A stretch of DNA of 64,000 nt from an uncultured Candidatus Binatia bacterium (GCA_965214605.1 OZ243961.1:3360001-3424000); one strand, 5' to 3'; counted from the stretch's first letter, positions 1 to 64,000 are shown. Notes: generated by a model not told the origin, from the sequence alone. Numbers and translations are program-made.

Positions 1-261
1 CGGCACCCGAGAGAAGGTGATCTGGTGCTGACCATAGGTCGAGTCCAGAGCGGGCAGACTGAGATGGTTGAGCGTGAGATCCTCGTCGTCCTGGAGGCTT
101 AAGACTGCGGCGATTCCGAATTCTTGCTGCAACCAGGCGATGTCTTCAACCCGGGGGTATTCACCAACATACAGGGCGGGAAGAATCTCGCACACCTCGG
201 GCCGTCGGTCACGGGTCGGGACGCTCTCAACAGGCAAAAAAGGGTCGTAAAAATCAGCCAT
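1..261 (-). CDS. Dual-specificity/protein-tyrosine phosphatase family protein, N-terminal part (runs off the window start)
   Basis: Not in the ORF track. Manual translation from ATG 261 gives MADFYDPFLPVESVPTRDRRPEVCEILPALYVGEYPRVEDIAWLQQEFGIAAVLSLQDDEDL...ITFSRVP, which matches the DSP N-terminal pattern (ILPxLYVG..., GIxAVLSLQ). The catalytic HCxxGxxR motif would lie outside the window. Confidence 0.7.
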   Translation of the reverse strand, partial: MADFYDPFLPVESVPTRDRRPEVCEILPALYVGEYPRVEDIAWLQQEFGIAAVLSLQDDEDLTLNHLSLPALDSTYGQHQITFSRVP

Positions 262-407
262 AGCGGCAAGCTAGAGGAGCGCGCCGGGTGGGTCAAGACC
301 GCCCCGGGTGGTCCCTCAGCCAAGAGGCTTGCCAGAACCAGGGTATTTCCGCTAGGTAATAGGAAGATAAGACGGTCTAACGATTCCCGGAAAAGGAGGA
401 TCCCAAC

Positions 408-782
408 ATGAGTGCAGACAACGAAAAATTGGTCACTGATTTCTGTCAGGCGTGGTCAAAGAAGAACACCGACGAGGTGCTGGACTACCTCACGGAAGAC
501 TGCTTTTACCACAATATCCCGATGGAGCCGTGTATCGGCTACGACGCTATTCGCAAGTTTGTCGAACCCTTCCTGGGTGGTGCAGACAGGGTGCAGTTTG
601 ATATCCTCCACACCACCTCGACCGGCAATGTGGTCATGAATGAACGGGTTGATCACTTTGTCATGGGTGAGAAAAAGCTCTCTCTGCCTGTTGCCGGTGT
701 GTTTGAAATCCAAAATGGCAAGATTGCGTCTTGGCGCGATTACTTCGACCTCGAGACATTCAACACGCAGATGAACGGGTAA
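408..782 (+). CDS. Limonene-1,2-epoxide hydrolase family (NTF2/SnoaL fold)
   Basis: YHNIP, NERVD and WRDYFD carry the LEH Tyr/Asn and Arg/Asp/Asp catalytic residues; AGGAGG RBS upstream. Confidence 0.88.
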   Translation: MSADNEKLVTDFCQAWSKKNTDEVLDYLTEDCFYHNIPMEPCIGYDAIRKFVEPFLGGADRVQFDILHTTSTGNVVMNERVDHFVMGEKKLSLPVAGVFEIQNGKIASWRDYFDLETFNTQMNG

Positions 783-837
783 GCGGGCCTGCCGTCGTCG
801 CCCCCGAACGTTCCTGCAGAGAGAGAAAGGCCGGTAT

Positions 838-1971
838 ATGGAGAAATTTGTTCCTGGGCTTGAAGGTGTGCCCATTATGGAGTCGCAGGTTGGTTTTATC
901 AACGGCCAGGAAGGCATCCTCGAATACCGCGGTATTCCGATTGAGGAACTGGCGGAGAAAAGCTCCTACGAAGAAGTGGCGTATTTGTTATTGTGGGGAA
1001 AGCTGCCCACGCGCCAAGAGTTGGATAAATTCGATCAGGATCTACGCACCCACCGTCGGATCAAATATCGGGTCATCGACGTGCTCAAATCGTTTCCAGA
1101 AAATGGTCATCCTATGGACGCCTTGCAATCGGTGGTGGCGGCCTTGGGCATGTTCTATCCGGCAAAAGACGTGGCCGACCAGGAACAGAACTACTGGTCA
1201 ATTGTGCGCCTGATCGCCAAGATGCCGACGATCGTGGCCGCCTTTGAGCGTATGCGCCACGGTGACGAACCGGTCAAACCGCGGGATGACCTGTCCCATG
1301 CGGCCAATTTTCTGTGGATGTTGAACGAAAAAGAGCCTGACCCGTTGGAAGCGCACATCATGGATGTGTGTCTGATTTTACACGCCGAGCACACGATGAA
1401 CGCGTCGACCTTTAGTGGGTTGGTGGTTGGCTCGACCCTGGCCGATCCGTATACCATGGTGTCCTCGGCGATTGGGGCGCTGACTGGCCCTCTGCACGGC
1501 GGAGCAAATGAGCAGGCGCTGCGCATGTTTCGTGAAATAGAAACGATTGACAAGGTGCGTCCCTATATAGAGGCTAAGCTCAAAGCCAAGGCCAAGATCA
1601 TGGGCGTTGGGCACCGTGTGTACAAAGTCAAAGACCCGCGTGCGTATGCCTTGCAGAGCTTAGCCAATAACCTGTTTGAGCAAAAGGGCGAGCATCCTCT
1701 GTATAAAGTCGCCCAAGAAGTGGAAACCGTCATTGGCGAGCACGTCGGTCGGAAAGGCATCGCCTCAAACGTCGATTTTTATTCTGGGGTGGTCTACGAT
1801 AAGCTTGGTATCCCGATCGACCAGTTCACTCCCATCTTTGCCATTGCGCGGGTGGCGGGCTGGCTGGCGCACTGGGTCGAGCAACTGCCGAACAACCGGA
1901 TTTTCCGGCCTACTCAGGTCTACACCGGCGACCACAACGCCCCCTATGTGCAGGCTGAGCAGCGTACCTAG
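838..1971 (+). CDS. gltA: Citrate synthase
   Basis: PGLEGV, LHAEHTMNAST, GPLHGGANE, MGVGHRVYK and NVDFYSG motifs. Confidence 0.95.
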   Translation: MEKFVPGLEGVPIMESQVGFINGQEGILEYRGIPIEELAEKSSYEEVAYLLLWGKLPTRQELDKFDQDLRTHRRIKYRVIDVLKSFPENGHPMDALQSVVAALGMFYPAKDVADQEQNYWSIVRLIAKMPTIVAAFERMRHGDEPVKPRDDLSHAANFLWMLNEKEPDPLEAHIMDVCLILHAEHTMNASTFSGLVVGSTLADPYTMVSSAIGALTGPLHGGANEQALRMFREIETIDKVRPYIEAKLKAKAKIMGVGHRVYKVKDPRAYALQSLANNLFEQKGEHPLYKVAQEVETVIGEHVGRKGIASNVDFYSGVVYDKLGIPIDQFTPIFAIARVAGWLAHWVEQLPNNRIFRPTQVYTGDHNAPYVQAEQRT

Positions 1972-2020
1972 CAGATCCCGGGCGTGAGAGGGATTCTCCC
2001 CCCCCTTCCGCCCACTTGGT

Positions 2021-2992
2021 CTATCCTCTGCCCGACACCTCTGGATTGGCACAATTCAGAGGTGCTTGTCCGTGCCGGATCCGATTTACATTCTCGGCCA
2101 CTTTCTTCCCAATGCCCCCCAGGCTCAGATCTGTGGCACCGCCAAAGTGCGGGGTGGCAATCACGTTATAGGAAAAGAGAGGGTCGGTCGGGTCAAACGG
2201 CTCTTGCCAAAACACATCAAGGCCGGCACCGCCAATCCGCTTTTCTTTGAGGGCGGCTAAAAAGGCGTCATAATCCAGGACCGGGCCACGCGCGACATTG
2301 ATGATAAACGCGCTGGGCTTCATACGGGCGAACTCGGCGGCTCCGATCAGACCGCGTGTTTCGTCGTTCAGAGGTGGCGAGATAATGACAAAATCGGCCT
2401 GGCCAAGGACCTCGTGTAGGTCATCGAGCTTGCCGTGAAAATTGACCGAGATGGCGTTTTCTTCAGGCGTGCCTTTGGGACCGTGTTTGGAGATGGCCAG
2501 GATTTTGTCCATTTCAAAACCGGCCAAACGGCGCGCAACTTCGCGGCCAATACCTCCATACCCGATAATCGCCGCCGTGCGGCCCTTGAGGGTACGGCCC
2601 ATGGGAGTGCCGAGCTTTTTCTGGGCGATGCTCTCCGTGGCCTGGGGATATTGGCGAGCTAGGGCGAGCATAAAAAACAGACTCAGTTCGGCGACCGATT
2701 CGGCATTCCCGGTGCCTGCGCTAGGCACATTGGCGACGTACACCCCGGCCTGGGTCGCGGCCGGAATATCGACCGAATCAAGCCCGGCTCCGTACTGTTG
2801 GACGAGTTTGAGACTCGGCGAGGTAAACGCTGCCGGGCCAATTTCTGAAACCGTCGGAATGAGCACATCGGCCTGCTGAGCTACCTCAGCGACCTGTTCG
2901 GGCAGGCACTCCAAAACCTCGTCGTCCGGCAGCTCTTTTTGCAGGATGTTCCTGATGTAGGCTAATCCCTTACGGCAAAAGTAAAGACGCAT
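2021..2992 (-). CDS. D-isomer-specific 2-hydroxyacid dehydrogenase
   Basis: GYGGIG Rossmann motif, INVARG, GLDVFWQEP, TPHFGG; start moved to ATG 2992. Confidence 0.9.
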   Translation of the reverse strand: MRLYFCRKGLAYIRNILQKELPDDEVLECLPEQVAEVAQQADVLIPTVSEIGPAAFTSPSLKLVQQYGAGLDSVDIPAATQAGVYVANVPSAGTGNAESVAELSLFFMLALARQYPQATESIAQKKLGTPMGRTLKGRTAAIIGYGGIGREVARRLAGFEMDKILAISKHGPKGTPEENAISVNFHGKLDDLHEVLGQADFVIISPPLNDETRGLIGAAEFARMKPSAFIINVARGPVLDYDAFLAALKEKRIGGAGLDVFWQEPFDPTDPLFSYNVIATPHFGGATDLSLGGIGKKVAENVNRIRHGQAPLNCANPEVSGRG

Positions 2993-3080
2993 GGCTGTTT
3001 TTCCCTTGATCGTTATGGGTGTCTGGCAGATAATAGGCCGCTCACCGCTTCTGGCCTCGAAGACTGAAGGAGGGATCACT

Positions 3081-3869
3081 ATGGATTACAGTCGTTATCA
3101 TTATCTGAGCGCCGAACGCAAGGACAGCATTCTGACCCTGGCTTTTAATCGGCCGGACTCCCTAAATGCCATTAACGCTGAGCTGCATACCGAACTCTCG
3201 CACATCTTTGCCGATATCGCCCACGATCAAGAGACCGAGGTGGTGATCCTGACCGGTAAGGGCCGGGCCTTTTGTGCGGGCGGAGATATCAAGTGGTTTC
3301 AGGACATGACCGGGCCGCAGCTTGATGCCCTGTTCTCGGAGGCGCGCAAGATTATTATCGATATGTTAGAGGTCGAGCAACCAATTATTGCCGCGATCAA
3401 CGGCCCGGCAACCGGCTTAGGAGCGACCTTGGCCCTGTTTTGTGATGTGATTTACGCCGCCCAAAACGCCAGGATTGGTGACCCACACGTGCGGGTCGGG
3501 GTCGTTGCTGGTGACGGCGGGGCAATTATCTGGCCGTGGCTGGTCGGCGCGGCCCGGGCCAAGGAATTTCTGATGACCGGCGACCTGGTGACCGCCCAAG
3601 AGGCCGAACGCATCGGGCTGGTGAACTACGTGGTGCCCAATGAGGAACTGATGGAGCGGGCGACCGCGTTTGCCACTCGCTTGGCCAACGGCCCCACCAA
3701 AGCGATTCGCTGGACCAAGGTGTCGGTGAATAAGATTTTGCGCGATACGGCTAATTTAGTTCTGGATACGTCTCTGGCTTTGGAGAAACACTGCTTCCAT
3801 ACCGAAGATCATAAGGAGGCCATTCGCTCCTTTGTGGAAAAACGAGAGCCCAAATTCACCGGCAATTAA
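3081..3869 (+). CDS. Crotonase (enoyl-CoA hydratase/isomerase) superfamily protein
   Basis: FCAGGDI, AAINGPATGLG, DPHVRVGVVAGDGG, EKREPKF; GGAGG RBS before ATG 3081. Confidence 0.92.
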   Translation: MDYSRYHYLSAERKDSILTLAFNRPDSLNAINAELHTELSHIFADIAHDQETEVVILTGKGRAFCAGGDIKWFQDMTGPQLDALFSEARKIIIDMLEVEQPIIAAINGPATGLGATLALFCDVIYAAQNARIGDPHVRVGVVAGDGGAIIWPWLVGAARAKEFLMTGDLVTAQEAERIGLVNYVVPNEELMERATAFATRLANGPTKAIRWTKVSVNKILRDTANLVLDTSLALEKHCFHTEDHKEAIRSFVEKREPKFTGN

Positions 3870-3879
3870 GGAGACCCTG

Positions 3880-4704
3880 ATGAGCGATACCCCCAACCCG
3901 CTCGGTCGCCTGCTTGATTTCTCGGGTAAAACCGCGCTGGTGGCCGGCGTCCTAGATGAACACTCGATTGGCTGGCCAATCGCCAAACTGCTCAACGACG
4001 GCGGGGCACGGGTCGCCCTATCGATTCAGCGCAAAGCCGTCCGCCGCATGCTGGGCACAATCCCGGAGCAACTCAACAATCCACTCATCCTTGAATGCGA
4101 CGTGAGCAAAGATGAGCAGATTGAGCGGTTGTTTGGCGAGCTGGGCCAAGAGTTTGGTCAGCTCGATTTTCTCATTCACTCCGTTGCCTACGCCCCGCCG
4201 CAGTCTTTTCAGCGACGTTTTATGCAGATTGGACGGGCCGACTTTCAGCTGGCTATGGACATCAGCGCCTACTCGCTGATTGCGCTGGCCCACGGCGCGT
4301 TTCCGTTGATGAAGGACCGCGGCGGCTGCGTTCTGGCCATGACCTATTATGCCGGCGAGAAGGTCATCCCCGGCTACCAGCTGATGAGTATTACCAAGGC
4401 GGCGCTGGATAATATCATCAGGAATCTGGCCTACGACCTAGCCCCCCACCGTATCCGGGTCAATGGTCTGTCGCCCGGCCCGACTGCCACCAAGGCCGGG
4501 ACGAGCATCCCCGGCTTTGCCATCATGCAGGACCATATGAAGCGCTTTGCGCCCCTCCAGACCGAGATTCTGAACTCTGACACGGGCAAGGCGGCGTTGT
4601 TTCTCTGTAGTCCTTTGGCCGAGAAGATTACCGGAGAAATTGTCCACGTTGACAGCGGCTATAATATTCTGGGCATGTCGGTTGAGCGGCCGCCCGCAGA
4701 GTGA
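3880..4704 (+). CDS. fabI: Enoyl-ACP reductase (FabI-like)
   Basis: SIGWPIA, CDVSKDEQI, HSVAYAP, DISAYSL, Y-x6-K, HVDSGY; AAGGAG RBS. Confidence 0.85.
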   Translation: MSDTPNPLGRLLDFSGKTALVAGVLDEHSIGWPIAKLLNDGGARVALSIQRKAVRRMLGTIPEQLNNPLILECDVSKDEQIERLFGELGQEFGQLDFLIHSVAYAPPQSFQRRFMQIGRADFQLAMDISAYSLIALAHGAFPLMKDRGGCVLAMTYYAGEKVIPGYQLMSITKAALDNIIRNLAYDLAPHRIRVNGLSPGPTATKAGTSIPGFAIMQDHMKRFAPLQTEILNSDTGKAALFLCSPLAEKITGEIVHVDSGYNILGMSVERPPAE

Positions 4705-4762
4705 GGGGGAGGGGTAGGCCGACATACTACGAAAGAGGCTCGACAACGTGGACCACATCACA

Positions 4763-5842
4763 CTAGGTCTTGCTTCCTATGACCTCACGGATATCTTGTA
4801 TGCCTTTTCTGCTGATGATTCGGCTGAGCCCCTGAGTAATACGCCGAGGCAGCGACGGCCCCTCATAGATCAAGCCCGTGTAGACCTGGACGAGTGAGGC
4901 CCCGGCACAGATGCGTTCATAGGCGTCTGCGGCGGAGAAGATGCCGCCGACACCGATCAAGGGTAGCTTGCCTTCAACGGCTTGAAACAGGGTACGCAGG
5001 ACCTCGGTTGCCCGTTTGGCCAAGGGCCGGCCGCTCAGGCCGCCGACTTCGTTGAGTGGGCCGTGTAGGTCTGGTCGGGCAAGGGTGGTATTGGTGGCGA
5101 TCAGTCCGGCGAGGCCAAGGTCAAGCGCTAGGCTGGCGATTTCGTGAATGGCCGCATCGCTTAGGTCGGGCGCAATCTTGACCAGGAGCGGTTTTGGATT
5201 GGTGTGGGTCTGACGGGCGAAGTGAGCGGTCTGCTTGAGCAGGGCTTCTAGCAGGCTTCCAAGGCGTTCAATCTGCTGGAGTTTGCGCAGCTCGGGAGTG
5301 TTGGGGGAGCTGACGTTTACCACGAGGTAATCGGCAAAGGGCAGGAGTTGGGCGTGGCTGTCTAGGTAGTCGTCGGTCGCGGCGTCAAGGGGCACGGCTT
5401 TGGACTTGCCGATATTGATGCCGAGGGGGATGGGGCTTGGCCGGTCGGTGAGCAGGTGCTCTAGATGCCGAGCTGCCGCGGTTGCCCCGTCGTTGTTGAA
5501 GCCGAAGCGATTGATGCAGGCGCGGTCTTTGGTCAGACGAAAGAGGCGCGGCCTGGGGTTGCCTGGCTGGGCCTGGGCGGTTAGTGTTCCGAGCTCGGCA
5601 AAGCCGAAGCCCAGGGCCGACCAGACCAGAGGGACAGCAGCGTTTTTATCATAGCCGGCGGCCAGTCCGACCGGATTGGGGAAATGTTGGTTCCAGAGTT
5701 GCTGGCTGAGGCGGGGAGCGCTTAGCGGTGCTGGTTTGAGCCGAGCGGCTTGCAGCAGCCAGAGGGCGTTAAGGGCGAGGTCGTGGGCACGTTCCGGGTC
5801 AAGGGAGAAGAGAAGGGGGCGGAGGAGGGGATAGAGTGACAA
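4763..5842 (-). CDS. pyrD: Quinone-dependent dihydroorotate dehydrogenase
   Basis: NPVGLAAGYDK, INRFGFNN, NVSSPNTP, KIAPDL, GGLSG. Confidence 0.95.
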   Translation of the reverse strand: MSLYPLLRPLLFSLDPERAHDLALNALWLLQAARLKPAPLSAPRLSQQLWNQHFPNPVGLAAGYDKNAAVPLVWSALGFGFAELGTLTAQAQPGNPRPRLFRLTKDRACINRFGFNNDGATAAARHLEHLLTDRPSPIPLGINIGKSKAVPLDAATDDYLDSHAQLLPFADYLVVNVSSPNTPELRKLQQIERLGSLLEALLKQTAHFARQTHTNPKPLLVKIAPDLSDAAIHEIASLALDLGLAGLIATNTTLARPDLHGPLNEVGGLSGRPLAKRATEVLRTLFQAVEGKLPLIGVGGIFSAADAYERICAGASLVQVYTGLIYEGPSLPRRITQGLSRIISRKGIQDIREVIGSKT

Positions 5843-5932
5843 AGCCCTGACGAAGGAGAGCGCAGAGACGCGGCTCAGAGTGAGAGAGGATGGGAAGGGG
5901 CGGGGGCTCCTTCCCGCTCTGTGTGAGTGCGG

Positions 5933-7036
5933 CTATCCCAGGCCGTACAGGCCAGCGCAGTTGGATGAGATCATCTTCTCGACCTCATCCTCAGGGACCC
6001 CGGCAAAGTCACGCGCGATCACCTCTTGCGATTTTGGCCAGGTCGAATCAGAGTGCGGAAAATCCGAGGCCCACATCAGGTTTTCGACCCCTACAAACTC
6101 ACGGGTCAGTACTCCAATCCGGTCATCCTGAAAGGTGGCGTATACCTGGCGCTTGAAGTAGAAGCTGGGCGGCTGGGGAATGACTACGTCCTTCTCCAGG
6201 TACTGATACTTCTCATAGGCGTGATCCATGCGCTGGAGATAATGACCGATCCAGCCAATATCATTTTCCGCGGAGATAACCCTCAGGTTGGGAAAACGCT
6301 CCAGCACCCCGCCAAAGATCATATCGCTCAAAGACCGCTCTAGGGCGTGGGGCAGACACGGGTAGCTCTTCATCACGCTATCCCCGATACCACTGCCTTT
6401 TCGACCGGTCAGAATATGCAGGGCCAGCGGTAGTCCGGCGTCCTGCGCCGCGGCCCACAGAGGATTCCAGACCGGATTATCGTAGGGCCGATCTTCGGGT
6501 GGGATGCCCCAGATCAAGCCCCCTCTGAGACCTAGCTTGGCGCTCCGCTCGACTTCGCGCACGGCTTCCTGCACGTCATCCATCGGAATCAGCGCGATTC
6601 CGGCAAAACGGCTTGTGTCGTAGCTACAGAACTCGGCCAGCCAGTCATTATAGGCCCGGAAGCTGGCCGCCCGGAGCCCGCCATCCTCAATGCCGTACAG
6701 CATCATGCCTAGGCTGGTATACAACACTTCGCCGGCCACACCATCAATATCCTGGTCCTTGACCCGTTGCGCGGGGTCCCAGGCGCCGGGCCGAACTCCG
6801 GTATAGCCCTTGTTCATCTCATTTGAGTAGGCTTTGGGATCAACCCCGGCAACGGCAAAGGCAGACACCGAAAAGGGCTGGAGCCCCTCGCATACAAAGA
6901 AATCGCCCTTAATCCCGTTGGCTTCCTTGATGATATGCGGTGCTCGGTTACGAAAGCGGGCATCTATACGTGATGTCCACACGTCCGCAGGTTCAACGAC
7001 GTGGGAATCGGCGGAAAAGATTCTTGCTGCGCTCAT
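5933..7036 (-). CDS. Amidohydrolase_2 family metal-dependent hydrolase/decarboxylase
   Basis: SADSHVVEP, AYNDWLAE, LALHILTG, MWASDFPHSDSTWP. Confidence 0.9.
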   Translation of the reverse strand: MSAARIFSADSHVVEPADVWTSRIDARFRNRAPHIIKEANGIKGDFFVCEGLQPFSVSAFAVAGVDPKAYSNEMNKGYTGVRPGAWDPAQRVKDQDIDGVAGEVLYTSLGMMLYGIEDGGLRAASFRAYNDWLAEFCSYDTSRFAGIALIPMDDVQEAVREVERSAKLGLRGGLIWGIPPEDRPYDNPVWNPLWAAAQDAGLPLALHILTGRKGSGIGDSVMKSYPCLPHALERSLSDMIFGGVLERFPNLRVISAENDIGWIGHYLQRMDHAYEKYQYLEKDVVIPQPPSFYFKRQVYATFQDDRIGVLTREFVGVENLMWASDFPHSDSTWPKSQEVIARDFAGVPEDEVEKMISSNCAGLYGLG

Positions 7037-7157
7037 GTTTCCTCCTCGTATCCTTACGTGGTGTCTTCATACTCGCTCTAGCCCCGCTGCTGGGGGAGGG
7101 GGCAGGCTTGGTATTGTACGCTGATCTCTGCTGAATATACAGACGATCATCATTGTC

Positions 7158-7844
7158 TCAGTCTTTCAACTGGGCTAATGCCTGGAAGGCGGCCGCCTGG
7201 TGGGCACTTTTTTTGCTCGGTCCTTCGCCCCGCCCATAGGCTTTTCCGGCAATTGTGACCTGACTGACAAAGCGCTTTTGATGGTCGGGGCCTCTGACCT
7301 CAACTACCTCGTAGGTCGGGGTCTGCTTAAAAATCTTCTGGGTCAGCTCTTGTAAATGGGTCTTGCTGTCAAATTGGCTGACCGCGGGTTTGTGTTCAAG
7401 GTCTGGAGCGAAATGGTTCTCCACTAGCCGCAGTGCCGGACCAAAGCCGCCATCAAGATAGACCGCCCCTAGGACAGCCTCATACGCGCAGGCCAGAATA
7501 GAACCTTTCTGTCGACCGCCGCTGCGCTCTTCGCCCCAGCCCAAACGCAGCCAGCGGCCTACTGCTAGGGCCTCGGCTTTGTGGCCCAACACCTGGGCGT
7601 TGACCAACGCAGCGCGCATTTTTGACAGCTCACCCTCGCGTGATTTGGGAAAGCGCTTGAGGAGCAGATCGCTGATCGCCATATCGAGAACCGCATCACC
7701 TAGAAACTCGAGTTTTTCGTTGGTTTCCTCTCCGGGTTTGAGGGGAAAGGAGCAGTGCGTCAGGGCCAGGGTCAGCAACTCCTGGCGGCGGAAGTGATAG
7801 CCGAAGGAGGTCTCGAACTCAGCGTATGAGGGGTGGCTAGGCAT
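7158..7844 (-). CDS. rnc: Ribonuclease III
   Basis: NEKLEFLGDAVL signature and C-terminal dsRBD (KTHLQE...GEGPSKKSA). Confidence 0.96.
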   Translation of the reverse strand: MPSHPSYAEFETSFGYHFRRQELLTLALTHCSFPLKPGEETNEKLEFLGDAVLDMAISDLLLKRFPKSREGELSKMRAALVNAQVLGHKAEALAVGRWLRLGWGEERSGGRQKGSILACAYEAVLGAVYLDGGFGPALRLVENHFAPDLEHKPAVSQFDSKTHLQELTQKIFKQTPTYEVVEVRGPDHQKRFVSQVTIAGKAYGRGEGPSKKSAHQAAAFQALAQLKD

Positions 7845-7857
7845 AGGACCTTGGGCG

Positions 7858-9177
7858 CTAAGTGTCGGGAGACGCGATTTTTCCCCGCACGCTGCCTGCG
7901 CTGACGCGGCTCAGGTGGACCAACACCTCGCGATTCATGTGCTCGTCGCCGCCCGCGGCCAAGACTCTCAGATAGTTGCGACTATAGCCCTTGAGGAGTC
8001 CGGTGGTCTTGTCTCGGCCGTGCTCGAATAAGACCGGCAGAGTGTGACCGATGAACCGGCTGGCAAACGCGGCTTTCTTGCGCTCGCCAAGCTTGCGTAC
8101 CTGGCGGGCACGACGGGCAATGGTCGGCTTGGGGACGGTATTGGTGAACTTTGCCGCGGTAGTGCCGCTCCGGGCGGAATACGGAAAGACATGAAAATAG
8201 GTAAACGGGCTGTCTTCAAGAAAACGATAGCCCCGGACAAACTCTTGCTCGCCCTCGCCGGGGAAGCCGACAATCAGGTCGGTTCCAAGGGCAGCCTGGG
8301 GCAAGCTGTCTCGGAGACGGGCCAGCACGTCACCGGCCAGGGCTTGATCATAGCGACGGCGCATGCGGGCTAAGATGCGGTCGTCGCCCGATTGGAGTGG
8401 GATATGGAGATGGGGACAGACGGTCTGGGCCTGAGCCAGGAGACGGATGAGGGCTGGGCTGAATTCGTGCGGATCAAGCGAACTGAGCCTGACCCGGGGG
8501 ACCGGTTTGCGCTCTTCAATTGCCGCCACCAACCAGGATAAGTCGATCCGAGGATCTAAATCGGTTCCATAGCCTCCGAGGTGGACGCCGGTTAGGACGA
8601 TTTCTTGAAAACCCTGGTCGGCCAGACGGTCGAGCTGCTCAAGTACGGTTCGGGGGGAGACGCTACGGCTCTTGCCGCGTGACATCGGTACGATACAAAA
8701 CGTGCAGAAGAGGTCACAGCCCTCTTGGATCTTTAAAAATGCCCGGGTCTGACCCTGAAATGTCTGGGCCCCGAACGTCTCGATATGTGAAATTTTGCGC
8801 AGGTTGCTGACAGCGATGGGGGCTGGCAACTCGGCGGTCACGGCTCGGAGGATATCGTCTAGCCGGTTGAGGCCGATCACATAGTCGATCTCGGGGAGGC
8901 GCGCGACCGACTCGGGCGCGACTTGGGCATAGCAGCCGGTCATAATGATCCGGGCCGATGGATTCCGGCGTTTGGCGCGACGGACGAGTTGACGGCTCTC
9001 GGCGTCGGCCTGATTGGTGACCGTACAGCTGTTGACAATATACACATCGGCCGTGTCGGTAAACGACACCAGACGGTGACCGGCCGCGCTGAGCCGATCC
9101 GCAATTGTTGCCGTATCGTACTGGTTGACCTTGCAGCCCAGGGTGGTCAGGCCAACCCGCAGAGCGGACGGTGACAT
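7858..9177 (-). CDS. mtaB: tRNA t6A37 methylthiotransferase (radical SAM)
   Basis: TLGCKVNQYD, NSCTVT, CDLFCTFC, HVFPYSAR. Confidence 0.92.
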   Translation of the reverse strand: MSPSALRVGLTTLGCKVNQYDTATIADRLSAAGHRLVSFTDTADVYIVNSCTVTNQADAESRQLVRRAKRRNPSARIIMTGCYAQVAPESVARLPEIDYVIGLNRLDDILRAVTAELPAPIAVSNLRKISHIETFGAQTFQGQTRAFLKIQEGCDLFCTFCIVPMSRGKSRSVSPRTVLEQLDRLADQGFQEIVLTGVHLGGYGTDLDPRIDLSWLVAAIEERKPVPRVRLSSLDPHEFSPALIRLLAQAQTVCPHLHIPLQSGDDRILARMRRRYDQALAGDVLARLRDSLPQAALGTDLIVGFPGEGEQEFVRGYRFLEDSPFTYFHVFPYSARSGTTAAKFTNTVPKPTIARRARQVRKLGERKKAAFASRFIGHTLPVLFEHGRDKTTGLLKGYSRNYLRVLAAGGDEHMNREVLVHLSRVSAGSVRGKIASPDT

Positions 9178-9180
9178 GGC

Positions 9181-10317
9181 TTACAGCGCTCCCTCAATCC
9201 AACCGCCCCCCAAGATTTGGTCGCCGGCGTAAAAAACAACCGCCTGGCCGGGGGTTACGGCCGGACAGCCGTGCTCAAACCAGACCTTGGCCGTTCCGTC
9301 CGCTTGGGGGACAACCCGGGCCGGGGTAGGCGGATGGCGGTAGCGAATCTTGACACTGGCCCGTAACTCTTGGAGCTGTTGGCCGGCGATCCAGCTGACG
9401 TCCTTGGCGTGCAGACCGGAGGTGCGGAGCTGGTCCTTGGTGCCGACCGTCACCCGACCCGTTTGGGCGTCAATATGCGAGACGTACACTGGTTGGGCGA
9501 GCCCACTGAGGCCCAGACCACGGCGCTGGCCAATGGTAAAGCGATGAATACCGCCGTGCGAGCCGAGCTGGTGTCCGGCTTGATCGACCATCGTACCGGG
9601 CGTAAAACGCTCGGACGACAGGCGTTGCTCCAAAAAGCGAGCATAGTTACCGTCTGGAACAAAACAAATATCCTGACTCTCGGGCTTCTGGGCAATCCGC
9701 AGGCCGAGCTCATCGGCTTTAGCCCGAACCTGAGCCTTAGTCAGATGCCCAACCGGGAACAGCGTCCAGGCCAGCTGGGTCTGGCTCAGCGTAAACAGAA
9801 AGTATGACTGGTCCTTGGCCCGGTCGATGCCGCGCCACAGCTGGTACTGGGCCGTTTGGGCGTCATAGCGAATCTGGGCGTAGTGACCAGTGGCAACATA
9901 CTCGGCATCAAGCTCTCGCGCCCGCTGCCGCAGGAGGTTAAACTTGAGGTCTCGGTTACACAGCAGGCACGGATTCGGGGTCCGACCCTGCAGATATTCC
10001 TTACTAAACACGTCGATCACAGAGCGCTGAAAGGCGTCTTTGAGATTGAGGACGTAGTAGGGAATGTCTAACTGTTCGGCCACTCGACGGGCGTCTTGAA
10101 AATCATCAATCGAACAGCAACTGCCCTCATGGCCCTCGGCCGCGCCGGCCAGCAGCATGGAGATCGCAATTACTTCATAGCCGGCTTCGACCAACAGGGC
10201 TGCGGCGACCGCGCTATCAACCCCCCCGCTCATGGCTGCCAGCACACGCTTGCCGGGGAGGGCAGACGAGGTGGCGGCCAGTGGCTGAGCGGGCCTCTTG
10301 TGCTGCGTCTGATTCAT
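9181..10317 (-). CDS. mnmA: tRNA 2-thiouridine(34) synthase
   Basis: AMSGGVDS, TPNPCLLCN, ATGHY, KDQSYFL, ESQDICF. The start could alternatively be GTG 10401. Confidence 0.95.
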   Translation of the reverse strand: MNQTQHKRPAQPLAATSSALPGKRVLAAMSGGVDSAVAAALLVEAGYEVIAISMLLAGAAEGHEGSCCSIDDFQDARRVAEQLDIPYYVLNLKDAFQRSVIDVFSKEYLQGRTPNPCLLCNRDLKFNLLRQRARELDAEYVATGHYAQIRYDAQTAQYQLWRGIDRAKDQSYFLFTLSQTQLAWTLFPVGHLTKAQVRAKADELGLRIAQKPESQDICFVPDGNYARFLEQRLSSERFTPGTMVDQAGHQLGSHGGIHRFTIGQRRGLGLSGLAQPVYVSHIDAQTGRVTVGTKDQLRTSGLHAKDVSWIAGQQLQELRASVKIRYRHPPTPARVVPQADGTAKVWFEHGCPAVTPGQAVVFYAGDQILGGGWIEGAL

Positions 10318-10397
10318 CGCTTGTCTCTCAAAAAGTGAACGCTGACAGAGGTAATCATGTTCTCGTATCGCCCTTTCCTTTACGACATCAGTATCGT

Positions 10398-11552
10398 TCA
10401 CTCTGGGTGCGCCGCCGCCCGTACCCGCTCAACGATTCCGGGCAAGACGTCGAGGACTCGGTCAATGTCCTGCTCGGTGGTATCTTTGCCCAGGCTGAAA
10501 CGAATCGCACTCTTGGCCGCCCTCGCATCGCGGCCGAGGGCCAGCAGCACGTGCGAGGGTTCAACCGAGCCCGCGGCGCAGGCTGAACCAGTCGATACGG
10601 CAATGCCGGCAAGGTCAAGCCCCATCATCAATCCCTCTCCTGAGGCACCCGGAAATTCAAGGTTGAGGGTATTGGGAAGACATTCCCGGTGGGGCGTATT
10701 GCGGACCACGCCCGGTACGCTGTCCTGGATTCCGGTCCACAGAGTGGTGGTCAGTTCGATCAGACGAGCCGATACGGCCTCCAACTCATAATCGGCTCGG
10801 ACGGCCGCTACGCCAAAGCCAACCGCGGCAGCGACATTTTCCGTACCAGCTCGCCTTTCGCGCTCCTGTGGACCGCCCCGTAGGACGGGAGCCAGGGTCG
10901 TCCCTTTGCGCACGTAGAGCGCCCCAATGCCTTTTGGGCCGTAGATTTTATGGGCCGACAGAGAGACGAGATCTGCGCCCAACTCGTCCATATCCAGCGC
11001 CAACTTACCGGTTGCCTGGACCGCATCAACGTGCAGAACGACGCCCTGTTGGCGAGTCAGCCGACCGCAGGCTGCAATGGGTTGCAGCGTTCCTAGCTCA
11101 GGATTGGCCAGCCCGATACTCACCACAGCCGTGTCTGGACGTAGGGCCGCAGCCAAATCGTCAGCTCGTATCCGTCCCTGACCGTTGACCGGCAAAAGCG
11201 TCCGGCTGAAGCCCTCCCGCGTCAACGCCTGGACGGTTTCAAGAATCGAAGAATGCTCGACCGGGGTGGTAATGATATGGGTCTTGGACCAGCTCTGGGC
11301 ACGCACCGCCCCACACAGCGCAAGGTTATTGCTCTCGGTGCCCCCGCTGGTAAATATTACCTCGGCCGGCTTGGCCCGGATGCAAGCCGCAAGGTGCTCC
11401 CGCGCTTCTTCCAACCCTTGCTTGGCACGACGTCCCGTCCGATGCGTGCTGGACGGATTGCCAAAGTGGGTGTGCAGGTAGGGCAGCATGGCCTCAAGCA
11501 CTTCTGGCCGCAGCGGCGTGGTGGCGTTATGGTCCAAGTAGATCTGGTGCAT
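10398..11552 (-). CDS. iscS: Cysteine desulfurase (IscS/NifS type)
   Basis: YLDHNATT, FTSGGTESNN, SAHKIYGPKG, STGSACAAGS. Confidence 0.93.
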   Translation of the reverse strand: MHQIYLDHNATTPLRPEVLEAMLPYLHTHFGNPSSTHRTGRRAKQGLEEAREHLAACIRAKPAEVIFTSGGTESNNLALCGAVRAQSWSKTHIITTPVEHSSILETVQALTREGFSRTLLPVNGQGRIRADDLAAALRPDTAVVSIGLANPELGTLQPIAACGRLTRQQGVVLHVDAVQATGKLALDMDELGADLVSLSAHKIYGPKGIGALYVRKGTTLAPVLRGGPQERERRAGTENVAAAVGFGVAAVRADYELEAVSARLIELTTTLWTGIQDSVPGVVRNTPHRECLPNTLNLEFPGASGEGLMMGLDLAGIAVSTGSACAAGSVEPSHVLLALGRDARAAKSAIRFSLGKDTTEQDIDRVLDVLPGIVERVRAAAHPE

Positions 11553-11558
11553 AGGTGC

Positions 11559-12209
11559 TTATTCGGACTCCCAGCCGTGCTCACCGCGAAGTTTAACAAA
11601 CCGGCACTCGCCCCAATACTCTTCGCGTATACTGTCAGGCTCTTTCCAGACACACACCAGAGTTTGGAGGTCTTGCTCCCCTATGGGGACAACGAGACGT
11701 CCGCCTAGCCGAAGTTGATCGAGCAACGGACGGGGGAGGCCCGGAGCGGCTGCGCCAATCACTGTCGCGTCAAACGGGGCATGCTCCGGCCAGCCTAGGC
11801 TGCCGTCCCCAATGTGGGCTTTCACGTTGTGATAACCGAGGTCGTGTAGGGTTTGCTGGGCTCGGACTGCCAGGCTGGGGATGATTTCCACCGAATACAC
11901 CTCAGCGCCCTGTTCGGCCAGGATTGCGGTTAGGTAGCCGGAACCGGTACCGATTTCAAGCACCTGTTCGTCCGGGGCTAATTTCAACACCGCGGCCATA
12001 TGGGCGATCATATACGGTTGGGAGATCGTCTGGCCTTCTCCTATGGACAGTGGATGATCGTCATACGCCTGATCCCGTAGAGCTTCCTCAACAAACAGAT
12101 GACGTGGCACCCGCCGCATAGCGGCCAAGACTAGCGGGTCGTTCAGCCCTCGCTCAATCAGCTGCTCCTGGACCATCCGATGACGGGCGCGGGTGTAGTC
12201 TAGGGCCAT
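11559..12209 (-). CDS. pcm: Protein-L-isoaspartate O-methyltransferase
   Basis: VPRHLFV, GQTISQPY, VLEIGTGSGY, FVKL. Confidence 0.95.
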   Translation of the reverse strand: MALDYTRARHRMVQEQLIERGLNDPLVLAAMRRVPRHLFVEEALRDQAYDDHPLSIGEGQTISQPYMIAHMAAVLKLAPDEQVLEIGTGSGYLTAILAEQGAEVYSVEIIPSLAVRAQQTLHDLGYHNVKAHIGDGSLGWPEHAPFDATVIGAAAPGLPRPLLDQLRLGGRLVVPIGEQDLQTLVCVWKEPDSIREEYWGECRFVKLRGEHGWESE

Positions 12210-12952
12210 GGCAGTTGCGTGTCCCGCATGATTTGCAAAGCCTGATAGTTGGTCAGATCAACCTGGAGCGGAGTGACAGAGATATAGCCCTCGTTGATAG
12301 CAATACAGTCGCTCCCCTCCTCCGGGTCAAAGCCGAGGTCATCACCGCCGATCCAGTAGTAGTGTTTACCCCGCGGATTGGGACAGATCTCGATTTGCTC
12401 TCCATAGCGACGTTTCCCCTGATGGGTGAAGCGGTAGCCTTTGAGTCTGAGCCGGTCCAGGTTTGGGACGTTCACATTCAGCAGGGTTTTGGCTGGCAGG
12501 CCGTGGCTCGCGATGTAGGCGGCGAGGCTGGCGGCAAATTCGGCGGCCGGGCCAAAGCGGTAGTCGGTATGCATGCCGACGACTGACACGGCAAACGACG
12601 CAATGCCCAACAGCGCCCCCTCAATGGCCGCTGCTACCGTTCCTGAATAGGTAATATCGTCGCCAAGATTCGGACCTTTATTAATCCCCGACACCACCAT
12701 GTCCGGCCGGACTGGTAAAAAGCCTTTGACCGCCAGATTCACACAATCGGTCGGCGTGCCGTTGACCGCAAAGCGGCGTGGGGCGATTTCGTCAATACGG
12801 AGCGGGCGGTGTAGGGTCAGGGCGTGGCTGATCGCATTCCGCTCCCGGTCGGGCGCCACAGTATACACCTCGCCGACGGTCTTGAGCGTCTCTTCCAGGG
12901 CCTGAATTCCCTCAGAGTGAATGCCATCATCGTTGGAGACTAGGATGCGCAT
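12200..12952 (-). CDS. surE: 5'/3'-nucleotidase SurE
   Basis: ILVSNDDG, NGTPTDCV, SGINKGPNLG, YSGTV; classic surE-pcm pair. Confidence 0.96.
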   Translation of the reverse strand: MRILVSNDDGIHSEGIQALEETLKTVGEVYTVAPDRERNAISHALTLHRPLRIDEIAPRRFAVNGTPTDCVNLAVKGFLPVRPDMVVSGINKGPNLGDDITYSGTVAAAIEGALLGIASFAVSVVGMHTDYRFGPAAEFAASLAAYIASHGLPAKTLLNVNVPNLDRLRLKGYRFTHQGKRRYGEQIEICPNPRGKHYYWIGGDDLGFDPEEGSDCIAINEGYISVTPLQVDLTNYQALQIMRDTQLPWP

Positions 12953-12976
12953 GGCTTCATTTCAGCAGAAAGCCGG

Positions 12977-13013
12977 AAAAAAGAAAAGGCGATTGGTCCA
13001 GCCAACCGCCTTT
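12977..13013 (-). terminator. Rho-independent terminator after tRNA-Pro
   Basis: Minus strand reads AAAGGCGGTTGG-CTGGA-CCAATCGCCTTTT followed by CTTTTTT. Confidence 0.75.
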
Positions 13014-13022
13014 CGGGAGACA

Positions 13023-13096
13023 TCGGGGTGAGCCGATTTGAACGGCCGACCACTCGCACCCCAAGCGAGTGCGCTACCAGGCTGCGCCACACCCCG
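13023..13096 (-). tRNA. tRNA-Pro(GGG)
   Basis: Reverse complement CGGGGTGTGGCGCAGCCTGGTAGCGCACTCGCTTGGGGTGCGAGTGGTCGGCCGTTCAAATCGGCTCACCCCGA forms a cloverleaf; CCA is not encoded. Confidence 0.95.
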
Positions 13097-13708
13097 CTAT
13101 GTGTGTTTGTCATATCCCCGGTGAGGCAAAGGGGTCAAGGGCCTTGTCTGGCCTAGACCGCCAAAAGGCCCCGGCCATTCTCCCTCGCCTGACCCGCAGG
13201 TGTGTCATTTCTGTGCAGAGGCAGGCGGTTTTGACCTCTCGGCGGACAGCTTCGGCAATGAGTGCCCAAGCGTTCACGGAGATCGTACGGGCACAGCCAA
13301 CCGTCTTCAACGACTCAGGCCAAGGTTTTGCCGGACAAGCGGGGGCCACTGCGTGAAGTATGGGCGTCGCCTTGCAAACGAAATCTGTACAAAGGAAGTA
13401 TGCTGACACGACAAATCGGCATAGATAGCTGGCTTGTTGCGCTTAATCCCCCCCTTTGGTGTGGCGGGAGGGCGGCTGAGGCTTTTTGCTCGACAGGGCA
13501 CCAGCGCTCCGACGGCGCTTCTTTTCGAAACCGTGGAGATAGCAGCAAGGGATTGCCGCTCGCCCTCGGGGTTGCGTTGGTAGACATCCGGGGTTTCGGT
13601 TTTGTCGCTTGATTAAGGGAAGCAAGGCCATGGTGCTGTACAAATATCGGGAAACTGGCGGGAGCCTGTTCGTTGCCGGGAAGAAGACACCGACCGATAT
13701 TGATTTCC

Positions 13709-13737
13709 TTGACCCTCACTCAGTGACCAAATATAGG
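13709..13737 (+). promoter_or_regulatory. Putative sigma70 promoter
   Basis: TTGACC-N17-TATAGG directly upstream of a GGA-rich tract. Confidence 0.55.
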
Positions 13738-13740
13738 GAG

Positions 13741-13992
13741 AGGAAAGACCAGGATGAGGAGGGACACTAGAGACAATCAAGGAGGGACCCCTAATGGACA
13801 ACCCGCTGGAGGAGTCATCAGGCGGCACAAGACCTAGGAGGAATACGTCAAGTGCTGTTTGACATTTATCAACGAAAAATTGAGCATCTCGGTCGAGATG
13901 ACTAGTGAGTCTGCGGGAGCCAAAGACTCAGGATCGCACGAGGGGGGGTGAGGACGAAGTATCTCAGCTGACAAGCCAACAAGGAGAGAGAT
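13741..13992 (+). ncRNA. Candidate GGA-rich sRNA or structured 5' leader
   Basis: 11 GGA within 13742-13842, followed by hairpins CATCTC-GGTC-GAGATG and TGAGTCT-GCGGGAGCCAA-AGACTCA. Confidence 0.35.
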
Positions 13993-14364
13993 ATGCCACG
14001 CTACCGGGGCGGCTGCCACTGTGGTCGGGTACGATTTGAGCTCAGCGCCTGGATCGACGAGGTCATTGAGTGTAACTGTTCGATCTGCACGAAGAAGGGC
14101 TTTTTACACCTGATCGTTGAACCGGAGCAGGTTCACATGTTGAGCCCCACCAATGCGGTCAGCCTATATCAGTTCAACACCAAAACCGCCAAGCACTATT
14201 TTTGTCCAGTGTGTGGGATTAGCGCTTACTACATCCCCCGCTCACACCCGGACAAGATTGATGTCAACGTGCGCTGCCTAGAGGGCGTGGAGCTGGAAAA
14301 GCTGACGATTGTCCCGTTTAACGGCCGAGAGTGGGAAAAGAGCAGGGCTAGTCTTGATCGATAG
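13993..14364 (+). CDS. GFA/CENP-V family Zn-binding protein
   Basis: GGCHCG, CNCSIC, HYFCPVCG, VNVRCL; AAGGAG RBS. Confidence 0.92.
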   Translation: MPRYRGGCHCGRVRFELSAWIDEVIECNCSICTKKGFLHLIVEPEQVHMLSPTNAVSLYQFNTKTAKHYFCPVCGISAYYIPRSHPDKIDVNVRCLEGVELEKLTIVPFNGREWEKSRASLDR

Positions 14365-14374
14365 AGGGCCCCTC

Positions 14375-14590
14375 TTAGTCCAAATCGAGCGTAATAAACC
14401 GATACCCCAGCGACTTGCCGTGGGCGACTAGGCTGTTCCGAATGGTGGGCTTGAGCAGTTTCACCCGATCCTCAGCCGGTGCTTGGATACAGACTGTTTT
14501 GCCTTCAATGCGGACTTGATATAAGGGGAGCCCGAGCGAACGGAAGACCGCGGCCCAGGGGGCTGACGGGTTGGACGTCGTGTGCGCCAT
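14375..14590 (-). CDS. Small hypothetical protein resembling the LarE C-terminal subdomain
   Basis: VRIEGKTVCIQAP...LGYRFITLDLD resembles the LarE C-terminus (RVRxHGxxARIE...GFxYVTLDL). Confidence 0.55.
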   Translation of the reverse strand: MAHTTSNPSAPWAAVFRSLGLPLYQVRIEGKTVCIQAPAEDRVKLLKPTIRNSLVAHGKSLGYRFITLDLD

Positions 14591-14636
14591 AAGCCGTAAC
14601 TGTACTACAAAATCACATGCTGACAAAGGAGCATCT

Positions 14637-15290
14637 ATGGCAGAAGCCGGGGTGATCTTTGATCTCGACGGTGTGTTAATTGACTCCGAGGGCTTATACT
14701 ACCGGGCCTATAGTGAGGTCTTACAACCCTATGGCGTCACAATCAGCCAGGAAGAATACGAACAGCACTGGATTGCAACCGGCACTGGACCGGAGTATAT
14801 CGTCGCCAAACATGAGCTGGCGGTTTCTCCTGAGGAACTCCGTAAGCTGCGCTCGCCCATCTATTTAAGGTTGTTGGAGCAAGAAGTCCGGCTGATGCCG
14901 CACGTTGAGCAAGCCCTCGCCCGGCTGGCCTCGTATTTTGCCCTGACAGTGGCCACCAACAGCAATCGGGATGCCCTCGCCCTGATTCTCCAACGCTTTG
15001 GCATTGCCCGCTTTTTTCCGGTGACCGTCGCCCGCCAAGACTATACCGGCGCCAAACCTCTCCCTGATGCCTTTTTGACCGCAGCCCGTAAACTCGGGCT
15101 CGCGCCCACCCAGTGCGTGGTCGTGGAAGATACCTACAAAGGCGTGATGGCGGCGGTTAATGCCGGTATCGCCTGCATTGCCGTCCCCAATCAGTACACC
15201 CGACGAAACGACTTTAGCAAAGCCGACCTGCTCCTCTCAGACCTGGGAGAATTAAGCCCGGCCATCGTCCACACGCTCATCAACGGGTGA
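14637..15290 (+). CDS. HAD-superfamily phosphatase (beta-PGM/CbbY-like)
   Basis: FDLDGVLIDSE, ATNS, KPLPD, VEDT; AAGGAG RBS. Confidence 0.92.
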   Translation: MAEAGVIFDLDGVLIDSEGLYYRAYSEVLQPYGVTISQEEYEQHWIATGTGPEYIVAKHELAVSPEELRKLRSPIYLRLLEQEVRLMPHVEQALARLASYFALTVATNSNRDALALILQRFGIARFFPVTVARQDYTGAKPLPDAFLTAARKLGLAPTQCVVVEDTYKGVMAAVNAGIACIAVPNQYTRRNDFSKADLLLSDLGELSPAIVHTLING

Positions 15291-15412
15291 CTGATAGACG
15301 CCGGCGCAATGGCGTATTCTCTCTTCCCTCTGTGTCTCTTTTCCTCTATTCTGGGCTGCGCACGGCCAGGACGGGAAAAACGACTTGAGAACGCCAACAA
15401 GGAGAGGAAGAC

Positions 15413-16270
15413 ATGCCGGTAGAGTCACGCGATTGTTATGTTGAAGCAAACGGACTGAGGTTTCATTACCTCGACTGGGGAGACCCCGCCAATCCCCCGC
15501 TCGTCCTCCTCCACGGGGTGGGCCAAACCTGTCATACCTGGGACTTATTCGCAGCCGCGATGTCCTCCCACTTTCACCTTATGGCCTTTGACCAACGTGG
15601 CCACGGCGATACCGACTGGGCTGCCGATAAAGACTACTCGCGCCAAAGCATGGTCAAAGATGTTGGAGCGTTTACCACCGCACTTGGTCTGGAGCGCTTT
15701 TTTCTTACCGGGATGTCAATGGGCGGAGCGAACTCCCTGTCCTTTACCGCCAAGAATCCGGACCGGGTTGAAGCTCTGGTCGTGGTTGATGTTGGCCCGC
15801 GGGTCGAGAACAAAGGCGTGCAAAATATCCGCAACTTTATGAGGGATTTCCGTGAGTTTGATTCCCTGGATGAAGCCGCGGCGGTCATCCACAAGTTCAA
15901 CCCCCGGCGTCCTTTAGAGGTCATCCGCAAATATACCGTGGTCTACAACCTCAAGCAGCTGCCCAGCGGCAAGTGGACCTGGAAATACGACACCTATTTC
16001 AGTGAGGGGCACAGCCGGATCGATGTCAAGCAGATGCAGGAGGAGCTGTCCGAAGAAGTTAAAAAGATCACCTGTCCGACGCTGTTGGTCAAAGGCGCGG
16101 AAAGTGACGTGCTGTCGCTGGAGGGCGCCCGTCTGCTCCAATCCGCCATTCCGGACTCGGAGTTTGCGCTAGTCGCTGGCGCGGGCCATTCGGTGATGGG
16201 CGATAATCCGCCTGGGTTTGAGGGAGCGGTGCGGGAGTTTTACCTCAACAAGGGCTATCTCACAGCCTAA
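15413..16270 (+). CDS. Alpha/beta-fold hydrolase
   Basis: LLHG, DQRGHG, GMSMGG nucleophile elbow, AGHSV. Confidence 0.92.
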   Translation: MPVESRDCYVEANGLRFHYLDWGDPANPPLVLLHGVGQTCHTWDLFAAAMSSHFHLMAFDQRGHGDTDWAADKDYSRQSMVKDVGAFTTALGLERFFLTGMSMGGANSLSFTAKNPDRVEALVVVDVGPRVENKGVQNIRNFMRDFREFDSLDEAAAVIHKFNPRRPLEVIRKYTVVYNLKQLPSGKWTWKYDTYFSEGHSRIDVKQMQEELSEEVKKITCPTLLVKGAESDVLSLEGARLLQSAIPDSEFALVAGAGHSVMGDNPPGFEGAVREFYLNKGYLTA

Positions 16271-16313
16271 AATCACCAGGGCACGGCTGTGTTTCTTTCC
16301 AGAAAGGTGTGTG

Positions 16314-17105
16314 ATGGAGCTTGGACTACAAGATAAAGTCGTCATCGTCGGCGGGGGCAGCAAAGGCATTGGAAGGGCGACTGCTTTAAGATTTGCCCGT
16401 GAAGGAGCCAGGGTCACTCTTGCTGCCCGCAATCCCGACCAGCTGAACAGTGCCGCCCAAGAGATTCGTCAGGACACCGGCGCGGAGATCCTGGCCGTGC
16501 CGGGTGACCTCTCACAGGCTGAGGCAACCGAGCGGGTGGTGGATGAGACGCTGGCCCAATTTGGTACCGTGCACGTGCTGGTCGCCAATACTGGCGGTCC
16601 GCCAATGGGCGGTTTTGACAATATGGATGACGCGGCCTGGGAGCAAGCGTTTGCTCTTAACTTTCTTAGCACAGTCCGGTTAATGCGACGGGTCCTGCCG
16701 TATATGAAAAAGCAGAACTGGGGCCGCCTGTTATCCGTGATGTCGATGTCGGTCAAAGAGCCAATTGATGGCTTGATTCTGTCAAACGGCGTTCGTCCAG
16801 CAGTTGTCGGTATGGCCAAGACCCTGTCACGCGAGGTTGGCAAGCATAATATCACCGTTAATACGGTCCTGCCGGGCCTGATTCTGACCGATCGTTTACG
16901 CAGCGGCATCGCCGCCCGGGCCGAGCGAACCGGCCAGTCGTTTGATCAGGCATTGCAAGCCAGTGCCGCCACTATTCCCCTAGGACGGGTTGGTGATCCC
17001 CAAGAGATGGCCAACGTCATCGTCTTTCTGGCCTCTGAAGCGGCGAGTTACGTGAACGGGGCTAGTATTCAGGTTGACGGCGGGGTGGTTCGCGGACTGC
17101 TCTAG
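16314..17105 (+). CDS. SDR family oxidoreductase
   Basis: GGGSKGIG, NTGGPP, SNGVR, VDGG. Confidence 0.9.
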   Translation: MELGLQDKVVIVGGGSKGIGRATALRFAREGARVTLAARNPDQLNSAAQEIRQDTGAEILAVPGDLSQAEATERVVDETLAQFGTVHVLVANTGGPPMGGFDNMDDAAWEQAFALNFLSTVRLMRRVLPYMKKQNWGRLLSVMSMSVKEPIDGLILSNGVRPAVVGMAKTLSREVGKHNITVNTVLPGLILTDRLRSGIAARAERTGQSFDQALQASAATIPLGRVGDPQEMANVIVFLASEAASYVNGASIQVDGGVVRGLL

Positions 17106-17118
17106 AGGCTTGTTCTCT

Positions 17119-17889
17119 ATGGACGCCATTCTCTCGGCCGCGATCGAGGCGGCCAAAGCCGGTGGTGAGATCGCCCAACACTATTTTTGTACAAACCTCA
17201 GCGTCGAAACTAAGGCCGATCGCACGCCAGTAACTCGCGCTGACCGTGAGTGTGAGGCGTGCATTACCACAATGTTGAGTCAACGCTTTCCAGATCACGG
17301 CTTCCTGGGCGAGGAGCTAGGGGAGCGACCGGGCAAGGGCGAAGCCCGTTGGATCATCGATCCGATCGACGGCACCAAGAACTTCATTCGCGGCATTCCG
17401 TTTTTCGCCGTCCTCATTGCCCTGGAAGAAGCCGCAGAGATTACGGCTGGGGTGATGTATGCGCCGGCGCTCGGTGAGCTGCTCTACGCACGAAAAGGCC
17501 AGGGGACGTTTGCCAATGACCGGCGGGTTCAGGTCTCCGATATCGAACAGTTGGACCGGGCGATGCTCATCCACGGCGGCTTGAATGATCTGAGAGCCCG
17601 CCCTTGCTGGACGGCTTTTTTATCGTTGGTGGATGGGAGCGCTCGCCAGCGCGGGTTTGGCGATGCCCTTGGCCACAGTCTGGTGATTTGCGGCCAAGCC
17701 GAGATCATGCTTGAGCCAGAGATCAAACCCTGGGATGTGGCGCCGACCAAGATTCTTATCACCGAGGCGGGGGGGCGCTATTCTGACTTTACCGGCAGTC
17801 CTTCAATTTATACAGGCACGGCGGTTATTTCGAATGGACGGGTCCACGACGCTGTCCTCGCCACGCTGCAAGGAAAAGGGGGAGCATAA
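17119..17889 (+). CDS. hisN: Inositol monophosphatase family, probable histidinol-phosphate phosphatase
   Basis: PVTRADRE, GEE, WIIDPIDGTKNF, RGFGD, PWDVA. Confidence 0.75.
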   Translation: MDAILSAAIEAAKAGGEIAQHYFCTNLSVETKADRTPVTRADRECEACITTMLSQRFPDHGFLGEELGERPGKGEARWIIDPIDGTKNFIRGIPFFAVLIALEEAAEITAGVMYAPALGELLYARKGQGTFANDRRVQVSDIEQLDRAMLIHGGLNDLRARPCWTAFLSLVDGSARQRGFGDALGHSLVICGQAEIMLEPEIKPWDVAPTKILITEAGGRYSDFTGSPSIYTGTAVISNGRVHDAVLATLQGKGGA

Positions 17890-17891
17890 GC

Positions 17892-18509
17892 ATGGATACT
17901 CCAATTGCAATCATCGAATTTTCTGACTATCTGTGACCGTGGTGTTATCCAGCGGCCGTGCGCCTGCAAAAGATCAAACAGCACTACGGTGATCAGGTCA
18001 GCATCAAGTGGCACCCGTTTGCACTCCGTCCGCAGTACGACCCCCGGCCGTTTCAGTTCAGCGGGAGCTCTGTCGAAAATGCTTGGAAGCGCGCCTCGTC
18101 CTTGGCCGAAAACTTATCCTACACCATGTGGCCGCACGAGGAGTTTCCGCGTTGGAGTATGCCGGGCTTGGAGGCTGGTGTGGCCGCCCAGCGTCAGGGC
18201 GAGGACCTCTTTCTCAACTTTCACATCGAGCTGTTTCGAGCCTTTTTCATTGACAGCAAAAGTCTTATCGACAAAGATAACCTAGTGGCGGTGGCACGAG
18301 TCTGCGGTCTGGATATGACCGCCTTCCTGCGCGACATTGAGGACAAAGCGTTTCAGGAGACGGTGCGCCGGCAGTGCATTGAGGCGATTGATACCTACCT
18401 GATCAGCGCAGTGCCAACGGTCATCATGGGCGGCAAAAAGCGCCAGATCGGCATGGTGCCGGCCGAAGCCTACTGGCAGGACTTGGCCGACCTTGGGCTA
18501 GAAAGGTAG
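17892..18509 (+). CDS. DsbA/FrnE-family thioredoxin-fold selenoprotein (Sec at TGA 17934-17936, UPWC motif)
   Basis: GGAG RBS, then ATG 17892 giving MDTPIAIIEFSDYL-TGA-PWCYPAAVRL. This is in frame with the track ORF starting at 17958. cis-Pro motif AVPT. Confidence 0.85.
17937..17968 (+). promoter_or_regulatory. Putative bacterial SECIS element
   Basis: GC-GGC-CGTGC-GCC-T-GC stem-loop (about 17952-17967) with a G-containing apical loop about 20 nt after the TGA. Confidence 0.5.
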
Positions 18510-18998
18510 CCATGGATACGGCATTGACGATGAACAGTTTCTGGGAGCCACCCTAGGTGGGCTGGACGGATACCGTGGTAGAGCCTGCGGCTGCTGGAAA
18601 CCGGTAGCCTAGGGGCTGTGTCAGATGCGCGTCTCGTCTCAGGATCGCAGCACTGGAGGCGATAGCCGAGAGACACAGTGCGCTCGGAGGGAAACTCTGA
18701 CGCTACAGGACATGAGAGCGCCGCCTGGGCCTGTGGAAATGGACTCTGCAACAGCCATTTTCGCAACAAACTCCGCCTCTCCGCAAAGATGGGAAAGGCT
18801 CCCAACAAATCCTGTTCGTGTTGGAACGCTTTGGCGGGTATCTTCTTGAATCGGAATACATAGGCAAAGGCTGTCTCAGGCCTTCCCAAGGCTGTCCCCG
18901 TGAAGGGGCGATTTCAGAAAACAGGGATGTTGTGACTATGTATTGGCCACTGATATGAGGAGCGGCCCCACAGAAGTCACACGGCTCTCTCTGTCACA

Positions 18999-19020
18999 GG
19001 CGACCCGGCGCCGGGTCGCC
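18999..19020. repeat. Perfect 22-bp palindrome (REP-like)
   Basis: GGCGACCCGGC|GCCGGGTCGCC in a gap between convergent genes. Confidence 0.7.
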
Positions 19021-19221
19021 CATGTCAAGGAGGTTCGCCAGGTACTCTTGCGGATAAGAAGTGAGGGGCAAAGGTTGAGACGCCTCCCTCTGGCAATGGC
19101 TCGATGTTTGCCCGTCATATCTGAGCCGAACCGCTCCGTCTGTGGGGCTGAGGAGTCCGTCAGGGCGGTATCCGGAGTGGGTGTGGTCTTGGGCAGCCGT
19201 GTGGTGATAGATCGAACATGA

Positions 19222-20445
19222 CTAGAAATACAGCCGCAGCTGCGCATAATAAATCTGTGGATATAAGCCGTACTCGCTGCGTATGCGGGCCCCACGAACC
19301 CGGTCGCCCCACGGGAAATAGGCACCAAGCCGCAGGTCGGCCTCATCGCTTAGTGACACGACAACAAGGGGGCCGACGAGGCCGCTCAGATCGAGCAGAT
19401 TCCACTGGCTAAACAGGCTGCCTTGGACAAGGGGGTGGAATTCATAGTCGATCAGGCCGCCGAGGTAGTGCTGGCCGAAGTTGAAGATCTCGCCCCGGGC
19501 GAGGCGCCGAGAGGTAAACAGGCGGTGGTAGGAGTCAGTGTCGGCTTGGCCAAAGCCGTTGTAATAGTATTCGAGGAGTCCGTATAGGCCGTTCAGAAAA
19601 CGGTAGTCTACACTACTGACGGCGCGGAAAAACGTCCGCCGTTCCTGGATGCGGCCTGCGCTGTTGCGGGTGAAGGTGAACTCTCCCCGAACGCCAACCC
19701 CCCACACTTCACCGTCAAAGAATGGCCCTAGCACAACATCGTGGAAGAACTTCCCCGCCATCAGGCCAACGGCAAAATCTCGAACAGTGGTCTGGCTGCG
19801 CAGCCCGATTGCATGGTGACGAAAGTTCCCATTAAACGCGGCATACACGGCTTCGAGTTGGGAAAATTGGTCCAGGGGAATCTTGGTCCGAATCGCATCT
19901 ATCCCCGGCTTAAACTCTTGGTCAATCGCGACTGGAGAGAAGGCAACAAACAGATCGGCCGGCGTCCATAACCGACCAACCCCCCAGGAGATGGCCTGAC
20001 GTCCAATAATGATATCGGCGGTGGGCAGGCTCACCTCTAGATTTACGCGGTCCAGCGTGTGCTGCCACACAAAGCCGCTGTTTTGTCTGGCCGTCCAACT
20101 AAAGGGCAGCAGCGAAGAGCTACCAGCTTGGCGGTCGCCAGAGAACAGGCCTGCATTTGTCTCCGTACTCGGATTGATGACACCAACATGCTCGTAGTGC
20201 ACTGTCCAGCGCAGCCACCTGCCGACATGACCCTCCAACATCACACGCGCCCGGGTGAAGTCGGTGGCCGTATCTGAAAGGTCGGGCAGGGACGGGTCCT
20301 GGCCCAAAGCCAGGGTTTTAATATAGCCGGTTAGGCGGACGGACATGTCTGGAGAACGATGCTGCCACAGGGCTGAGGCATCGGGGGGGGAGCTCAGATG
20401 GAAGATCACACATACTAGCAGGCTAAAGCTTATATGGGTCGTCAT
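19222..20445 (-). CDS. Putative outer-membrane beta-barrel protein
   Basis: Signal peptide, GRQAISWG motif, alternating beta-strands, C-terminal beta-signal QLRLYF. Confidence 0.75.
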   Translation of the reverse strand: MTTHISFSLLVCVIFHLSSPPDASALWQHRSPDMSVRLTGYIKTLALGQDPSLPDLSDTATDFTRARVMLEGHVGRWLRWTVHYEHVGVINPSTETNAGLFSGDRQAGSSSLLPFSWTARQNSGFVWQHTLDRVNLEVSLPTADIIIGRQAISWGVGRLWTPADLFVAFSPVAIDQEFKPGIDAIRTKIPLDQFSQLEAVYAAFNGNFRHHAIGLRSQTTVRDFAVGLMAGKFFHDVVLGPFFDGEVWGVGVRGEFTFTRNSAGRIQERRTFFRAVSSVDYRFLNGLYGLLEYYYNGFGQADTDSYHRLFTSRRLARGEIFNFGQHYLGGLIDYEFHPLVQGSLFSQWNLLDLSGLVGPLVVVSLSDEADLRLGAYFPWGDRVRGARIRSEYGLYPQIYYAQLRLYF

Positions 20446-21152
20446 GACTCAGGGACTGGGCTTGTCTGCAGCTCATCACTCACAATCCGGCCGTCTCGCA
20501 AACGGATGAGACGGTGGGCACTGTCCATGACCTGCGGATCGTGGGTCGAAAAGAGGAACGTTGTGCCGTGCGATCGGTTGAGTTGAGCCATGACGTCTAG
20601 CAGAGCCGCGGCTGTGGATGAGTCGAGATTGGCGGTTGGCTCATCGGCCAGGATAAGGGCGGGCTGGGTTGCCATGGCTCTGGCAACGGCCACCCGCTGT
20701 TGCTGGCCACCGGATAATTGCGCGGGCCGCCGCTCTTCGAGACCGGTCAGCCCAATCTCGGTAAACAGCTGGTCGATTCGTGCCCGCCGTTGCAGCTCGG
20801 AAACCCCCTGGAGCAGCAGGGTGAACTCGGCGTTCTCCCGGGCAGTCAGGACCGGGATCAGATTATACGCCTGGAACACAAAACCGATGTGTGCCAGGCG
20901 TATACGGGCCAGCTGGCCGCTGGATAAGGCCTGAAGATCGTGGCCGGCCACCCACACCTGTCCGCTGTCGGCCCGGTCGAGTCCGCCAATGACATTCAGC
21001 AGCGTGGTTTTGCCTGAACCAGACGGACCGGCAATAGCCAGGAATTCGTCTGGTGCGATGTGGAGGTCAACACCCCGTAAAGCGGGCACTTCCAGGCTGT
21101 CGGTCTGATAGGTCCTGGTCACGTCTTTGAGTTCTACCGCCCAGTCGCTCAT
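20442..21152 (-). CDS. ABC transporter ATP-binding protein (LolD/MacB-like)
   Basis: GPSGSGKT, LSGGQQQR, LADEPTANLD, STHD. Confidence 0.93.
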   Translation of the reverse strand: MSDWAVELKDVTRTYQTDSLEVPALRGVDLHIAPDEFLAIAGPSGSGKTTLLNVIGGLDRADSGQVWVAGHDLQALSSGQLARIRLAHIGFVFQAYNLIPVLTARENAEFTLLLQGVSELQRRARIDQLFTEIGLTGLEERRPAQLSGGQQQRVAVARAMATQPALILADEPTANLDSSTAAALLDVMAQLNRSHGTTFLFSTHDPQVMDSAHRLIRLRDGRIVSDELQTSPVPES

Positions 21153-21160
21153 AGCTGTTC

Positions 21161-22486
21161 CTACATGGTCCGGAGTGCTCCGGGCAGCTCGGTTCGGGCG
21201 CCTTTCCAGGCCGGGTATGCGGCCATCAGCAGGGCGAGCGCGCCGACCACACTCACCGCCCACATAATCCGTGCATAACTCAGCGAAGAGTACAGGATAG
21301 GGTCAAAGACGGTCCCCGCAATCGGGATATCGGTCTCAGTGAAGACGCGCATATCTAGGCCATAGGTCGCAAAATACCAGTGGCCGCCGAGACCGAGACT
21401 CAGTCCAAAGACTAGGCTGAGCGCGATTAAAAGCACCGACTCATACATGACTAGGGTCAACAGTTGAGTCGGTTGTAAGCCTACCGCCGCGCACACGCCA
21501 AGTTCGTAGCGCCGCTCTAAGACCGCCATCAGCATGGTGTTTAGCACGCCTAGGGCCACCATGACCAGGATAATACCGTTCATCACATAGTTAAAGGCGT
21601 CGTCGAGCCAGACAAATCGGGCCAGCTCGGCCAGGGCTTGACGCCAGGTCAGGACCTCAATCTCGGTTGGGCTGAATTGGGTCCGTAAAGCGTCCGCCAT
21701 TGGCATGGCAGCGCTGTCCTGACGTAAGAAAACGGCGATTTGGTTGACGCTCTCGCCCGCCCCAAGAAAGAGCTGGGTTTCGGGCAACGTGAGATGGACG
21801 AGATAGGCGTCCACTTCGCGCAGACCGGTGTGGAAGATGCCGACGACCCGGAACAGGGCGCTTTGAATCTCTCCCCCCACTACTCCGTTCGGGTGCTGCG
21901 AGGCGGCTTGTTGCGTGTGGTCAGCATCGTCTCCCTTGTCTACCCCCGGACGGACCGCCTGAGCCATCAGGACGACCTTTGAGCCGATCCGCACTCTCAG
22001 CTTTTTGGCTAACTCAGATCCAAGCACCAGCCCTGAAGACTGCTTGCCGTCTAGATACGAGCCTTCGATTATGCGCTGCGGAATCAGCGAGACGATTTGC
22101 TCGGCGCGTGGCTCGACGCCAACAATACCGACTCCCGACGCATTGGCCGCAGAACTGAGCAGGCCCGAGGCCAGCAAGCGAGGGTTGATGCTGTGAAGCG
22201 CACGGTCGGCGCGCAGCGCTTGGCCAACGGTTGAAAGGACATGGGCAGGCAGGAGCAGATCCTGGGATTGACTGCGTTGATAGCTCTCGGCCTGAATCAC
22301 CACATGGCCGCCCCCCAGCTTGATGCCGTTCACAATCATCTGTTCGTGGCCCCCGTCACCCAAACCCAATGAGAGGAGGAACAAAGCCAGCCCGAGGCCG
22401 AGGGCCAGGACGGTCAGCATGGTCCGACGCGCGTGTCTCCACAGGTTACGCCAGGCCAGGCTCAAGAGTAGAGGTGTTCGTATCAT
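21161..22486 (-). CDS. FtsX/LolE-like ABC permease
   Basis: LAWRNLWRH, large periplasmic domain, NTMLMAVLERRYE, 4 TM. Confidence 0.9.
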   Translation of the reverse strand: MIRTPLLLSLAWRNLWRHARRTMLTVLALGLGLALFLLSLGLGDGGHEQMIVNGIKLGGGHVVIQAESYQRSQSQDLLLPAHVLSTVGQALRADRALHSINPRLLASGLLSSAANASGVGIVGVEPRAEQIVSLIPQRIIEGSYLDGKQSSGLVLGSELAKKLRVRIGSKVVLMAQAVRPGVDKGDDADHTQQAASQHPNGVVGGEIQSALFRVVGIFHTGLREVDAYLVHLTLPETQLFLGAGESVNQIAVFLRQDSAAMPMADALRTQFSPTEIEVLTWRQALAELARFVWLDDAFNYVMNGIILVMVALGVLNTMLMAVLERRYELGVCAAVGLQPTQLLTLVMYESVLLIALSLVFGLSLGLGGHWYFATYGLDMRVFTETDIPIAGTVFDPILYSSLSYARIMWAVSVVGALALLMAAYPAWKGARTELPGALRTM

Positions 22487-22489
22487 GAC

Positions 22490-23755
22490 TCATACCCGTC
22501 GCATTGCTTCAACCGGCTGCAGACGTGCCACTCGAATAGCCGGATAGAGTGCCGATACCAAGGCCACAAGGGCTAACCCGACCGCGGCCTGAATGTAGAT
22601 GATAAAGTCGTGTCGGCCGTACCAGATAGGGTCGATGACAACGCCAGCCACTGACAGCTCTCCCATAATAGTGCGTAAATCAAGCCCATAGGCCTGAAGA
22701 TACCACACCAGCGGTCCACCAAAACCAGCCCCAAGGGCGACACTCACCCCGGCCAGCAGACTGGCTTCAAGCATGACTAGCAGGGTCATGTACATCGGTC
22801 GCAGCCCCAGGGCCATGAGGACGCCATATTCACGGGTCCGTTCAAAGACCGCCATCAGCATGGTGTTCATCACCCCGATGATCGCGACGAGGAAGACGAT
22901 TGAGAAAAGAAAAGTGTTTGAGCCTTCACTCATTTGGACATAGTCGGCCAAGGTTGGGGATAATTCGGGCCAGGCCCGAACCCGGATCGGCAGTGTTACG
23001 CCAATTTGACTTTCGAGTCTGCTGGCAACCCCGCTTGCCACGTCCGCAGTTCTTGTGAGCACCCCAACTTCGTGAATCCGGTTTGCTGCCAGGCTCAGGA
23101 GCTCCTGCGTCGCGCCGAGGGGCATGAGGACGGTCCCACGGTCGATTGCCTCAGAGCCGGTCCGGAGAATACCCACCACGGTGTAGAGATCATTCCCAAT
23201 TGAGCCGTCGGCGGCTTGGGTGAGCAGAATAATCTCACTTCCAAGCTTGGCGGCGATGGTATTAGCCAGCTTCTCGCCCAGCACAACCTCATTTGCGTTG
23301 TTTTTCGCCTGCTGATTGAGAAAGCGGCCCTTGGCAAGACGGGTATGAAAACTCGAAATCTGCTGTTCGCGGACCGGGTCAATGCCGAGCAGGTCGGCTC
23401 CAGCCGAGTACTCTCCTCCGCTCACCAAGCCGTAGCCGTACACCCGTGGGGCCGCGGCCAGGACCTGGGGATGGGTGGTCAGGGTCGTCAGCAGGTCGTC
23501 AAGCTCGGTTCCCGTCCGTCCTCCCAGTGTATGGTAAAGGGATCGATCCGGATAATAGCCCGGGGCATGGACCTGCATATGTGACAGCCCCATACGTGTG
23601 CCGTTGTCGATCATCTGCTGGCTTAAGCCGTGTAAGAGACAGGCAAACAACAACAGCATAGCATAGCCCAGGGCGATCGCGGTTACGCTGATGAAGGTGC
23701 GTCGCGGGTTGCGCCACAGGTTGCGCCAGGCTAGCTGCAAGAGTCGTTTCGTCAC
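22490..23755 (-). CDS. FtsX/LolC-like ABC permease
   Basis: LAWRNLWRNPRR, NTMLMAVFERTREYG, YPAIRVARLQPVEAMR. Confidence 0.9.
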   Translation of the reverse strand: MTKRLLQLAWRNLWRNPRRTFISVTAIALGYAMLLLFACLLHGLSQQMIDNGTRMGLSHMQVHAPGYYPDRSLYHTLGGRTGTELDDLLTTLTTHPQVLAAAPRVYGYGLVSGGEYSAGADLLGIDPVREQQISSFHTRLAKGRFLNQQAKNNANEVVLGEKLANTIAAKLGSEIILLTQAADGSIGNDLYTVVGILRTGSEAIDRGTVLMPLGATQELLSLAANRIHEVGVLTRTADVASGVASRLESQIGVTLPIRVRAWPELSPTLADYVQMSEGSNTFLFSIVFLVAIIGVMNTMLMAVFERTREYGVLMALGLRPMYMTLLVMLEASLLAGVSVALGAGFGGPLVWYLQAYGLDLRTIMGELSVAGVVIDPIWYGRHDFIIYIQAAVGLALVALVSALYPAIRVARLQPVEAMRRV

Positions 23756-24546
23756 CGCTGTCTTTCCAAGTTGCGCAGGGAAAAGGTGTCGGCCGAAATC
23801 GGAATGTCGAACACTAGGTCGTTATAGATGATGACGGTCTGCTCATTGGGTTTATCCTGGGGCTGCATGACCATACGGGCCGGCACCAGGTGACCGCCCA
23901 TGGTCGTGTAGGACGAAAACCTCAGCTCGCGCATGAGCGTGCCCTCTTCATCATAATAGCGCTGCCAGGTTGGCATGAGGTCGTCTTGGCGGACTTCGAG
24001 TTCGATCTTTCCCCACACCACCGGCGCTCCAGACCGGGGAGTCAGCAAAAATTCGTACACCGCGGTTCCGTATCGGTCTCCCTCAAAAGCCATCTCAAGA
24101 GAATAGTCACGAATGAGGCGGCTCTCTTTGACCAAATCGTCATTGGTGAAATGGCTGCCCATCCATGAGGCCATCATCATTGAGGTCGGAATTTTAATGG
24201 TACGGCCGACCTTGGGCAAGTAATTCCAGATATTATTATCGACTTTCAGAGTGGCCGTTCCAGCCTCTTTCTTGGGTTTCTCAATCCGAACCAGGGTGTT
24301 CTCAGTGCCTTGGGACCAGACCTGCATGGTCAGGCTACGTTGCCAGTTTTCGGTCACAATTTGCATGGTTATGGTGCCCTGGCTTGAATCTCCGCGCATC
24401 ATACGATCAACCCGGTCAACAATCTCCCGGGCGCGCTGCTGGTCATCTGAGCCGGCAAAGGCCGGACTGAGCAGGCCGAGTACGGTGCTAAGGACGAGCG
24501 ACTGCAAAAACGCGCGAGACCAAGAGAGCCGTGTCTGAACAGTCAT
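23752..24546 (-). CDS. Outer-membrane lipoprotein-sorting protein (LolA-like)
   Basis: Signal peptide, WNYLPKVGRTIKI, SWMGSHFTNDD, FSLRNL. Confidence 0.85.
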   Translation of the reverse strand: MTVQTRLSWSRAFLQSLVLSTVLGLLSPAFAGSDDQQRAREIVDRVDRMMRGDSSQGTITMQIVTENWQRSLTMQVWSQGTENTLVRIEKPKKEAGTATLKVDNNIWNYLPKVGRTIKIPTSMMMASWMGSHFTNDDLVKESRLIRDYSLEMAFEGDRYGTAVYEFLLTPRSGAPVVWGKIELEVRQDDLMPTWQRYYDEEGTLMRELRFSSYTTMGGHLVPARMVMQPQDKPNEQTVIIYNDLVFDIPISADTFSLRNLERQR

Positions 24547-24712
24547 AGTTGGAGCCTTTCACCGTTGCGGGTAAGCCACACACCCGCCATGTGGACGATG
24601 TTCTTTTCATGGTCATTCTTGTTCATCTTATTTGACCACATTCGGAACCCATGGCACTCTCAGGGCGACGAGTCTGCTGAACATCATGAACATCATAAGG
24701 TTGGAGAGTAGA

Positions 24713-25594
24713 ATGAGTGCTGCACTACATTTTGATCATACCCCGTATCTCATCAGATTCGACCAGAAAGTTCAACTGAACGACTATCGTACAAAAGCTG
24801 GTGTCGAGTTCAAAAACAAATCTGAGGCACAAAAGGCCCTGCAAGAGGATGTGGCGGGTCTGGTAGAAGCCCAGCGGATACTCTGGGCAAGTGCTGAATA
24901 CGCCTTTCTCATCGTCCTGCAAGGTCCTGATGCCTCGGGCAAGGACGGCTTGATTCGGCACGTGTTTTCAGCGATGAACCCGCAGGGCTGTTCGGTCCAC
25001 AGCTTTGCAGCGCCAAACGAAGAGGAAGCAAGACATCATTTCTTATGGCGGCCAAACCGCTACCTGCCGGGCAAAGGTCAGATCACTGTTTTCAACCGCT
25101 CGTATTACGAGGAGGTGTTGGTTGTGCGGGTCCACCCACATTTTCTCGACGCCCAACGCTTCCCATCCGGCCAGCCCGGAGAAGACATCTGGCAGACCCG
25201 CTTTGACGATATTAACAGCTTTGAAAAGGGCTTGGTGCGAAACGGGACCCAGATACTGAAATTCTACCTCCATCTGTCAAAAGCTGAGCAAAAAAAGCGC
25301 TTTCTGACTCGCCTGACTAGGCCGGAAAAACACTGGAAGTTTGCTGACGCCGATATTCGTGAACGTCGATATTGGAAAGACTACCGTCAGGTGTATGAGG
25401 ATATGCTGAGCCATACCAGTACAGAATGGGCACCCTGGTATGTCATTCCGGCCGACAACAAATGGTATGCCCGGGCGCTGGTTGCTGATATAGCTGCGGC
25501 GCGGATTGGGGCTCTGCCCCTGCGCTATCCCCAGGTGAGCCCAGACCAAAAAAGACGGCTGCTAGAGGCAAAACGCGAATTAGAAAACGAGTAG
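24713..25594 (+). CDS. ppk2: Polyphosphate kinase 2 family (probably class III)
   Basis: QGPDASGKDG, FNRSYYEEVL, KHWKF, PWYVIPADNKW. Confidence 0.92.
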   Translation: MSAALHFDHTPYLIRFDQKVQLNDYRTKAGVEFKNKSEAQKALQEDVAGLVEAQRILWASAEYAFLIVLQGPDASGKDGLIRHVFSAMNPQGCSVHSFAAPNEEEARHHFLWRPNRYLPGKGQITVFNRSYYEEVLVVRVHPHFLDAQRFPSGQPGEDIWQTRFDDINSFEKGLVRNGTQILKFYLHLSKAEQKKRFLTRLTRPEKHWKFADADIRERRYWKDYRQVYEDMLSHTSTEWAPWYVIPADNKWYARALVADIAAARIGALPLRYPQVSPDQKRRLLEAKRELENE

Positions 25595-25600
25595 GGAGCT

Positions 25601-25867
25601 GTGGTGCCGGACAGTGAAGAACGGACGTTTCGCCTGCGCTTTTCTCTGAGCGCTGATATTCCCGCTCAAGCCTGGGATGATGAGGAGTTTGAGGGCGATG
25701 AGTGGCTGGACGAGTGGGAAGTTCGCATCAAGCCCGGTTTGATCCGGGCCGTCTTCTCCTATTTGCGGACATTTGACGGCTGGACCTGCCGCCTGCGCAA
25801 CCGCGGCGTGTCACCGCTGGATGAAATCGAAATTGTGCTCACAAAAGAACTCTCAAAAGACGCTTAG
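25601..25867 (+). CDS. Acidic hypothetical protein
   Basis: 88-aa ORF with GGGAG RBS, 6 nt after ppk2, followed by a hairpin. Confidence 0.7.
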   Translation: MVPDSEERTFRLRFSLSADIPAQAWDDEEFEGDEWLDEWEVRIKPGLIRAVFSYLRTFDGWTCRLRNRGVSPLDEIEIVLTKELSKDA

Positions 25868-25890
25868 AGATGCTCCGAGGGAGCATCTCT
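25866..25890. terminator. Hairpin between convergent genes
   Basis: AGAGATGCTCC-GAG-GGAGCATCTCT. Confidence 0.65.
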
Positions 25891-25900
25891 GTACACTGTG

Positions 25901-27589
25901 TTAGACTTGGGTCGATCCTAGCAAGTTCCCGCCCAAAGATGGGTGGCCAAAGCGCTTGTCGCCCAGCACATTGATGAGAGACGTCTTGCCGGATTTGAGC
26001 GCCCGCTCTAGGGCGGGGATGATCTCGTCCGGGGTCTCGGCATGCTCGGTGTGCACTCCCATCGGCTCGAACACCTTGTCGTAACGAATATTGGGAACCA
26101 TATCGAACGGGTCAGTCCGGCCCTTGAGGAGTGGCATCTGCTCAAAACTTGGACCCCACGAGCTGTTATTCCACAACAGACAGATAATCGGGATATTGTA
26201 CTTGGCCGCGGTTTCCATATCCATCCCGCCGATGCCGAGACCCCCGTCGCCAGAGACAACAATGACTTGTTTGCCCGGTCGGCCCAGCTGCGCCCCGATC
26301 CCCATGCCAACCCCGTGTCCCACCGGAGCCAGCGGACCAGCGTCAACGATTTGTCCGGTACTATGGGCGGTGAACCACTGGCTGGTATAGCCGCTCAGGG
26401 TAAAACTGTCGATAATCAGAGTGGCGTCTTTGTCGATGACGGAAACTAGGTCTTTGGTCAGCCGGTCAGGATGAATCGGGACGTCAGCATGCGTCTTGGC
26501 CGCCCGTTCACTAATCATTCGTTCGTAGTTTTGACGCACCTCAACCATCTGTTGCAACCACGGGCTTTCGCGTTTGGCACTGAAGTCGAGCTTCATGGCT
26601 TTGATGGTGTCAATGATCTGACGCAGGACGAGCTTGGGGTCACCAACAATGCCAACCTCGGCCGGTACGTGCCAACCGACGCGTTGAGGGTCGGTATCAA
26701 CCTGGACATAGGTGGCTTTATCCGTCCAAGTGGGCGGTCCGCCGAATTTTTCACCGCTCCAAAAGCGGAAGCCGACAGCCAGAACAAGGTCGGCATTGCC
26801 GGTAAAGGGTTTTTTCCACGCCCCACGGATAGCTAAGAGGTTATCCTCGTCCAATGCGCCCTGACCGGCCCGGCGACAGTAGACCGGCGTGCTTGTCAAC
26901 TCGGCCAATTCTTTGAGCTCTTCTTGAGCGTGAGACCAGAAGATGCCGTCGCCACCGGCAATCAGCGGACGCTGGGCCGAGAACAGCAGTTCGGCCGTCT
27001 TTTCGATACTGCGCGGATCGCCCTGAGAGCGAATAGCATCGACGTCATAAATCCTGGCTCCGCGGCGCTGTTTGGTCTCGTCGTCGGTGTGGTACAGGAT
27101 ATTGGTTGGAATCTCCAGCATGGAGACGCCCTGGGGTGGATTTTTTGCCTCACGAAAGGCCTGGCGTAGGTCAACCTCGATCGTCGTCCAGTCCAGGACT
27201 CGTTTGCCAAACTTGGCAAACGAGCTGACGACATCTGAGCCATAGGCCTCCTGGAAAGAGCCGATGTAGTCCTCAGTCGTTGGGTGCTGGCCGGACAGGC
27301 ACACCACCGAGCTGTTGGTCAGGGCAGCTCCGCACAGCCCGGTTACGGCGTTGGTCAGCCCACAGCCGGCGGTCACACAACACACGCCCGGTTGGCCGGT
27401 AACGCGGGCGTAGGCGTCGGCCGCATACGCCGTGGCTTGCTCGTGGCGCATGTGGATCAGCTTAACGTCGTTATCCCGCAGGTTTGCCAAAATGGGGAAG
27501 GTATGTCCGCCGTTGACGGCGAACATATATTTCACGTTTTGTTCTTTGAGGATGCGGCCAATCAGCACTCCTCCATCAACACTTGCCAT
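25901..27589 (-). CDS. Thiamine-pyrophosphate-dependent enzyme (ALS/2-hydroxyacyl-CoA lyase-like)
   Basis: MRHEQ, GDGG...NN TPP motif; AAGGAGG RBS before ATG 27589. Confidence 0.9.
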   Translation of the reverse strand: MASVDGGVLIGRILKEQNVKYMFAVNGGHTFPILANLRDNDVKLIHMRHEQATAYAADAYARVTGQPGVCCVTAGCGLTNAVTGLCGAALTNSSVVCLSGQHPTTEDYIGSFQEAYGSDVVSSFAKFGKRVLDWTTIEVDLRQAFREAKNPPQGVSMLEIPTNILYHTDDETKQRRGARIYDVDAIRSQGDPRSIEKTAELLFSAQRPLIAGGDGIFWSHAQEELKELAELTSTPVYCRRAGQGALDEDNLLAIRGAWKKPFTGNADLVLAVGFRFWSGEKFGGPPTWTDKATYVQVDTDPQRVGWHVPAEVGIVGDPKLVLRQIIDTIKAMKLDFSAKRESPWLQQMVEVRQNYERMISERAAKTHADVPIHPDRLTKDLVSVIDKDATLIIDSFTLSGYTSQWFTAHSTGQIVDAGPLAPVGHGVGMGIGAQLGRPGKQVIVVSGDGGLGIGGMDMETAAKYNIPIICLLWNNSSWGPSFEQMPLLKGRTDPFDMVPNIRYDKVFEPMGVHTEHAETPDEIIPALERALKSGKTSLINVLGDKRFGHPSLGGNLLGSTQV

Positions 27590-27653
27590 ACGTACTGTCC
27601 TCCTTTTCGGGGTGAAGACAGGGCATCTTTCCACATTTTTTTGGAAGAAAAAA

Positions 27654-27682
27654 GTAGGGGCGGGTTTCAGACCCGCCCCTAC
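27654..27682 (-). terminator. GTAG-type REP-like palindrome, probably acting as a terminator
   Basis: GTAGGGGCGGGT-TTCAG-ACCCGCCCCTAC; on the minus strand it is followed by T7. Confidence 0.75.
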
Positions 27683-27710
27683 TCGCTCTCTTCTCTGACG
27701 GCGTGCCGTG

Positions 27711-30179
27711 TTAGGCGATAATGCCCTCTTTGGCGGCGCGGAGGAAGAATTTTGGTCTCCACAGGACCAGCGCGGCAGGGACAAAGGTACACGCTCCAAA
27801 GAAGCTAATGCCCATCCACAGCGCCAGCAACAGGCCCATTTCAGAGCAGAAACGGATACTGGCAAAGGCCCACAACATAGTTGCGGCGATCAGGGTGGCG
27901 GCTGTAAAGGCAACCGCCTTACCCGCTGTGTGCAGGCCCATGCGGACCGATTCACTGACTCTGTAGGACTCAATTTCTTTTTCGCTGAGATCCTCCTTAC
28001 CGGCCGAATACTCCTCAAGCGATTTGGCTACGGTTGGGCCGTTGTACTCTTCGACCGCCCGACTCACGATATACAGGGCGTAGTCAATACCAAACCCGAC
28101 TCCAACCGTCACAATCGGCAGTGACTGGAGATTAATTCCGATGTTGCGGAAGCCCATATAGGCATTCACAATACCGTTGGCCAGGAACAGGCCGATCATC
28201 ATCACGAGAGAGGCCACCGGTGAGCGGTAGGTAAACATCACGATCAGGAAGATTGTGCCGAACCCGAGCAGATTCATCAAAATATCGTTTTTCAGAATCT
28301 CTTCGTTGGCCGCTGCTGTCACCCCGATCAGGCCTCCGGCTAAACGATAGTCGGCGGTGTCAAGAGGATTGTCGTCCACGTACTGCTGCACAAAATGCAT
28401 GATCCGGGCAATATTATCGCCCTGGTGATTGGCGCAGTAGAAGGTCACTCGGGTAGTGGTATAACTTGGGTCGAGAAAGCGCGAGGTTTCGCCTGGCGGC
28501 GCCCCGGCGAAGAAGAAGAAGAAGAGGGCGCTGACTTTTTGACGTTCCTGCGGAATCACCCCCCAGCGTGGTTGCATATCGTAGAACGTCATATTGATCG
28601 ACTGAATGATATCGGCCAGCGAGAAACTATAGCCAATATCTGGATCACGCTCCATGTAGCGCTGGAAGCCCTCCATGTTGCGCAACAGGGTCGGATCTTT
28701 GAGTATGTCCTTATCCCGGCCTTCGAGCACGATGATCAAGGGTTCAATACCGCCGAAAAATCGCTGAATCTCGAGGTGCGCCTGGTTATAGGGAGAATCT
28801 AGATGCAGCAGCGGGGTACTGGCACTTGGATCACCGATAGTCAGATGGCGGACTTGGGTCATAGCCAGCATGAAAGCAATAACCCAGAACACGATGACCG
28901 TTCTGGAGTTGCGGGGAACGACAATCCAGGCCGATGCTCGGCCAATAAGACCTTGGAACCAACCCTCCTCTCGTTTGATGACTTTTGATCTCTCAGGGGC
29001 TCTGAGGTAGTAGTAGACGACCGGGTTGAGCAGCAGCTCACTGATTGCTACCGACGCGACCCAGATGGAAGCAGAAATAGCGATCCGTTGGAGGATGACC
29101 ACCGGCACGATGATAATCACCAGCATTCCAAGTGAGTCGGTGATAATGCCGCTTAAGGTCGGCACGAACAGCTCGGCAAAGGCTGAGACAATGGCCTGTT
29201 CTTTATTCCAGTTACAGCGTCGGTACTCTTCATAGTAGCGCTCGTGCATCTGGACCGAGTGGCTCACCGCCCGTGCCGTCACAAAGAAGGGAATTACCAG
29301 GGCCAGGGGGTCCATGGCAAAGCCCATCATGGATTGGATGCCTAAGCCCCAGAAGGCCGAGATAATACCGGTGATGGTCGGCCGCAGAGCACCCCGCCAG
29401 TCGTGGAAGTACAGGTAGAGCAGAATCCAACACACCAGGGTTGCGGCTAGAAAGACGTAGAACACCTCGTTGGCATAATAGTAAATCCAGCCGTACAGCT
29501 GTGGCTCGCCAGCGACGTAGATTTCGTGGTTTTCGGTTTCAAACGGTTCTTTGACCGTCCGAGCAATTTGGTCAAAGATCTCTTTGTAGTCGAGACGGCC
29601 CTCAATAAAGTTGGCCTTGATCAGCAGGGCCTTGCCGTTGAGCGAGACGAGCTGGCCATAGATCGATTCGTCATTATAACAAATCTCCTTGATCTCAGCG
29701 ACCTCGGCCTCAGTCTTGGGGGGGCGGCGCATGACAGGTGGAGTGGCGATCGTTCCGCCCAGGACAGTTAAGTAGCGGGTGGTGCGGTGACCAATCGACT
29801 CAATCTGATCGTGGTTCACCCCTGCTACCCGGTCGATGGCCTGCGTCATGTCATAGATTTTGGTCAGCAGCTCCTTGGTGAAGACATCCCCCTCTTTGAC
29901 CTTGAGCATGACGTTAACGTTGTTCGCGCCCCCAAACTGCTCGGCAAACCGGAAATGGACTTTGATCCAGGGGTGCTGGTAGGGCAGCAGATTGCTGAAC
30001 TGGGTGAACATCTCTATCTGTGCGGCCTGATAGGCCATAAAGCCGGTCAGGACGGCGATGGCAATGGTGATTGGAAAGCGGAATCGAATGAGCCCTTCGC
30101 CAAGGCGGTAGAGGGCGGGTTTTTCCTGTAATGCGTGGGAAACATTTCCCTCTTGCGGGGTGTTCGTTTCATCGGCCAT
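27711..30179 (-). CDS. MMPL/RND (HAE3-like) inner-membrane transporter
   Basis: Two RND halves with large periplasmic loops; ARAVSHSVQ, GVGFGIDY. Confidence 0.9.
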   Translation of the reverse strand: MADETNTPQEGNVSHALQEKPALYRLGEGLIRFRFPITIAIAVLTGFMAYQAAQIEMFTQFSNLLPYQHPWIKVHFRFAEQFGGANNVNVMLKVKEGDVFTKELLTKIYDMTQAIDRVAGVNHDQIESIGHRTTRYLTVLGGTIATPPVMRRPPKTEAEVAEIKEICYNDESIYGQLVSLNGKALLIKANFIEGRLDYKEIFDQIARTVKEPFETENHEIYVAGEPQLYGWIYYYANEVFYVFLAATLVCWILLYLYFHDWRGALRPTITGIISAFWGLGIQSMMGFAMDPLALVIPFFVTARAVSHSVQMHERYYEEYRRCNWNKEQAIVSAFAELFVPTLSGIITDSLGMLVIIIVPVVILQRIAISASIWVASVAISELLLNPVVYYYLRAPERSKVIKREEGWFQGLIGRASAWIVVPRNSRTVIVFWVIAFMLAMTQVRHLTIGDPSASTPLLHLDSPYNQAHLEIQRFFGGIEPLIIVLEGRDKDILKDPTLLRNMEGFQRYMERDPDIGYSFSLADIIQSINMTFYDMQPRWGVIPQERQKVSALFFFFFAGAPPGETSRFLDPSYTTTRVTFYCANHQGDNIARIMHFVQQYVDDNPLDTADYRLAGGLIGVTAAANEEILKNDILMNLLGFGTIFLIVMFTYRSPVASLVMMIGLFLANGIVNAYMGFRNIGINLQSLPIVTVGVGFGIDYALYIVSRAVEEYNGPTVAKSLEEYSAGKEDLSEKEIESYRVSESVRMGLHTAGKAVAFTAATLIAATMLWAFASIRFCSEMGLLLALWMGISFFGACTFVPAALVLWRPKFFLRAAKEGIIA

Positions 30180-30190
30180 GGGGGTCTCCT

Positions 30191-31297
30191 TTATTGGTCT
30201 TTAATCGGACGCCAGGTTTTGCCGAAGTCGTTGGTCAGCAGAATACTCCCTTTTCCGCCGACCATAACGCCTTTGCCGCTTTCCGCAATAGCAACTCCGT
30301 TTAGCCAGGTAAACACGTCGGCATCGGTGGTTGCGGCCGACCAGTTGGCACCATTATTGTCGGAGTTCACTACCAGGCCGTTTGAGCCGACGGCAACAAT
30401 TTGACCGTCGGAAGTTGGCTGAACAAGGTCGTAGATCGGCATGTTCGGGAGATCGGCATGTGTCCCCTCCCGAGAGATCCAGCCCCAGGTCTGACCGCCG
30501 TCACTGGTGGAGGCGACCGAGCCGGCGCCACCAACAATGATGCCATTATTTTGGTCGGCAAAATGGACGCGGAAGAAGGCAGACAGCGACATCACATCTG
30601 AAGCTGCCACCCCCATCTCTCTCAGCGAGTCGATCAAGCTGCCGTGCTGAGAGCCCCAGGTCTGACCGCCATCGGTGGTGTTGCGGATATTGCCGTATTC
30701 CCCCACCATCCAGCCGTTCTGGGCATCAACGAAATGGATGCTGTAGTACATGATATCAGGAACGGCCAGCCTCATATCGTCGTTGAGACCAACCTCGGAC
30801 ACTTCAATGCGCTTGAAGGTCCAGGATTCCCCGCCGTTATCCGTCAATATCAAGGTCGATTCGTCACCGCTCGCCCAGCCGTTCAACTCGTCAGCAAAAG
30901 AGACGGAGAACAGGGTTTTTTCAGTCTGCGACTGCTGCTGAGTCCAGGTTTTGCCGCCGTCGCGTGAGTGGATTACGGTGCCGTAGTGACCGACCGCCCA
31001 GCCGTTATCCCCGATGAATTGCACTTGGTTGAGCGCCCACTCCGAGGGAGACTCGATCTCTATCCAAGTTTCACCGGCATCCTCAGAGCGGATGATACGA
31101 CCGTTGTAGCCGACGATAACAAAGGTATCGCCCGTGGTGTGGGCAACGTCGAAGAATTTATCGGTACGGGTAATCAGTTTCTCGACAAATGCTGCTGAAT
31201 AGTCCCGATGACAGCCGGCTAGCCCAAGACTAAGTACAACGGCTAGAACAAAGAAACTCAGACTTGTGCGGGCACTGCCGGCCCTGTGCATATCCAT
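30191..31297 (-). CDS. YCF48/BNR-repeat beta-propeller lipoprotein
   Basis: Lipobox LAGC; repeated S/TxDGGxTW Asp-boxes; AAAGGAGG RBS. Confidence 0.88.
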   Translation of the reverse strand: MDMHRAGSARTSLSFFVLAVVLSLGLAGCHRDYSAAFVEKLITRTDKFFDVAHTTGDTFVIVGYNGRIIRSEDAGETWIEIESPSEWALNQVQFIGDNGWAVGHYGTVIHSRDGGKTWTQQQSQTEKTLFSVSFADELNGWASGDESTLILTDNGGESWTFKRIEVSEVGLNDDMRLAVPDIMYYSIHFVDAQNGWMVGEYGNIRNTTDGGQTWGSQHGSLIDSLREMGVAASDVMSLSAFFRVHFADQNNGIIVGGAGSVASTSDGGQTWGWISREGTHADLPNMPIYDLVQPTSDGQIVAVGSNGLVVNSDNNGANWSAATTDADVFTWLNGVAIAESGKGVMVGGKGSILLTNDFGKTWRPIKDQ

Positions 31298-31616
31298 CGC
31301 CTGTGACCTCCTTTGAGATGGTGCGAATATGGGCATCCCCGGTAGGGCGGTATGACCTCACGTCCTTTGCATGGTTTTTCTGCAAAAGTCAAGGGTTCAA
31401 GAGGGAGAGAGAATTGGATACCTACTCCGCTCACTCTGACGCCCGAGCGTTAGGTATGGGCGTCAAGCGTGGCCGCCATCGCCTGCCGGTCAATTCACTG
31501 TTCAGCTTCACCATTTAGACCGCCCAACAGAGATGCACAACGCGGATAACGATCGAGAGCGATTCAAATACGGGTCATGAGAGAGGAGCAGGGTTCAGCC
31601 GGTCAAAAGTGGTGCA

Positions 31617-31643
31617 GCGGGAGAGAGAGCAACTCTCTCCCGC
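31617..31643 (-). terminator. Hairpin 3' of the DUF1302-like gene
   Basis: GCGGGAGAGAG-N5-CTCTCTCCCGC. Confidence 0.6.
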
Positions 31644-31655
31644 CTCTGGGTGTTC

Positions 31656-33872
31656 CTAGATGAGGTAGTAGGTGGCTTCAAGCCAGACCAGGTCCTGGTT
31701 CGCAAAATAGTTGAGCAGCGACCATGAGTTACTGTTCTGACTCCCCATGAACCAGGCCGTACCAAACGAAAGGTCAAGCGGCATGCCTCGCAGCTCGCGC
31801 CACCACCACTGCGAGAACAGCAGTACGTGGGCACCACGCGGTTCCCAGGCCACGGCGTTGCGGCCTTCTAGCTTGCCCCGGAAGTATCCGTTGCCTGCCA
31901 GAGCTAGGGTGAACAGGTGGTTCCAGCGTTTGGTGCTACACCCGCGCACCGCATCCCGTTTAGGGGCCAGCGGATCGTCCGGGTTGGCTGGGTCGTATGT
32001 CCCGTCGCCTTGTGTCCTCTTCGATGCATCTGGTTGTGGAAGGGCTGCAGGAAGACCCTGAGCGAAGTTCCAGTTACACATGTTGTTGGTTACCCCTGAG
32101 CGACCTGTAGCGTTGTATTGCATCAGCCACTGGCCGGTCAGGAAGGATTGCTGGACGCCGAACTGCCCGGGCAGGATGCGTGTCCAGCCCATGCCGGGGT
32201 AGCTCATCAGGGACTGGATCAGGTCAAACCCGAACATGCTGCGCCACACGGCACCGCTGTTCAGGATCCGGCCCCGGCGCCGAGCGCGGGAGTTAGGATC
32301 TGCCTCTCCGTTGATTGTCACGGTCTTTTTGTTCAGAGCTTCTTTGGTGCTGTAGCTCTGCTCTAGGCGGAACACTGCCCCGGTGTAGTCGAAGTCGTTG
32401 TAGGTCATGGTAAAGCCGACCACATTCGAGTAGCGCCGCTGGTGGCTGAAACCGTTGGTGCAGTAGGTAACGTTTGGCCGGGCGGCGTGCCGCTGCCTCG
32501 CTGCCCCGGTCGGGAGGCCGTTCTCGTCGAGATGGCGCTCTCCCCAGTTGTAGCCGAGCAGGTCGGTCCCGTGCAGGGCGCCAAAGAAGTTTCCATTAGT
32601 CCGGCCGTTGCGGGCCACACCCTGTTTGCCGCTCTCTGACAGGCAGCGCAGCAACCCCTCACGAAAGCTACCGGCGGCCTCAACCGCTGTCCCGTCTATC
32701 ATGCCGTCTCCATCCATGTCCGGCCCATACTGACTGAAGTCGCTGACAGTGTTCCCGTTGGCAAAGGTGTAGGGGATGTACATGTAGTTGAGGGAGAAGT
32801 CGAGGTTGAAATAAGTGCTGCCGGTAAAGCGGACTCCGGCCGAATGCCAGTGACCTCGGCTGTGGTGATGCGAGTTGCCCTTGGGCAGGTTAACCACAAC
32901 GCTCGTGCGGTCCATAGGCACGTCGGCCGCACACCGGGCGTTGGTCAAACACAGGAAGTCGACCGAGTCGGTTCTGGCGTTGTTGCCGGTGATCTGGAGC
33001 GACCAGGGATGGTCAGAACGCCGGCTGCCAATCCAGGCCGGTCGGTAGGGCAGCATGCGGATTGTTCCGTCGGACCCGACCGTTCCGCAGTCGTCGACAG
33101 ACCAGTCATAGTACATCCCGTCCTTTTCACAGCCGCGCACCTGAAACTGATTCCGCCAGCCATCTTCGAGTACCAAGTCAGTCGCACCAGTGCGGTATTT
33201 GGGGGTGTAGAATGCTTCCACACCTGCCCCCGAAATCCAGGTGCCGATGTTACCGATGTCGTAGAGAGCCTTGAGGGCCAGAATTGGGCTGCGAAATTCG
33301 TCGAATTTCTCACCCACCCCAAAGTTCTGGTCAATCCGTAATGGGTTGACAATATCAATAGAGCGGAACAGGTCAGACTCACCCCACACGATCTGATGAT
33401 ACCCCCAACGGGTGAACAGCTTGCCCGGCCCGATATAGCCGTGGTCAATATCGACGTACAAATCCCGAAAGCCATTCTCCGGCACCAGCCAGTTCTGGGT
33501 GTGCTCTTCGTCGTACAGGTCTTTGTAGTGGTCACGAATCACATAGACCGGATCAACCCGTGAACGCCAGCGGGCACTCAGCGAGGCGCTTTCCACTGTC
33601 GGCACCGGGATTTCGAATTTGCCGAAGAGCTTGCCCCGGCGGTAAAAATTGTCATAAGTCAGCCAGATAAAGCCTTCATTGCGCCACTGCACCCAGTCGA
33701 AATGGTCGCTGTCGGTCTGAAAAGTGTGACGCATGCGATACCAAGTCTGAAGCTCGATGTCTGGTGCTAAGCGGACCGAAGCCCAGGCGTCCGCGCCCCA
33801 GACAAGCAGTCCAAGGGTGCCTACTAGCACGCCGAGGACGAGACGTTGTCCCAGTGTTGTTATTCTTCTCAT
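31656..33872 (-). CDS. DUF1302-like outer-membrane protein
   Basis: Signal peptide, RDLYVD, QIVWGESDLFRSIDIVNP, C-terminal LEATYYLI; context next to YCF48 and RND. Confidence 0.78.
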   Translation of the reverse strand: MRRITTLGQRLVLGVLVGTLGLLVWGADAWASVRLAPDIELQTWYRMRHTFQTDSDHFDWVQWRNEGFIWLTYDNFYRRGKLFGKFEIPVPTVESASLSARWRSRVDPVYVIRDHYKDLYDEEHTQNWLVPENGFRDLYVDIDHGYIGPGKLFTRWGYHQIVWGESDLFRSIDIVNPLRIDQNFGVGEKFDEFRSPILALKALYDIGNIGTWISGAGVEAFYTPKYRTGATDLVLEDGWRNQFQVRGCEKDGMYYDWSVDDCGTVGSDGTIRMLPYRPAWIGSRRSDHPWSLQITGNNARTDSVDFLCLTNARCAADVPMDRTSVVVNLPKGNSHHHSRGHWHSAGVRFTGSTYFNLDFSLNYMYIPYTFANGNTVSDFSQYGPDMDGDGMIDGTAVEAAGSFREGLLRCLSESGKQGVARNGRTNGNFFGALHGTDLLGYNWGERHLDENGLPTGAARQRHAARPNVTYCTNGFSHQRRYSNVVGFTMTYNDFDYTGAVFRLEQSYSTKEALNKKTVTINGEADPNSRARRRGRILNSGAVWRSMFGFDLIQSLMSYPGMGWTRILPGQFGVQQSFLTGQWLMQYNATGRSGVTNNMCNWNFAQGLPAALPQPDASKRTQGDGTYDPANPDDPLAPKRDAVRGCSTKRWNHLFTLALAGNGYFRGKLEGRNAVAWEPRGAHVLLFSQWWWRELRGMPLDLSFGTAWFMGSQNSNSWSLLNYFANQDLVWLEATYYLI

Positions 33873-34085
33873 CCTATACCCTCCTTGAGATCAGGTCTCT
33901 CATGCAAATGCCCTTTTCCTCCATCCTCTTCGCGCGCAGAGAAAATAGCCCTCCTGTAGCTGGGTACCTCCTTTCCTAGATGTGTGCATTCAGCAGGAAG
34001 AATACGCCTGCCCTCCTTCCGTTCGTGCGTGGCTAAGTTGTATCTCCTGCCTCTCAATTGTGAGAGATGCCTCCTGCGCTCTGGC

Positions 34086-34114
34086 CTTATACAGAAAAGC
34101 GTATCCTTGTGCAA
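34086..34114 (-). promoter_or_regulatory. Putative sigma70 promoter of the DUF1302 operon
   Basis: Minus strand TTGCAC-N17-TATAAG. Confidence 0.6.
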
Positions 34115-34685
34115 GTTTCTCTCCTGCTTTTTATCCAAGCCGGAAAACAGGGGAATATCAGCGGAGCCCTCATGACCTAGCGGGAATTGGTAGTGTGCCG
34201 GCTTGCTCTGTCGCGGCTTAGGGAGCCTCCTCTACAAAACTCCTAGACAGCCGGTAAGGGCACTTCCGTGAGCTCACACACATCTCTGGGGTCTCTCCAA
34301 TTCCTCCATAGGTCAAGAATTTCAAGCGAGGGTGCAACATACTTCCCCCATGAAGCCTAATCCCCAGACTACATCTGATTCTGGGCTGGCAGCTTACGCT
34401 CATGATTATCCTTAATTGTTCTCCTTCCTCAATGCTCTCTCTGTCTCTTCACCGCGGCGGCGACGCGGACATGGCTCTGCCCCAGGCCGAGCGTCGGACA
34501 AGCGCTTGAGCTGGGCGGCTATGCACTGGTGGTGTCAATCAGATGCGTATGGACGGCGTTAAAGCAGTGGCGCAGTTCGTGCTGCTCAGTACGCAATCCG
34601 CCGAGTTCGGCACGTAGACCCTGCTCGCTGGCAAGGATGACACCGACTAATGACAAGCCCGGTCTCGTAAGCACTTCTTGCTGTT

Positions 34686-35225
34686 CTATGCGATCAAAGC
34701 TTCGCTAGGTGTTGATAACTCAGCCGACGCTGGGTCAGCCGGGCCGGGAGTGTAGAGGCCGGCTCGTTCGGCCAGTTGATTCAGGGTGGCGTTGATGTGC
34801 AAGACGATCTGCTGCGCCCGGAAAAGATCATTCGTGGCGTTGGAAAGCTGCACGTAGTCTTTGCGCTCGGTGGCATCAACCGCGGCCGCAAGGGCAAATT
34901 GATGCGCCCGCCAGCCTTCAATGTACTGCTGATGGATATTTAAGATCTGCGGGGTCCGGGGCTGATACCCCTCGAGTTCCCGAATATAGTCCTGGCTCAG
35001 ACCAATCAGCGGCCTCAGCACGTTAATCGTCAGATCATCATGGACAAACTGATCGCGACGGACCGTTTCGATGGCGGTATTCACGCGGTTCTCGGTCGGG
35101 AACCAGTTCCGTTTTTGTTCAAGATACTGCTTGAGGTCATCTTGGATGCTGTACTCTTGGGATGGCGAGCAGGCGCTCAACAGCACACAACACAGTACGA
35201 AAAAAGACACGGTTTTGTAAGGCAT
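34686..35225 (-). CDS. Hypothetical helical lipoprotein
   Basis: Lipobox LLSAC; last gene of the Gld-like ABC run. Confidence 0.75.
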   Translation of the reverse strand: MPYKTVSFFVLCCVLLSACSPSQEYSIQDDLKQYLEQKRNWFPTENRVNTAIETVRRDQFVHDDLTINVLRPLIGLSQDYIRELEGYQPRTPQILNIHQQYIEGWRAHQFALAAAVDATERKDYVQLSNATNDLFRAQQIVLHINATLNQLAERAGLYTPGPADPASAELSTPSEALIA

Positions 35226-35240
35226 GGATGATAGCAAGGC

Positions 35241-35849
35241 TTAGTCTTGGGCAAGGGCTTGGCTTTCTGCTGTGTCCCGCGCCGGCTCGACGGCTTCAGG
35301 GCTGCCGTGTGTGGTCTCGGTGGCGGCTTCAAACAGCAGTTCTTCATAGTAGAACGCGCTATAGCCTAATAGCACCACCTCGGGGGATCCCTCTTTGCTT
35401 GCGTACACGGCGGTTGAGGTGGGGTTGCGGCCACCAATAAAAACGGTGGCCAAATCGCTCTCGGTCTTACCCTTGAGGATAATCGTGGCATGCGGAGGCT
35501 TGAGGCCATAGACGGCCGGATCGTCGGCCGCTTCCTCTACCACCTGGGTCTCTTGTTCCATGGTCAGGTTTTCAATCAGGCTCGTCACCAGCGATGAGGT
35601 AGCGTAGCCCCCCTGGGGTTCAACCACCTGCCAGCTGTCTCCGTCAAACAGACACCGAACCACCTGCCCGTCACGGTGGAGTTGAAGCTCTTGGATAGAC
35701 TCCCGTGAAAAGGGTAAAAAACGACTCTGGGTTGGCGCGTATTCTCTGAGGTGGGGCCTCTCACCGACTGGGTCCCACACAAAGGCAAAAAAATACACGC
35801 CAAACACGGCCGCCAGGCTGTAATAGACGCCAATTCGCAGCCAGCTCAT
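35241..35849 (-). CDS. DUF4340 domain protein
   Basis: N-terminal TM, WQVVEP, YGLKPP, IGGRNP; follows the GldG-like gene. Confidence 0.8.
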   Translation of the reverse strand: MSWLRIGVYYSLAAVFGVYFFAFVWDPVGERPHLREYAPTQSRFLPFSRESIQELQLHRDGQVVRCLFDGDSWQVVEPQGGYATSSLVTSLIENLTMEQETQVVEEAADDPAVYGLKPPHATIILKGKTESDLATVFIGGRNPTSTAVYASKEGSPEVVLLGYSAFYYEELLFEAATETTHGSPEAVEPARDTAESQALAQD

Positions 35850-37219
35850 CCGCGCTGCCTCCGCCACATGAACACGCCGATACCTATTAGCAGAAAGGAA
35901 CCCGGCAGGATGGCTGTGCTGACGAGGAGGATCCGCTGGCCTTGTTCATCGGTCAGGTAAAACTGTTTCTCTCCAGCTGGCTGTTTGGTAGCCCGTTCGC
36001 CAGTCTGACCGATGTCGTCGGCCAGCCAATTGACGGCGTTGATAAAGAGGTCCCGGTTGCCGCCCTGCTCAAGCAGACCGTTGTGGGCAAAGTCGACATC
36101 GCCAAAGACTATGATCCGGCCGGGACTTTCCCCCGGCTGCTCTCTATTGGCAAGAATGACTTCTCCGGCAATCGGGACAGGGCCGCGTAAGTCTCGGCCG
36201 ACAATAAACTGAATTTCGCGCTGGGCTGAGATACGCTGCTCGGCGCTGCCAAAGCCCGACCCTGAGGTTGCCAGAATAGGCGCCGCTCTGATGCCTTTGT
36301 CGAGGTCTTGGCGCACTTCAACGACCCGCGACAGGGAGAAGATCGGCGGAGCGTTAACCGCTTTGATCATATCGTGGGTGGTGGCGGTCCGTGAGGCCCG
36401 AAAGGTAATGGATTCCCCGGCATAGATCCGCTTTGAGGGATCGACAGCGATATAATCTAATGGGTAGACTCCGTATTGCTCCAGAAAGGAGTCAAGATTC
36501 GATGTACTGTTGGGATCGATCATCACAAACAGAGCGCCCCCCCGTTTCAAATAGGCGTCAAGGGCTTGCAGTTCAAAGGGCAGGAACGAATCCGTAGGGC
36601 CGAGCAGGACGATCACCGCGGCATCGTCCGGTACCCCGCCGGCGTCTACCAGCGAGATCTGTTTGGCAACGTAAAACTCGTCCGCCATGGCGCCCCGGAG
36701 TTTGGTGTAGCCGTCTTCGGGTTGAGGGTCGCTGAGATCTCCTTCGCCATGGCCGATCGTAAAATAGATAATCTTTTCCGCGCTGCGGGTGACGTGCAAC
36801 AGGGCTGCGATAACGTCGTTCTCACCGGAATGTAGGGAAGAATGGCGTCTGCGTCCGGCTGACTCAAACACAATTGTGCCATACCGGCGTGCGTCGTACT
36901 GTTGGGCCGTGGCCGGGCTGCGGTTCATGTCGACAATGGTATAGCGAAAGTGCTGGGACAGGCCGTCCATACGGCCTAGCATATCGGCCAGAAAAAAATT
37001 CTCGGGGCGGTCCGGATGGATAAAGGCGATGGCGTGGACATCTTGCTGCAAGTTCGATACCACATGCTGAGTGCGGGGGGCGAGAGTGAACTTCTTCTGC
37101 AGGGTGAGGTCGATCCGTTGGTTATAGTGGACGAGGACCGCTTGAATAGCGATCAACATGGCGAGAAATCCGACTGCTCCAATAAGGAGCTTGAGTGTGT
37201 TGCGTAGGTTGCTACTCAT
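35846..37219 (-). CDS. GldG-like ABC auxiliary component
   Basis: RIDLT..KFTL, YFTIGHGE, GGALFVMIDP, NRDLFINAVNWL; TM at both ends. Confidence 0.88.
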   Translation of the reverse strand: MSSNLRNTLKLLIGAVGFLAMLIAIQAVLVHYNQRIDLTLQKKFTLAPRTQHVVSNLQQDVHAIAFIHPDRPENFFLADMLGRMDGLSQHFRYTIVDMNRSPATAQQYDARRYGTIVFESAGRRRHSSLHSGENDVIAALLHVTRSAEKIIYFTIGHGEGDLSDPQPEDGYTKLRGAMADEFYVAKQISLVDAGGVPDDAAVIVLLGPTDSFLPFELQALDAYLKRGGALFVMIDPNSTSNLDSFLEQYGVYPLDYIAVDPSKRIYAGESITFRASRTATTHDMIKAVNAPPIFSLSRVVEVRQDLDKGIRAAPILATSGSGFGSAEQRISAQREIQFIVGRDLRGPVPIAGEVILANREQPGESPGRIIVFGDVDFAHNGLLEQGGNRDLFINAVNWLADDIGQTGERATKQPAGEKQFYLTDEQGQRILLVSTAILPGSFLLIGIGVFMWRRQRG

Positions 37220-37983
37220 CGGCGCCCCTTCCACTGGCGGGATTCGAGCGAACGGAGGGTCAAAAAGCTAAAGAACAGCACAAAGGCAAGGAAGAAGGTA
37301 ACCTCTTTGAGGTCAATAAATCCCTGGGCAAAACCCTGAAAATGGGTGACCATGGAGGTCTGGGATAACCAATACAGAAAGCCCTCGCGAGTGGCGCCCT
37401 CATTCCAGCTCAGGATCCAGAAGAACAGCAGCGTACACAGCGCGGCAAAGCCGGCCACCACCTGGTTGTCGGTCAGCGAGGAAATGAATAGGCCGCACGC
37501 GATGCAGGCCAGGGCAATGAGCACCAGTCCGCTATAGCCGGCCAGGACAAGCGTCCAGTTAAACGGCTGAACCCAGTAGACCAGAAGGGGATAGATCGCG
37601 GTAAAGGACAGCATGAACAGGGTGGCAAGGCTACAGGCGACGAATTTGCCCAGATACAACTCGGCGTCCCGCATCGGATAGGTCAGCAGAAGCTCAATCG
37701 TTCCCAGCCGTTTTTCTTCGGCGAACAACCGCATGGTCAAGAACGGAATCGCCAGCAGCAGCATCAGGCGGATATCGGTAAAAACGAGCTGCCAAAAATT
37801 TTCAATGATATTGAGGCCAAAACCGAACTGAACGTAGAAGATGAGGTCGGTATAAAAATAATAGCCGCTGACCAGCAGAAAGACTGCGGTGACAAGATAG
37901 ATAAACGGCGACAGAAAGTACGAGCGGAGTTCTTTGGCGACAATGGCCTGAAAATTTATCAAGAAGGTCCCTGCCTGTCCCAT
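37216..37983 (-). CDS. ABC-2 permease (GldF-like)
   Basis: KELRSYFLSP, TMRLFAEEKRLGTIELLLT. Confidence 0.9.
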   Translation of the reverse strand: MGQAGTFLINFQAIVAKELRSYFLSPFIYLVTAVFLLVSGYYFYTDLIFYVQFGFGLNIIENFWQLVFTDIRLMLLLAIPFLTMRLFAEEKRLGTIELLLTYPMRDAELYLGKFVACSLATLFMLSFTAIYPLLVYWVQPFNWTLVLAGYSGLVLIALACIACGLFISSLTDNQVVAGFAALCTLLFFWILSWNEGATREGFLYWLSQTSMVTHFQGFAQGFIDLKEVTFFLAFVLFFSFLTLRSLESRQWKGRR

Positions 37984-38036
37984 TTCCCGTCTCCTTCGGA
38001 GGCATCTATCCTGAACTGATCGCAGGATGTCGCCGG

Positions 38037-38996
38037 CTAGGCCGCTGAACGGTGTCCCTCTTTTGTCAGGCGCACAAATAATTCTTCTAAGCCGGCGGTG
38101 AGCGGATTGAGTTCGTGCAGGGACCAACCTCGGTTGACCACGAGCTTGGCGAGCTGGTGGCTGAGGGCGCGGTCTTGCGAGTGGACAAGAAAGAGCCGGC
38201 CCGGCTGTTCATCCTCCTCTTCCGGGGGGTCTTGAAGGATAACTTCACTCACTCCGGGCAGGGCTTTGAGCGCGTTTTGAACCTCCTGTACCGGACCTAC
38301 AATCCGCATCCGCGTCTGGGTGGCGGAGCGCAGTCGTTCACCGAGTCCCGCCGGGGTATCCTCGGCCAGGATTTGGCCTTTATCGATAATCACCACGCGG
38401 TGACACACCTGGGCGACTTCAGCCAGAATATGGCTCGATAGTAAAATGGTCGTTTTTCCGCCCAGACTCTTGATCAGCTGGCGCATATCGATCAGCTGAT
38501 GGGGATCAAGACCGATCGTGGGTTCGTCGAGAATCAAGACCTGGGGATCACACAGCAGGGCTTGGGCTAGGCCGACCCGCTGGCGATAGCCTTTTGATAA
38601 GGTGCCGATATGGCGACGGGCCATGTGACTGAGGCCACAGAGGTCGAGCACGCGCTCGACCTGCTTGTGCCGTTCCTTCCCAGCAGCCGTTTTCACTCGT
38701 ACGCAGAAGGCCAGAAAAGCACGGACCGTCATATCTGGATACAGCACGACATTTTCGGCCAAATAGCCGAGCTTGCGGCGCATCTCCAAAGACGCGGTTT
38801 CGACATCGTAGCCGGCCACCACAACCCGGCCCTCGGTCGGCGGGAAGAACCCGGTCAGAATGCGCATGAGTGTAGTTTTGCCCGAGCCGTTTGGGCCTAA
38901 CAACCCGACGATCTCTCCTTCTTGGACGTCGAAGGAAACCCGGTGCAAAGCCCGCACCTGACCGTAGTATTTGGTAATGTTATGGACTGCGATCAT
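38037..38996 (-). CDS. ABC transporter ATP-binding protein (GldA-like)
   Basis: GPNGSGKT, LSKGYRQR, LDEPTIGLDP, SSHILAEV. Confidence 0.93.
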   Translation of the reverse strand: MIAVHNITKYYGQVRALHRVSFDVQEGEIVGLLGPNGSGKTTLMRILTGFFPPTEGRVVVAGYDVETASLEMRRKLGYLAENVVLYPDMTVRAFLAFCVRVKTAAGKERHKQVERVLDLCGLSHMARRHIGTLSKGYRQRVGLAQALLCDPQVLILDEPTIGLDPHQLIDMRQLIKSLGGKTTILLSSHILAEVAQVCHRVVIIDKGQILAEDTPAGLGERLRSATQTRMRIVGPVQEVQNALKALPGVSEVILQDPPEEEDEQPGRLFLVHSQDRALSHQLAKLVVNRGWSLHELNPLTAGLEELFVRLTKEGHRSAA

Positions 38997-39023
38997 ACTG
39001 CCTTCTGCATCTCTGGGGCAGTC

Positions 39024-39389
39024 TTATTCGGCCGGGACTCGGGACGGGGCAGCCTTGAGTTGGTCGAGCTCGGTTTGCAGCTCTGCGGCTCTGTTCTCTG
39101 CCTGTTCAACTTGCCGTCTAAACGTGTCGGCGCGTCGGCTGAGCACGTCCCTGTCTTTGGTAACGGTTTTGAGATTTACTTCATATTCGGCGTTTTGTAG
39201 ACGCAGAATGCCGACTTCTCCGGGCAGGATTCCGGAGAAAAGGGCCGAGGTGAGTCCTAAGCGCTCAAACGCGATGCCAGCCAGGACTAGGGCAAGCCAT
39301 AAGACTCCGACGCCAACATAGCCCCAAGTAAGCTTGGCAAGTGATTCGTCTTCTATGCCCTGTTGTTCTTCTGTTTTTTCTTTCGCCAT
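39024..39389 (-). CDS. Single-TM coiled-coil hypothetical protein
   Basis: One hydrophobic helix, then a heptad-rich C-terminus; GAGGGA RBS. Confidence 0.7.
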   Translation of the reverse strand: MAKEKTEEQQGIEDESLAKLTWGYVGVGVLWLALVLAGIAFERLGLTSALFSGILPGEVGILRLQNAEYEVNLKTVTKDRDVLSRRADTFRRQVEQAENRAAELQTELDQLKAAPSRVPAE

Positions 39390-39481
39390 AAGTCCCTCTC
39401 TATTATTGTGAAGATGAAGGATTACATAGCAAAGAACTGGAGAGGAGAAAAGGCGAGGGTCCTTATCTATGGGTCGCATGT

Positions 39482-39515
39482 CGGTGAACAAGGTGCCGAA
39501 GCACCTTGTTCACCG
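39482..39515 (-). terminator. 15-bp perfect hairpin with a C(UUCG)G tetraloop
   Basis: Minus strand CGGTGAACAAGGTGC-TTCG-GCACCTTGTTCACCG, 7 nt after the DUF1329 stop; no U-tract. Confidence 0.75.
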
Positions 39516-39522
39516 CCGAACT

Positions 39523-40887
39523 TTAGCGAGCGCTACGGATCAGGAAGTTGACCGAGAACGCTTCTGGCGTGTTAATCGGAGTGGCCTCGTTGAAGTACCA
39601 TTCCTGGGTCCACTCATTCTTTGACCGGGCGTAGCCAGACGGTGCGTCCCACTTGGTCGAGTGGGCCAGCTGCACGTCAGCGCCCATCCCATGCGGGGTG
39701 AAGGCCCACACGTCTTGGTAGTCGTACTTGGCCCCTTCCAGTTTGTTGACCGGATAGCCCTTGTACGGAGTGCTCACGTAGTTGAACAGGTTGAACCAGA
39801 ACTTCCACAGCTCTCCACCCTGGTCATACATCTCGGCAAAGCTCATCCCCCAGAAGTCCTTGTCGATGTACATGATTCGCTTGGAGTAGGCATACTGGCT
39901 GTAGGCCGACGGAATCCCTTCGACCACATACACCGGCCGCCGCTCCCAAGGGACATTACAGGGGATGAAGGCCGTTATTCCAGTCGTGCCGTCAGGCTCT
40001 GCGCACCACACCTTGCGGGTGCCGTACAATCCAATGTGAACCGGGGCTAGGATGTCTTTTTCCGACAAGACCCGGAAGGTCCAGTAGGAGTGCTTGGAGT
40101 TGAACCCCCACAGCGAGTCCAGATCCATGTCCGTCCCCCAGAAGGCGTCACTGCGGTTGGCCACGCTGATGCGGCGCACCCGGCGTAACTCGGGCAGGTA
40201 CATGTAGGAGTCATCCGGGACGTCCATCCCCAGATAGCGATTGTTGAGCACCCCCGCCCCCTTAAGGTCGTTGGGGATAAACAGCGGTCCGAACTGCTCC
40301 GTATAGCGCATCGGCGGATTGTTCGCCACGACCGGCTTTGGATCGGTGTACAAACGACCCGTCCACATCATGCGCCGCCAGAACTGCGACCCGTAGGTCC
40401 GCTCCAGCTCCCCCTTGCTGTTGACGAGCTCGGTGATCCACTCGGTGCCCACATTGTCCACATACTGGGGCTTTTGTTCCTGGTTCCACATGACCTTGGC
40501 CCCGGCCAGCGGATCGTTGAGATCGATGTTGGGAAAGGGCACCCCGGACACATAGTTGAACATCTCCCGGCCGTCTGGGGAGATCTCAACCTGACCAGAG
40601 TATTTCTCGGTCGCCTCTTGGAAGAGGCGGGGCAGTGGGACCTTGATCGTCTTGATGACCCGGATCTCCATGCCTTCGTTGACGAACCACTGAATCCCGG
40701 GGATAAGCAGGTCGCCGGCCTCCGCCATATTATCTTTCGTAAATACCTCGCCGGTGTATTCGTGCTCAGGGCCGATACATTCGACTAGCGTACAATCGGA
40801 GTACGCTGCGTTGGCTGGATCTGCCGGACTGAACGCGCCAATGGCTAGTCCAGTACAGGCGATTCCAAAGAGTTGCTTCAGTTTCAT
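39523..40887 (-). CDS. DUF1329-like periplasmic protein
   Basis: Signal peptide, GVPFP..D..AGAKVMWN, YLPELRRVRR, YDQGGELWK; GGAGG RBS. Confidence 0.88.
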   Translation of the reverse strand: MKLKQLFGIACTGLAIGAFSPADPANAAYSDCTLVECIGPEHEYTGEVFTKDNMAEAGDLLIPGIQWFVNEGMEIRVIKTIKVPLPRLFQEATEKYSGQVEISPDGREMFNYVSGVPFPNIDLNDPLAGAKVMWNQEQKPQYVDNVGTEWITELVNSKGELERTYGSQFWRRMMWTGRLYTDPKPVVANNPPMRYTEQFGPLFIPNDLKGAGVLNNRYLGMDVPDDSYMYLPELRRVRRISVANRSDAFWGTDMDLDSLWGFNSKHSYWTFRVLSEKDILAPVHIGLYGTRKVWCAEPDGTTGITAFIPCNVPWERRPVYVVEGIPSAYSQYAYSKRIMYIDKDFWGMSFAEMYDQGGELWKFWFNLFNYVSTPYKGYPVNKLEGAKYDYQDVWAFTPHGMGADVQLAHSTKWDAPSGYARSKNEWTQEWYFNEATPINTPEAFSVNFLIRSAR

Positions 40888-40930
40888 AGTATTTCCTCCC
40901 TGTGAGACCGTAGTCTGCGTGAGAATATAG

Positions 40931-40971
40931 TCTGCAACCACGACATGTTATAATCTGCAACCACAACATGT
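40931..40971. repeat. 18-bp direct repeat, putative operator
   Basis: TCTGCAACCACGACATGT (40931) and TCTGCAACCACAACATGT (40954). Confidence 0.75.
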
Positions 40972-40989
40972 ACTGTTCACATCACTTCA

Positions 40990-41835
40990 TTAGGGTGGAC
41001 CACGTTCCATTTCATCCTCTCCATACTGCCCAAATGACAGAAAGCGAGGGAAAAGGTCAATAGCCTGATCAGAGGCTTTTTTGACCTCCAGAGGGAGAGG
41101 GGCTGGTGAACCACTATTTTTTTGGCTGAGCTTCCGTTCCAGAATGCCGTCGATAATGGTTTCAAGGTTGGTCTGGGAAGTGGTCTTGACCCGAATCCAG
41201 CCATCAAGAATGAAGCCAGGTACGGAATCGAGCTGGTAGCGACGTCCTAAGGCTACACTGCGGGCGACCTCCGCCTTGCCGTCTTCGCCTGCTAGGCGGG
41301 TGAGCAGCAGGTCTGGATCAAGACCGATCCTGTCCGCCACTCGGGCCAGGCCGTCCCGGCTGGTAATATCGAGCTGCTCTTCGAACTGGACCTGAAAGAG
41401 CGCCTGTTGCATCTCTTTGCGGAGACCAAACTCGTCGGCCAAGACGTAGGCACGGGCCGGGATAGAGGATTTTTGGTCGACAATCGGGTAGCTGAGGAAC
41501 TCGACTCGCAAGCGGGTGCCATATTTTTTTTGGAGCTCGGGGATGAGTTGAGTAACCGCTCGGTAGCAGGCCGCGCACAGAAAGTCCTCAAAGACGGTCA
41601 GTCTGACCGAATCCGGCCCAGCCTCCTGGGGGGCACGCCGGACGAAGTCATAGGAACCGGGTATGGAAAAGTAGCGGTCAAGGAGGTCCTCTGCGGCTGA
41701 ACTCAGCTGAGGTAGGCAGAAGACGCTCAGCAGCCCGAGGCCGAGTCCGAGATGTTTCAGCCGCCGCCCTCTCCGGTATGGTCGAGCCGTCTTCATGAAT
41801 GATCGGAGTTTCTTGCGTGGGTGGGAGTGAGTCAT
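40990..41835 (-). CDS. Exported DsbA-family thiol-disulfide oxidoreductase
   Basis: Signal peptide, FEDFLCAACY, SVPGF cis-Pro. The start is either 41835 or 41796. Confidence 0.82.
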   Translation of the reverse strand: MTHSHPRKKLRSFMKTARPYRRGRRLKHLGLGLGLLSVFCLPQLSSAAEDLLDRYFSIPGSYDFVRRAPQEAGPDSVRLTVFEDFLCAACYRAVTQLIPELQKKYGTRLRVEFLSYPIVDQKSSIPARAYVLADEFGLRKEMQQALFQVQFEEQLDITSRDGLARVADRIGLDPDLLLTRLAGEDGKAEVARSVALGRRYQLDSVPGFILDGWIRVKTTSQTNLETIIDGILERKLSQKNSGSPAPLPLEVKKASDQAIDLFPRFLSFGQYGEDEMERGPP

Positions 41836-41946
41836 GCTTGAAGCCCCCCCAGCAGCCCCGCGCAAGAGGCGGACAGGGCACGGGTGGAGCTGGCGCCTAG
41901 GCGTCTGATGAGGGGCGGGCCACATAAAAAAGAACGACGCTGTCCT

Positions 41947-42039
41947 TGTCTGTCTCTGGGTTGGCGGGCTATAGTCACCGTCGTGGCGTCCCCACCTGGT
42001 TTTTGGGGGGTGTTTGTCTCTGCGTTGGCGGGCTATAGT
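41947..42039 (+). repeat. 29-bp direct repeat ending in TATAGT (duplicated promoter/operator)
   Basis: TGTCTGTCTCTGGGTTGGCGGGCTATAGT and TGTTTGTCTCTGCGTTGGCGGGCTATAGT, period 64. Confidence 0.75.
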
Positions 42040-42079
42040 ACGGAAGTGCTCGTAAGTCTTTGTGTAGGAGGAGGATATC

Positions 42080-42646
42080 ATGCGTCGGCTGTCCTTTGTC
42101 ATGTTGTCAATATTCTTGGCTTTTGCCTTTTTTCTGGTCGCCCTCGGAGGGGCAGCTCAGGAGGAGGGCCAGGACGACCTGAGAAACATCAAAATTGGCT
42201 ACGTCGACCTGGTGCGGGCTATGGCTGAGTGCGAGGCGGGCAAAAAGGCCCAAGACCAACTCAAGAAGGATCTCGAAAAGTCGGAGGCTCGTTTGCGGCA
42301 GCAGAGAGATCGGGTCGAAAAGCTCAAAGAGGAGCTTGAAAAGAAGGGCATGGTCCTCCGTGAAGAAGAACGTGACGCGTTGGGACAGGATTACCGTCAG
42401 AGCCTGCGAGATTTTGAACGACGTTATAAAGATGCCGAGGAAGATCTCAAGATCAAAGATCGCCAGCTGACCAGTCGGATCATGGTGCAGTTGCAGCAGA
42501 TTGTGGCCGAGCTAGGCGAACAAGGCGCATATACGGTTATTTTAGAAGGCAATAACACTGTCGTCTTATATGGCAAGCAAGATATTGATCTGACCGATCA
42601 GGTCATTCAGGAACACAATAAGCGTTTCCCCCAGAAAAGAGGCTAG
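42080..42646 (+). CDS. skp: OmpH/Skp periplasmic chaperone
   Basis: Signal peptide, KIGYVD, coiled coil, DLTDQVI. Confidence 0.9.
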
Positions 42647-42653
42647 CTCGTTG

Positions 42654-42673
42654 GGGCGGTTTATACACCGCCC
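42654..42673. terminator. Hairpin between convergent skp and acnA
   Basis: GGGCGGT-TTATAC-ACCGCCC. Confidence 0.55.
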
Positions 42674-42681
42674 TCTCTGCT

Positions 42682-45396
42682 CTAGGCCTGGGCAATCAAC
42701 TGTCGCAGCACGTAGTGCAAAATTCCACCCTGCCGATAGTATTCGACTTCTATCGGCGTATCGATCCGGACGCTTACCGTAACGTCTTGACTCTCTCCAC
42801 TCGTCCGGTGAATTGTCAGGGTCGCGTCTTGCTGGGGTCTGAGGTCGTCGGCGATGCCTGTCAGATCAAAGGTCTCACTGCCGTCCAGATTCAGCGCCCC
42901 AACGCTGGTGCCGTCTTTGAACTGACACGGCAACACGCCCATGCCGACCAGGTTACTGCGGTGAATCCGCTCAAAGCTCTGGGCAATCACCGCCCTCACA
43001 CCGAGCAGGGCGGTGCCCTTGGCTGCCCAGTCGCGTGAGCTGCCCGTCCCGTATTCTTGGCCGGCAATCACGACTAGCGGAGTACCGGCGACCTGGTATT
43101 GGACCGCCGCGTCATAGATGTCCATCTGCTGGCCAGGCCCGTTGGCGTAGGACAGGGTCACCCCGCCCTCAGAGCCTGGGACCATCAGGTTTTTAATCCG
43201 GATATTCGCAAACGTTCCCCGGGTCATCACCCGATCATTGCCCCGCCGTGAGCCGTAGCTGTTAAAGTCGGCGACATTGACCCCGTTGTCCTGCAAATAT
43301 TGACCGGCGGGCGAGGTTGGTTTGATCGCCCCGGCCGGACTGATGTGATCGGTGGTCACCGAATCGCCTAACACGGCCAGCGGACGAGCGCCTATAATCG
43401 TGCTGATTGTACCGGGCTCAAGTCCAAACGCCTCAAAGAACGGGGGCTCTTGAATATAGGTCGAAGCTGGGTCCCAGCTGTAGAGATTGCCAGTGGTACT
43501 GCGGATCTCATTCCACAGGGGGTTGTCGGCGTTGAGATCAGCGTACAAATCGCGATACGTCTGGGGCTCGCGTGCGGCCTGGATCAACGCCTGGATTTCT
43601 GAAGAGGTGGGCCACAGATCGCGCAGATAGACCGGCTGCCCATCTTTGCCGTTGCCCAGCGGCTCGGTGTTCAGGTCAATGTCGACCCGACCGGCTAGCG
43701 CAAAGGCCACAACTAGAGGTGGGCTCATCAGAAAGTTGGCTTTAATATTCTGGTGTACCCGCGCCTCAAAGTTGCGATTGCCGCTCAACACGCTGGCGGT
43801 GATAAGGTCGTTTGTGGTCACCGCGGCCTCAATCTCGGGGTCGAGCGGACCTGAATTGCCGATGCAGGTGGTACAGCCGTAGCCGACCAGATAAAAGCCG
43901 AGTTGATTGAGAGAGACCTGCAGGCCGGTTTTTTCCAGATATTCGGTGACGACACGCGAACCTGGGCCTAAAGACGCTTTGACCGTCGGACGGAGCGTTA
44001 AGCCTTTTTCGACCGCTTTTTGGGCCACTAGGCCAGCCGTCAGCATAACGCTCGGGTTTGAGGTGTTCGTGCACGACGTAATGGCCGCAATCAGCACATC
44101 GCCGTGGCCGATATCGCTTGGTCCGCGTGAAGAACCCGAGCCCTTGAGGGGATAACGTTTCCCAAACTCGTCCGGCGACTTGTCATACCCGTTCTCACTC
44201 GCCGGCTTCTGAAACAGCTCGCCAAAGGTCTGTTTCAACTCTGGCAGATTAATCCGATCCTGGGGACGTTTCGGACCGGCCACAGCGGGCTGTACATCGG
44301 CTAGGTCGAGTTCTAAGACCTGACTGTAGGCACACTGATCTTTCCCCGGAATGCCGAACATGTCCTGGGCCTGGAAGTAGCGCCGAAACGCGTCGACCTG
44401 CTCCTCACTTCGACCGGTTGCTTCGAGATAGCGGCAGGTCTCTTCATCGACAGGGAAAAAGCCCATTGTTGCGCCATATTCCGGAGCCATATTGGCAATG
44501 GTGGCGCGGTCGGTCAGTGGCAGCTGAGCAGCACCCTGGCCGTGGAACTCGACAAACTTGCCCACGACTTTTGCCGCCCGCAGCATCTCGGTGCAGTGCA
44601 GCACCAGGTCGGTTGCGGTCACGCCTTCCCGCAACGACCCCGTGAGATGCACCCCTACCACATCCGGGGTAAGAAAGTAGACCGGCTGACCCAGCATGCC
44701 GGCCTCAGCCTCAATGCCGCCAACACCCCAACCGACCACCCCCAGACCGTTGATCATGGTTGTGTGTGAGTCGGTCCCGACCAGCGTATCCGGGTAATAC
44801 ACTCCATCTTTTTCCAGCACTCCCTTAGCCAGGTATTCGAGATTGACCTGGTGCACGATGCCGATACCGGGTGGCACGACTTTAAAGCTGTCAAAGGCTT
44901 GCATACCCCATTTGAGGAATTGATAACGTGCCTGATTGCGCTCAAATTCTTTTTGCATGTTTCGCTGCAGAGCGTTGCCGACCCCGGCATAATCGATCTG
45001 GATCGAGTGGTCGACGACCAGATCGACAGGGACCAGTGGCTCAATCAGTTTCGGGTCTTTGCCCAGCTTGGCAACCGCAGAGCGCATGGCCGCCAGGTCG
45101 ACCAGCAGGGGCACGCCGGTAAAGTCCTGCAAGACAATCCGGGCAACGGTGAACGGAATTTCTGCAGTCCGGGTCTCGTTCGGCTCCCAGCCCGCGACAT
45201 TACGCACGTCGCGCTCCTCAATACGCGTCCCGTCGTAGTTGCGCAGCACCGATTCGAGCACGATGCGGAGGCTGATTGGCAGGCGCGAGATGTGTCCTAG
45301 GCCGTGGTGCTCCAGCTGAGGCAAGGAGTAGAACTGAGCCGTCCGACCGTTTCCCAGCTCGAATGTTTGCACGCTATTAAAAAGATTATGTGGCAT
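42682..45396 (-). CDS. acnA: Aconitate hydratase A
   Basis: [45 protein letters not shown]. Confidence 0.97.
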
Positions 45397-45561
45397 GGCT
45401 ATTCCTCTTCTAGACGATGATGCAATACAAGTGGCAAAGCCACCTGAGCTCGGCACGTTTTGTATACGGCTTGGGGGGCAAAAGGCAAGCCGGCGGTCTT
45501 TCCCCCGGTCTGGATTTCGCATACATCAGATCCCAGTGTTGAGCCGCGCGAAGGACGCTTG

Positions 45562-46104
45562 ATGAAAGTCTGTTCTACTGCTCTGCCCGAGGTTCTCGTT
45601 GTTGAACCTGAGGTCTTCCAGGACAAGCGAGGATTTTTCCTGGAAACCTACCACGCCCGGAAGTACGCTGAGATGGGTATTCCTGCGGTCTTTGTCCAGG
45701 ACAATCATTCACGCTCGCAGCACAACACCCTGCGCGGGCTGCACGCTCAAGGTCGGCATCCGCAGGGCAAGCTCGTGCGCGTGATTCAGGGTGAGATCTT
45801 CGATGTTGCGGTTGATATCCGTCCCGTCTCAGCCACATTTGGGCGTTGGGTTGGCGTGTGGCTGTCCGCCCAAAATTTCCGCCAAGTCTATGTGCCGCCC
45901 GGCTTTGCTCACGGCTTTTGCGTGCTCAGCGAGAGTGCCGAGGTGGTCTATAAGTGCACGGACTTCCACGATCCAGCCGACGAAATCGGGATTGTCTGGA
46001 ACGATCCTGAGATTGGTATTGCGTGGCCGGTTGCGGAGCCGATTTTGTCGGACAAGGATCGACGCGCGCCGCGCTTGGCCGAGGTGGTCAAAAGGTTCGG
46101 CTGA
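45562..46104 (+). CDS. rfbC: dTDP-4-dehydrorhamnose 3,5-epimerase
   Basis: DKRGFF, QDNHS, LRGLH, GFAHGF, YKCT. Confidence 0.95.
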
Positions 46105-46114
46105 CAGAGCGGGA

Positions 46115-46189
<75 letters not shown>

Positions 46190-46213
46190 TTCTGGAGGGG
46201 CAGATAGAGGGTG

Positions 46214-46286
46214 TGAGCCGACCGGGGCTCGAACCCGGGACCCTCTGCTTAAAAGGCAGATGCTCTACCGACTGAGCTATCGGCTC
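46214..46286 (-). tRNA. tRNA-Lys(TTT)
   Basis: Reverse complement GAGCCGATAGCTCAG...TCTGCCTTTTAAGCAGA...GGTTCGAGCC...CGGCTCA. Confidence 0.95.
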
Positions 46287-46395
46287 GGTCTGGCCAGGAA
46301 CATAGCTGATGACAACAGAGAACTCAAACCCCTGCAGCGAGTTTCCTGTCCGTCTGGCGTTGACTTGCTCCTCAGCCGCCTGTTAGCGTTTGGTT

Positions 46396-47808
46396 ATGAC
46401 AACGGTTCGTTCACGTTTTGCCCCTAGTCCAACCGGTTACCTGCACATCGGCGGCGCGCGCACCGCTCTCTTTGCCTATCTGGCCGCCAAGGAACACGGC
46501 GGCACGTTTGTGCTCCGTATTGACGATACCGATCGGCACCGCTCGACCCCGGAATTTCAGGCCGATATCCTGGACGCGCTGCACTGGCTTGGGCTGGACG
46601 GGGATGAAGGCCCCTATTTGCAGAGCCAACGCACCGCCCTATACCAGGAGGCTGGCGAGCGCCTGCTGCGCCAGGCCAAAGCCTACCGCTGCTACTGTAC
46701 TCCCCAAGAATTACAGACCAAACGCCAAGCCGCCCTGGCCGCGGGTCGCCAGCCGATGTACGATGGAACGTGCCGCAACTCCACCCCTCAGCCCGGCGAC
46801 CGGCGGACGTTTACCATCCGTTTTAAAGGGCCTAGAGGAGGGCAGACGGTCGTTGACGACCTCATCAAGGGGCGGATCGTTTTTCAGAATCAGGAACTGG
46901 ACGATCTAATCTTGGTTCGTTCGGACGGCTCGCCCACCTATAACTTCTGTTCGGTCTTTGACGACGCCGATCTACGGATTAGCCATATTATACGCGGGGA
47001 CGATCATCTGACCAATACCCCGCGCCAAGTCCTGATTTTTCAAGCCCTGGATGCCGCTCCGCCCGCCTTTGCTCACCTGCCCCTGATTCTCGGCCCTGAT
47101 CGCGTTCGGCTCAGTAAACGGCACGGGGCCACTGCAGTGCGGACCTACCGTGAGATGGGCTATCTACCTGAGGCCTTGGTCAATTTTATTGCCCGGCTAG
47201 GCTGGTCATACGGCGATGACGAAGTCTTCTCGCGGGCCGATCTGCTCGACAAGTTCCGTCTTACCGACGTCGGTAAATCGGCCGGAGTGTTTAATGCTGA
47301 GAAACTGGAATGGCTCAATTTTCAGTATCAGCAGGCCCGCCCGTTGGCCCAAATCATCCAAGAGGTGAAACCTTTCCTAGCCGACAAAGGCTATCGTTTG
47401 CCCGACGAAGTGCGGCTCGGGCGGATGCTGAAGACGCTCCAGCCCCGGGCCAAAACCTTGCGGGAGTTGGCGGCGGCGGCGCATTTTTATCTTACCGAGA
47501 AAGTGACCTTTCAGGAAAAGGCGGTCAAAAAATTTCTGACATCAGACGGCTTAGCCCTCCTTGAACAGGTCCGCCACAGGCTCAGCCTTACGCAGGACTG
47601 GACCGAACAAGGCCTACATCTCGTCTTTAGCGGTCTGATGCAAGACCTTGATCTTAAGTTGGGCAAGATTGCTCAACCGGTGCGGGTAGCGTTGACCGGC
47701 GGGACGGCGAGTCCGGGAATTTTTGAGGTCATGGTCGCCCTAGGACAGGACCAAACACTCACCCGTCTGGATACTGCTCTGACGACTCTGGGAGCTGGAA
47801 AAGGGTAG
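46396..47808 (+). CDS. gltX: Glutamate--tRNA ligase
   Basis: RFAPSPTGYLHIGG, RGDDH, RLSKR, RVALTG. Confidence 0.96.
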   Translation: MTTVRSRFAPSPTGYLHIGGARTALFAYLAAKEHGGTFVLRIDDTDRHRSTPEFQADILDALHWLGLDGDEGPYLQSQRTALYQEAGERLLRQAKAYRCYCTPQELQTKRQAALAAGRQPMYDGTCRNSTPQPGDRRTFTIRFKGPRGGQTVVDDLIKGRIVFQNQELDDLILVRSDGSPTYNFCSVFDDADLRISHIIRGDDHLTNTPRQVLIFQALDAAPPAFAHLPLILGPDRVRLSKRHGATAVRTYREMGYLPEALVNFIARLGWSYGDDEVFSRADLLDKFRLTDVGKSAGVFNAEKLEWLNFQYQQARPLAQIIQEVKPFLADKGYRLPDEVRLGRMLKTLQPRAKTLRELAAAAHFYLTEKVTFQEKAVKKFLTSDGLALLEQVRHRLSLTQDWTEQGLHLVFSGLMQDLDLKLGKIAQPVRVALTGGTASPGIFEVMVALGQDQTLTRLDTALTTLGAGKG

Positions 47809-47816
47809 GTTTCAGC

Positions 47817-47845
47817 TTGACTTCAGCCTGTAGGTTCTTTATTTT
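47817..47845 (+). promoter_or_regulatory. Putative sigma70 promoter for tRNA-Gln/Glu
   Basis: TTGACT-N17-TATTTT, 9 nt before the tRNA. Confidence 0.55.
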
Positions 47846-47854
47846 TTAGACTGT

Positions 47855-47927
47855 TGAGGTGTGGGCTAATTGGTAAGCCACCTGACTCTGGATCAGGCGA
47901 TTGTAGGTTCGAGTCCTACCACCTCAG
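47855..47927 (+). tRNA. tRNA-Gln(CTG)
   Basis: TGAGGTG...CCTGA-CTCTGGA-TCAGG...GGTTCGAGTCC...CACCTCAG. Confidence 0.93.
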
Positions 47928-47933
47928 CTCCTG

Positions 47934-48005
47934 GGTCCCATCGTCTAGCGGTTAGGACGCCGGCCTCTCACGTCGGTAGCACGGGTTCGAGTCCCGTTGG
48001 GACCA
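47934..48005 (+). tRNA. tRNA-Glu(CTC)
   Basis: GGTCCCATCGTCTAG...CCGGC-CTCTCAC-GTCGG...GGTTCGAGTCC...TGGGACCA. Confidence 0.95.
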
Positions 48006-48162
48006 TCTTCCTAGGGCTTTTTGATACGAGTCCCATCAAAATTTGCCTCCTGGCTCCTCGCCCGCCCTGGTAATCCTCTCCCGCTATGCTAATTGGTAGA
48101 GGAGAGACACTAGAAGGACGAACAGACAACTCGGAACATAACCATTCACCAGTGTTTAGGGG

Positions 48163-50103
48163 ATGGAGATGGATGAGAACAGCAGGCATACCTTTGAACG
48201 ATTGATCAAAGAAGACCGTGAGAACCGCGAGAGGAAGCACTGGAGCGGAACCTTTATCGACTATTTGGAAAAGGTCAGAGAAGACCCTTCTCTCGTTAAG
48301 CACGCCCACGCGCGTATCTACGATATGATCAGGCAGGAGGGGGCGTCGGATATTAACGACACCGATGATCCTCGCATCCGCCATTTATTCAAAGACGAGT
48401 CCCTGAGAGTGTTCAATTTCTTTCGGGAGGAATTCTTCGGAATTGAAGAAGCGCTCGCCGAGATTGTCCGCTACTTTCAATCTGCGGCCATGCGGGGCGA
48501 AGAGAACCGTCAGGTCCTGTATCTGATGGGACCAGTTGGAGCGGGCAAAAGCTCGCTAGTCGAAAAATTGCAACGGGGACTTGAGAGCCTTGATCCGATT
48601 CATACGATTGAGGGTTCTCCGATGTTTGAAGAGCCGCTGCTCTTGATTCCCCGGCATCTGCGTCAAGAGTTTGAAAAAATGCTTGACGTGCGTATTGAGG
48701 GCGACCTGTGTCCGGTGACCCGTTGGCGGCTGCGCGAGGAGTTTGATAACGCCTACGAGAAGATGTCGGTGACCACGGTCGGGTTCTCAAAGCGCAACCG
48801 GCGCGGCATCGGCATTGTGCCGCCGGTCGACCCGAATAACCAAGACACCTCGGTGCTGATCGGCTCGGAAGATATTTCCAAGCTCGACCGCTACTCCGAG
48901 GGCGACCCACGCGTGCTAGAACTCAACGGGGCGTTTAACGTCGGCAACCGGGGCATGGTGGAGTTCATCGAGGTCTTCAAAAACGAGACCGAATACCTGC
49001 ACGCCATGATTACGGCCACCCAGGAGAAGTTTGTTCCCGCCCCAGGTCGTCATGGCACCGTGTACGTAGACACGGTCATTGTCGCTCACTCTAACGAGGC
49101 CGAGTGGCAGAAGTTTAAGGCAGATCATACCAACGAGGCGATTTTAGACCGGATCGTGGTGGTCAAGGTGCCCTATAATCTGCGTCTGTCCGAAGAGGTC
49201 AAGATCTATCAGAAGATGCTGCACAACTCGGACTTTCGGGCTAGCGTCGCGCCGCATACGCTGGAGGTGGCGGCCATGTTCGCCATTCTGTCGCGTCTCG
49301 AACCCTCGGCAAAGTGTGATCTGATGACCAAGCTGCACCTGTACAACGGGGAAGAAGTGGTCGAAAAGGGTCGGACCAAGAAAATCGCGATCAAGGAATT
49401 ACGCGAGGATGCCAAGCGGGAGGGGATGTTCGGGATCTCGACCCGTTTTATCATGAAGGCGCTCGACAACGCGCTGTCCGAAGGAGGCTCGTCGATCAAT
49501 CCGATCACCGTCCGTGAAGCCCTGATCCGGATGGTCAAGGCGATGGACGCTCCGGACGACACCCGCAAACAGTATCTCGAATTCCTGCAGGATGTGATTC
49601 ACAAAGAGTATCTCAAGCTGCTCGAAAAGGAGATCACGAAGGCGTTTGTCTACTCCTATCAGGAACAGGCTGAAACGCTTTTCCAGAACTATCTTGATCA
49701 TGCCGAAGCGTACGTGAACCAGACAAAAGTCATGGATCGCAATACCAGAGAAGAGCTGCTGCCGGATGAGGGTTTTCTGAAGTCTATCGAAGAGCAGATC
49801 GCCATCATCGGCTCGGCCGCCGACGGCTTTCGCCAGGAGGTGATCGCTTATTTGTGGGCCTCGTCACGGCGCGGCGAGCGGGTGACCCACGAAAGTTATG
49901 AGCCGCTCAAGGACGCGATCGAGAAAAAGCTGATGGGCTCGGTCCGGGATATTAGCCGGATTATTACCAAGGCTCGAACCAGAGACCAAGACCAGCAGCA
50001 GAAACACGACGCAATGGTCCAACGGCTGATTGAACTCGGTTACCCTGAGGACAGCGTTGATATCGTGCTGAAGTACGCGGCGAACCATTTGTGGAAGGAC
50101 TGA
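48163..50103 (+). CDS. prkA: PrkA/YeaG family AAA+ serine kinase
   Basis: FFGIEE, GPVGAGKS, NRGMVEFIEVFK, AHSNEAE, GISTRF. Confidence 0.93.
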   Translation: MEMDENSRHTFERLIKEDRENRERKHWSGTFIDYLEKVREDPSLVKHAHARIYDMIRQEGASDINDTDDPRIRHLFKDESLRVFNFFREEFFGIEEALAEIVRYFQSAAMRGEENRQVLYLMGPVGAGKSSLVEKLQRGLESLDPIHTIEGSPMFEEPLLLIPRHLRQEFEKMLDVRIEGDLCPVTRWRLREEFDNAYEKMSVTTVGFSKRNRRGIGIVPPVDPNNQDTSVLIGSEDISKLDRYSEGDPRVLELNGAFNVGNRGMVEFIEVFKNETEYLHAMITATQEKFVPAPGRHGTVYVDTVIVAHSNEAEWQKFKADHTNEAILDRIVVVKVPYNLRLSEEVKIYQKMLHNSDFRASVAPHTLEVAAMFAILSRLEPSAKCDLMTKLHLYNGEEVVEKGRTKKIAIKELREDAKREGMFGISTRFIMKALDNALSEGGSSINPITVREALIRMVKAMDAPDDTRKQYLEFLQDVIHKEYLKLLEKEITKAFVYSYQEQAETLFQNYLDHAEAYVNQTKVMDRNTREELLPDEGFLKSIEEQIAIIGSAADGFRQEVIAYLWASSRRGERVTHESYEPLKDAIEKKLMGSVRDISRIITKARTRDQDQQQKHDAMVQRLIELGYPEDSVDIVLKYAANHLWKD

Positions 50104-50139
50104 GCCCGTGCATACGTTCACAGGCCGGGGTGGAATACC

Positions 50140-51369
50140 ATGTCAGACACGATCATTCGTCCCTACTCATCCTCTGACTCCTTACGGTCCGACCGAAGCG
50201 CAACAGACCGCCAGCGCCATCGTCAGAAGGTTCGTGAGGCGGTTAGAGAAAATATTGCCGACCTGATTGCCGAGGAGTCCATCATTGGCAAGAACAAGGA
50301 CAAGATCATCAAAGTCCCAATCCGGGGGATGAAGGAGTACCGTTTCATCTATGGCGAAAACATCCCCGGGGTCGGACAGGGGGACGGCAACTCCGAACCC
50401 GGTCAGGTGGTCGGCAAGGCAAATGGCGAAGGGCAGGGGCCGGGCGAAGGGCAGGCTGGGGATCAAGCCGGGGTCGATTATTATGAGACCGATGTGACAC
50501 TCGAAGAGCTGATCGACATCATGTTCGAAGACCTCGAACTGCCCGACCTCGAACGCAAGACCCTACGGGAAATTCCGTCCGAGCGGGTCAGTAAACGCAA
50601 GGGGTTCCGCAAGACAGGGGCGCGGGTCCGGCTTGATAAGCGACGGACGGCGGTGGCCCGGATTCGGCGCAAGGTGGCGGTGATGCGGCGTGATGGTAAA
50701 ACCGACAGGGACCCCGAACAGCGCTTTCCGTTTCACACCGACGATCTGACCTATCGACACCTCGTCGAGGCCAACCGCCCCGACTCAAATGCGGCAGTCG
50801 TGTGCATCATGGATACCTCAGGGTCTATGGATACGATGAAGAAGTATCTGGCCCGCAGTTTCTTTTTTCTCCTCTATCAGTTTGTGAGTACAAAATACGA
50901 CAAGGTTGAGCTCGCCTTTGTGGCGCACCATACCGAGGGTCGGGAGGTGACCGAAGACGAGTTCTTCTACAAAGGCGAGTCGGGCGGGACGTTTATTTCC
51001 TCGGGCTATAATAAGGCGCTCGAGATCATCCAGGAGCGCTACCATCCGAGCCTGTGGAACGTCTACGCGTTTCACTGCTCGGACGGAGACAATTTCGAGT
51101 CCGACAATCCGGCCACGCTCAGAGCCGCCCAACAGCTGTGCGAGATGTGTAACCTGTTTGGCTATGGTGAGATCAAACCCTTGGGCTCGCGTTATTATGA
51201 AAGCTCAATGCTCAATATTTTCCGCCGCCTCGAAGCCGACAACTACCAGACGGTCCTCATCGAACGCAAAGAGGACATTTGGCCGAGTTTTCGGGCCTTC
51301 CTGTCAAAGGAAGAGGGGGAGCGGATGCAGACCAGTGTAAAGTCGGCCGAGGAGCGCGCGGCTGAATAG
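50140..51369 (+). CDS. yeaH: YeaH/YhbH (DUF444) vWA-domain protein
   Basis: MDTSGSM MIDAS, ESGGT, YAFHCSDGDN. Confidence 0.92.
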   Translation: MSDTIIRPYSSSDSLRSDRSATDRQRHRQKVREAVRENIADLIAEESIIGKNKDKIIKVPIRGMKEYRFIYGENIPGVGQGDGNSEPGQVVGKANGEGQGPGEGQAGDQAGVDYYETDVTLEELIDIMFEDLELPDLERKTLREIPSERVSKRKGFRKTGARVRLDKRRTAVARIRRKVAVMRRDGKTDRDPEQRFPFHTDDLTYRHLVEANRPDSNAAVVCIMDTSGSMDTMKKYLARSFFFLLYQFVSTKYDKVELAFVAHHTEGREVTEDEFFYKGESGGTFISSGYNKALEIIQERYHPSLWNVYAFHCSDGDNFESDNPATLRAAQQLCEMCNLFGYGEIKPLGSRYYESSMLNIFRRLEADNYQTVLIERKEDIWPSFRAFLSKEEGERMQTSVKSAEERAAE

Positions 51370-51414
51370 GGACCGGGGGAAGGTTCTGTCTGCGGCCGCT
51401 GAGCGGGAGAGACT

Positions 51415-52845
51415 ATGGTAGATTGGAACGTACAAGAGCTCGAAAGCTGGGACGAAAGGATCCGGGAGAAGGTCGAGGCCTTCGGTCTGTCTTGCTATCC
51501 CCAGGAGTTTGAGGTGTGTGACCATTTTCAGATGCTGGGCTATATGGCCTATCACGGTATGCCGTCGCACTATCCGCACTGGTCGTTCGGCAAAAGCTAT
51601 GAGAAGCTGAAGACGATGTACGACTATGGGGTGTCCGGCCTCCCCTACGAGATGGTCATCAACTCCAGCCCGGCCATCGCGTATTTGATGCGTGATAACT
51701 CCCTGTGTCTACAGATCCTGACGATTGCCCACGTGTACGGCCACAACGACTTCTTCAAAAATAATTTCACCTTCCGGCAGACCGGGGCGGCCTCCACGAT
51801 TAATCGCTGCAAAATCCACGCCGAGCGGGTGCGGGCGTATATTGAGGATCCGTCGATCGGGGTGGAGAAGGTCGAGGGGGTTCTCGACACCGCCCACGCC
51901 CTGTCCATGCAGTGTCGGCGCAACCTGGCTATCAAAAAGTTATTGCCCGAAGAGGAACGCAAGCGGGCGTTCGAGGAGGCGCAGCCAAAAGAGGACCCGT
52001 TCCAAGCCATTCATAAACCGCAGGTCTATATCCAGCCCGACCTGCGCAAGGTCCCACTTTCTCCCGAAGAGGACCTCCTATTGTTCATCCGCGACTATAA
52101 TCCTTATTTGAGTGAATGGGAGAAAGACCTGTTGACCGTCGTTCATGAAGAGGCGCAGTACTTCATTCCCCAGATGGAAACCAAGATCATGAACGAGGGC
52201 TGGGCCAGCTTCTGGCATCGCGAGATCATGAACAGCTTGAAGCTGCCCCAACAGCTCTACCTCGAATTCTTGGTCCGTCACAATCAGGTCGTCCGGCCCC
52301 ATCCGCAGGGTATCAACCCCTATCACCTCGGCCTGAAGCTGTGGGACGATATCAAACGCCGCCATGACGATCCCACGCCGGAAGAGATCGAGAAGTACGG
52401 CCAGCCAAAAAAAACGGGTATGGAAGCAATTTTCGAGGCCCGGGAAGTGGACCGGGACGTCTCTTTCCTGCGTCGCTTTTTGACCGAGGAGCTGATGCGT
52501 GAGTTGGATATGTTCCAGTATGAGCCGCGTGGCGATGATTTGGTTATCTCACATGTGTCTGACAAAGAGGGTTGGCGGGCCGTCAAAGAGACCCTGCTGA
52601 GAAGCGTTGGTATGGGTGCCGTCCCGATTCTCAAGATTGAGGATGCCGACTACAGTCAGAACCGAGCGCTGTATTTGAAGCACTACCACGATGGCCGAGA
52701 CCTCCAGCTTGAGTATGCCGAGCGGTGTTTGTCGTATCTAAACCGGCTGTGGGGGCACGAAGTCCGACTCGAAACCGTGGTGAACGGCAAACGGGTCGTG
52801 CTGTCCTACAGCGAGAAAGGCTTTGCTACCCGACCGCTCAAATAG
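51415..52845 (+). CDS. spoVR: SpoVR/YcgB family protein
   Basis: HWSFGK, YEMVIN, AHVYGHNDFFKNN, TKIMNEGWAS. Confidence 0.93.
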   Translation: MVDWNVQELESWDERIREKVEAFGLSCYPQEFEVCDHFQMLGYMAYHGMPSHYPHWSFGKSYEKLKTMYDYGVSGLPYEMVINSSPAIAYLMRDNSLCLQILTIAHVYGHNDFFKNNFTFRQTGAASTINRCKIHAERVRAYIEDPSIGVEKVEGVLDTAHALSMQCRRNLAIKKLLPEEERKRAFEEAQPKEDPFQAIHKPQVYIQPDLRKVPLSPEEDLLLFIRDYNPYLSEWEKDLLTVVHEEAQYFIPQMETKIMNEGWASFWHREIMNSLKLPQQLYLEFLVRHNQVVRPHPQGINPYHLGLKLWDDIKRRHDDPTPEEIEKYGQPKKTGMEAIFEAREVDRDVSFLRRFLTEELMRELDMFQYEPRGDDLVISHVSDKEGWRAVKETLLRSVGMGAVPILKIEDADYSQNRALYLKHYHDGRDLQLEYAERCLSYLNRLWGHEVRLETVVNGKRVVLSYSEKGFATRPLK

Positions 52846-52904
52846 CCCAGCAGCCTCACGCGCAGGATGCCGCTCGCGCCTCTCAGTCCGGCCGTCCGCG
52901 TTTC

Positions 52905-53390
52905 TCACACCTCTCCCGCCTCCAGCAACACGACCGCCTCGGCCATCATGCCCTCCCCGCGTCCGATATAGCCCATTTTTTCACCCGTCGTGGCTTTAAC
53001 ATTGACGAGCGATGGGGCGGCTTCGAGGGCCTCGGCTAGCCGCTCGCGCATCGCCTGTCGATATGGTGCCAGCTTGGGCCGTTGGGCAAAGACCGTAATA
53101 TCGGCGTTGCTCAGACGAAAGCCGCGTTCTTTTACCAGCGCCATGACGATGCGCAGCAGCCCGAGGCTTGACGCCCCGGTATACTGGGGATCAGAGTCGG
53201 GAAAATGTTGGCCGATATCGCCCGCCCCAATCGCGCCTAACAGGGCGTTGCTCAGCGCGTGACACACCACGTCGGCGTCCGAGTGGCCGAACAGTCCCTT
53301 GTCCCACGGGATATGGATGCCGCCCAGCATGAGTTTGCGGCCCGGCTGGAGCCGGTGAATGTCTGCGCCGTGACCAACTCGAAATTGCAC
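52905..53390 (-). CDS. ispF: 2-C-methyl-D-erythritol 2,4-cyclodiphosphate synthase
   Basis: GHGADIH, GHSDADV, GDIGQHFPD, KATTGE. Confidence 0.95.
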   Translation of the reverse strand: MQFRVGHGADIHRLQPGRKLMLGGIHIPWDKGLFGHSDADVVCHALSNALLGAIGAGDIGQHFPDSDPQYTGASSLGLLRIVMALVKERGFRLSNADITVFAQRPKLAPYRQAMRERLAEALEAAPSLVNVKATTGEKMGYIGRGEGMMAEAVVLLEAGEV

Positions 53391-53400
53391 CGACCGGCTC

Positions 53401-55353
53401 CTATAAGCTGCGGACCATCAGCTCCGCGACGCGCTGGTTGAAAGCCACCGGGTCGGGGAGTTCTGAGCCCTCGGCCAACAGGCCATAGCCAAACAGCAGC
53501 TGGGCATATTCGTCTAGCGCGCCATCCTGACTATTGGTTTGATAACGCTCATAGAGCTTGGTCAGGATCGGATGCGTGGGGTTTAACTCCATGATCCGTT
53601 TTTGTTTGGGCATGTCGGTCTGCGTCTGGGATAAGAGCCGTTCGAGCTGCGGGCTATGGTCGTGTTCCGCGCCGACTAGGCACACCGGCGAGGTAGTCAG
53701 GCGGGCCGACAGGCGGACTTCCTTGACGTGCTCATCGAGCCTTTTCTGGAGCGTTTCGAGCAGACCGGCGTAGTCTTGTGCCTGCTCTTTGAGGGCTTTC
53801 TCAGCCTCTTGTTTTTCTGTTTCGCTCCCCAACTGAACCGTGCCTTTCCCGACCGACCGCAACTTCTTGCCCTCAAACTCGGTCACGGCCTGGACGACTA
53901 ATTCATCCACCGGTTCAACTAAGTACAGGACCTCATAGCCTTTGTCTTTGAACGCTTCGAGGTGGGGCGAGTTTTCAACGCTCCGCCGCGACTCCCCGGT
54001 CAGATAGTAGATATCGGTCTGCTCGGTTCGCATACGCTCAACATAATCCTTGAGACTAGTGAGCTTTTCCAGATCGTGCGAAGACGGGAAACGCAACAGC
54101 GGCACCAAGCGGTCCTTGTTTTCGAGGTCCGAACTCACGCCTTCTTTGAGGGTGCGGCCAAACTGCTCCCACACCTTTGCAAACACGGTGCTGTCGTTTT
54201 CGGACAGGTTGCTCAGGGTATCAAGAATCCGTTTGCTCAGCCACTGGCGGATCTGGCCGAGGTGCCGATCCTGCTGCAGCCGTTGGCGCGAGATATTGAG
54301 CGGCAGGTCGGCCGAGTCAACCACGCCCTTGAGGAAGCGCAAATAGCGCGGCAGCAAGTCCTCACAGCGCTCCATGATCATCACCCGTTGGGCGTACAGT
54401 TGGAGGCCAAACGGGGCAGTATGGTAGTATAGATCAAAGGGGGCCTGGGACGGGACAAACACCAAAGCTTGGAACTCAAAACGTCCCTCGGCTCGGAAGG
54501 TTAGCGTCTTCAGCGGCGGGTTCCAGTCATGGGCAATATGCGTGTAGAACTCGGCATACTCCTCCTCGCTCACCTCTGACTGGGGTCGCGTCCAGATCGG
54601 CTTCATGGAATTGAGGGTGGTATCCTCAATAACGACGCGTGTTTCGCCGCCCTCTTTGGGGTTACCGTCCGCATCACGTTCAGGCTCGTGGCGCTCCTGC
54701 TTCATTTTGATCGGGTAGGACACAAAGTCGGAGTGACGTTTGACAATGCTGCTGAGCGTCCACTGCGTGGTGAAGTCTTCCAGGCCGTTTTCAGGATCGG
54801 CGGGTTTCAAATGCAGGTGAATAGAAGTGCCGTGTTGCGAGCGTTGGGCCGGGCTGAGGGAATATTCCCCGTCGCCACTCGATTCCCATGCAGTGGCGCT
54901 TTCCTCACCGGCTCTGCGGGTGACGAGGCGGACTTTGTCGGCCACCATAAAGGCTGAATAAAAGCCTACCCCGAACCGTCCGATCATCTCGGCTATGGCC
55001 TGACTAGACTGTGCCTCGGCCTTGACCTGTTCTAGCAGGGTGCGGGTGCCGGAACTGGCAATTGTGCCGATGTTGGCGATAAGTTCCTCACGGCTCATAC
55101 CGATGCCGTTGTCGTGAAGAGCGAGGACGCGCGCATCGCTATCCACCTCAATCCGAATCTCGGGGGTATGGTTGTCAGCTACGAGCTCCGGCTGAGTCAG
55201 GGCCTCGAAGCGCAATCGGTCGATTGCGTCTGAGGCGTTTGAGATCAGTTCACGCAGGAAGATCTCCTTGTCGGTATACAGGGAATGGATCATGAGCTTG
55301 AGTAGTTGGGTGGTTTCTGCCTCGAAACGATGGGTTTCGGCCTGAGCTTCCAC
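53401..55353 (-). CDS. htpG: Hsp90 chaperone HtpG
   Basis: FLRELISNASDA, DNGIGM, IGRFGVGFYS, LPLNISR. Confidence 0.97.
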   Translation of the reverse strand: MEAQAETHRFEAETTQLLKLMIHSLYTDKEIFLRELISNASDAIDRLRFEALTQPELVADNHTPEIRIEVDSDARVLALHDNGIGMSREELIANIGTIASSGTRTLLEQVKAEAQSSQAIAEMIGRFGVGFYSAFMVADKVRLVTRRAGEESATAWESSGDGEYSLSPAQRSQHGTSIHLHLKPADPENGLEDFTTQWTLSSIVKRHSDFVSYPIKMKQERHEPERDADGNPKEGGETRVVIEDTTLNSMKPIWTRPQSEVSEEEYAEFYTHIAHDWNPPLKTLTFRAEGRFEFQALVFVPSQAPFDLYYHTAPFGLQLYAQRVMIMERCEDLLPRYLRFLKGVVDSADLPLNISRQRLQQDRHLGQIRQWLSKRILDTLSNLSENDSTVFAKVWEQFGRTLKEGVSSDLENKDRLVPLLRFPSSHDLEKLTSLKDYVERMRTEQTDIYYLTGESRRSVENSPHLEAFKDKGYEVLYLVEPVDELVVQAVTEFEGKKLRSVGKGTVQLGSETEKQEAEKALKEQAQDYAGLLETLQKRLDEHVKEVRLSARLTTSPVCLVGAEHDHSPQLERLLSQTQTDMPKQKRIMELNPTHPILTKLYERYQTNSQDGALDEYAQLLFGYGLLAEGSELPDPVAFNQRVAELMVRSL

Positions 55354-55530
55354 GGTATCTGCCTCCTGTGCTCTGCTAGATCAGTCAGAGCGGTGTTTTC
55401 CTTCTCTGAATAATCATTCCTCCGCTCACGTCAATCGCTGTCCCGGCCGATCTTTCTTTCCCAGGCCGCTTCCTGCTATGAGCAGAGCATCAAGACTGTC
55501 GCAATCTGGTAGGGAAAAAAGGGGAAGCCA

Positions 55531-56544
55531 ATGCGCAAAGCGGTCCAAAACCTCATAGGTATTGCCGGTGTAGTTATCGCGGTCAGCGGCTATGGACAGG
55601 ACAAAGAGCCGGGTGTGGAACAGACCAAGGAGTACGATATCACCAAACCACAGATGGGTTGTGATGAGGCGCACCAGATAACTCGTCGGGCGCTTGAGCG
55701 GCTGTACTACAAGGTGGCTGACACGCCTCCGGCGGCTGACACCGGTAGCATAATGAAAGCCCAACGCATGGGCTTCTGGGGAGAGACGGAGCCGGTATCG
55801 GTCGAGATATCGTGTACGGCCGACGGCGTCCACCTCGCTCCTCGGGCTGTTATTCCGCCGTGTGAGCAGGCCAACCGGGTCATGCGCAAAGCCGTTGAAA
55901 AGGTCGGGTATACGGTGACGACCTATCAGCCTGCGTCTCTGGGAGGAGTTGGCCGGATTCGGGGTGAGAAGCCTGAACGGGAGCCGTTGGACCTGACCAT
56001 CGTCTGCGAAATGGAGCGCAATCGCGTTATCATCGATACCAGCTCCGAGAGCCCGCTGATGGCTGCTGGCGCTGGCTTCTATGACGCCTTCTCGGACTTC
56101 CAGCGCGGCTTTTACGCCATGTTCTGGGCGGTGGTGGATGAGTTTGCGTATCGTCAGTCTCCCTACCATCAAACTCAGGTCGCCAACATGGATCAGGTGC
56201 AGATTGGCGTCGTGCCTTTGATCCCGGGAGATGTGAAACGCCAGTTTGGCGAGATGCTGACCGAACTGCTCCCTGTCCGGGTTACGGTTTTTAACTCAAC
56301 CACCAACGTCTACCTTTTAGAGACCAACAATATTGTTCTGCTGGCCGATTCGGGTCAGCGGGTAACGCCGGCCACCGCGTCTGAGCACGCCCTCCCCGGG
56401 CCGCCTTTAGCCAACCAGATGCTGACTCCTGGTAGCTATGTTGAGGGCTATCTCTTCTATCCAGCCGGGGTATACACGGGTGCGCGCGGCTTCCTGATTG
56501 AGCAGAGGCACCAAGAGCGCGAGGGATTTAGCGTGCTATTCTAA
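55531..56544 (+). CDS. Exported hypothetical protein with two internal Cys-bracketed repeats
   Basis: Signal-like N-terminus; repeats C44-C95 and C111-C159; beta-rich C-terminal domain. Confidence 0.7.
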   Translation: MRKAVQNLIGIAGVVIAVSGYGQDKEPGVEQTKEYDITKPQMGCDEAHQITRRALERLYYKVADTPPAADTGSIMKAQRMGFWGETEPVSVEISCTADGVHLAPRAVIPPCEQANRVMRKAVEKVGYTVTTYQPASLGGVGRIRGEKPEREPLDLTIVCEMERNRVIIDTSSESPLMAAGAGFYDAFSDFQRGFYAMFWAVVDEFAYRQSPYHQTQVANMDQVQIGVVPLIPGDVKRQFGEMLTELLPVRVTVFNSTTNVYLLETNNIVLLADSGQRVTPATASEHALPGPPLANQMLTPGSYVEGYLFYPAGVYTGARGFLIEQRHQEREGFSVLF

Positions 56545-56635
56545 GGGTCTGTATTGATCGTCCGCTTTTTTTCACATATGCTGGCAGACCGACCAAGCAC
56601 GCTCCGCCATTTTATCTTGGCGACGACATACGCCC

Positions 56636-58441
56636 ATGAACGAAGCAAAAAACGACGTCCCGGACAGTTCGCAGAGTCTCCCAAGCGAGTCTCACGAGTT
56701 AGAGCGCAAGGATTTTGCCAGCACGCAGGACTATGAGCTGCACTGCTTACGCCACTCCTGTGCTCACGTGCTGGCCCAGGCGGTGCTGGAACTTTTTCCG
56801 TCCAGCCGGCTGGGGGTCGGGCCAGCCGTTGAAAACGGTTTTTATTACGACATTGAAACGCCCCAGCCTTTATCCGACGAGGATCTGGCGCGGATTGAAG
56901 ATCGGATGCGTAAGAACATTGCGGCCGATCTTCCGTTTGTACATGACAGCTGGTCCCGGCAAGAGGCGGAGGACTATTTCAGCCAGCATGGCCAGACCTT
57001 TAAGCTGGAGATCATGCGCGATCTGGGGCTTGATACCTGTTCGATCTATAAACAGGGCGATTTTGTCGACCTGTGTCGCGGTCCGCACGTTCAACAGACC
57101 GGCCAGCTCCCTCATTTCAAGCTGCTCAAGATTTCCGGTGCCTACTGGCGAGGGGACGCCAATAGGGAGCAGATGCAGCGTATTTATGGTACGGTGTGGC
57201 AGACAGAAAAAGATCTGCAAGAGCATCTCGAACGGCTTGAGGAGGCCGAGAAGCGGGACCACCGGAAAATTGGCCAGGATATGGAGCTGTTTGCCCTGTT
57301 TCCCTTTAGTCCTGGCTCTCCGGTCCTGCTGCCGAACGGCTTAACCGTCTACAGGCTCCTACAGGACCGTATGGGCAAACTGCTCAAGGCAGAGGGCTAT
57401 CAAGAAGTGCGGGGTCCAGTGCTGTGCCACCAGAGCTTATGGGAGACCTCGGGGCACTGGGAGAAATTCAAAGACAATATGTTTTTGCTTGATCAAGAGG
57501 GGGGCGCGTACGGGCTGAAGCCGATGAACTGTCCGGTCCACATGAGCATCTTTAAGATGAAGACCAAGAGCTACCGCGACCTCCCGTTGCGTATCCATGA
57601 TGAGAGTACCTTACACCGCAACGAGCTATCCGGTAGCTTAGCCGGCCTGGCACGTTTGCGCATGTTTCATCAGGACGATACGCATATCTTTGTCGCTAAA
57701 GAACAAGTCCCGGCTGAGATTGAACGGCTGCTCAACATGGTTGACCGGGTCTATTCTGCCTTTGATCTGGAATATTCCTGCAAATTCTCAACCCGGCCTG
57801 AAAACTTCATGGGTGAGCAGAGCCTGTGGGATGCTGCGGAAACCACCCTCCAAGCCTTGTTAGAAGACAAGAAGATTCCCTACCAAGTCGACAAAGGCGG
57901 AGGGGCCTTCTACGGGCCAAAGATCGATATTGATGTCAAAGATACTCTAGGCCGGGCGTGGCAACTGGCCACGACCCAAGTCGATTTTCAGATGCCGCAA
58001 CGCTTTGATCTGAAATACGCTGACGCCGACGGCTCTCTGCAAACGCCGGTCGTGATCCACTCCGCCATCTATGGCGCGATTGAGCGGTTCATGGCCCTGC
58101 TGATCGAAAATTGCGCTGGCCGCTTCCCGGTCTGGTTGGCTCCCGAACAGGCCAGAGTCTTGCCGGTCAGCGACCGCTTCCAAGACTACGGCGACGGGGT
58201 GTGTCAGCGCCTGGTGGCACGTGGTTTGCGGGCGACTCTAGACACGAGCTCTGAGACGCTGTCAGCCAAGATTCATAAAGCGCACCCCTATCGAATTCCC
58301 TATCTGCTGATTGTCGGTGGCAAAGAAGCCGACAACAGCACCGTGTCAGTACGCAAAAGGATGGCGCGCAAGAACGAGGTGGTGGGCGTTGAGCAGTTTA
58401 TCGATCGACTCCAAGAAGAAGACGCCTGTGGCTTTGCGTAG
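56636..58441 (+). CDS. thrS: Threonine--tRNA ligase (no TGS domain)
   Basis: RHSCAH, DLCRGPH, KRDHRK, KPMNCP, AFYGPKID. Confidence 0.96.
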   Translation: MNEAKNDVPDSSQSLPSESHELERKDFASTQDYELHCLRHSCAHVLAQAVLELFPSSRLGVGPAVENGFYYDIETPQPLSDEDLARIEDRMRKNIAADLPFVHDSWSRQEAEDYFSQHGQTFKLEIMRDLGLDTCSIYKQGDFVDLCRGPHVQQTGQLPHFKLLKISGAYWRGDANREQMQRIYGTVWQTEKDLQEHLERLEEAEKRDHRKIGQDMELFALFPFSPGSPVLLPNGLTVYRLLQDRMGKLLKAEGYQEVRGPVLCHQSLWETSGHWEKFKDNMFLLDQEGGAYGLKPMNCPVHMSIFKMKTKSYRDLPLRIHDESTLHRNELSGSLAGLARLRMFHQDDTHIFVAKEQVPAEIERLLNMVDRVYSAFDLEYSCKFSTRPENFMGEQSLWDAAETTLQALLEDKKIPYQVDKGGGAFYGPKIDIDVKDTLGRAWQLATTQVDFQMPQRFDLKYADADGSLQTPVVIHSAIYGAIERFMALLIENCAGRFPVWLAPEQARVLPVSDRFQDYGDGVCQRLVARGLRATLDTSSETLSAKIHKAHPYRIPYLLIVGGKEADNSTVSVRKRMARKNEVVGVEQFIDRLQEEDACGFA

Positions 58442-58443
58442 GC

Positions 58444-59367
58444 GTGTCCGCAGTGAAGCCGCTACGCAAACCTCCTCGGCTGCGACCCGGTGATTGTATC
58501 GGTGTCATTTCTCCGGCCGCTGGGGTGGACGCGGAACAGCTCCGGCGGGGCTGTCAAGCCTTGGAAGAGCTAGGGTTTGTCGTCCGGCGCGGCAAGCATG
58601 TCCTGGACCGCCACCGCTTCTTAGCCGGGACGGATACGCAGCGTGCCCAAGAGTTGGTGGAGATGTTTGGGGACCCCACGGTTGGGGCAATCTTTTGTTC
58701 GCGGGCTGGCTATGGCAGCGGGCGATTGTTGCCGTGGCTTGATTTTCGGCGTTTGGCCCCAAAGATTTTTCTCGGCTATAGCGATGTGACGCTGTTGCTG
58801 AACGCCTTTATCCAACGGGCGGGTTTTGTCTGTTTTCACGGTCCCTTGGTAGCACACGAGTTTGCCAACGGTTTATCGTCCCGCTCTCAATCCCATCTGA
58901 TACGCCTACTCAGCCAGGGGACCGGTCAAGAGTGTCTGCTGTTTCCCACGGTTGTCCGGCCAGGCGTGGCCGAAGGGCGGTTGCTGGGGGGCTGTCTATC
59001 CACTCTGACGGCGACACTCGGCACGCCGTTTGCGGTCGATACAAGGGCGTGTGTGTTGTTTCTTGAGGACGTTGGCGAGCGGCCGTATCGGGTGGACCGG
59101 ATGTTAACCCAGCTTAAACAGGCGGGTCGGCTTGAACGGCTAGCGGGGGTGATCTTCGGCCAGATGAGCCGCTGCTGGGAAGAGGAAGGCGAGTCTGGTC
59201 CACTGCTGGCCGTTATTGAGGATATTTTTGCCGACTACGCCTATCCGGTCGGGTTTGGACTGCCGGCCGGACACGGGGGAGAGAATTTTGTCCTCCCGCT
59301 CGGAACGTGGGTTTGCCTTGATACAGAGCGGCAGGAGTTGCGGTTTTTGGAGCGGGCGGTGGTCTGA
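58444..59367 (+). CDS. ldcA: LD-carboxypeptidase (peptidase S66)
   Basis: RAGYGS, GYSDVT, FLEDVGE, AGHG. Confidence 0.9.
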   Translation: MSAVKPLRKPPRLRPGDCIGVISPAAGVDAEQLRRGCQALEELGFVVRRGKHVLDRHRFLAGTDTQRAQELVEMFGDPTVGAIFCSRAGYGSGRLLPWLDFRRLAPKIFLGYSDVTLLLNAFIQRAGFVCFHGPLVAHEFANGLSSRSQSHLIRLLSQGTGQECLLFPTVVRPGVAEGRLLGGCLSTLTATLGTPFAVDTRACVLFLEDVGERPYRVDRMLTQLKQAGRLERLAGVIFGQMSRCWEEEGESGPLLAVIEDIFADYAYPVGFGLPAGHGGENFVLPLGTWVCLDTERQELRFLERAVV

Positions 59368-59417
59368 GGGGGGGACACCCTTCGTGCCGGAGCGGCTCCA
59401 ATCTCATAGGGTGTGGG

Positions 59418-60539
59418 GTGGATTTTTCTGCGGTTGATAGACTGCTAGAAGGCGCGCTCCGGCAGGCCGTTTTCCCCGGCGCTGCACTATTGGTGAAACA
59501 GGCGGGTGCGGTCGTCTATCGTCGGGCGTGTGGGTTTCGGTGTCTTGAGCCACGCCCCGTTCCTCTGACCGCCGAGACCCGGTTTGATCTTGCGTCGCTT
59601 ACCAAATCGTTGGCGACAAGCCTGGCCGTCTTCCTCTTAATCATCCAGCGGAAGCTCCGTTTTGACGTCCCGGTCAGCAGCTTCCTGCCCGATTTTCGGG
59701 GTGGAGAAAAAGACCGGGTAACAATCCGTCAGCTGCTGAGCCACACGTCTGGTCTGCCGGCCTGGCGCCCCTACTTTGCGGCTCTCAGCGGCCCGGAACA
59801 CCGCGCCGACATAGCTACCCGTCTGGCGCGCGAGTGGGTATACGGCCAAATCCAACGCGAACCGCTCGACGCCGCACCTGGCGAGCGGGTGGTCTATAGC
59901 GACCTCGGCTTTATGTTGCTCGGCGCTCTTGTTGAACGGCTGAGTGGACGAACTCTCGATGCCTACTGTCAGCGGTATATTTTCGCTCCTCTGGGGCTAC
60001 ACTCCACGACCTTCGCGAATCTGGACAACTCCGACCAGGCTGCTCTTTTTTTGGCACACGACTGTGCCGCAACCGAATGGTGTCCGTGGCGGGGGCGGGT
60101 TGTATGCGGGCAGGTGCACGACGAGAATGCCTACGCCATGGGCGGGGTGGCGGGCCATGCCGGAGTGTTTTCAACGCTGGATGATGTAGATCGTTTGGTC
60201 AGCTGCTTGGTAGACAGTTATCATGGCCGGCGTGCTTTTCTGCCCGCCGGACTGCTCCACGAGTGCTGGACGCGTGACGGACGGGTCCCTGGCTCGAGCT
60301 GGGCGCTCGGTTGGGACACTCCGTCGGCCCAGGGCTCAAGTGCCGGCGAGCTGTTCTCTGCTCACTCGGTCGGCCACCTCGGGTTTACCGGAACCTCGGT
60401 CTGGATAGATCTGGAACGTGAGGTCCATGTTATCCTCCTTACCAACCGGGTTCATCCCAGCCGGGACAATACTGCTATCCGATCTTTCCGCCCGCGCTTG
60501 CACGATGCCGTGATGCGAGCCGTGTTGGGAAAAAAATGA
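59418..60539 (+). CDS. Serine hydrolase, beta-lactamase family (AmiE/AmpH-like)
   Basis: DLASLTK (SxxK), YSDLG, VHDENA, GHAG, GHLGFTGT. Confidence 0.9.
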   Translation: MDFSAVDRLLEGALRQAVFPGAALLVKQAGAVVYRRACGFRCLEPRPVPLTAETRFDLASLTKSLATSLAVFLLIIQRKLRFDVPVSSFLPDFRGGEKDRVTIRQLLSHTSGLPAWRPYFAALSGPEHRADIATRLAREWVYGQIQREPLDAAPGERVVYSDLGFMLLGALVERLSGRTLDAYCQRYIFAPLGLHSTTFANLDNSDQAALFLAHDCAATEWCPWRGRVVCGQVHDENAYAMGGVAGHAGVFSTLDDVDRLVSCLVDSYHGRRAFLPAGLLHECWTRDGRVPGSSWALGWDTPSAQGSSAGELFSAHSVGHLGFTGTSVWIDLEREVHVILLTNRVHPSRDNTAIRSFRPRLHDAVMRAVLGKK

Positions 60540-60559
60540 TGAAGGCCGAATGCTGAACG

Positions 60560-62017
60560 ATGAATGCAACAACTCCCCAGCCTCTGCCTCCCCCCGCTCA
60601 CATCCACCTGATTGCCGTTGCCGGTGTCGGCATGGCAACCCTGGCTGCTATGCTTAAGGAACGTGGCTATCGGGTAACGGGTTCGGATCATGGGGTCTAC
60701 CCGCCGATGAGTGACTTTCTGGCCCAAGCCGGTATTGCCGTGAGGCTGGGTTATCATGCCTCCAATTTAGATCCTGCTCCCGATCTAGTCGTTGTTGGTA
60801 ATGCGGTGTCGCGTACTAACCCGGAAGTCCACAGACTGCTCGAAACTCAGATTCCATATCTCTCCTTTCCGCAAGCGCTTGCTGAGTTTTTTCTGGCCGA
60901 CAAGCAATCCCTGGTGGTTGCCGGGACACACGGCAAGACAACAACAACGGCTCTGCTGGCCTGGGTGCTAGAACGGGCCGGGCTCCAGCCCAGCTTCTTG
61001 CTCGGCGGGGTCAGTCAGAATTTCGGACGAGGTTATCAACTCGGGGCTGGCGCATACTTTGCGATTGAGGGCGATGAGTACGACTCGGCCTTTTTTGACA
61101 AGGGTCCCAAATTTCTACACTACCGACCCGAGGCGGTGTTGCTCAACGCTGTGGAGTTTGATCATGCCGATATTTACGCCGATTTAGCCCACATCCAGTC
61201 GGCTTTTCGTCGTCTGCTCGCAATTGTTCCGACCACCGCCCCGGTCCTGATCTGCCACGACTTTCCCGCCGCCCTAGAGCTTGCCCACTCCTCTCAGGGC
61301 GAGTATGCCAGCTTTGGATTTCATCCTGAGGCCGACTGGCAAGTCCGGGGCGCTGTTGACGACGGAAGCCGGTTTACCTTCGGCGTGACTTATCACGGTC
61401 GGGAACGCGGCCGCTTTTCCCTGCCTTCGATGGGCCGGATGAACGTGCGCAACGCCCTGGGCGTAATTGCCCTGACCTCCACGCTTGGCCTGTCCGGTGA
61501 GCAGATTGCGCGGGGTCTGAGCAGTTTTAGCGGTGTGGCACGCCGCCAAGAGCTGGTCGGAGAAGCGCACGGTGTGACGATTATTGATGACTTTGCCCAC
61601 CATCCCACCGCGGTCGCGGTAACGATCGAGGCCGTCCGCCTGCGCTATCCCCAGCGACGTTTATGGGCGGTCTTCGAGCCGCGCTCCAACACCTGCCGAC
61701 GGCGTATCTTCCAGCAGCCGCTCACCCGGACTCTAGCCGCCGCCGACCAGGTTGTGATTGGTCCCGTTTTTAGCAAACCCCAAGATCCGCTCGCCACCCA
61801 AGATCTGTTCTCTCCGGCGGAACTCGTCGCGGATCTCCACGGGGCCGCAAAGAGCGCTCATCAGGGACTGAGCGTAGACGAAATTTGCTCCTTTCTGACC
61901 GCCAACTGCCGACCGGGAGACGTGGTGCTGATTATGTCGAACGGGGCGTTTGGCGGACTGCCGCACAAATTGTTGGCCACACTGAGGGAGAAGACAGCGG
62001 ACAAAGGGGATCGATAA
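60560..62017 (+). CDS. mpl: UDP-MurNAc:L-Ala-gamma-D-Glu-mDAP ligase
   Basis: YPPMS, GTHGKTTT, EGDEYDSAFFDK, DDFAHHPTA, MSNGAFGG. Confidence 0.93.
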   Translation: MNATTPQPLPPPAHIHLIAVAGVGMATLAAMLKERGYRVTGSDHGVYPPMSDFLAQAGIAVRLGYHASNLDPAPDLVVVGNAVSRTNPEVHRLLETQIPYLSFPQALAEFFLADKQSLVVAGTHGKTTTTALLAWVLERAGLQPSFLLGGVSQNFGRGYQLGAGAYFAIEGDEYDSAFFDKGPKFLHYRPEAVLLNAVEFDHADIYADLAHIQSAFRRLLAIVPTTAPVLICHDFPAALELAHSSQGEYASFGFHPEADWQVRGAVDDGSRFTFGVTYHGRERGRFSLPSMGRMNVRNALGVIALTSTLGLSGEQIARGLSSFSGVARRQELVGEAHGVTIIDDFAHHPTAVAVTIEAVRLRYPQRRLWAVFEPRSNTCRRRIFQQPLTRTLAAADQVVIGPVFSKPQDPLATQDLFSPAELVADLHGAAKSAHQGLSVDEICSFLTANCRPGDVVLIMSNGAFGGLPHKLLATLREKTADKGDR

Positions 62018-62034
62018 GCCCTCCTACGGTCAAG

Positions 62035-62937
62035 TCAGACACTCTCCGGTCGGGCCTGTTTGCAAAATGCCTCTTCTTCGCTCCGTTCAATCTGTAAGGT
62101 TGCGTGGTCAATACCAAAGCGATCGTGCAGGCAGTGCGAGATCCGGTGCACGAAGCTATCATCGGCCCACAGCTGGGGAACGACCAGATGGACGGTGAGG
62201 GCCACTTCGGTCGTGCTCATCGCCCAGATATGCAGGTCGTGGATTTTTGCTACATCCGGCAGTCCGGTCAGATAGGATTCGACCGCCATTGGATCAATAT
62301 TGTCGGGCACCGAATCAAGGGCCAGATTCACCGAGTCACGGAACAGGCCCAAAGTACTGATCAGAATAATAGCACTAATGACTAGACTGATCGTCGGGTC
62401 CAGCCATAACCAGCCTGTGGTCATGATAGCCATACCCCCAATGACCACTCCTAGCGACACTCCGGCATCGGCCGCCATATGCAGATAGGCGCCCCGAATG
62501 TTCAGATCGCGTTTGCGGTCCGACAGAAACAGCAACGCAGTTGCCCCATTAATCAGTACTCCAACCCCGGCCACCACAATAATCGTGCCACCACTCACCG
62601 GTCGTGGAGCATACAGCCGCCCAAACGCCTCCCAGGCAATAACGCCCAGGGCCATGAGCAACAGGATGGCGCTGAGGAGTGAGGCCAAAATTGTCCCTCG
62701 TCGAAAACCATAGCTACGCCTCGGCGTAGGCTTACGGACGGCCAAGACGTTCGCCCCCCAGGCCAGCAGCAGGCTTAACACATCGCTCAGATTGTGTCCG
62801 GCGTCTGCTACCAACACGAGCGAACCGGTCACCATGCCATACGCCGCTTCAATAATCACAAAGACGACATTGAGCGACACCCCGATGCTAAAGGCCCGGT
62901 TGTAGTTGGAGACTTCGGAGTGATGAGTATGCACCAT
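62035..62937 (-). CDS. Cation diffusion facilitator (CzcD/ZitB-like)
   Basis: ADAGHNLSD, YLHMAAD, HDLHIW, HATLQIE. Confidence 0.92.
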   Translation of the reverse strand: MVHTHHSEVSNYNRAFSIGVSLNVVFVIIEAAYGMVTGSLVLVADAGHNLSDVLSLLLAWGANVLAVRKPTPRRSYGFRRGTILASLLSAILLLMALGVIAWEAFGRLYAPRPVSGGTIIVVAGVGVLINGATALLFLSDRKRDLNIRGAYLHMAADAGVSLGVVIGGMAIMTTGWLWLDPTISLVISAIILISTLGLFRDSVNLALDSVPDNIDPMAVESYLTGLPDVAKIHDLHIWAMSTTEVALTVHLVVPQLWADDSFVHRISHCLHDRFGIDHATLQIERSEEEAFCKQARPESV

Positions 62938-63011
62938 GCCGGCCGCTACGGGACTCTGAGATAAACAGGAGTGCAAAGATGCTCCCGCGTGTGAGCACAG
63001 CTTCGGTCGGG

Positions 63012-63833
63012 TCAGTGGAGTTCCATCCCGCCGTCCACATTCATGGCCTGACCGGTGACATTTTTGGCCGTGGCTAAATACACAGCCAGTTGGCCGATGT
63101 CAGCCGGTGTTTGGGCTCGCCCCATGGGAATGAAGGTCTTGAGATAGCGCTGCCAAGCCTCTTCTTTTGTTTCGTCGCCGTGCTTCATGGTCTCGGCCAG
63201 GTACTCCCACATCTGGGTGCGCAAAATACCGGGGCAAATCGCGTTGACTCGGATGTTGGCCGACGCGAGTTCTTTGGCCAAGGAGTTGGTAAAACCCACC
63301 ACCGCGAACTTCGATCCACAGTAGTGCGATAAGCCTGCCGCTCCGTTCTTACCGGCCACCGAAGCAATATTAATAATACAGCCATCTCCCCGAGCTTTCA
63401 TAACCGGGATGGCGGCCTGGCAGGACAGAAATACGCCTTTGACATTGACGTTGAACGTTAAATCCCATGCCTCTTCGGTCATGCTTTCGACCTCGGTGAT
63501 ATTCACCACACCGGCGTTGCAGACCAAGATGTGGATATCGCCCAGCTGCTCAGCCGTCTCGGCAACCATACGCTGGGCGTCGGCTTTTTTGGTCACGTCG
63601 GCCTGTAGGGCGATTGCCCGTCGGCCCAGGGTTGTGATATCTGTGACGGTCTCTTGGGCTGCGGCTAGCCCACCGACGGCTGTGCTCTGGTACTGCTGGG
63701 CGGTACTACTCAGCTGTTCGATGTCGGCAATCGCCACATCGGCTCCGGCCTCGGCCAGGGCCAGGCTAATCCCTCGTCCAATGCCCCGGCCGCCGCCAGT
63801 GACGAGAGCAACTTTTCCGTTTAATTGTGCCAT
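63012..63833 (-). CDS. SDR family oxidoreductase (acetoin reductase-like)
   Basis: TGGGRGIG, NAG, YCGSKF, VDGG. Confidence 0.9.
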   Translation of the reverse strand: MAQLNGKVALVTGGGRGIGRGISLALAEAGADVAIADIEQLSSTAQQYQSTAVGGLAAAQETVTDITTLGRRAIALQADVTKKADAQRMVAETAEQLGDIHILVCNAGVVNITEVESMTEEAWDLTFNVNVKGVFLSCQAAIPVMKARGDGCIINIASVAGKNGAAGLSHYCGSKFAVVGFTNSLAKELASANIRVNAICPGILRTQMWEYLAETMKHGDETKEEAWQRYLKTFIPMGRAQTPADIGQLAVYLATAKNVTGQAMNVDGGMELH

Positions 63834-63860
63834 GCGGTCTACCTCCTGTGATGTGAGGGC

Positions 63861-64000
63861 TTAAGCCTGTGGGCCCAGCGAGATGACGACATCTGTGGGT
63901 TCGTACAGGCGTCGATAGGTGCGATAAGTGCGGAGCACTTTTTTGACATAATTGCGGGTTTCACGATAGCTGATATTTTCAACAAATTCGTCAGCCTCGG
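63861..64000 (-). CDS. slt: Lytic transglycosylase (Slt-like), C-terminal fragment
   Basis: Manual translation EADEFVENISYRETRNYVKKVLRTYRTYRRLY...* contains the Slt ETRxYV motif. Confidence 0.8.
   Translation of the reverse strand, partial: EADEFVENISYRETRNYVKKVLRTYRTYRRLYEPTDVVISLGPQA

What the first reader, a model, noticed from the sequence alone, without database searches (positions are those of the whole stretch)
27711..42646. Extended trans-envelope locus: DUF1302 + DUF1329 + YCF48 + RND together with a GldAFG-like ABC system, DsbA and Skp
Seen: a co-oriented minus-strand run of dsbA, DUF1329, TM coiled-coil, ABC ATPase, ABC-2 permease, GldG-like, DUF4340, lipoprotein, [promoter], DUF1302, YCF48 lipoprotein and MMPL/RND, with skp divergent. 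Established: the DUF1302-DUF1329-YCF48-RND quartet recurs near genes for catabolism of hydrophobic compounds and is largely uncharacterised; GldAFG-like ABCs of unknown substrate occur in non-gliding bacteria. Inference: the ABC module sitting between DUF1329 and DUF1302, plus two folding factors, may form one larger machine for uptake of lipophilic substrates or for its assembly. This is the best candidate here for an undescribed system.
Basis: partly seen in the sequence, partly recalled or inferred. Interest (0 to 1): 0.75.

Follow-up and report, generated by a model that had tools for sequence, protein, structure and literature searches.

The report
ABC-augmented RND envelope transporter locus
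An uncultured Binatia bacterium keeps an ATP-driven ABC pump set next to a proton-driven RND pump, its outer-membrane barrel and two periplasmic helpers, probably as one system for moving greasy molecules across the cell envelope.

Summary
The gene run is real and lies at the stated coordinates. The "DUF1302" gene is a divergent member. Pfam hmmscan misses it, but a profile comparison with the genome's other DUF1302 paralogues gives 99.85% probability.

The quartet is a known kind: AmeABCD of Castellaniella and the cofit Shewanella cluster. What is new is its linkage to a GldAFG-like ABC set plus DUF4340, and that linkage holds.
- A second, differently ordered locus in the same genome repeats it.
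- All 17 relatives examined keep the window-type block.
- Of 46 full-flank loci found through GldG alone, 38 carry YCF48 and RND on the same strand, in at least five gene orders. All are Binatia-type MAGs, so these are not independent cases.

The DsbA-like gene is constant in the window-type locus only, as is the unrelated aconitase gene, so it may be frozen synteny. Skp occurs in one genus only and is not part of the system.

I found no expression data and no interface evidence. Direction and cargo are inferred.

This scan noted the same pairing earlier on other Binatia DNA (e1-2772449, e1-2773020, e1-932550). My literature searches found no description of it.

Verdict: a new variant of a known kind.

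The parts
40990..42102 (-). DsbA-like periplasmic thioredoxin-fold protein. The longest ORF is 370 aa. The likely start is near 41796, giving about 268 aa with a signal peptide and a CAAC motif. It is constant at the 5' end of the window-type locus.
   Evidence: PF01323 42.5 bits; translation; present in window-type loci of relatives
39523..40941 (-). DUF1329, a LolA-like periplasmic protein with a Sec signal peptide. It is the only DUF1329 gene in this locus.
   Evidence: PF07044 162.5 bits and PF17131 57.4 bits; PDB 3bk5 LolA-like, E 1e-8
39024..39491 (-). Small single-pass membrane protein with a periplasmic coiled coil and no family. It is conserved between DUF1329 and the ABC ATPase in window-type loci.
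   Evidence: No Pfam or NCBIfam hit over threshold; orthologues in relatives
38037..38996 (-). ABC ATPase, GldA/DrrA-like
   Evidence: PF00005 127 bits; TIGR03522 GldA 284.8 bits (cut-off 402.6) and drrA 226 bits
37216..38127 (-). ABC-2 permease, GldF-like (likely start 37983)
   Evidence: PF12679 and PF12698; TIGR03518 GldF 116 bits, below the 288.5 cut-off
35846..37234 (-). GldG-like auxiliary protein with TM segments at both ends and a large periplasmic domain
   Evidence: PF09822 71.8 bits; TIGR03521 56.5 bits, far below the 389.85 cut-off; sequence
35241..35867 (-). DUF4340 protein: an N-terminal TM helix followed by one compact alpha+beta periplasmic domain
   Evidence: PF14238 44.5 bits; AF2 model with mean pLDDT 86.3
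34686..35237 (-). 183-aa helical lipoprotein with no family, specific to the window-type locus
   Evidence: No family; orthologues follow DUF4340 in relatives; atlas look-alikes are unnamed lipoproteins
33873..34685 (-). Long intergenic region. It holds a promoter-like site at 34432-34405 and 10 sense-strand AGGAG motifs. It is either a 5' leader of the DUF1302 gene or a read-through spacer.
   Evidence: no Rfam match
31656..33872 (-). Divergent DUF1302-family outer-membrane protein (738 aa, signal peptide, 8 Cys, large insertions)
   Evidence: PF06980 31.5 bits in the six-frame search; hhalign 99.85% against paralogues; BLASTP 4e-13 against the locus-2 DUF1302
30191..31336 (-). YCF48-like BNR beta-propeller lipoprotein (LAGC lipobox)
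   Evidence: PF14870 112 bits; PDB Ycf48 2xbg and 5ojr, E 1e-14
27711..30179 (-). HAE3/MMPL-type RND inner-membrane transporter
   Evidence: PF03176 85 bits; TIGR00921 HAE3 165 bits, below the cut-off
27652..27684 (-). Terminator-like hairpin (14-bp stem, 9 G-C pairs, T-rich tail) that ends the run

Best explanation
This is a composite envelope transport locus. It joins an AmeABCD-type set (DUF1302 outer-membrane barrel, LolA-like DUF1329, YCF48-like propeller lipoprotein, HAE3 RND pump) to an exporter-type ABC-2 system (GldA/GldF-like ATPase and permease, GldG-like and DUF4340 anchored periplasmic proteins).

Shown:
- The genes exist and are tightly packed.
- The ABC set and the RND/YCF48 (and usually DUF1329/DUF1302) genes stay together across Binatia in several different gene orders, including a second locus in this genome.

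Inferred:
- The two inner-membrane engines, one driven by ATP and one by the proton gradient, serve one pathway.
- Each engine extracts a hydrophobic molecule from the inner membrane and hands it to shared periplasmic parts (the YCF48-like propeller and the LolA-like carrier).
- The cargo then goes on to the DUF1302 barrel, most likely outward. That could be efflux of a toxic or excess hydrophobe, or delivery of a lipid to the outer membrane.

In the window's genus the only DUF1329 gene of the locus sits in the ABC transcription unit, while DUF1302, YCF48 and RND sit in the next unit. The quartet is therefore split across the ABC module.

The small TM coiled-coil protein and the 183-aa lipoprotein are lineage-specific accessories. 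DsbA may fold the Cys-rich barrel and carrier, but this is weakly supported. Skp is an unrelated neighbour.
For: 1. Second locus in the same genome. L009 carries YCF48-RND-DUF1302-ATPase-permease-GldG-DUF4340 contiguously on one strand. Its proteins are only about 27-31% identical to the window's.

2. Window-type block in relatives. It is kept in 17 of 17 relatives fetched, down to 46% GldG identity and into another family of the order. In 12 of 17 the ABC lies between an upstream DUF1329 and a downstream DUF1302. In 2 of 17 the contig ends. In 3 of 17 the order varies.

3. Loci picked by GldG homology alone. Of 46 loci with at least 7 kb on both sides, 40 have at least one quartet family on the same strand, 38 have YCF48+RND, 33 have DUF1329, 25 have DUF1302 and 24 have all four. 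Of all 80 loci the counts are 59, 45, 44, 31 and 26.

4. Distinct gene orders:
- the window type;
- YCF48-RND-DUF1302-ABC;
- YCF48-RND-ABC-GldG-DUF4340-DUF1329(x1-2), with overlapping genes in L046;
- YCF48-ABC-GldG-DUF4340 with no RND in the flanks (L042, L043, L045; Pfam check);
- DUF1302-YCF48-RND-ABC-DUF1329 (L130, L131).

5. Parallel divergence. GldG and its neighbouring YCF48 and RND diverge together across 60 modules of three paralogue classes: r = 0.97 and 0.90 over all pairs, 0.73 and 0.66 for between-class pairs only.

6. Topology fits one envelope-spanning path. There are signal peptides or lipoboxes, TM anchors on GldG and DUF4340, and a strand pattern compatible with a barrel.

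7. Published data on the quartet. Deleting ameABCD lowers monoterpene tolerance and raises Nile Red accumulation (PMC6394551, abstract and passages read). The four genes are cofit in Shewanella, Kangiella and Pseudomonas (bioRxiv 10.1101/072470, one passage read).
Against: - All loci come from one lineage (Binatia-type MAGs), so the counts are not independent.
- Within the window-type clade, synteny also preserves the unrelated aconitase gene, in 22 of 46 full-flank loci. Conserved order alone can therefore be frozen synteny.
- The quartet does not need the ABC. Only 2 of 8 DUF1302 genes in this genome are near a GldG gene, and published quartets have none.
- The ABC does not need the quartet. 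One of 3 GldG sets in this genome stands alone (L011). 29 of 104 unique modules showed no quartet neighbour, although many of those sit on short contigs.
- An 813-bp gap with a promoter-like site separates the ABC unit from DUF1302-YCF48-RND, so they may be separate transcripts.
- Nothing here shows physical contact, cargo or direction.
Confidence: 0.5

Rival explanations
1. Two independent transporters that are only neighbours. The ABC-2/GldG/DUF4340 set and the RND quartet each work alone, perhaps on related cargo or under one regulator, and stay adjacent through shared regulation or inherited gene order.
For: - Each module also occurs without the other: L011 and other stand-alone ABC sets, and 6 of 8 DUF1302 genes in this genome lie away from any GldG gene.
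- An 813-bp gap and a promoter-like site lie between the units.
- The unrelated aconitase gene is conserved in the same block.
Against: - The association recurs in at least five different gene orders and in anciently diverged paralogous loci.
- YCF48 sits directly before the ABC ATPase gene where no RND is present (L042, L043, L045).
- DUF1329 overlaps the DUF4340 gene end in L046.
- In the window's genus the locus's sole DUF1329 gene is in the ABC unit.
Confidence: 0.3
2. An uptake system. The barrel, the LolA-like carrier and the inner-membrane parts bring hydrophobic growth substrates (alkanes, fatty acids, terpenoids) inward.
For: - Some related loci are flanked by beta-oxidation genes: acyl-CoA dehydrogenase, enoyl-CoA hydratase and SDR in L042 and L045.
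- Published quartets lie in catabolic islands, and mutants grow poorly on the hydrophobic substrate (PMC6394551; bioRxiv 10.1101/072470).
- Binatota are predicted alkane degraders (PMC8262859, title and abstract as listed).
- The families have many paralogues here, 8 DUF1302 and about 15 DUF1329 genes, which suggests many substrates.
Against: - The ATPase and permease are nearest to exporter families (GldA/DrrA, ABC-2).
- HAE3 RND pumps move cargo outward, a family property stated in PMC6394551.
- There is no canonical solute-binding protein in the locus.
- The AmeABCD data were read by their authors as efflux.
- The window's own locus is flanked by housekeeping genes: aconitase, gltX and a TPP enzyme.
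Confidence: 0.2
3. DsbA and Skp are dedicated folding factors of the machine.
For: - The DsbA-like gene is at the 5' end of every window-type locus whose flank was available: 16 of 17 relatives' genomes, with one contig cut.
- It has an intact CxxC motif.
- The barrel and carrier are Cys-rich: 8 Cys in DUF1302 and 5 in DUF1329.
Against: - DsbA is absent from all other architectures.
- Cys counts do not separate loci with and without DsbA: DUF1302 has 6-9 Cys with it and 0-8 without.
- Aconitase is conserved alongside to the same degree.
- Skp is found only in the window's genus, in 5 of 17 relatives and 2 of 80 loci. It is also divergently transcribed.
Confidence: 0.2

Closest known systems
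AmeABCD of Castellaniella defragrans 65Phen, a tetrapartite HAE3 RND system (PMC6394551; abstract and passages read)
   Same: It has the same four families: a DUF1302 outer-membrane protein, a DUF1329 LolA-like protein, a COG4447/YCF48-like protein and a COG1033 HAE3 RND pump. It handles hydrophobic compounds.
   Different: AmeABCD is a contiguous four-gene cassette with no ABC transporter, GldG, DUF4340, DsbA, TM coiled-coil protein or extra lipoprotein. Here DUF1329 is separated from DUF1302 by six genes, and the barrel is much larger and more divergent.
Cofit DUF1302/DUF1329/BNR/RND cluster of Shewanella amazonensis (Sama_1588-1591), Kangiella and Pseudomonas (bioRxiv 10.1101/072470; one passage read)
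   Same: It contains the same four families. Genetic evidence shows that the four work together in the envelope.
   Different: No ABC module is mentioned in the passage read. Its authors proposed export of a cell-wall component. There are no genetic data for Binatia.
GldA/GldF/GldG gliding-motility ABC transporter of Flavobacterium (NCBIfam TIGR03522, TIGR03518, TIGR03521)
   Same: It has the same three-part design: ATPase, ABC-2 permease and a doubly anchored GldG-type auxiliary protein.
   Different: All three proteins score far below the equivalog cut-offs. The organism is not a Bacteroidota glider. The set here carries DUF4340 and is tied to RND/YCF48 genes.
"Nanopod" gene cluster of the benzene-degrading Desulfobacterota strain ORM2a (bioRxiv 10.1101/2024.12.15.628547; passages read)
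   Same: It has a porin-like protein, a DUF1329 protein and an RND protein in one highly expressed cluster of an uncultured hydrocarbon degrader.
   Different: The only 'ABC' hits in that text concern the abcA carboxylase gene, and no ABC transporter appears in the passages shown. Its supplements could not be seen.
Lpt and Lol pathways (LptB2FGC-LptA-LptDE; LolCDE-LolA-LolB). This is a functional analogy only, recalled and not tested here.
   Same: An ABC extractor in the inner membrane hands a lipidic cargo to periplasmic carrier or bridge proteins and on to an outer-membrane acceptor.
   Different: The protein families are unrelated apart from the LolA-like fold of DUF1329. Neither pathway includes an RND pump or a beta-propeller.

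Membership tests
AmeABCD-type tetrapartite HAE3 RND system | DUF1302 (PF06980) outer-membrane protein | tested here: met
   hmmscan finds nothing. The six-frame PF06980 search gives 31.5 bits against a 23.2 cut-off. hhalign against the genome's PF06980 paralogues gives 99.85%, E 1.3e-30. It is a divergent member.
AmeABCD-type tetrapartite HAE3 RND system | DUF1329 (PF07044) LolA-like periplasmic protein | tested here: met
   162.5 bits against a 23.1 cut-off
AmeABCD-type tetrapartite HAE3 RND system | COG4447 / YCF48-like BNR propeller | tested here: met
   PF14870 112 bits; PDB Ycf48, E 1e-14
AmeABCD-type tetrapartite HAE3 RND system | HAE3 (COG1033) RND inner-membrane pump | tested here: met
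   PF03176 85 bits, over its cut-off. The best NCBIfam hit is HAE3 TIGR00921 at 165 bits, under the subfamily cut-off of 351.9.
AmeABCD-type tetrapartite HAE3 RND system | Four genes form one contiguous cassette in the order A-B-C-D | tested here: not met
   DUF1329 lies six genes upstream of DUF1302, with the ABC module between them.
AmeABCD-type tetrapartite HAE3 RND system | Efflux of, or tolerance to, hydrophobic compounds | not testable with these tools
   This needs genetics or transport assays, and the organism is uncultured.
GldAFG gliding-motility ABC transporter | GldA equivalog score (TIGR03522, cut-off 402.6) | tested here: not met
   284.8 bits
GldAFG gliding-motility ABC transporter | GldF equivalog score (TIGR03518, cut-off 288.5) | tested here: not met
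   116.1 bits
GldAFG gliding-motility ABC transporter | GldG equivalog score (TIGR03521, cut-off 389.85) | tested here: not met
   56.5 bits. The wider family PF09822 is met at 71.8 bits against a 34.7 cut-off.
DsbA-like thioredoxin-fold oxidoreductase | DSBA domain with a CxxC active site and an export signal | tested here: met
   PF01323 42.5 bits against a 25.6 cut-off. The CAAC motif and a signal-peptide-like N-terminus are visible in the translation.
Skp/OmpH chaperone as part of this system | Conserved linkage to the locus | tested here: not met
   The protein is a Skp-family member (PF03938 91 bits). The gene is present only in the window's genus: 5 of 17 relatives and 2 of 80 loci.

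The most novel reading that the evidence does not exclude
The GldA/F/G-like ABC set with DUF4340 is a general ATP-driven extractor for envelope lipids or hydrophobes. It plugs into different periplasm-crossing hardware in different phyla. In Binatia it docks through the YCF48-like propeller onto the RND/DUF1329/DUF1302 route, which would make this a transporter with two energy sources, ATP and proton gradient, feeding one outer-membrane exit. Earlier notes of this scan report the same ABC set joined to AsmA-like bridge proteins in Verrucomicrobiota. I did not test those notes.
Probability: 0.3. Interest if true: 0.75.

Novelty: new variant of a known kind. Interest (0 to 1): 0.55.

Why it matters
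The DUF1302/DUF1329/YCF48/RND sets are common in hydrocarbon, terpene and steroid degraders, and their mechanism is unsolved. GldG/DUF4340 ABC sets are widespread and have no known cargo.

A lineage in which the two are persistently joined gives each a testable partner. In some of its gene orders the YCF48-like propeller sits with the ABC set alone. The arrangement also suggests how an RND pump without a membrane-fusion protein or TolC reaches the outer membrane.

It would also be a rare case of ATP-driven and proton-driven engines sharing one envelope route.

The value is limited for now, because the evidence is gene neighbourhood only and comes from one uncultured phylum.

Tried and rejected
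- Complex prediction. I folded GldG residues 37-432, DUF4340 residues 32-190 and YCF48 residues 43-381 together, each with its own alignment. The score was 0.00 in both runs and the verdict was "no answer". The controls were not folded. I use this neither for nor against binding.

- Expression. No RNA holder was listed: 5 DNA-type holders from 2 studies. I laid no reads, so co-expression is untested.

- Rfam scan of 27000-43000 at E<=1: no match.

- DUF4340 fold. The AF2 model is good (pLDDT 86.3), but Foldseek against PDB gave nothing at E<=0.001. VIA-align wide gave 4r7r (Z 8.6, rmsd 3.1, 107 residues), 4q0y (Z 7.0), 2mct (Z 6.9) and YycH 2fgt (Z 5.3). The first three are structural-genomics proteins of unknown role, and these Z values are in the range the tool calls common. 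They give no functional lead.

- DUF1302 model. Mean pLDDT was 55.7, too low for a fold search. Only its pattern of many long strands is noted.

- PDB sequence searches. There were no useful hits for GldG (IFT52 GIFT domain, E 0.03), DUF4340, DUF1302, the permease or the RND pump.

- Cysteine counts against DsbA presence: no clear separation.

- Plasmid collection, tblastn with GldG: 2 weak hits (Bradyrhizobium, Subdoligranulum), not followed up.

- Kinship of oddly labelled MAGs. The tool gives no kinship for genomes reached through loci. Whether any locus lies outside Binatia is therefore unknown, and I did not survey other phyla.

- First attempt at the genome scan. A 14-sequence alignment was rejected as too divergent. 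A 6-sequence alignment worked.

- Atlas look-up of the 183-aa lipoprotein: only unnamed lipoprotein clusters.

- Literature searches. The terms were DUF1302/DUF1329; DUF4340/GldG; Binatota/Binatia; and COG3225/COG4447/PF09822/PF14238/ABC_transp_aux. No listed paper joins the ABC/GldG/DUF4340 set to the quartet. None of the 30 papers listed of 133 holds "DUF4340". In PMC8262859 the terms RND, ABC transporter, efflux, outer membrane, FadL and hopanoid do not occur.

Full report
**1. What is in the sequence**

The window is G000:C1:3360001-3424000 of a 4.37-Mb genome in 9 contigs.

- 42102-40990: DsbA-like protein.
- 40941-39523: DUF1329.
- 39491-39024: 155-aa single-pass membrane protein with a coiled coil, no family.
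- 38996-38037: ABC ATPase.
- 38127-37216: ABC-2 permease.
- 37234-35846: GldG-like protein.
- 35867-35241: DUF4340.
- 35237-34686: 183-aa lipoprotein, no family.
- 34685-33873: an 813-bp gap.
- 33872-31656: a 738-aa protein.
- 31336-30191: YCF48-like BNR lipoprotein.
- 30179-27711: MMPL/HAE3 RND pump.

skp lies at 42080-42646 on the plus strand.

Overlaps of 19 and 22 nt and a 3-nt gap join permease, GldG, DUF4340 and the lipoprotein. A terminator-like hairpin with a 14-bp stem follows the RND stop codon at 27684-27652. The TPP-enzyme gene downstream is therefore a separate unit.

In the gap there is one 9-of-12 promoter-like match at 34432-34405. Such matches are no more frequent in this region than in shuffles: 10 found against 8.1 expected.

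**2. The DUF1302 call needed checking**

hmmscan finds no Pfam family for the 738-aa protein, even at E<=10. A six-frame search finds PF06980 at 31.5 bits on one short stretch.

BLASTP against the recognised DUF1302 of the second locus gives E 4e-13 over the WGE-D-FR-D-NP region and also matches the C-terminal strands. A profile of 15 orthologues compared with a profile of six other DUF1302 paralogues of this genome gives 99.85% probability, E 1.3e-30, over 477 columns.

It is therefore a divergent DUF1302 with large insertions. The AF2 model is poor (pLDDT 55.7). It shows only many long strands, which is compatible with a barrel.

**3. Organism**

Related loci carry titles of Candidatus Binatia/Binatota MAGs, or "Deltaproteobacteria". 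A few carry plainly wrong labels such as Enterobacteriaceae or Klebsiella.

Binatota are described as methylotrophs and alkane degraders (PMC8262859, title and abstract as listed). That paper does not contain the terms RND, ABC transporter, efflux or outer membrane.

**4. Is the ABC set linked to the quartet?**

Four lines of evidence bear on this.

(a) A second locus in the same genome. L009 (C1:3538001-3556000) carries YCF48, RND, DUF1302, ATPase, permease, GldG and DUF4340 contiguously on one strand. Two DUF1329 genes lie about 7 kb away. The two loci are old paralogues: GldG is 28% identical and YCF48 27%. The third GldG set of the genome (L011) stands alone. Overall, 2 of 3 GldG genes but only 2 of 8 DUF1302 genes are in such composite loci.

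(b) Relatives. I fetched the neighbourhood of the best GldG match in 17 relatives: 5 of the same genus, 11 of other genera in the family, and 1 of another family in the order. All 17 keep ATPase-permease-GldG-DUF4340-lipoprotein inside a block of quartet genes.
- In 12 of 17 a DUF1329 gene is upstream and DUF1302 is downstream.
- In 2 of 17 the contig ends.
- Three differ. G021 has no DUF1302 in the locus. G014 has it 15 kb away on the other strand. G025 has RND upstream in place of DUF1329, and DUF1302 after the RND.
- Outside the window's genus, a second RND gene sits between DsbA and DUF1329, and often a second DUF1329 follows the lipoprotein. The window's genus has lost both.

(c) Loci chosen by GldG homology alone. 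A scan of one genome per species returned 80 loci. I annotated them with HMMs built from the proteins already collected.
- Of 46 loci with at least 7 kb on both sides, 40 have at least one quartet family on the same strand, 38 have YCF48 and RND, 33 have DUF1329, 25 have DUF1302 and 24 have all four.
- Of all 80 loci the counts are 59, 45, 44, 31 and 26.
- At least five gene orders occur. One is YCF48-RND-ABC-GldG-DUF4340-DUF1329(x1-2), with overlapping genes in L046. Another is YCF48-ABC-GldG-DUF4340 with no RND in the flanks (L042, L043, L045).
- After removal of duplicates, 104 modules fall into these classes: window type 38, YCF48-RND-ABC 23, second-locus type 5, YCF48-ABC 4, RND-ABC 5, and none seen 29. 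Many of the last class are on short contigs.

(d) Parallel divergence. Across 60 modules that have all three genes, pairwise identity of GldG tracks that of the neighbouring YCF48 (r 0.97) and RND (r 0.90). For between-class pairs only, r is 0.73 and 0.66. The window-type GldGs form one clade of 39 rows with support 100.

**5. Cautions**

- All these genomes are kin, so the counts overstate independence.
- In the window-type clade the unrelated aconitase gene is conserved at the edge of the block in 22 of 46 full-flank loci, about as often as DsbA at 25. Conserved order within that clade proves little by itself. The argument rests on the different architectures and on the paralogous locus.
- I did not survey other phyla. 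The tool gave no kinship for the oddly labelled MAGs.
- The 813-bp gap may separate two transcripts.

**6. DsbA, Skp and other neighbours**

The DsbA-like protein has a CAAC motif and an export signal. It heads every window-type locus whose flank was available: 16 of 17 relatives' genomes, with one contig cut. It is absent from every other architecture.

Cysteine counts in DUF1302 and DUF1329 do not separate loci with and without it. A dedicated folding role is possible but cannot be told from frozen synteny.

Skp is present only in the window's genus, in 5 of 17 relatives and 2 of 80 loci. It is not part of the system.

The TPP enzyme follows the RND gene in 11 of 17 relatives, but behind a terminator in the window.

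**7. Parts without a family**

- DUF4340 folds confidently (pLDDT 86.3) as a TM helix plus one compact alpha+beta domain. Foldseek finds nothing at E<=0.001. The wide structural search gives only proteins of unknown role at Z 5-9.
- GldG has TM segments at both ends and only a faint IFT52 GIFT-domain match in the PDB.
- The lipoprotein and the TM coiled-coil protein are specific to the window-type locus.

**8. What is known**

- The quartet is AmeABCD of Castellaniella defragrans. Its deletion lowers monoterpene tolerance and raises Nile Red accumulation (PMC6394551, abstract and passages).
- It is also the cofit cluster Sama_1588-1591, for which export of a cell-wall component was proposed (bioRxiv 10.1101/072470, one passage).
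- A similar "Nanopod" cluster is highly expressed in a benzene-degrading Desulfobacterota strain (bioRxiv 10.1101/2024.12.15.628547, passages; supplements not seen).
- The ABC proteins resemble GldA, GldF and GldG but score far below the equivalog cut-offs: 284.8 against 402.6, 116.1 against 288.5, and 56.5 against 389.85.
- My searches found no paper that joins the two modules.
- Earlier AI notes of this scan describe the same pairing in other Binatia genomes (e1-2772449, e1-2773020, e1-932550). They are leads, not independent support. My own counts agree with them.

**9. Mechanism**

Shown: gene content, packing, topology signals and persistent linkage.

Inferred:
- There are two inner-membrane extractors, an exporter-type ABC-2 pump with GldG and DUF4340, and an HAE3 RND pump.
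- Both pass a hydrophobic molecule to the YCF48-like propeller and the LolA-like DUF1329, and on to the DUF1302 barrel.

The direction is most likely outward, judged from the pump families and the AmeABCD data. Uptake of growth substrates remains possible. In its favour, beta-oxidation genes flank some related loci and the families have many paralogues here. The cargo is unknown.

**10. Verdict**

This is a new variant of a known kind, of moderate interest.

Noticed in passing
window 33873-34685 (minus strand): The gap upstream of the DUF1302 gene holds 10 AGGAG motifs on the sense strand and none on the antisense strand. Shuffles give a mean of 1.4 and a maximum of 7 in 300. The matching gaps of relatives show 0-4. 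There is no Rfam match.
   Followed up: partly
window 19222-24546 (minus strand): A second envelope module lies close by: a LolA_like protein (24546-23752), two MacB/FtsX-type permeases (23755-22490, 22486-21161), an ABC ATPase (21263-20442) and a 407-aa protein with no family (20445-19222). It resembles the ABC plus LolA-like carrier plus barrel operons noted elsewhere in this scan.
   Followed up: no
L009 6252-16214 (= G000:C1:3544252-3554214): A paralogous composite locus, YCF48-RND-DUF1302-ATPase-permease-GldG-DUF4340. A divergent 531-aa gene with no family lies upstream. Further on are an aldehyde:ferredoxin oxidoreductase gene and two DUF1329 genes (L010).
   Followed up: yes
window 25901-27589 (minus strand): A TPP-dependent enzyme, acetolactate-synthase-like or 2-hydroxyacyl-CoA-lyase-like, with every NCBIfam hit below its cut-off. 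It follows the RND gene in 11 of 17 relatives, but in the window it sits behind a strong terminator.
   Followed up: partly
L013 9213-14489 and L014 5286-10226: Two same-genus relatives (G004, G005) carry the DUF1302 gene of this locus as a tandem duplicate. The copies are 81-84% identical to the window's protein.
   Followed up: no
L054, L072, L073, L076, L078: Public MAG records titled Enterobacteriaceae or Klebsiella pneumoniae carry window-type Binatia loci (54-58% GldG identity). These titles look like taxonomic mislabels.
   Followed up: no
window 48163-52845 (plus strand): A PrkA kinase, DUF444 and SpoVR-like trio, which is a known conserved stress-response gene set.
   Followed up: no
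window 17958-18509 (plus strand): A second DSBA-domain protein (PF01323 47 bits) lies in the same window, unlinked to the locus.
   Followed up: no
L028 2205-5531 (G014) and L050, L051: Some GldG-like genes sit in open frames of 730-1119 aa that also cover the permease or ATPase region. These may be fusions or over-extended frames. The 730-aa type (L050, L051) stands alone, without quartet genes.
   Followed up: no
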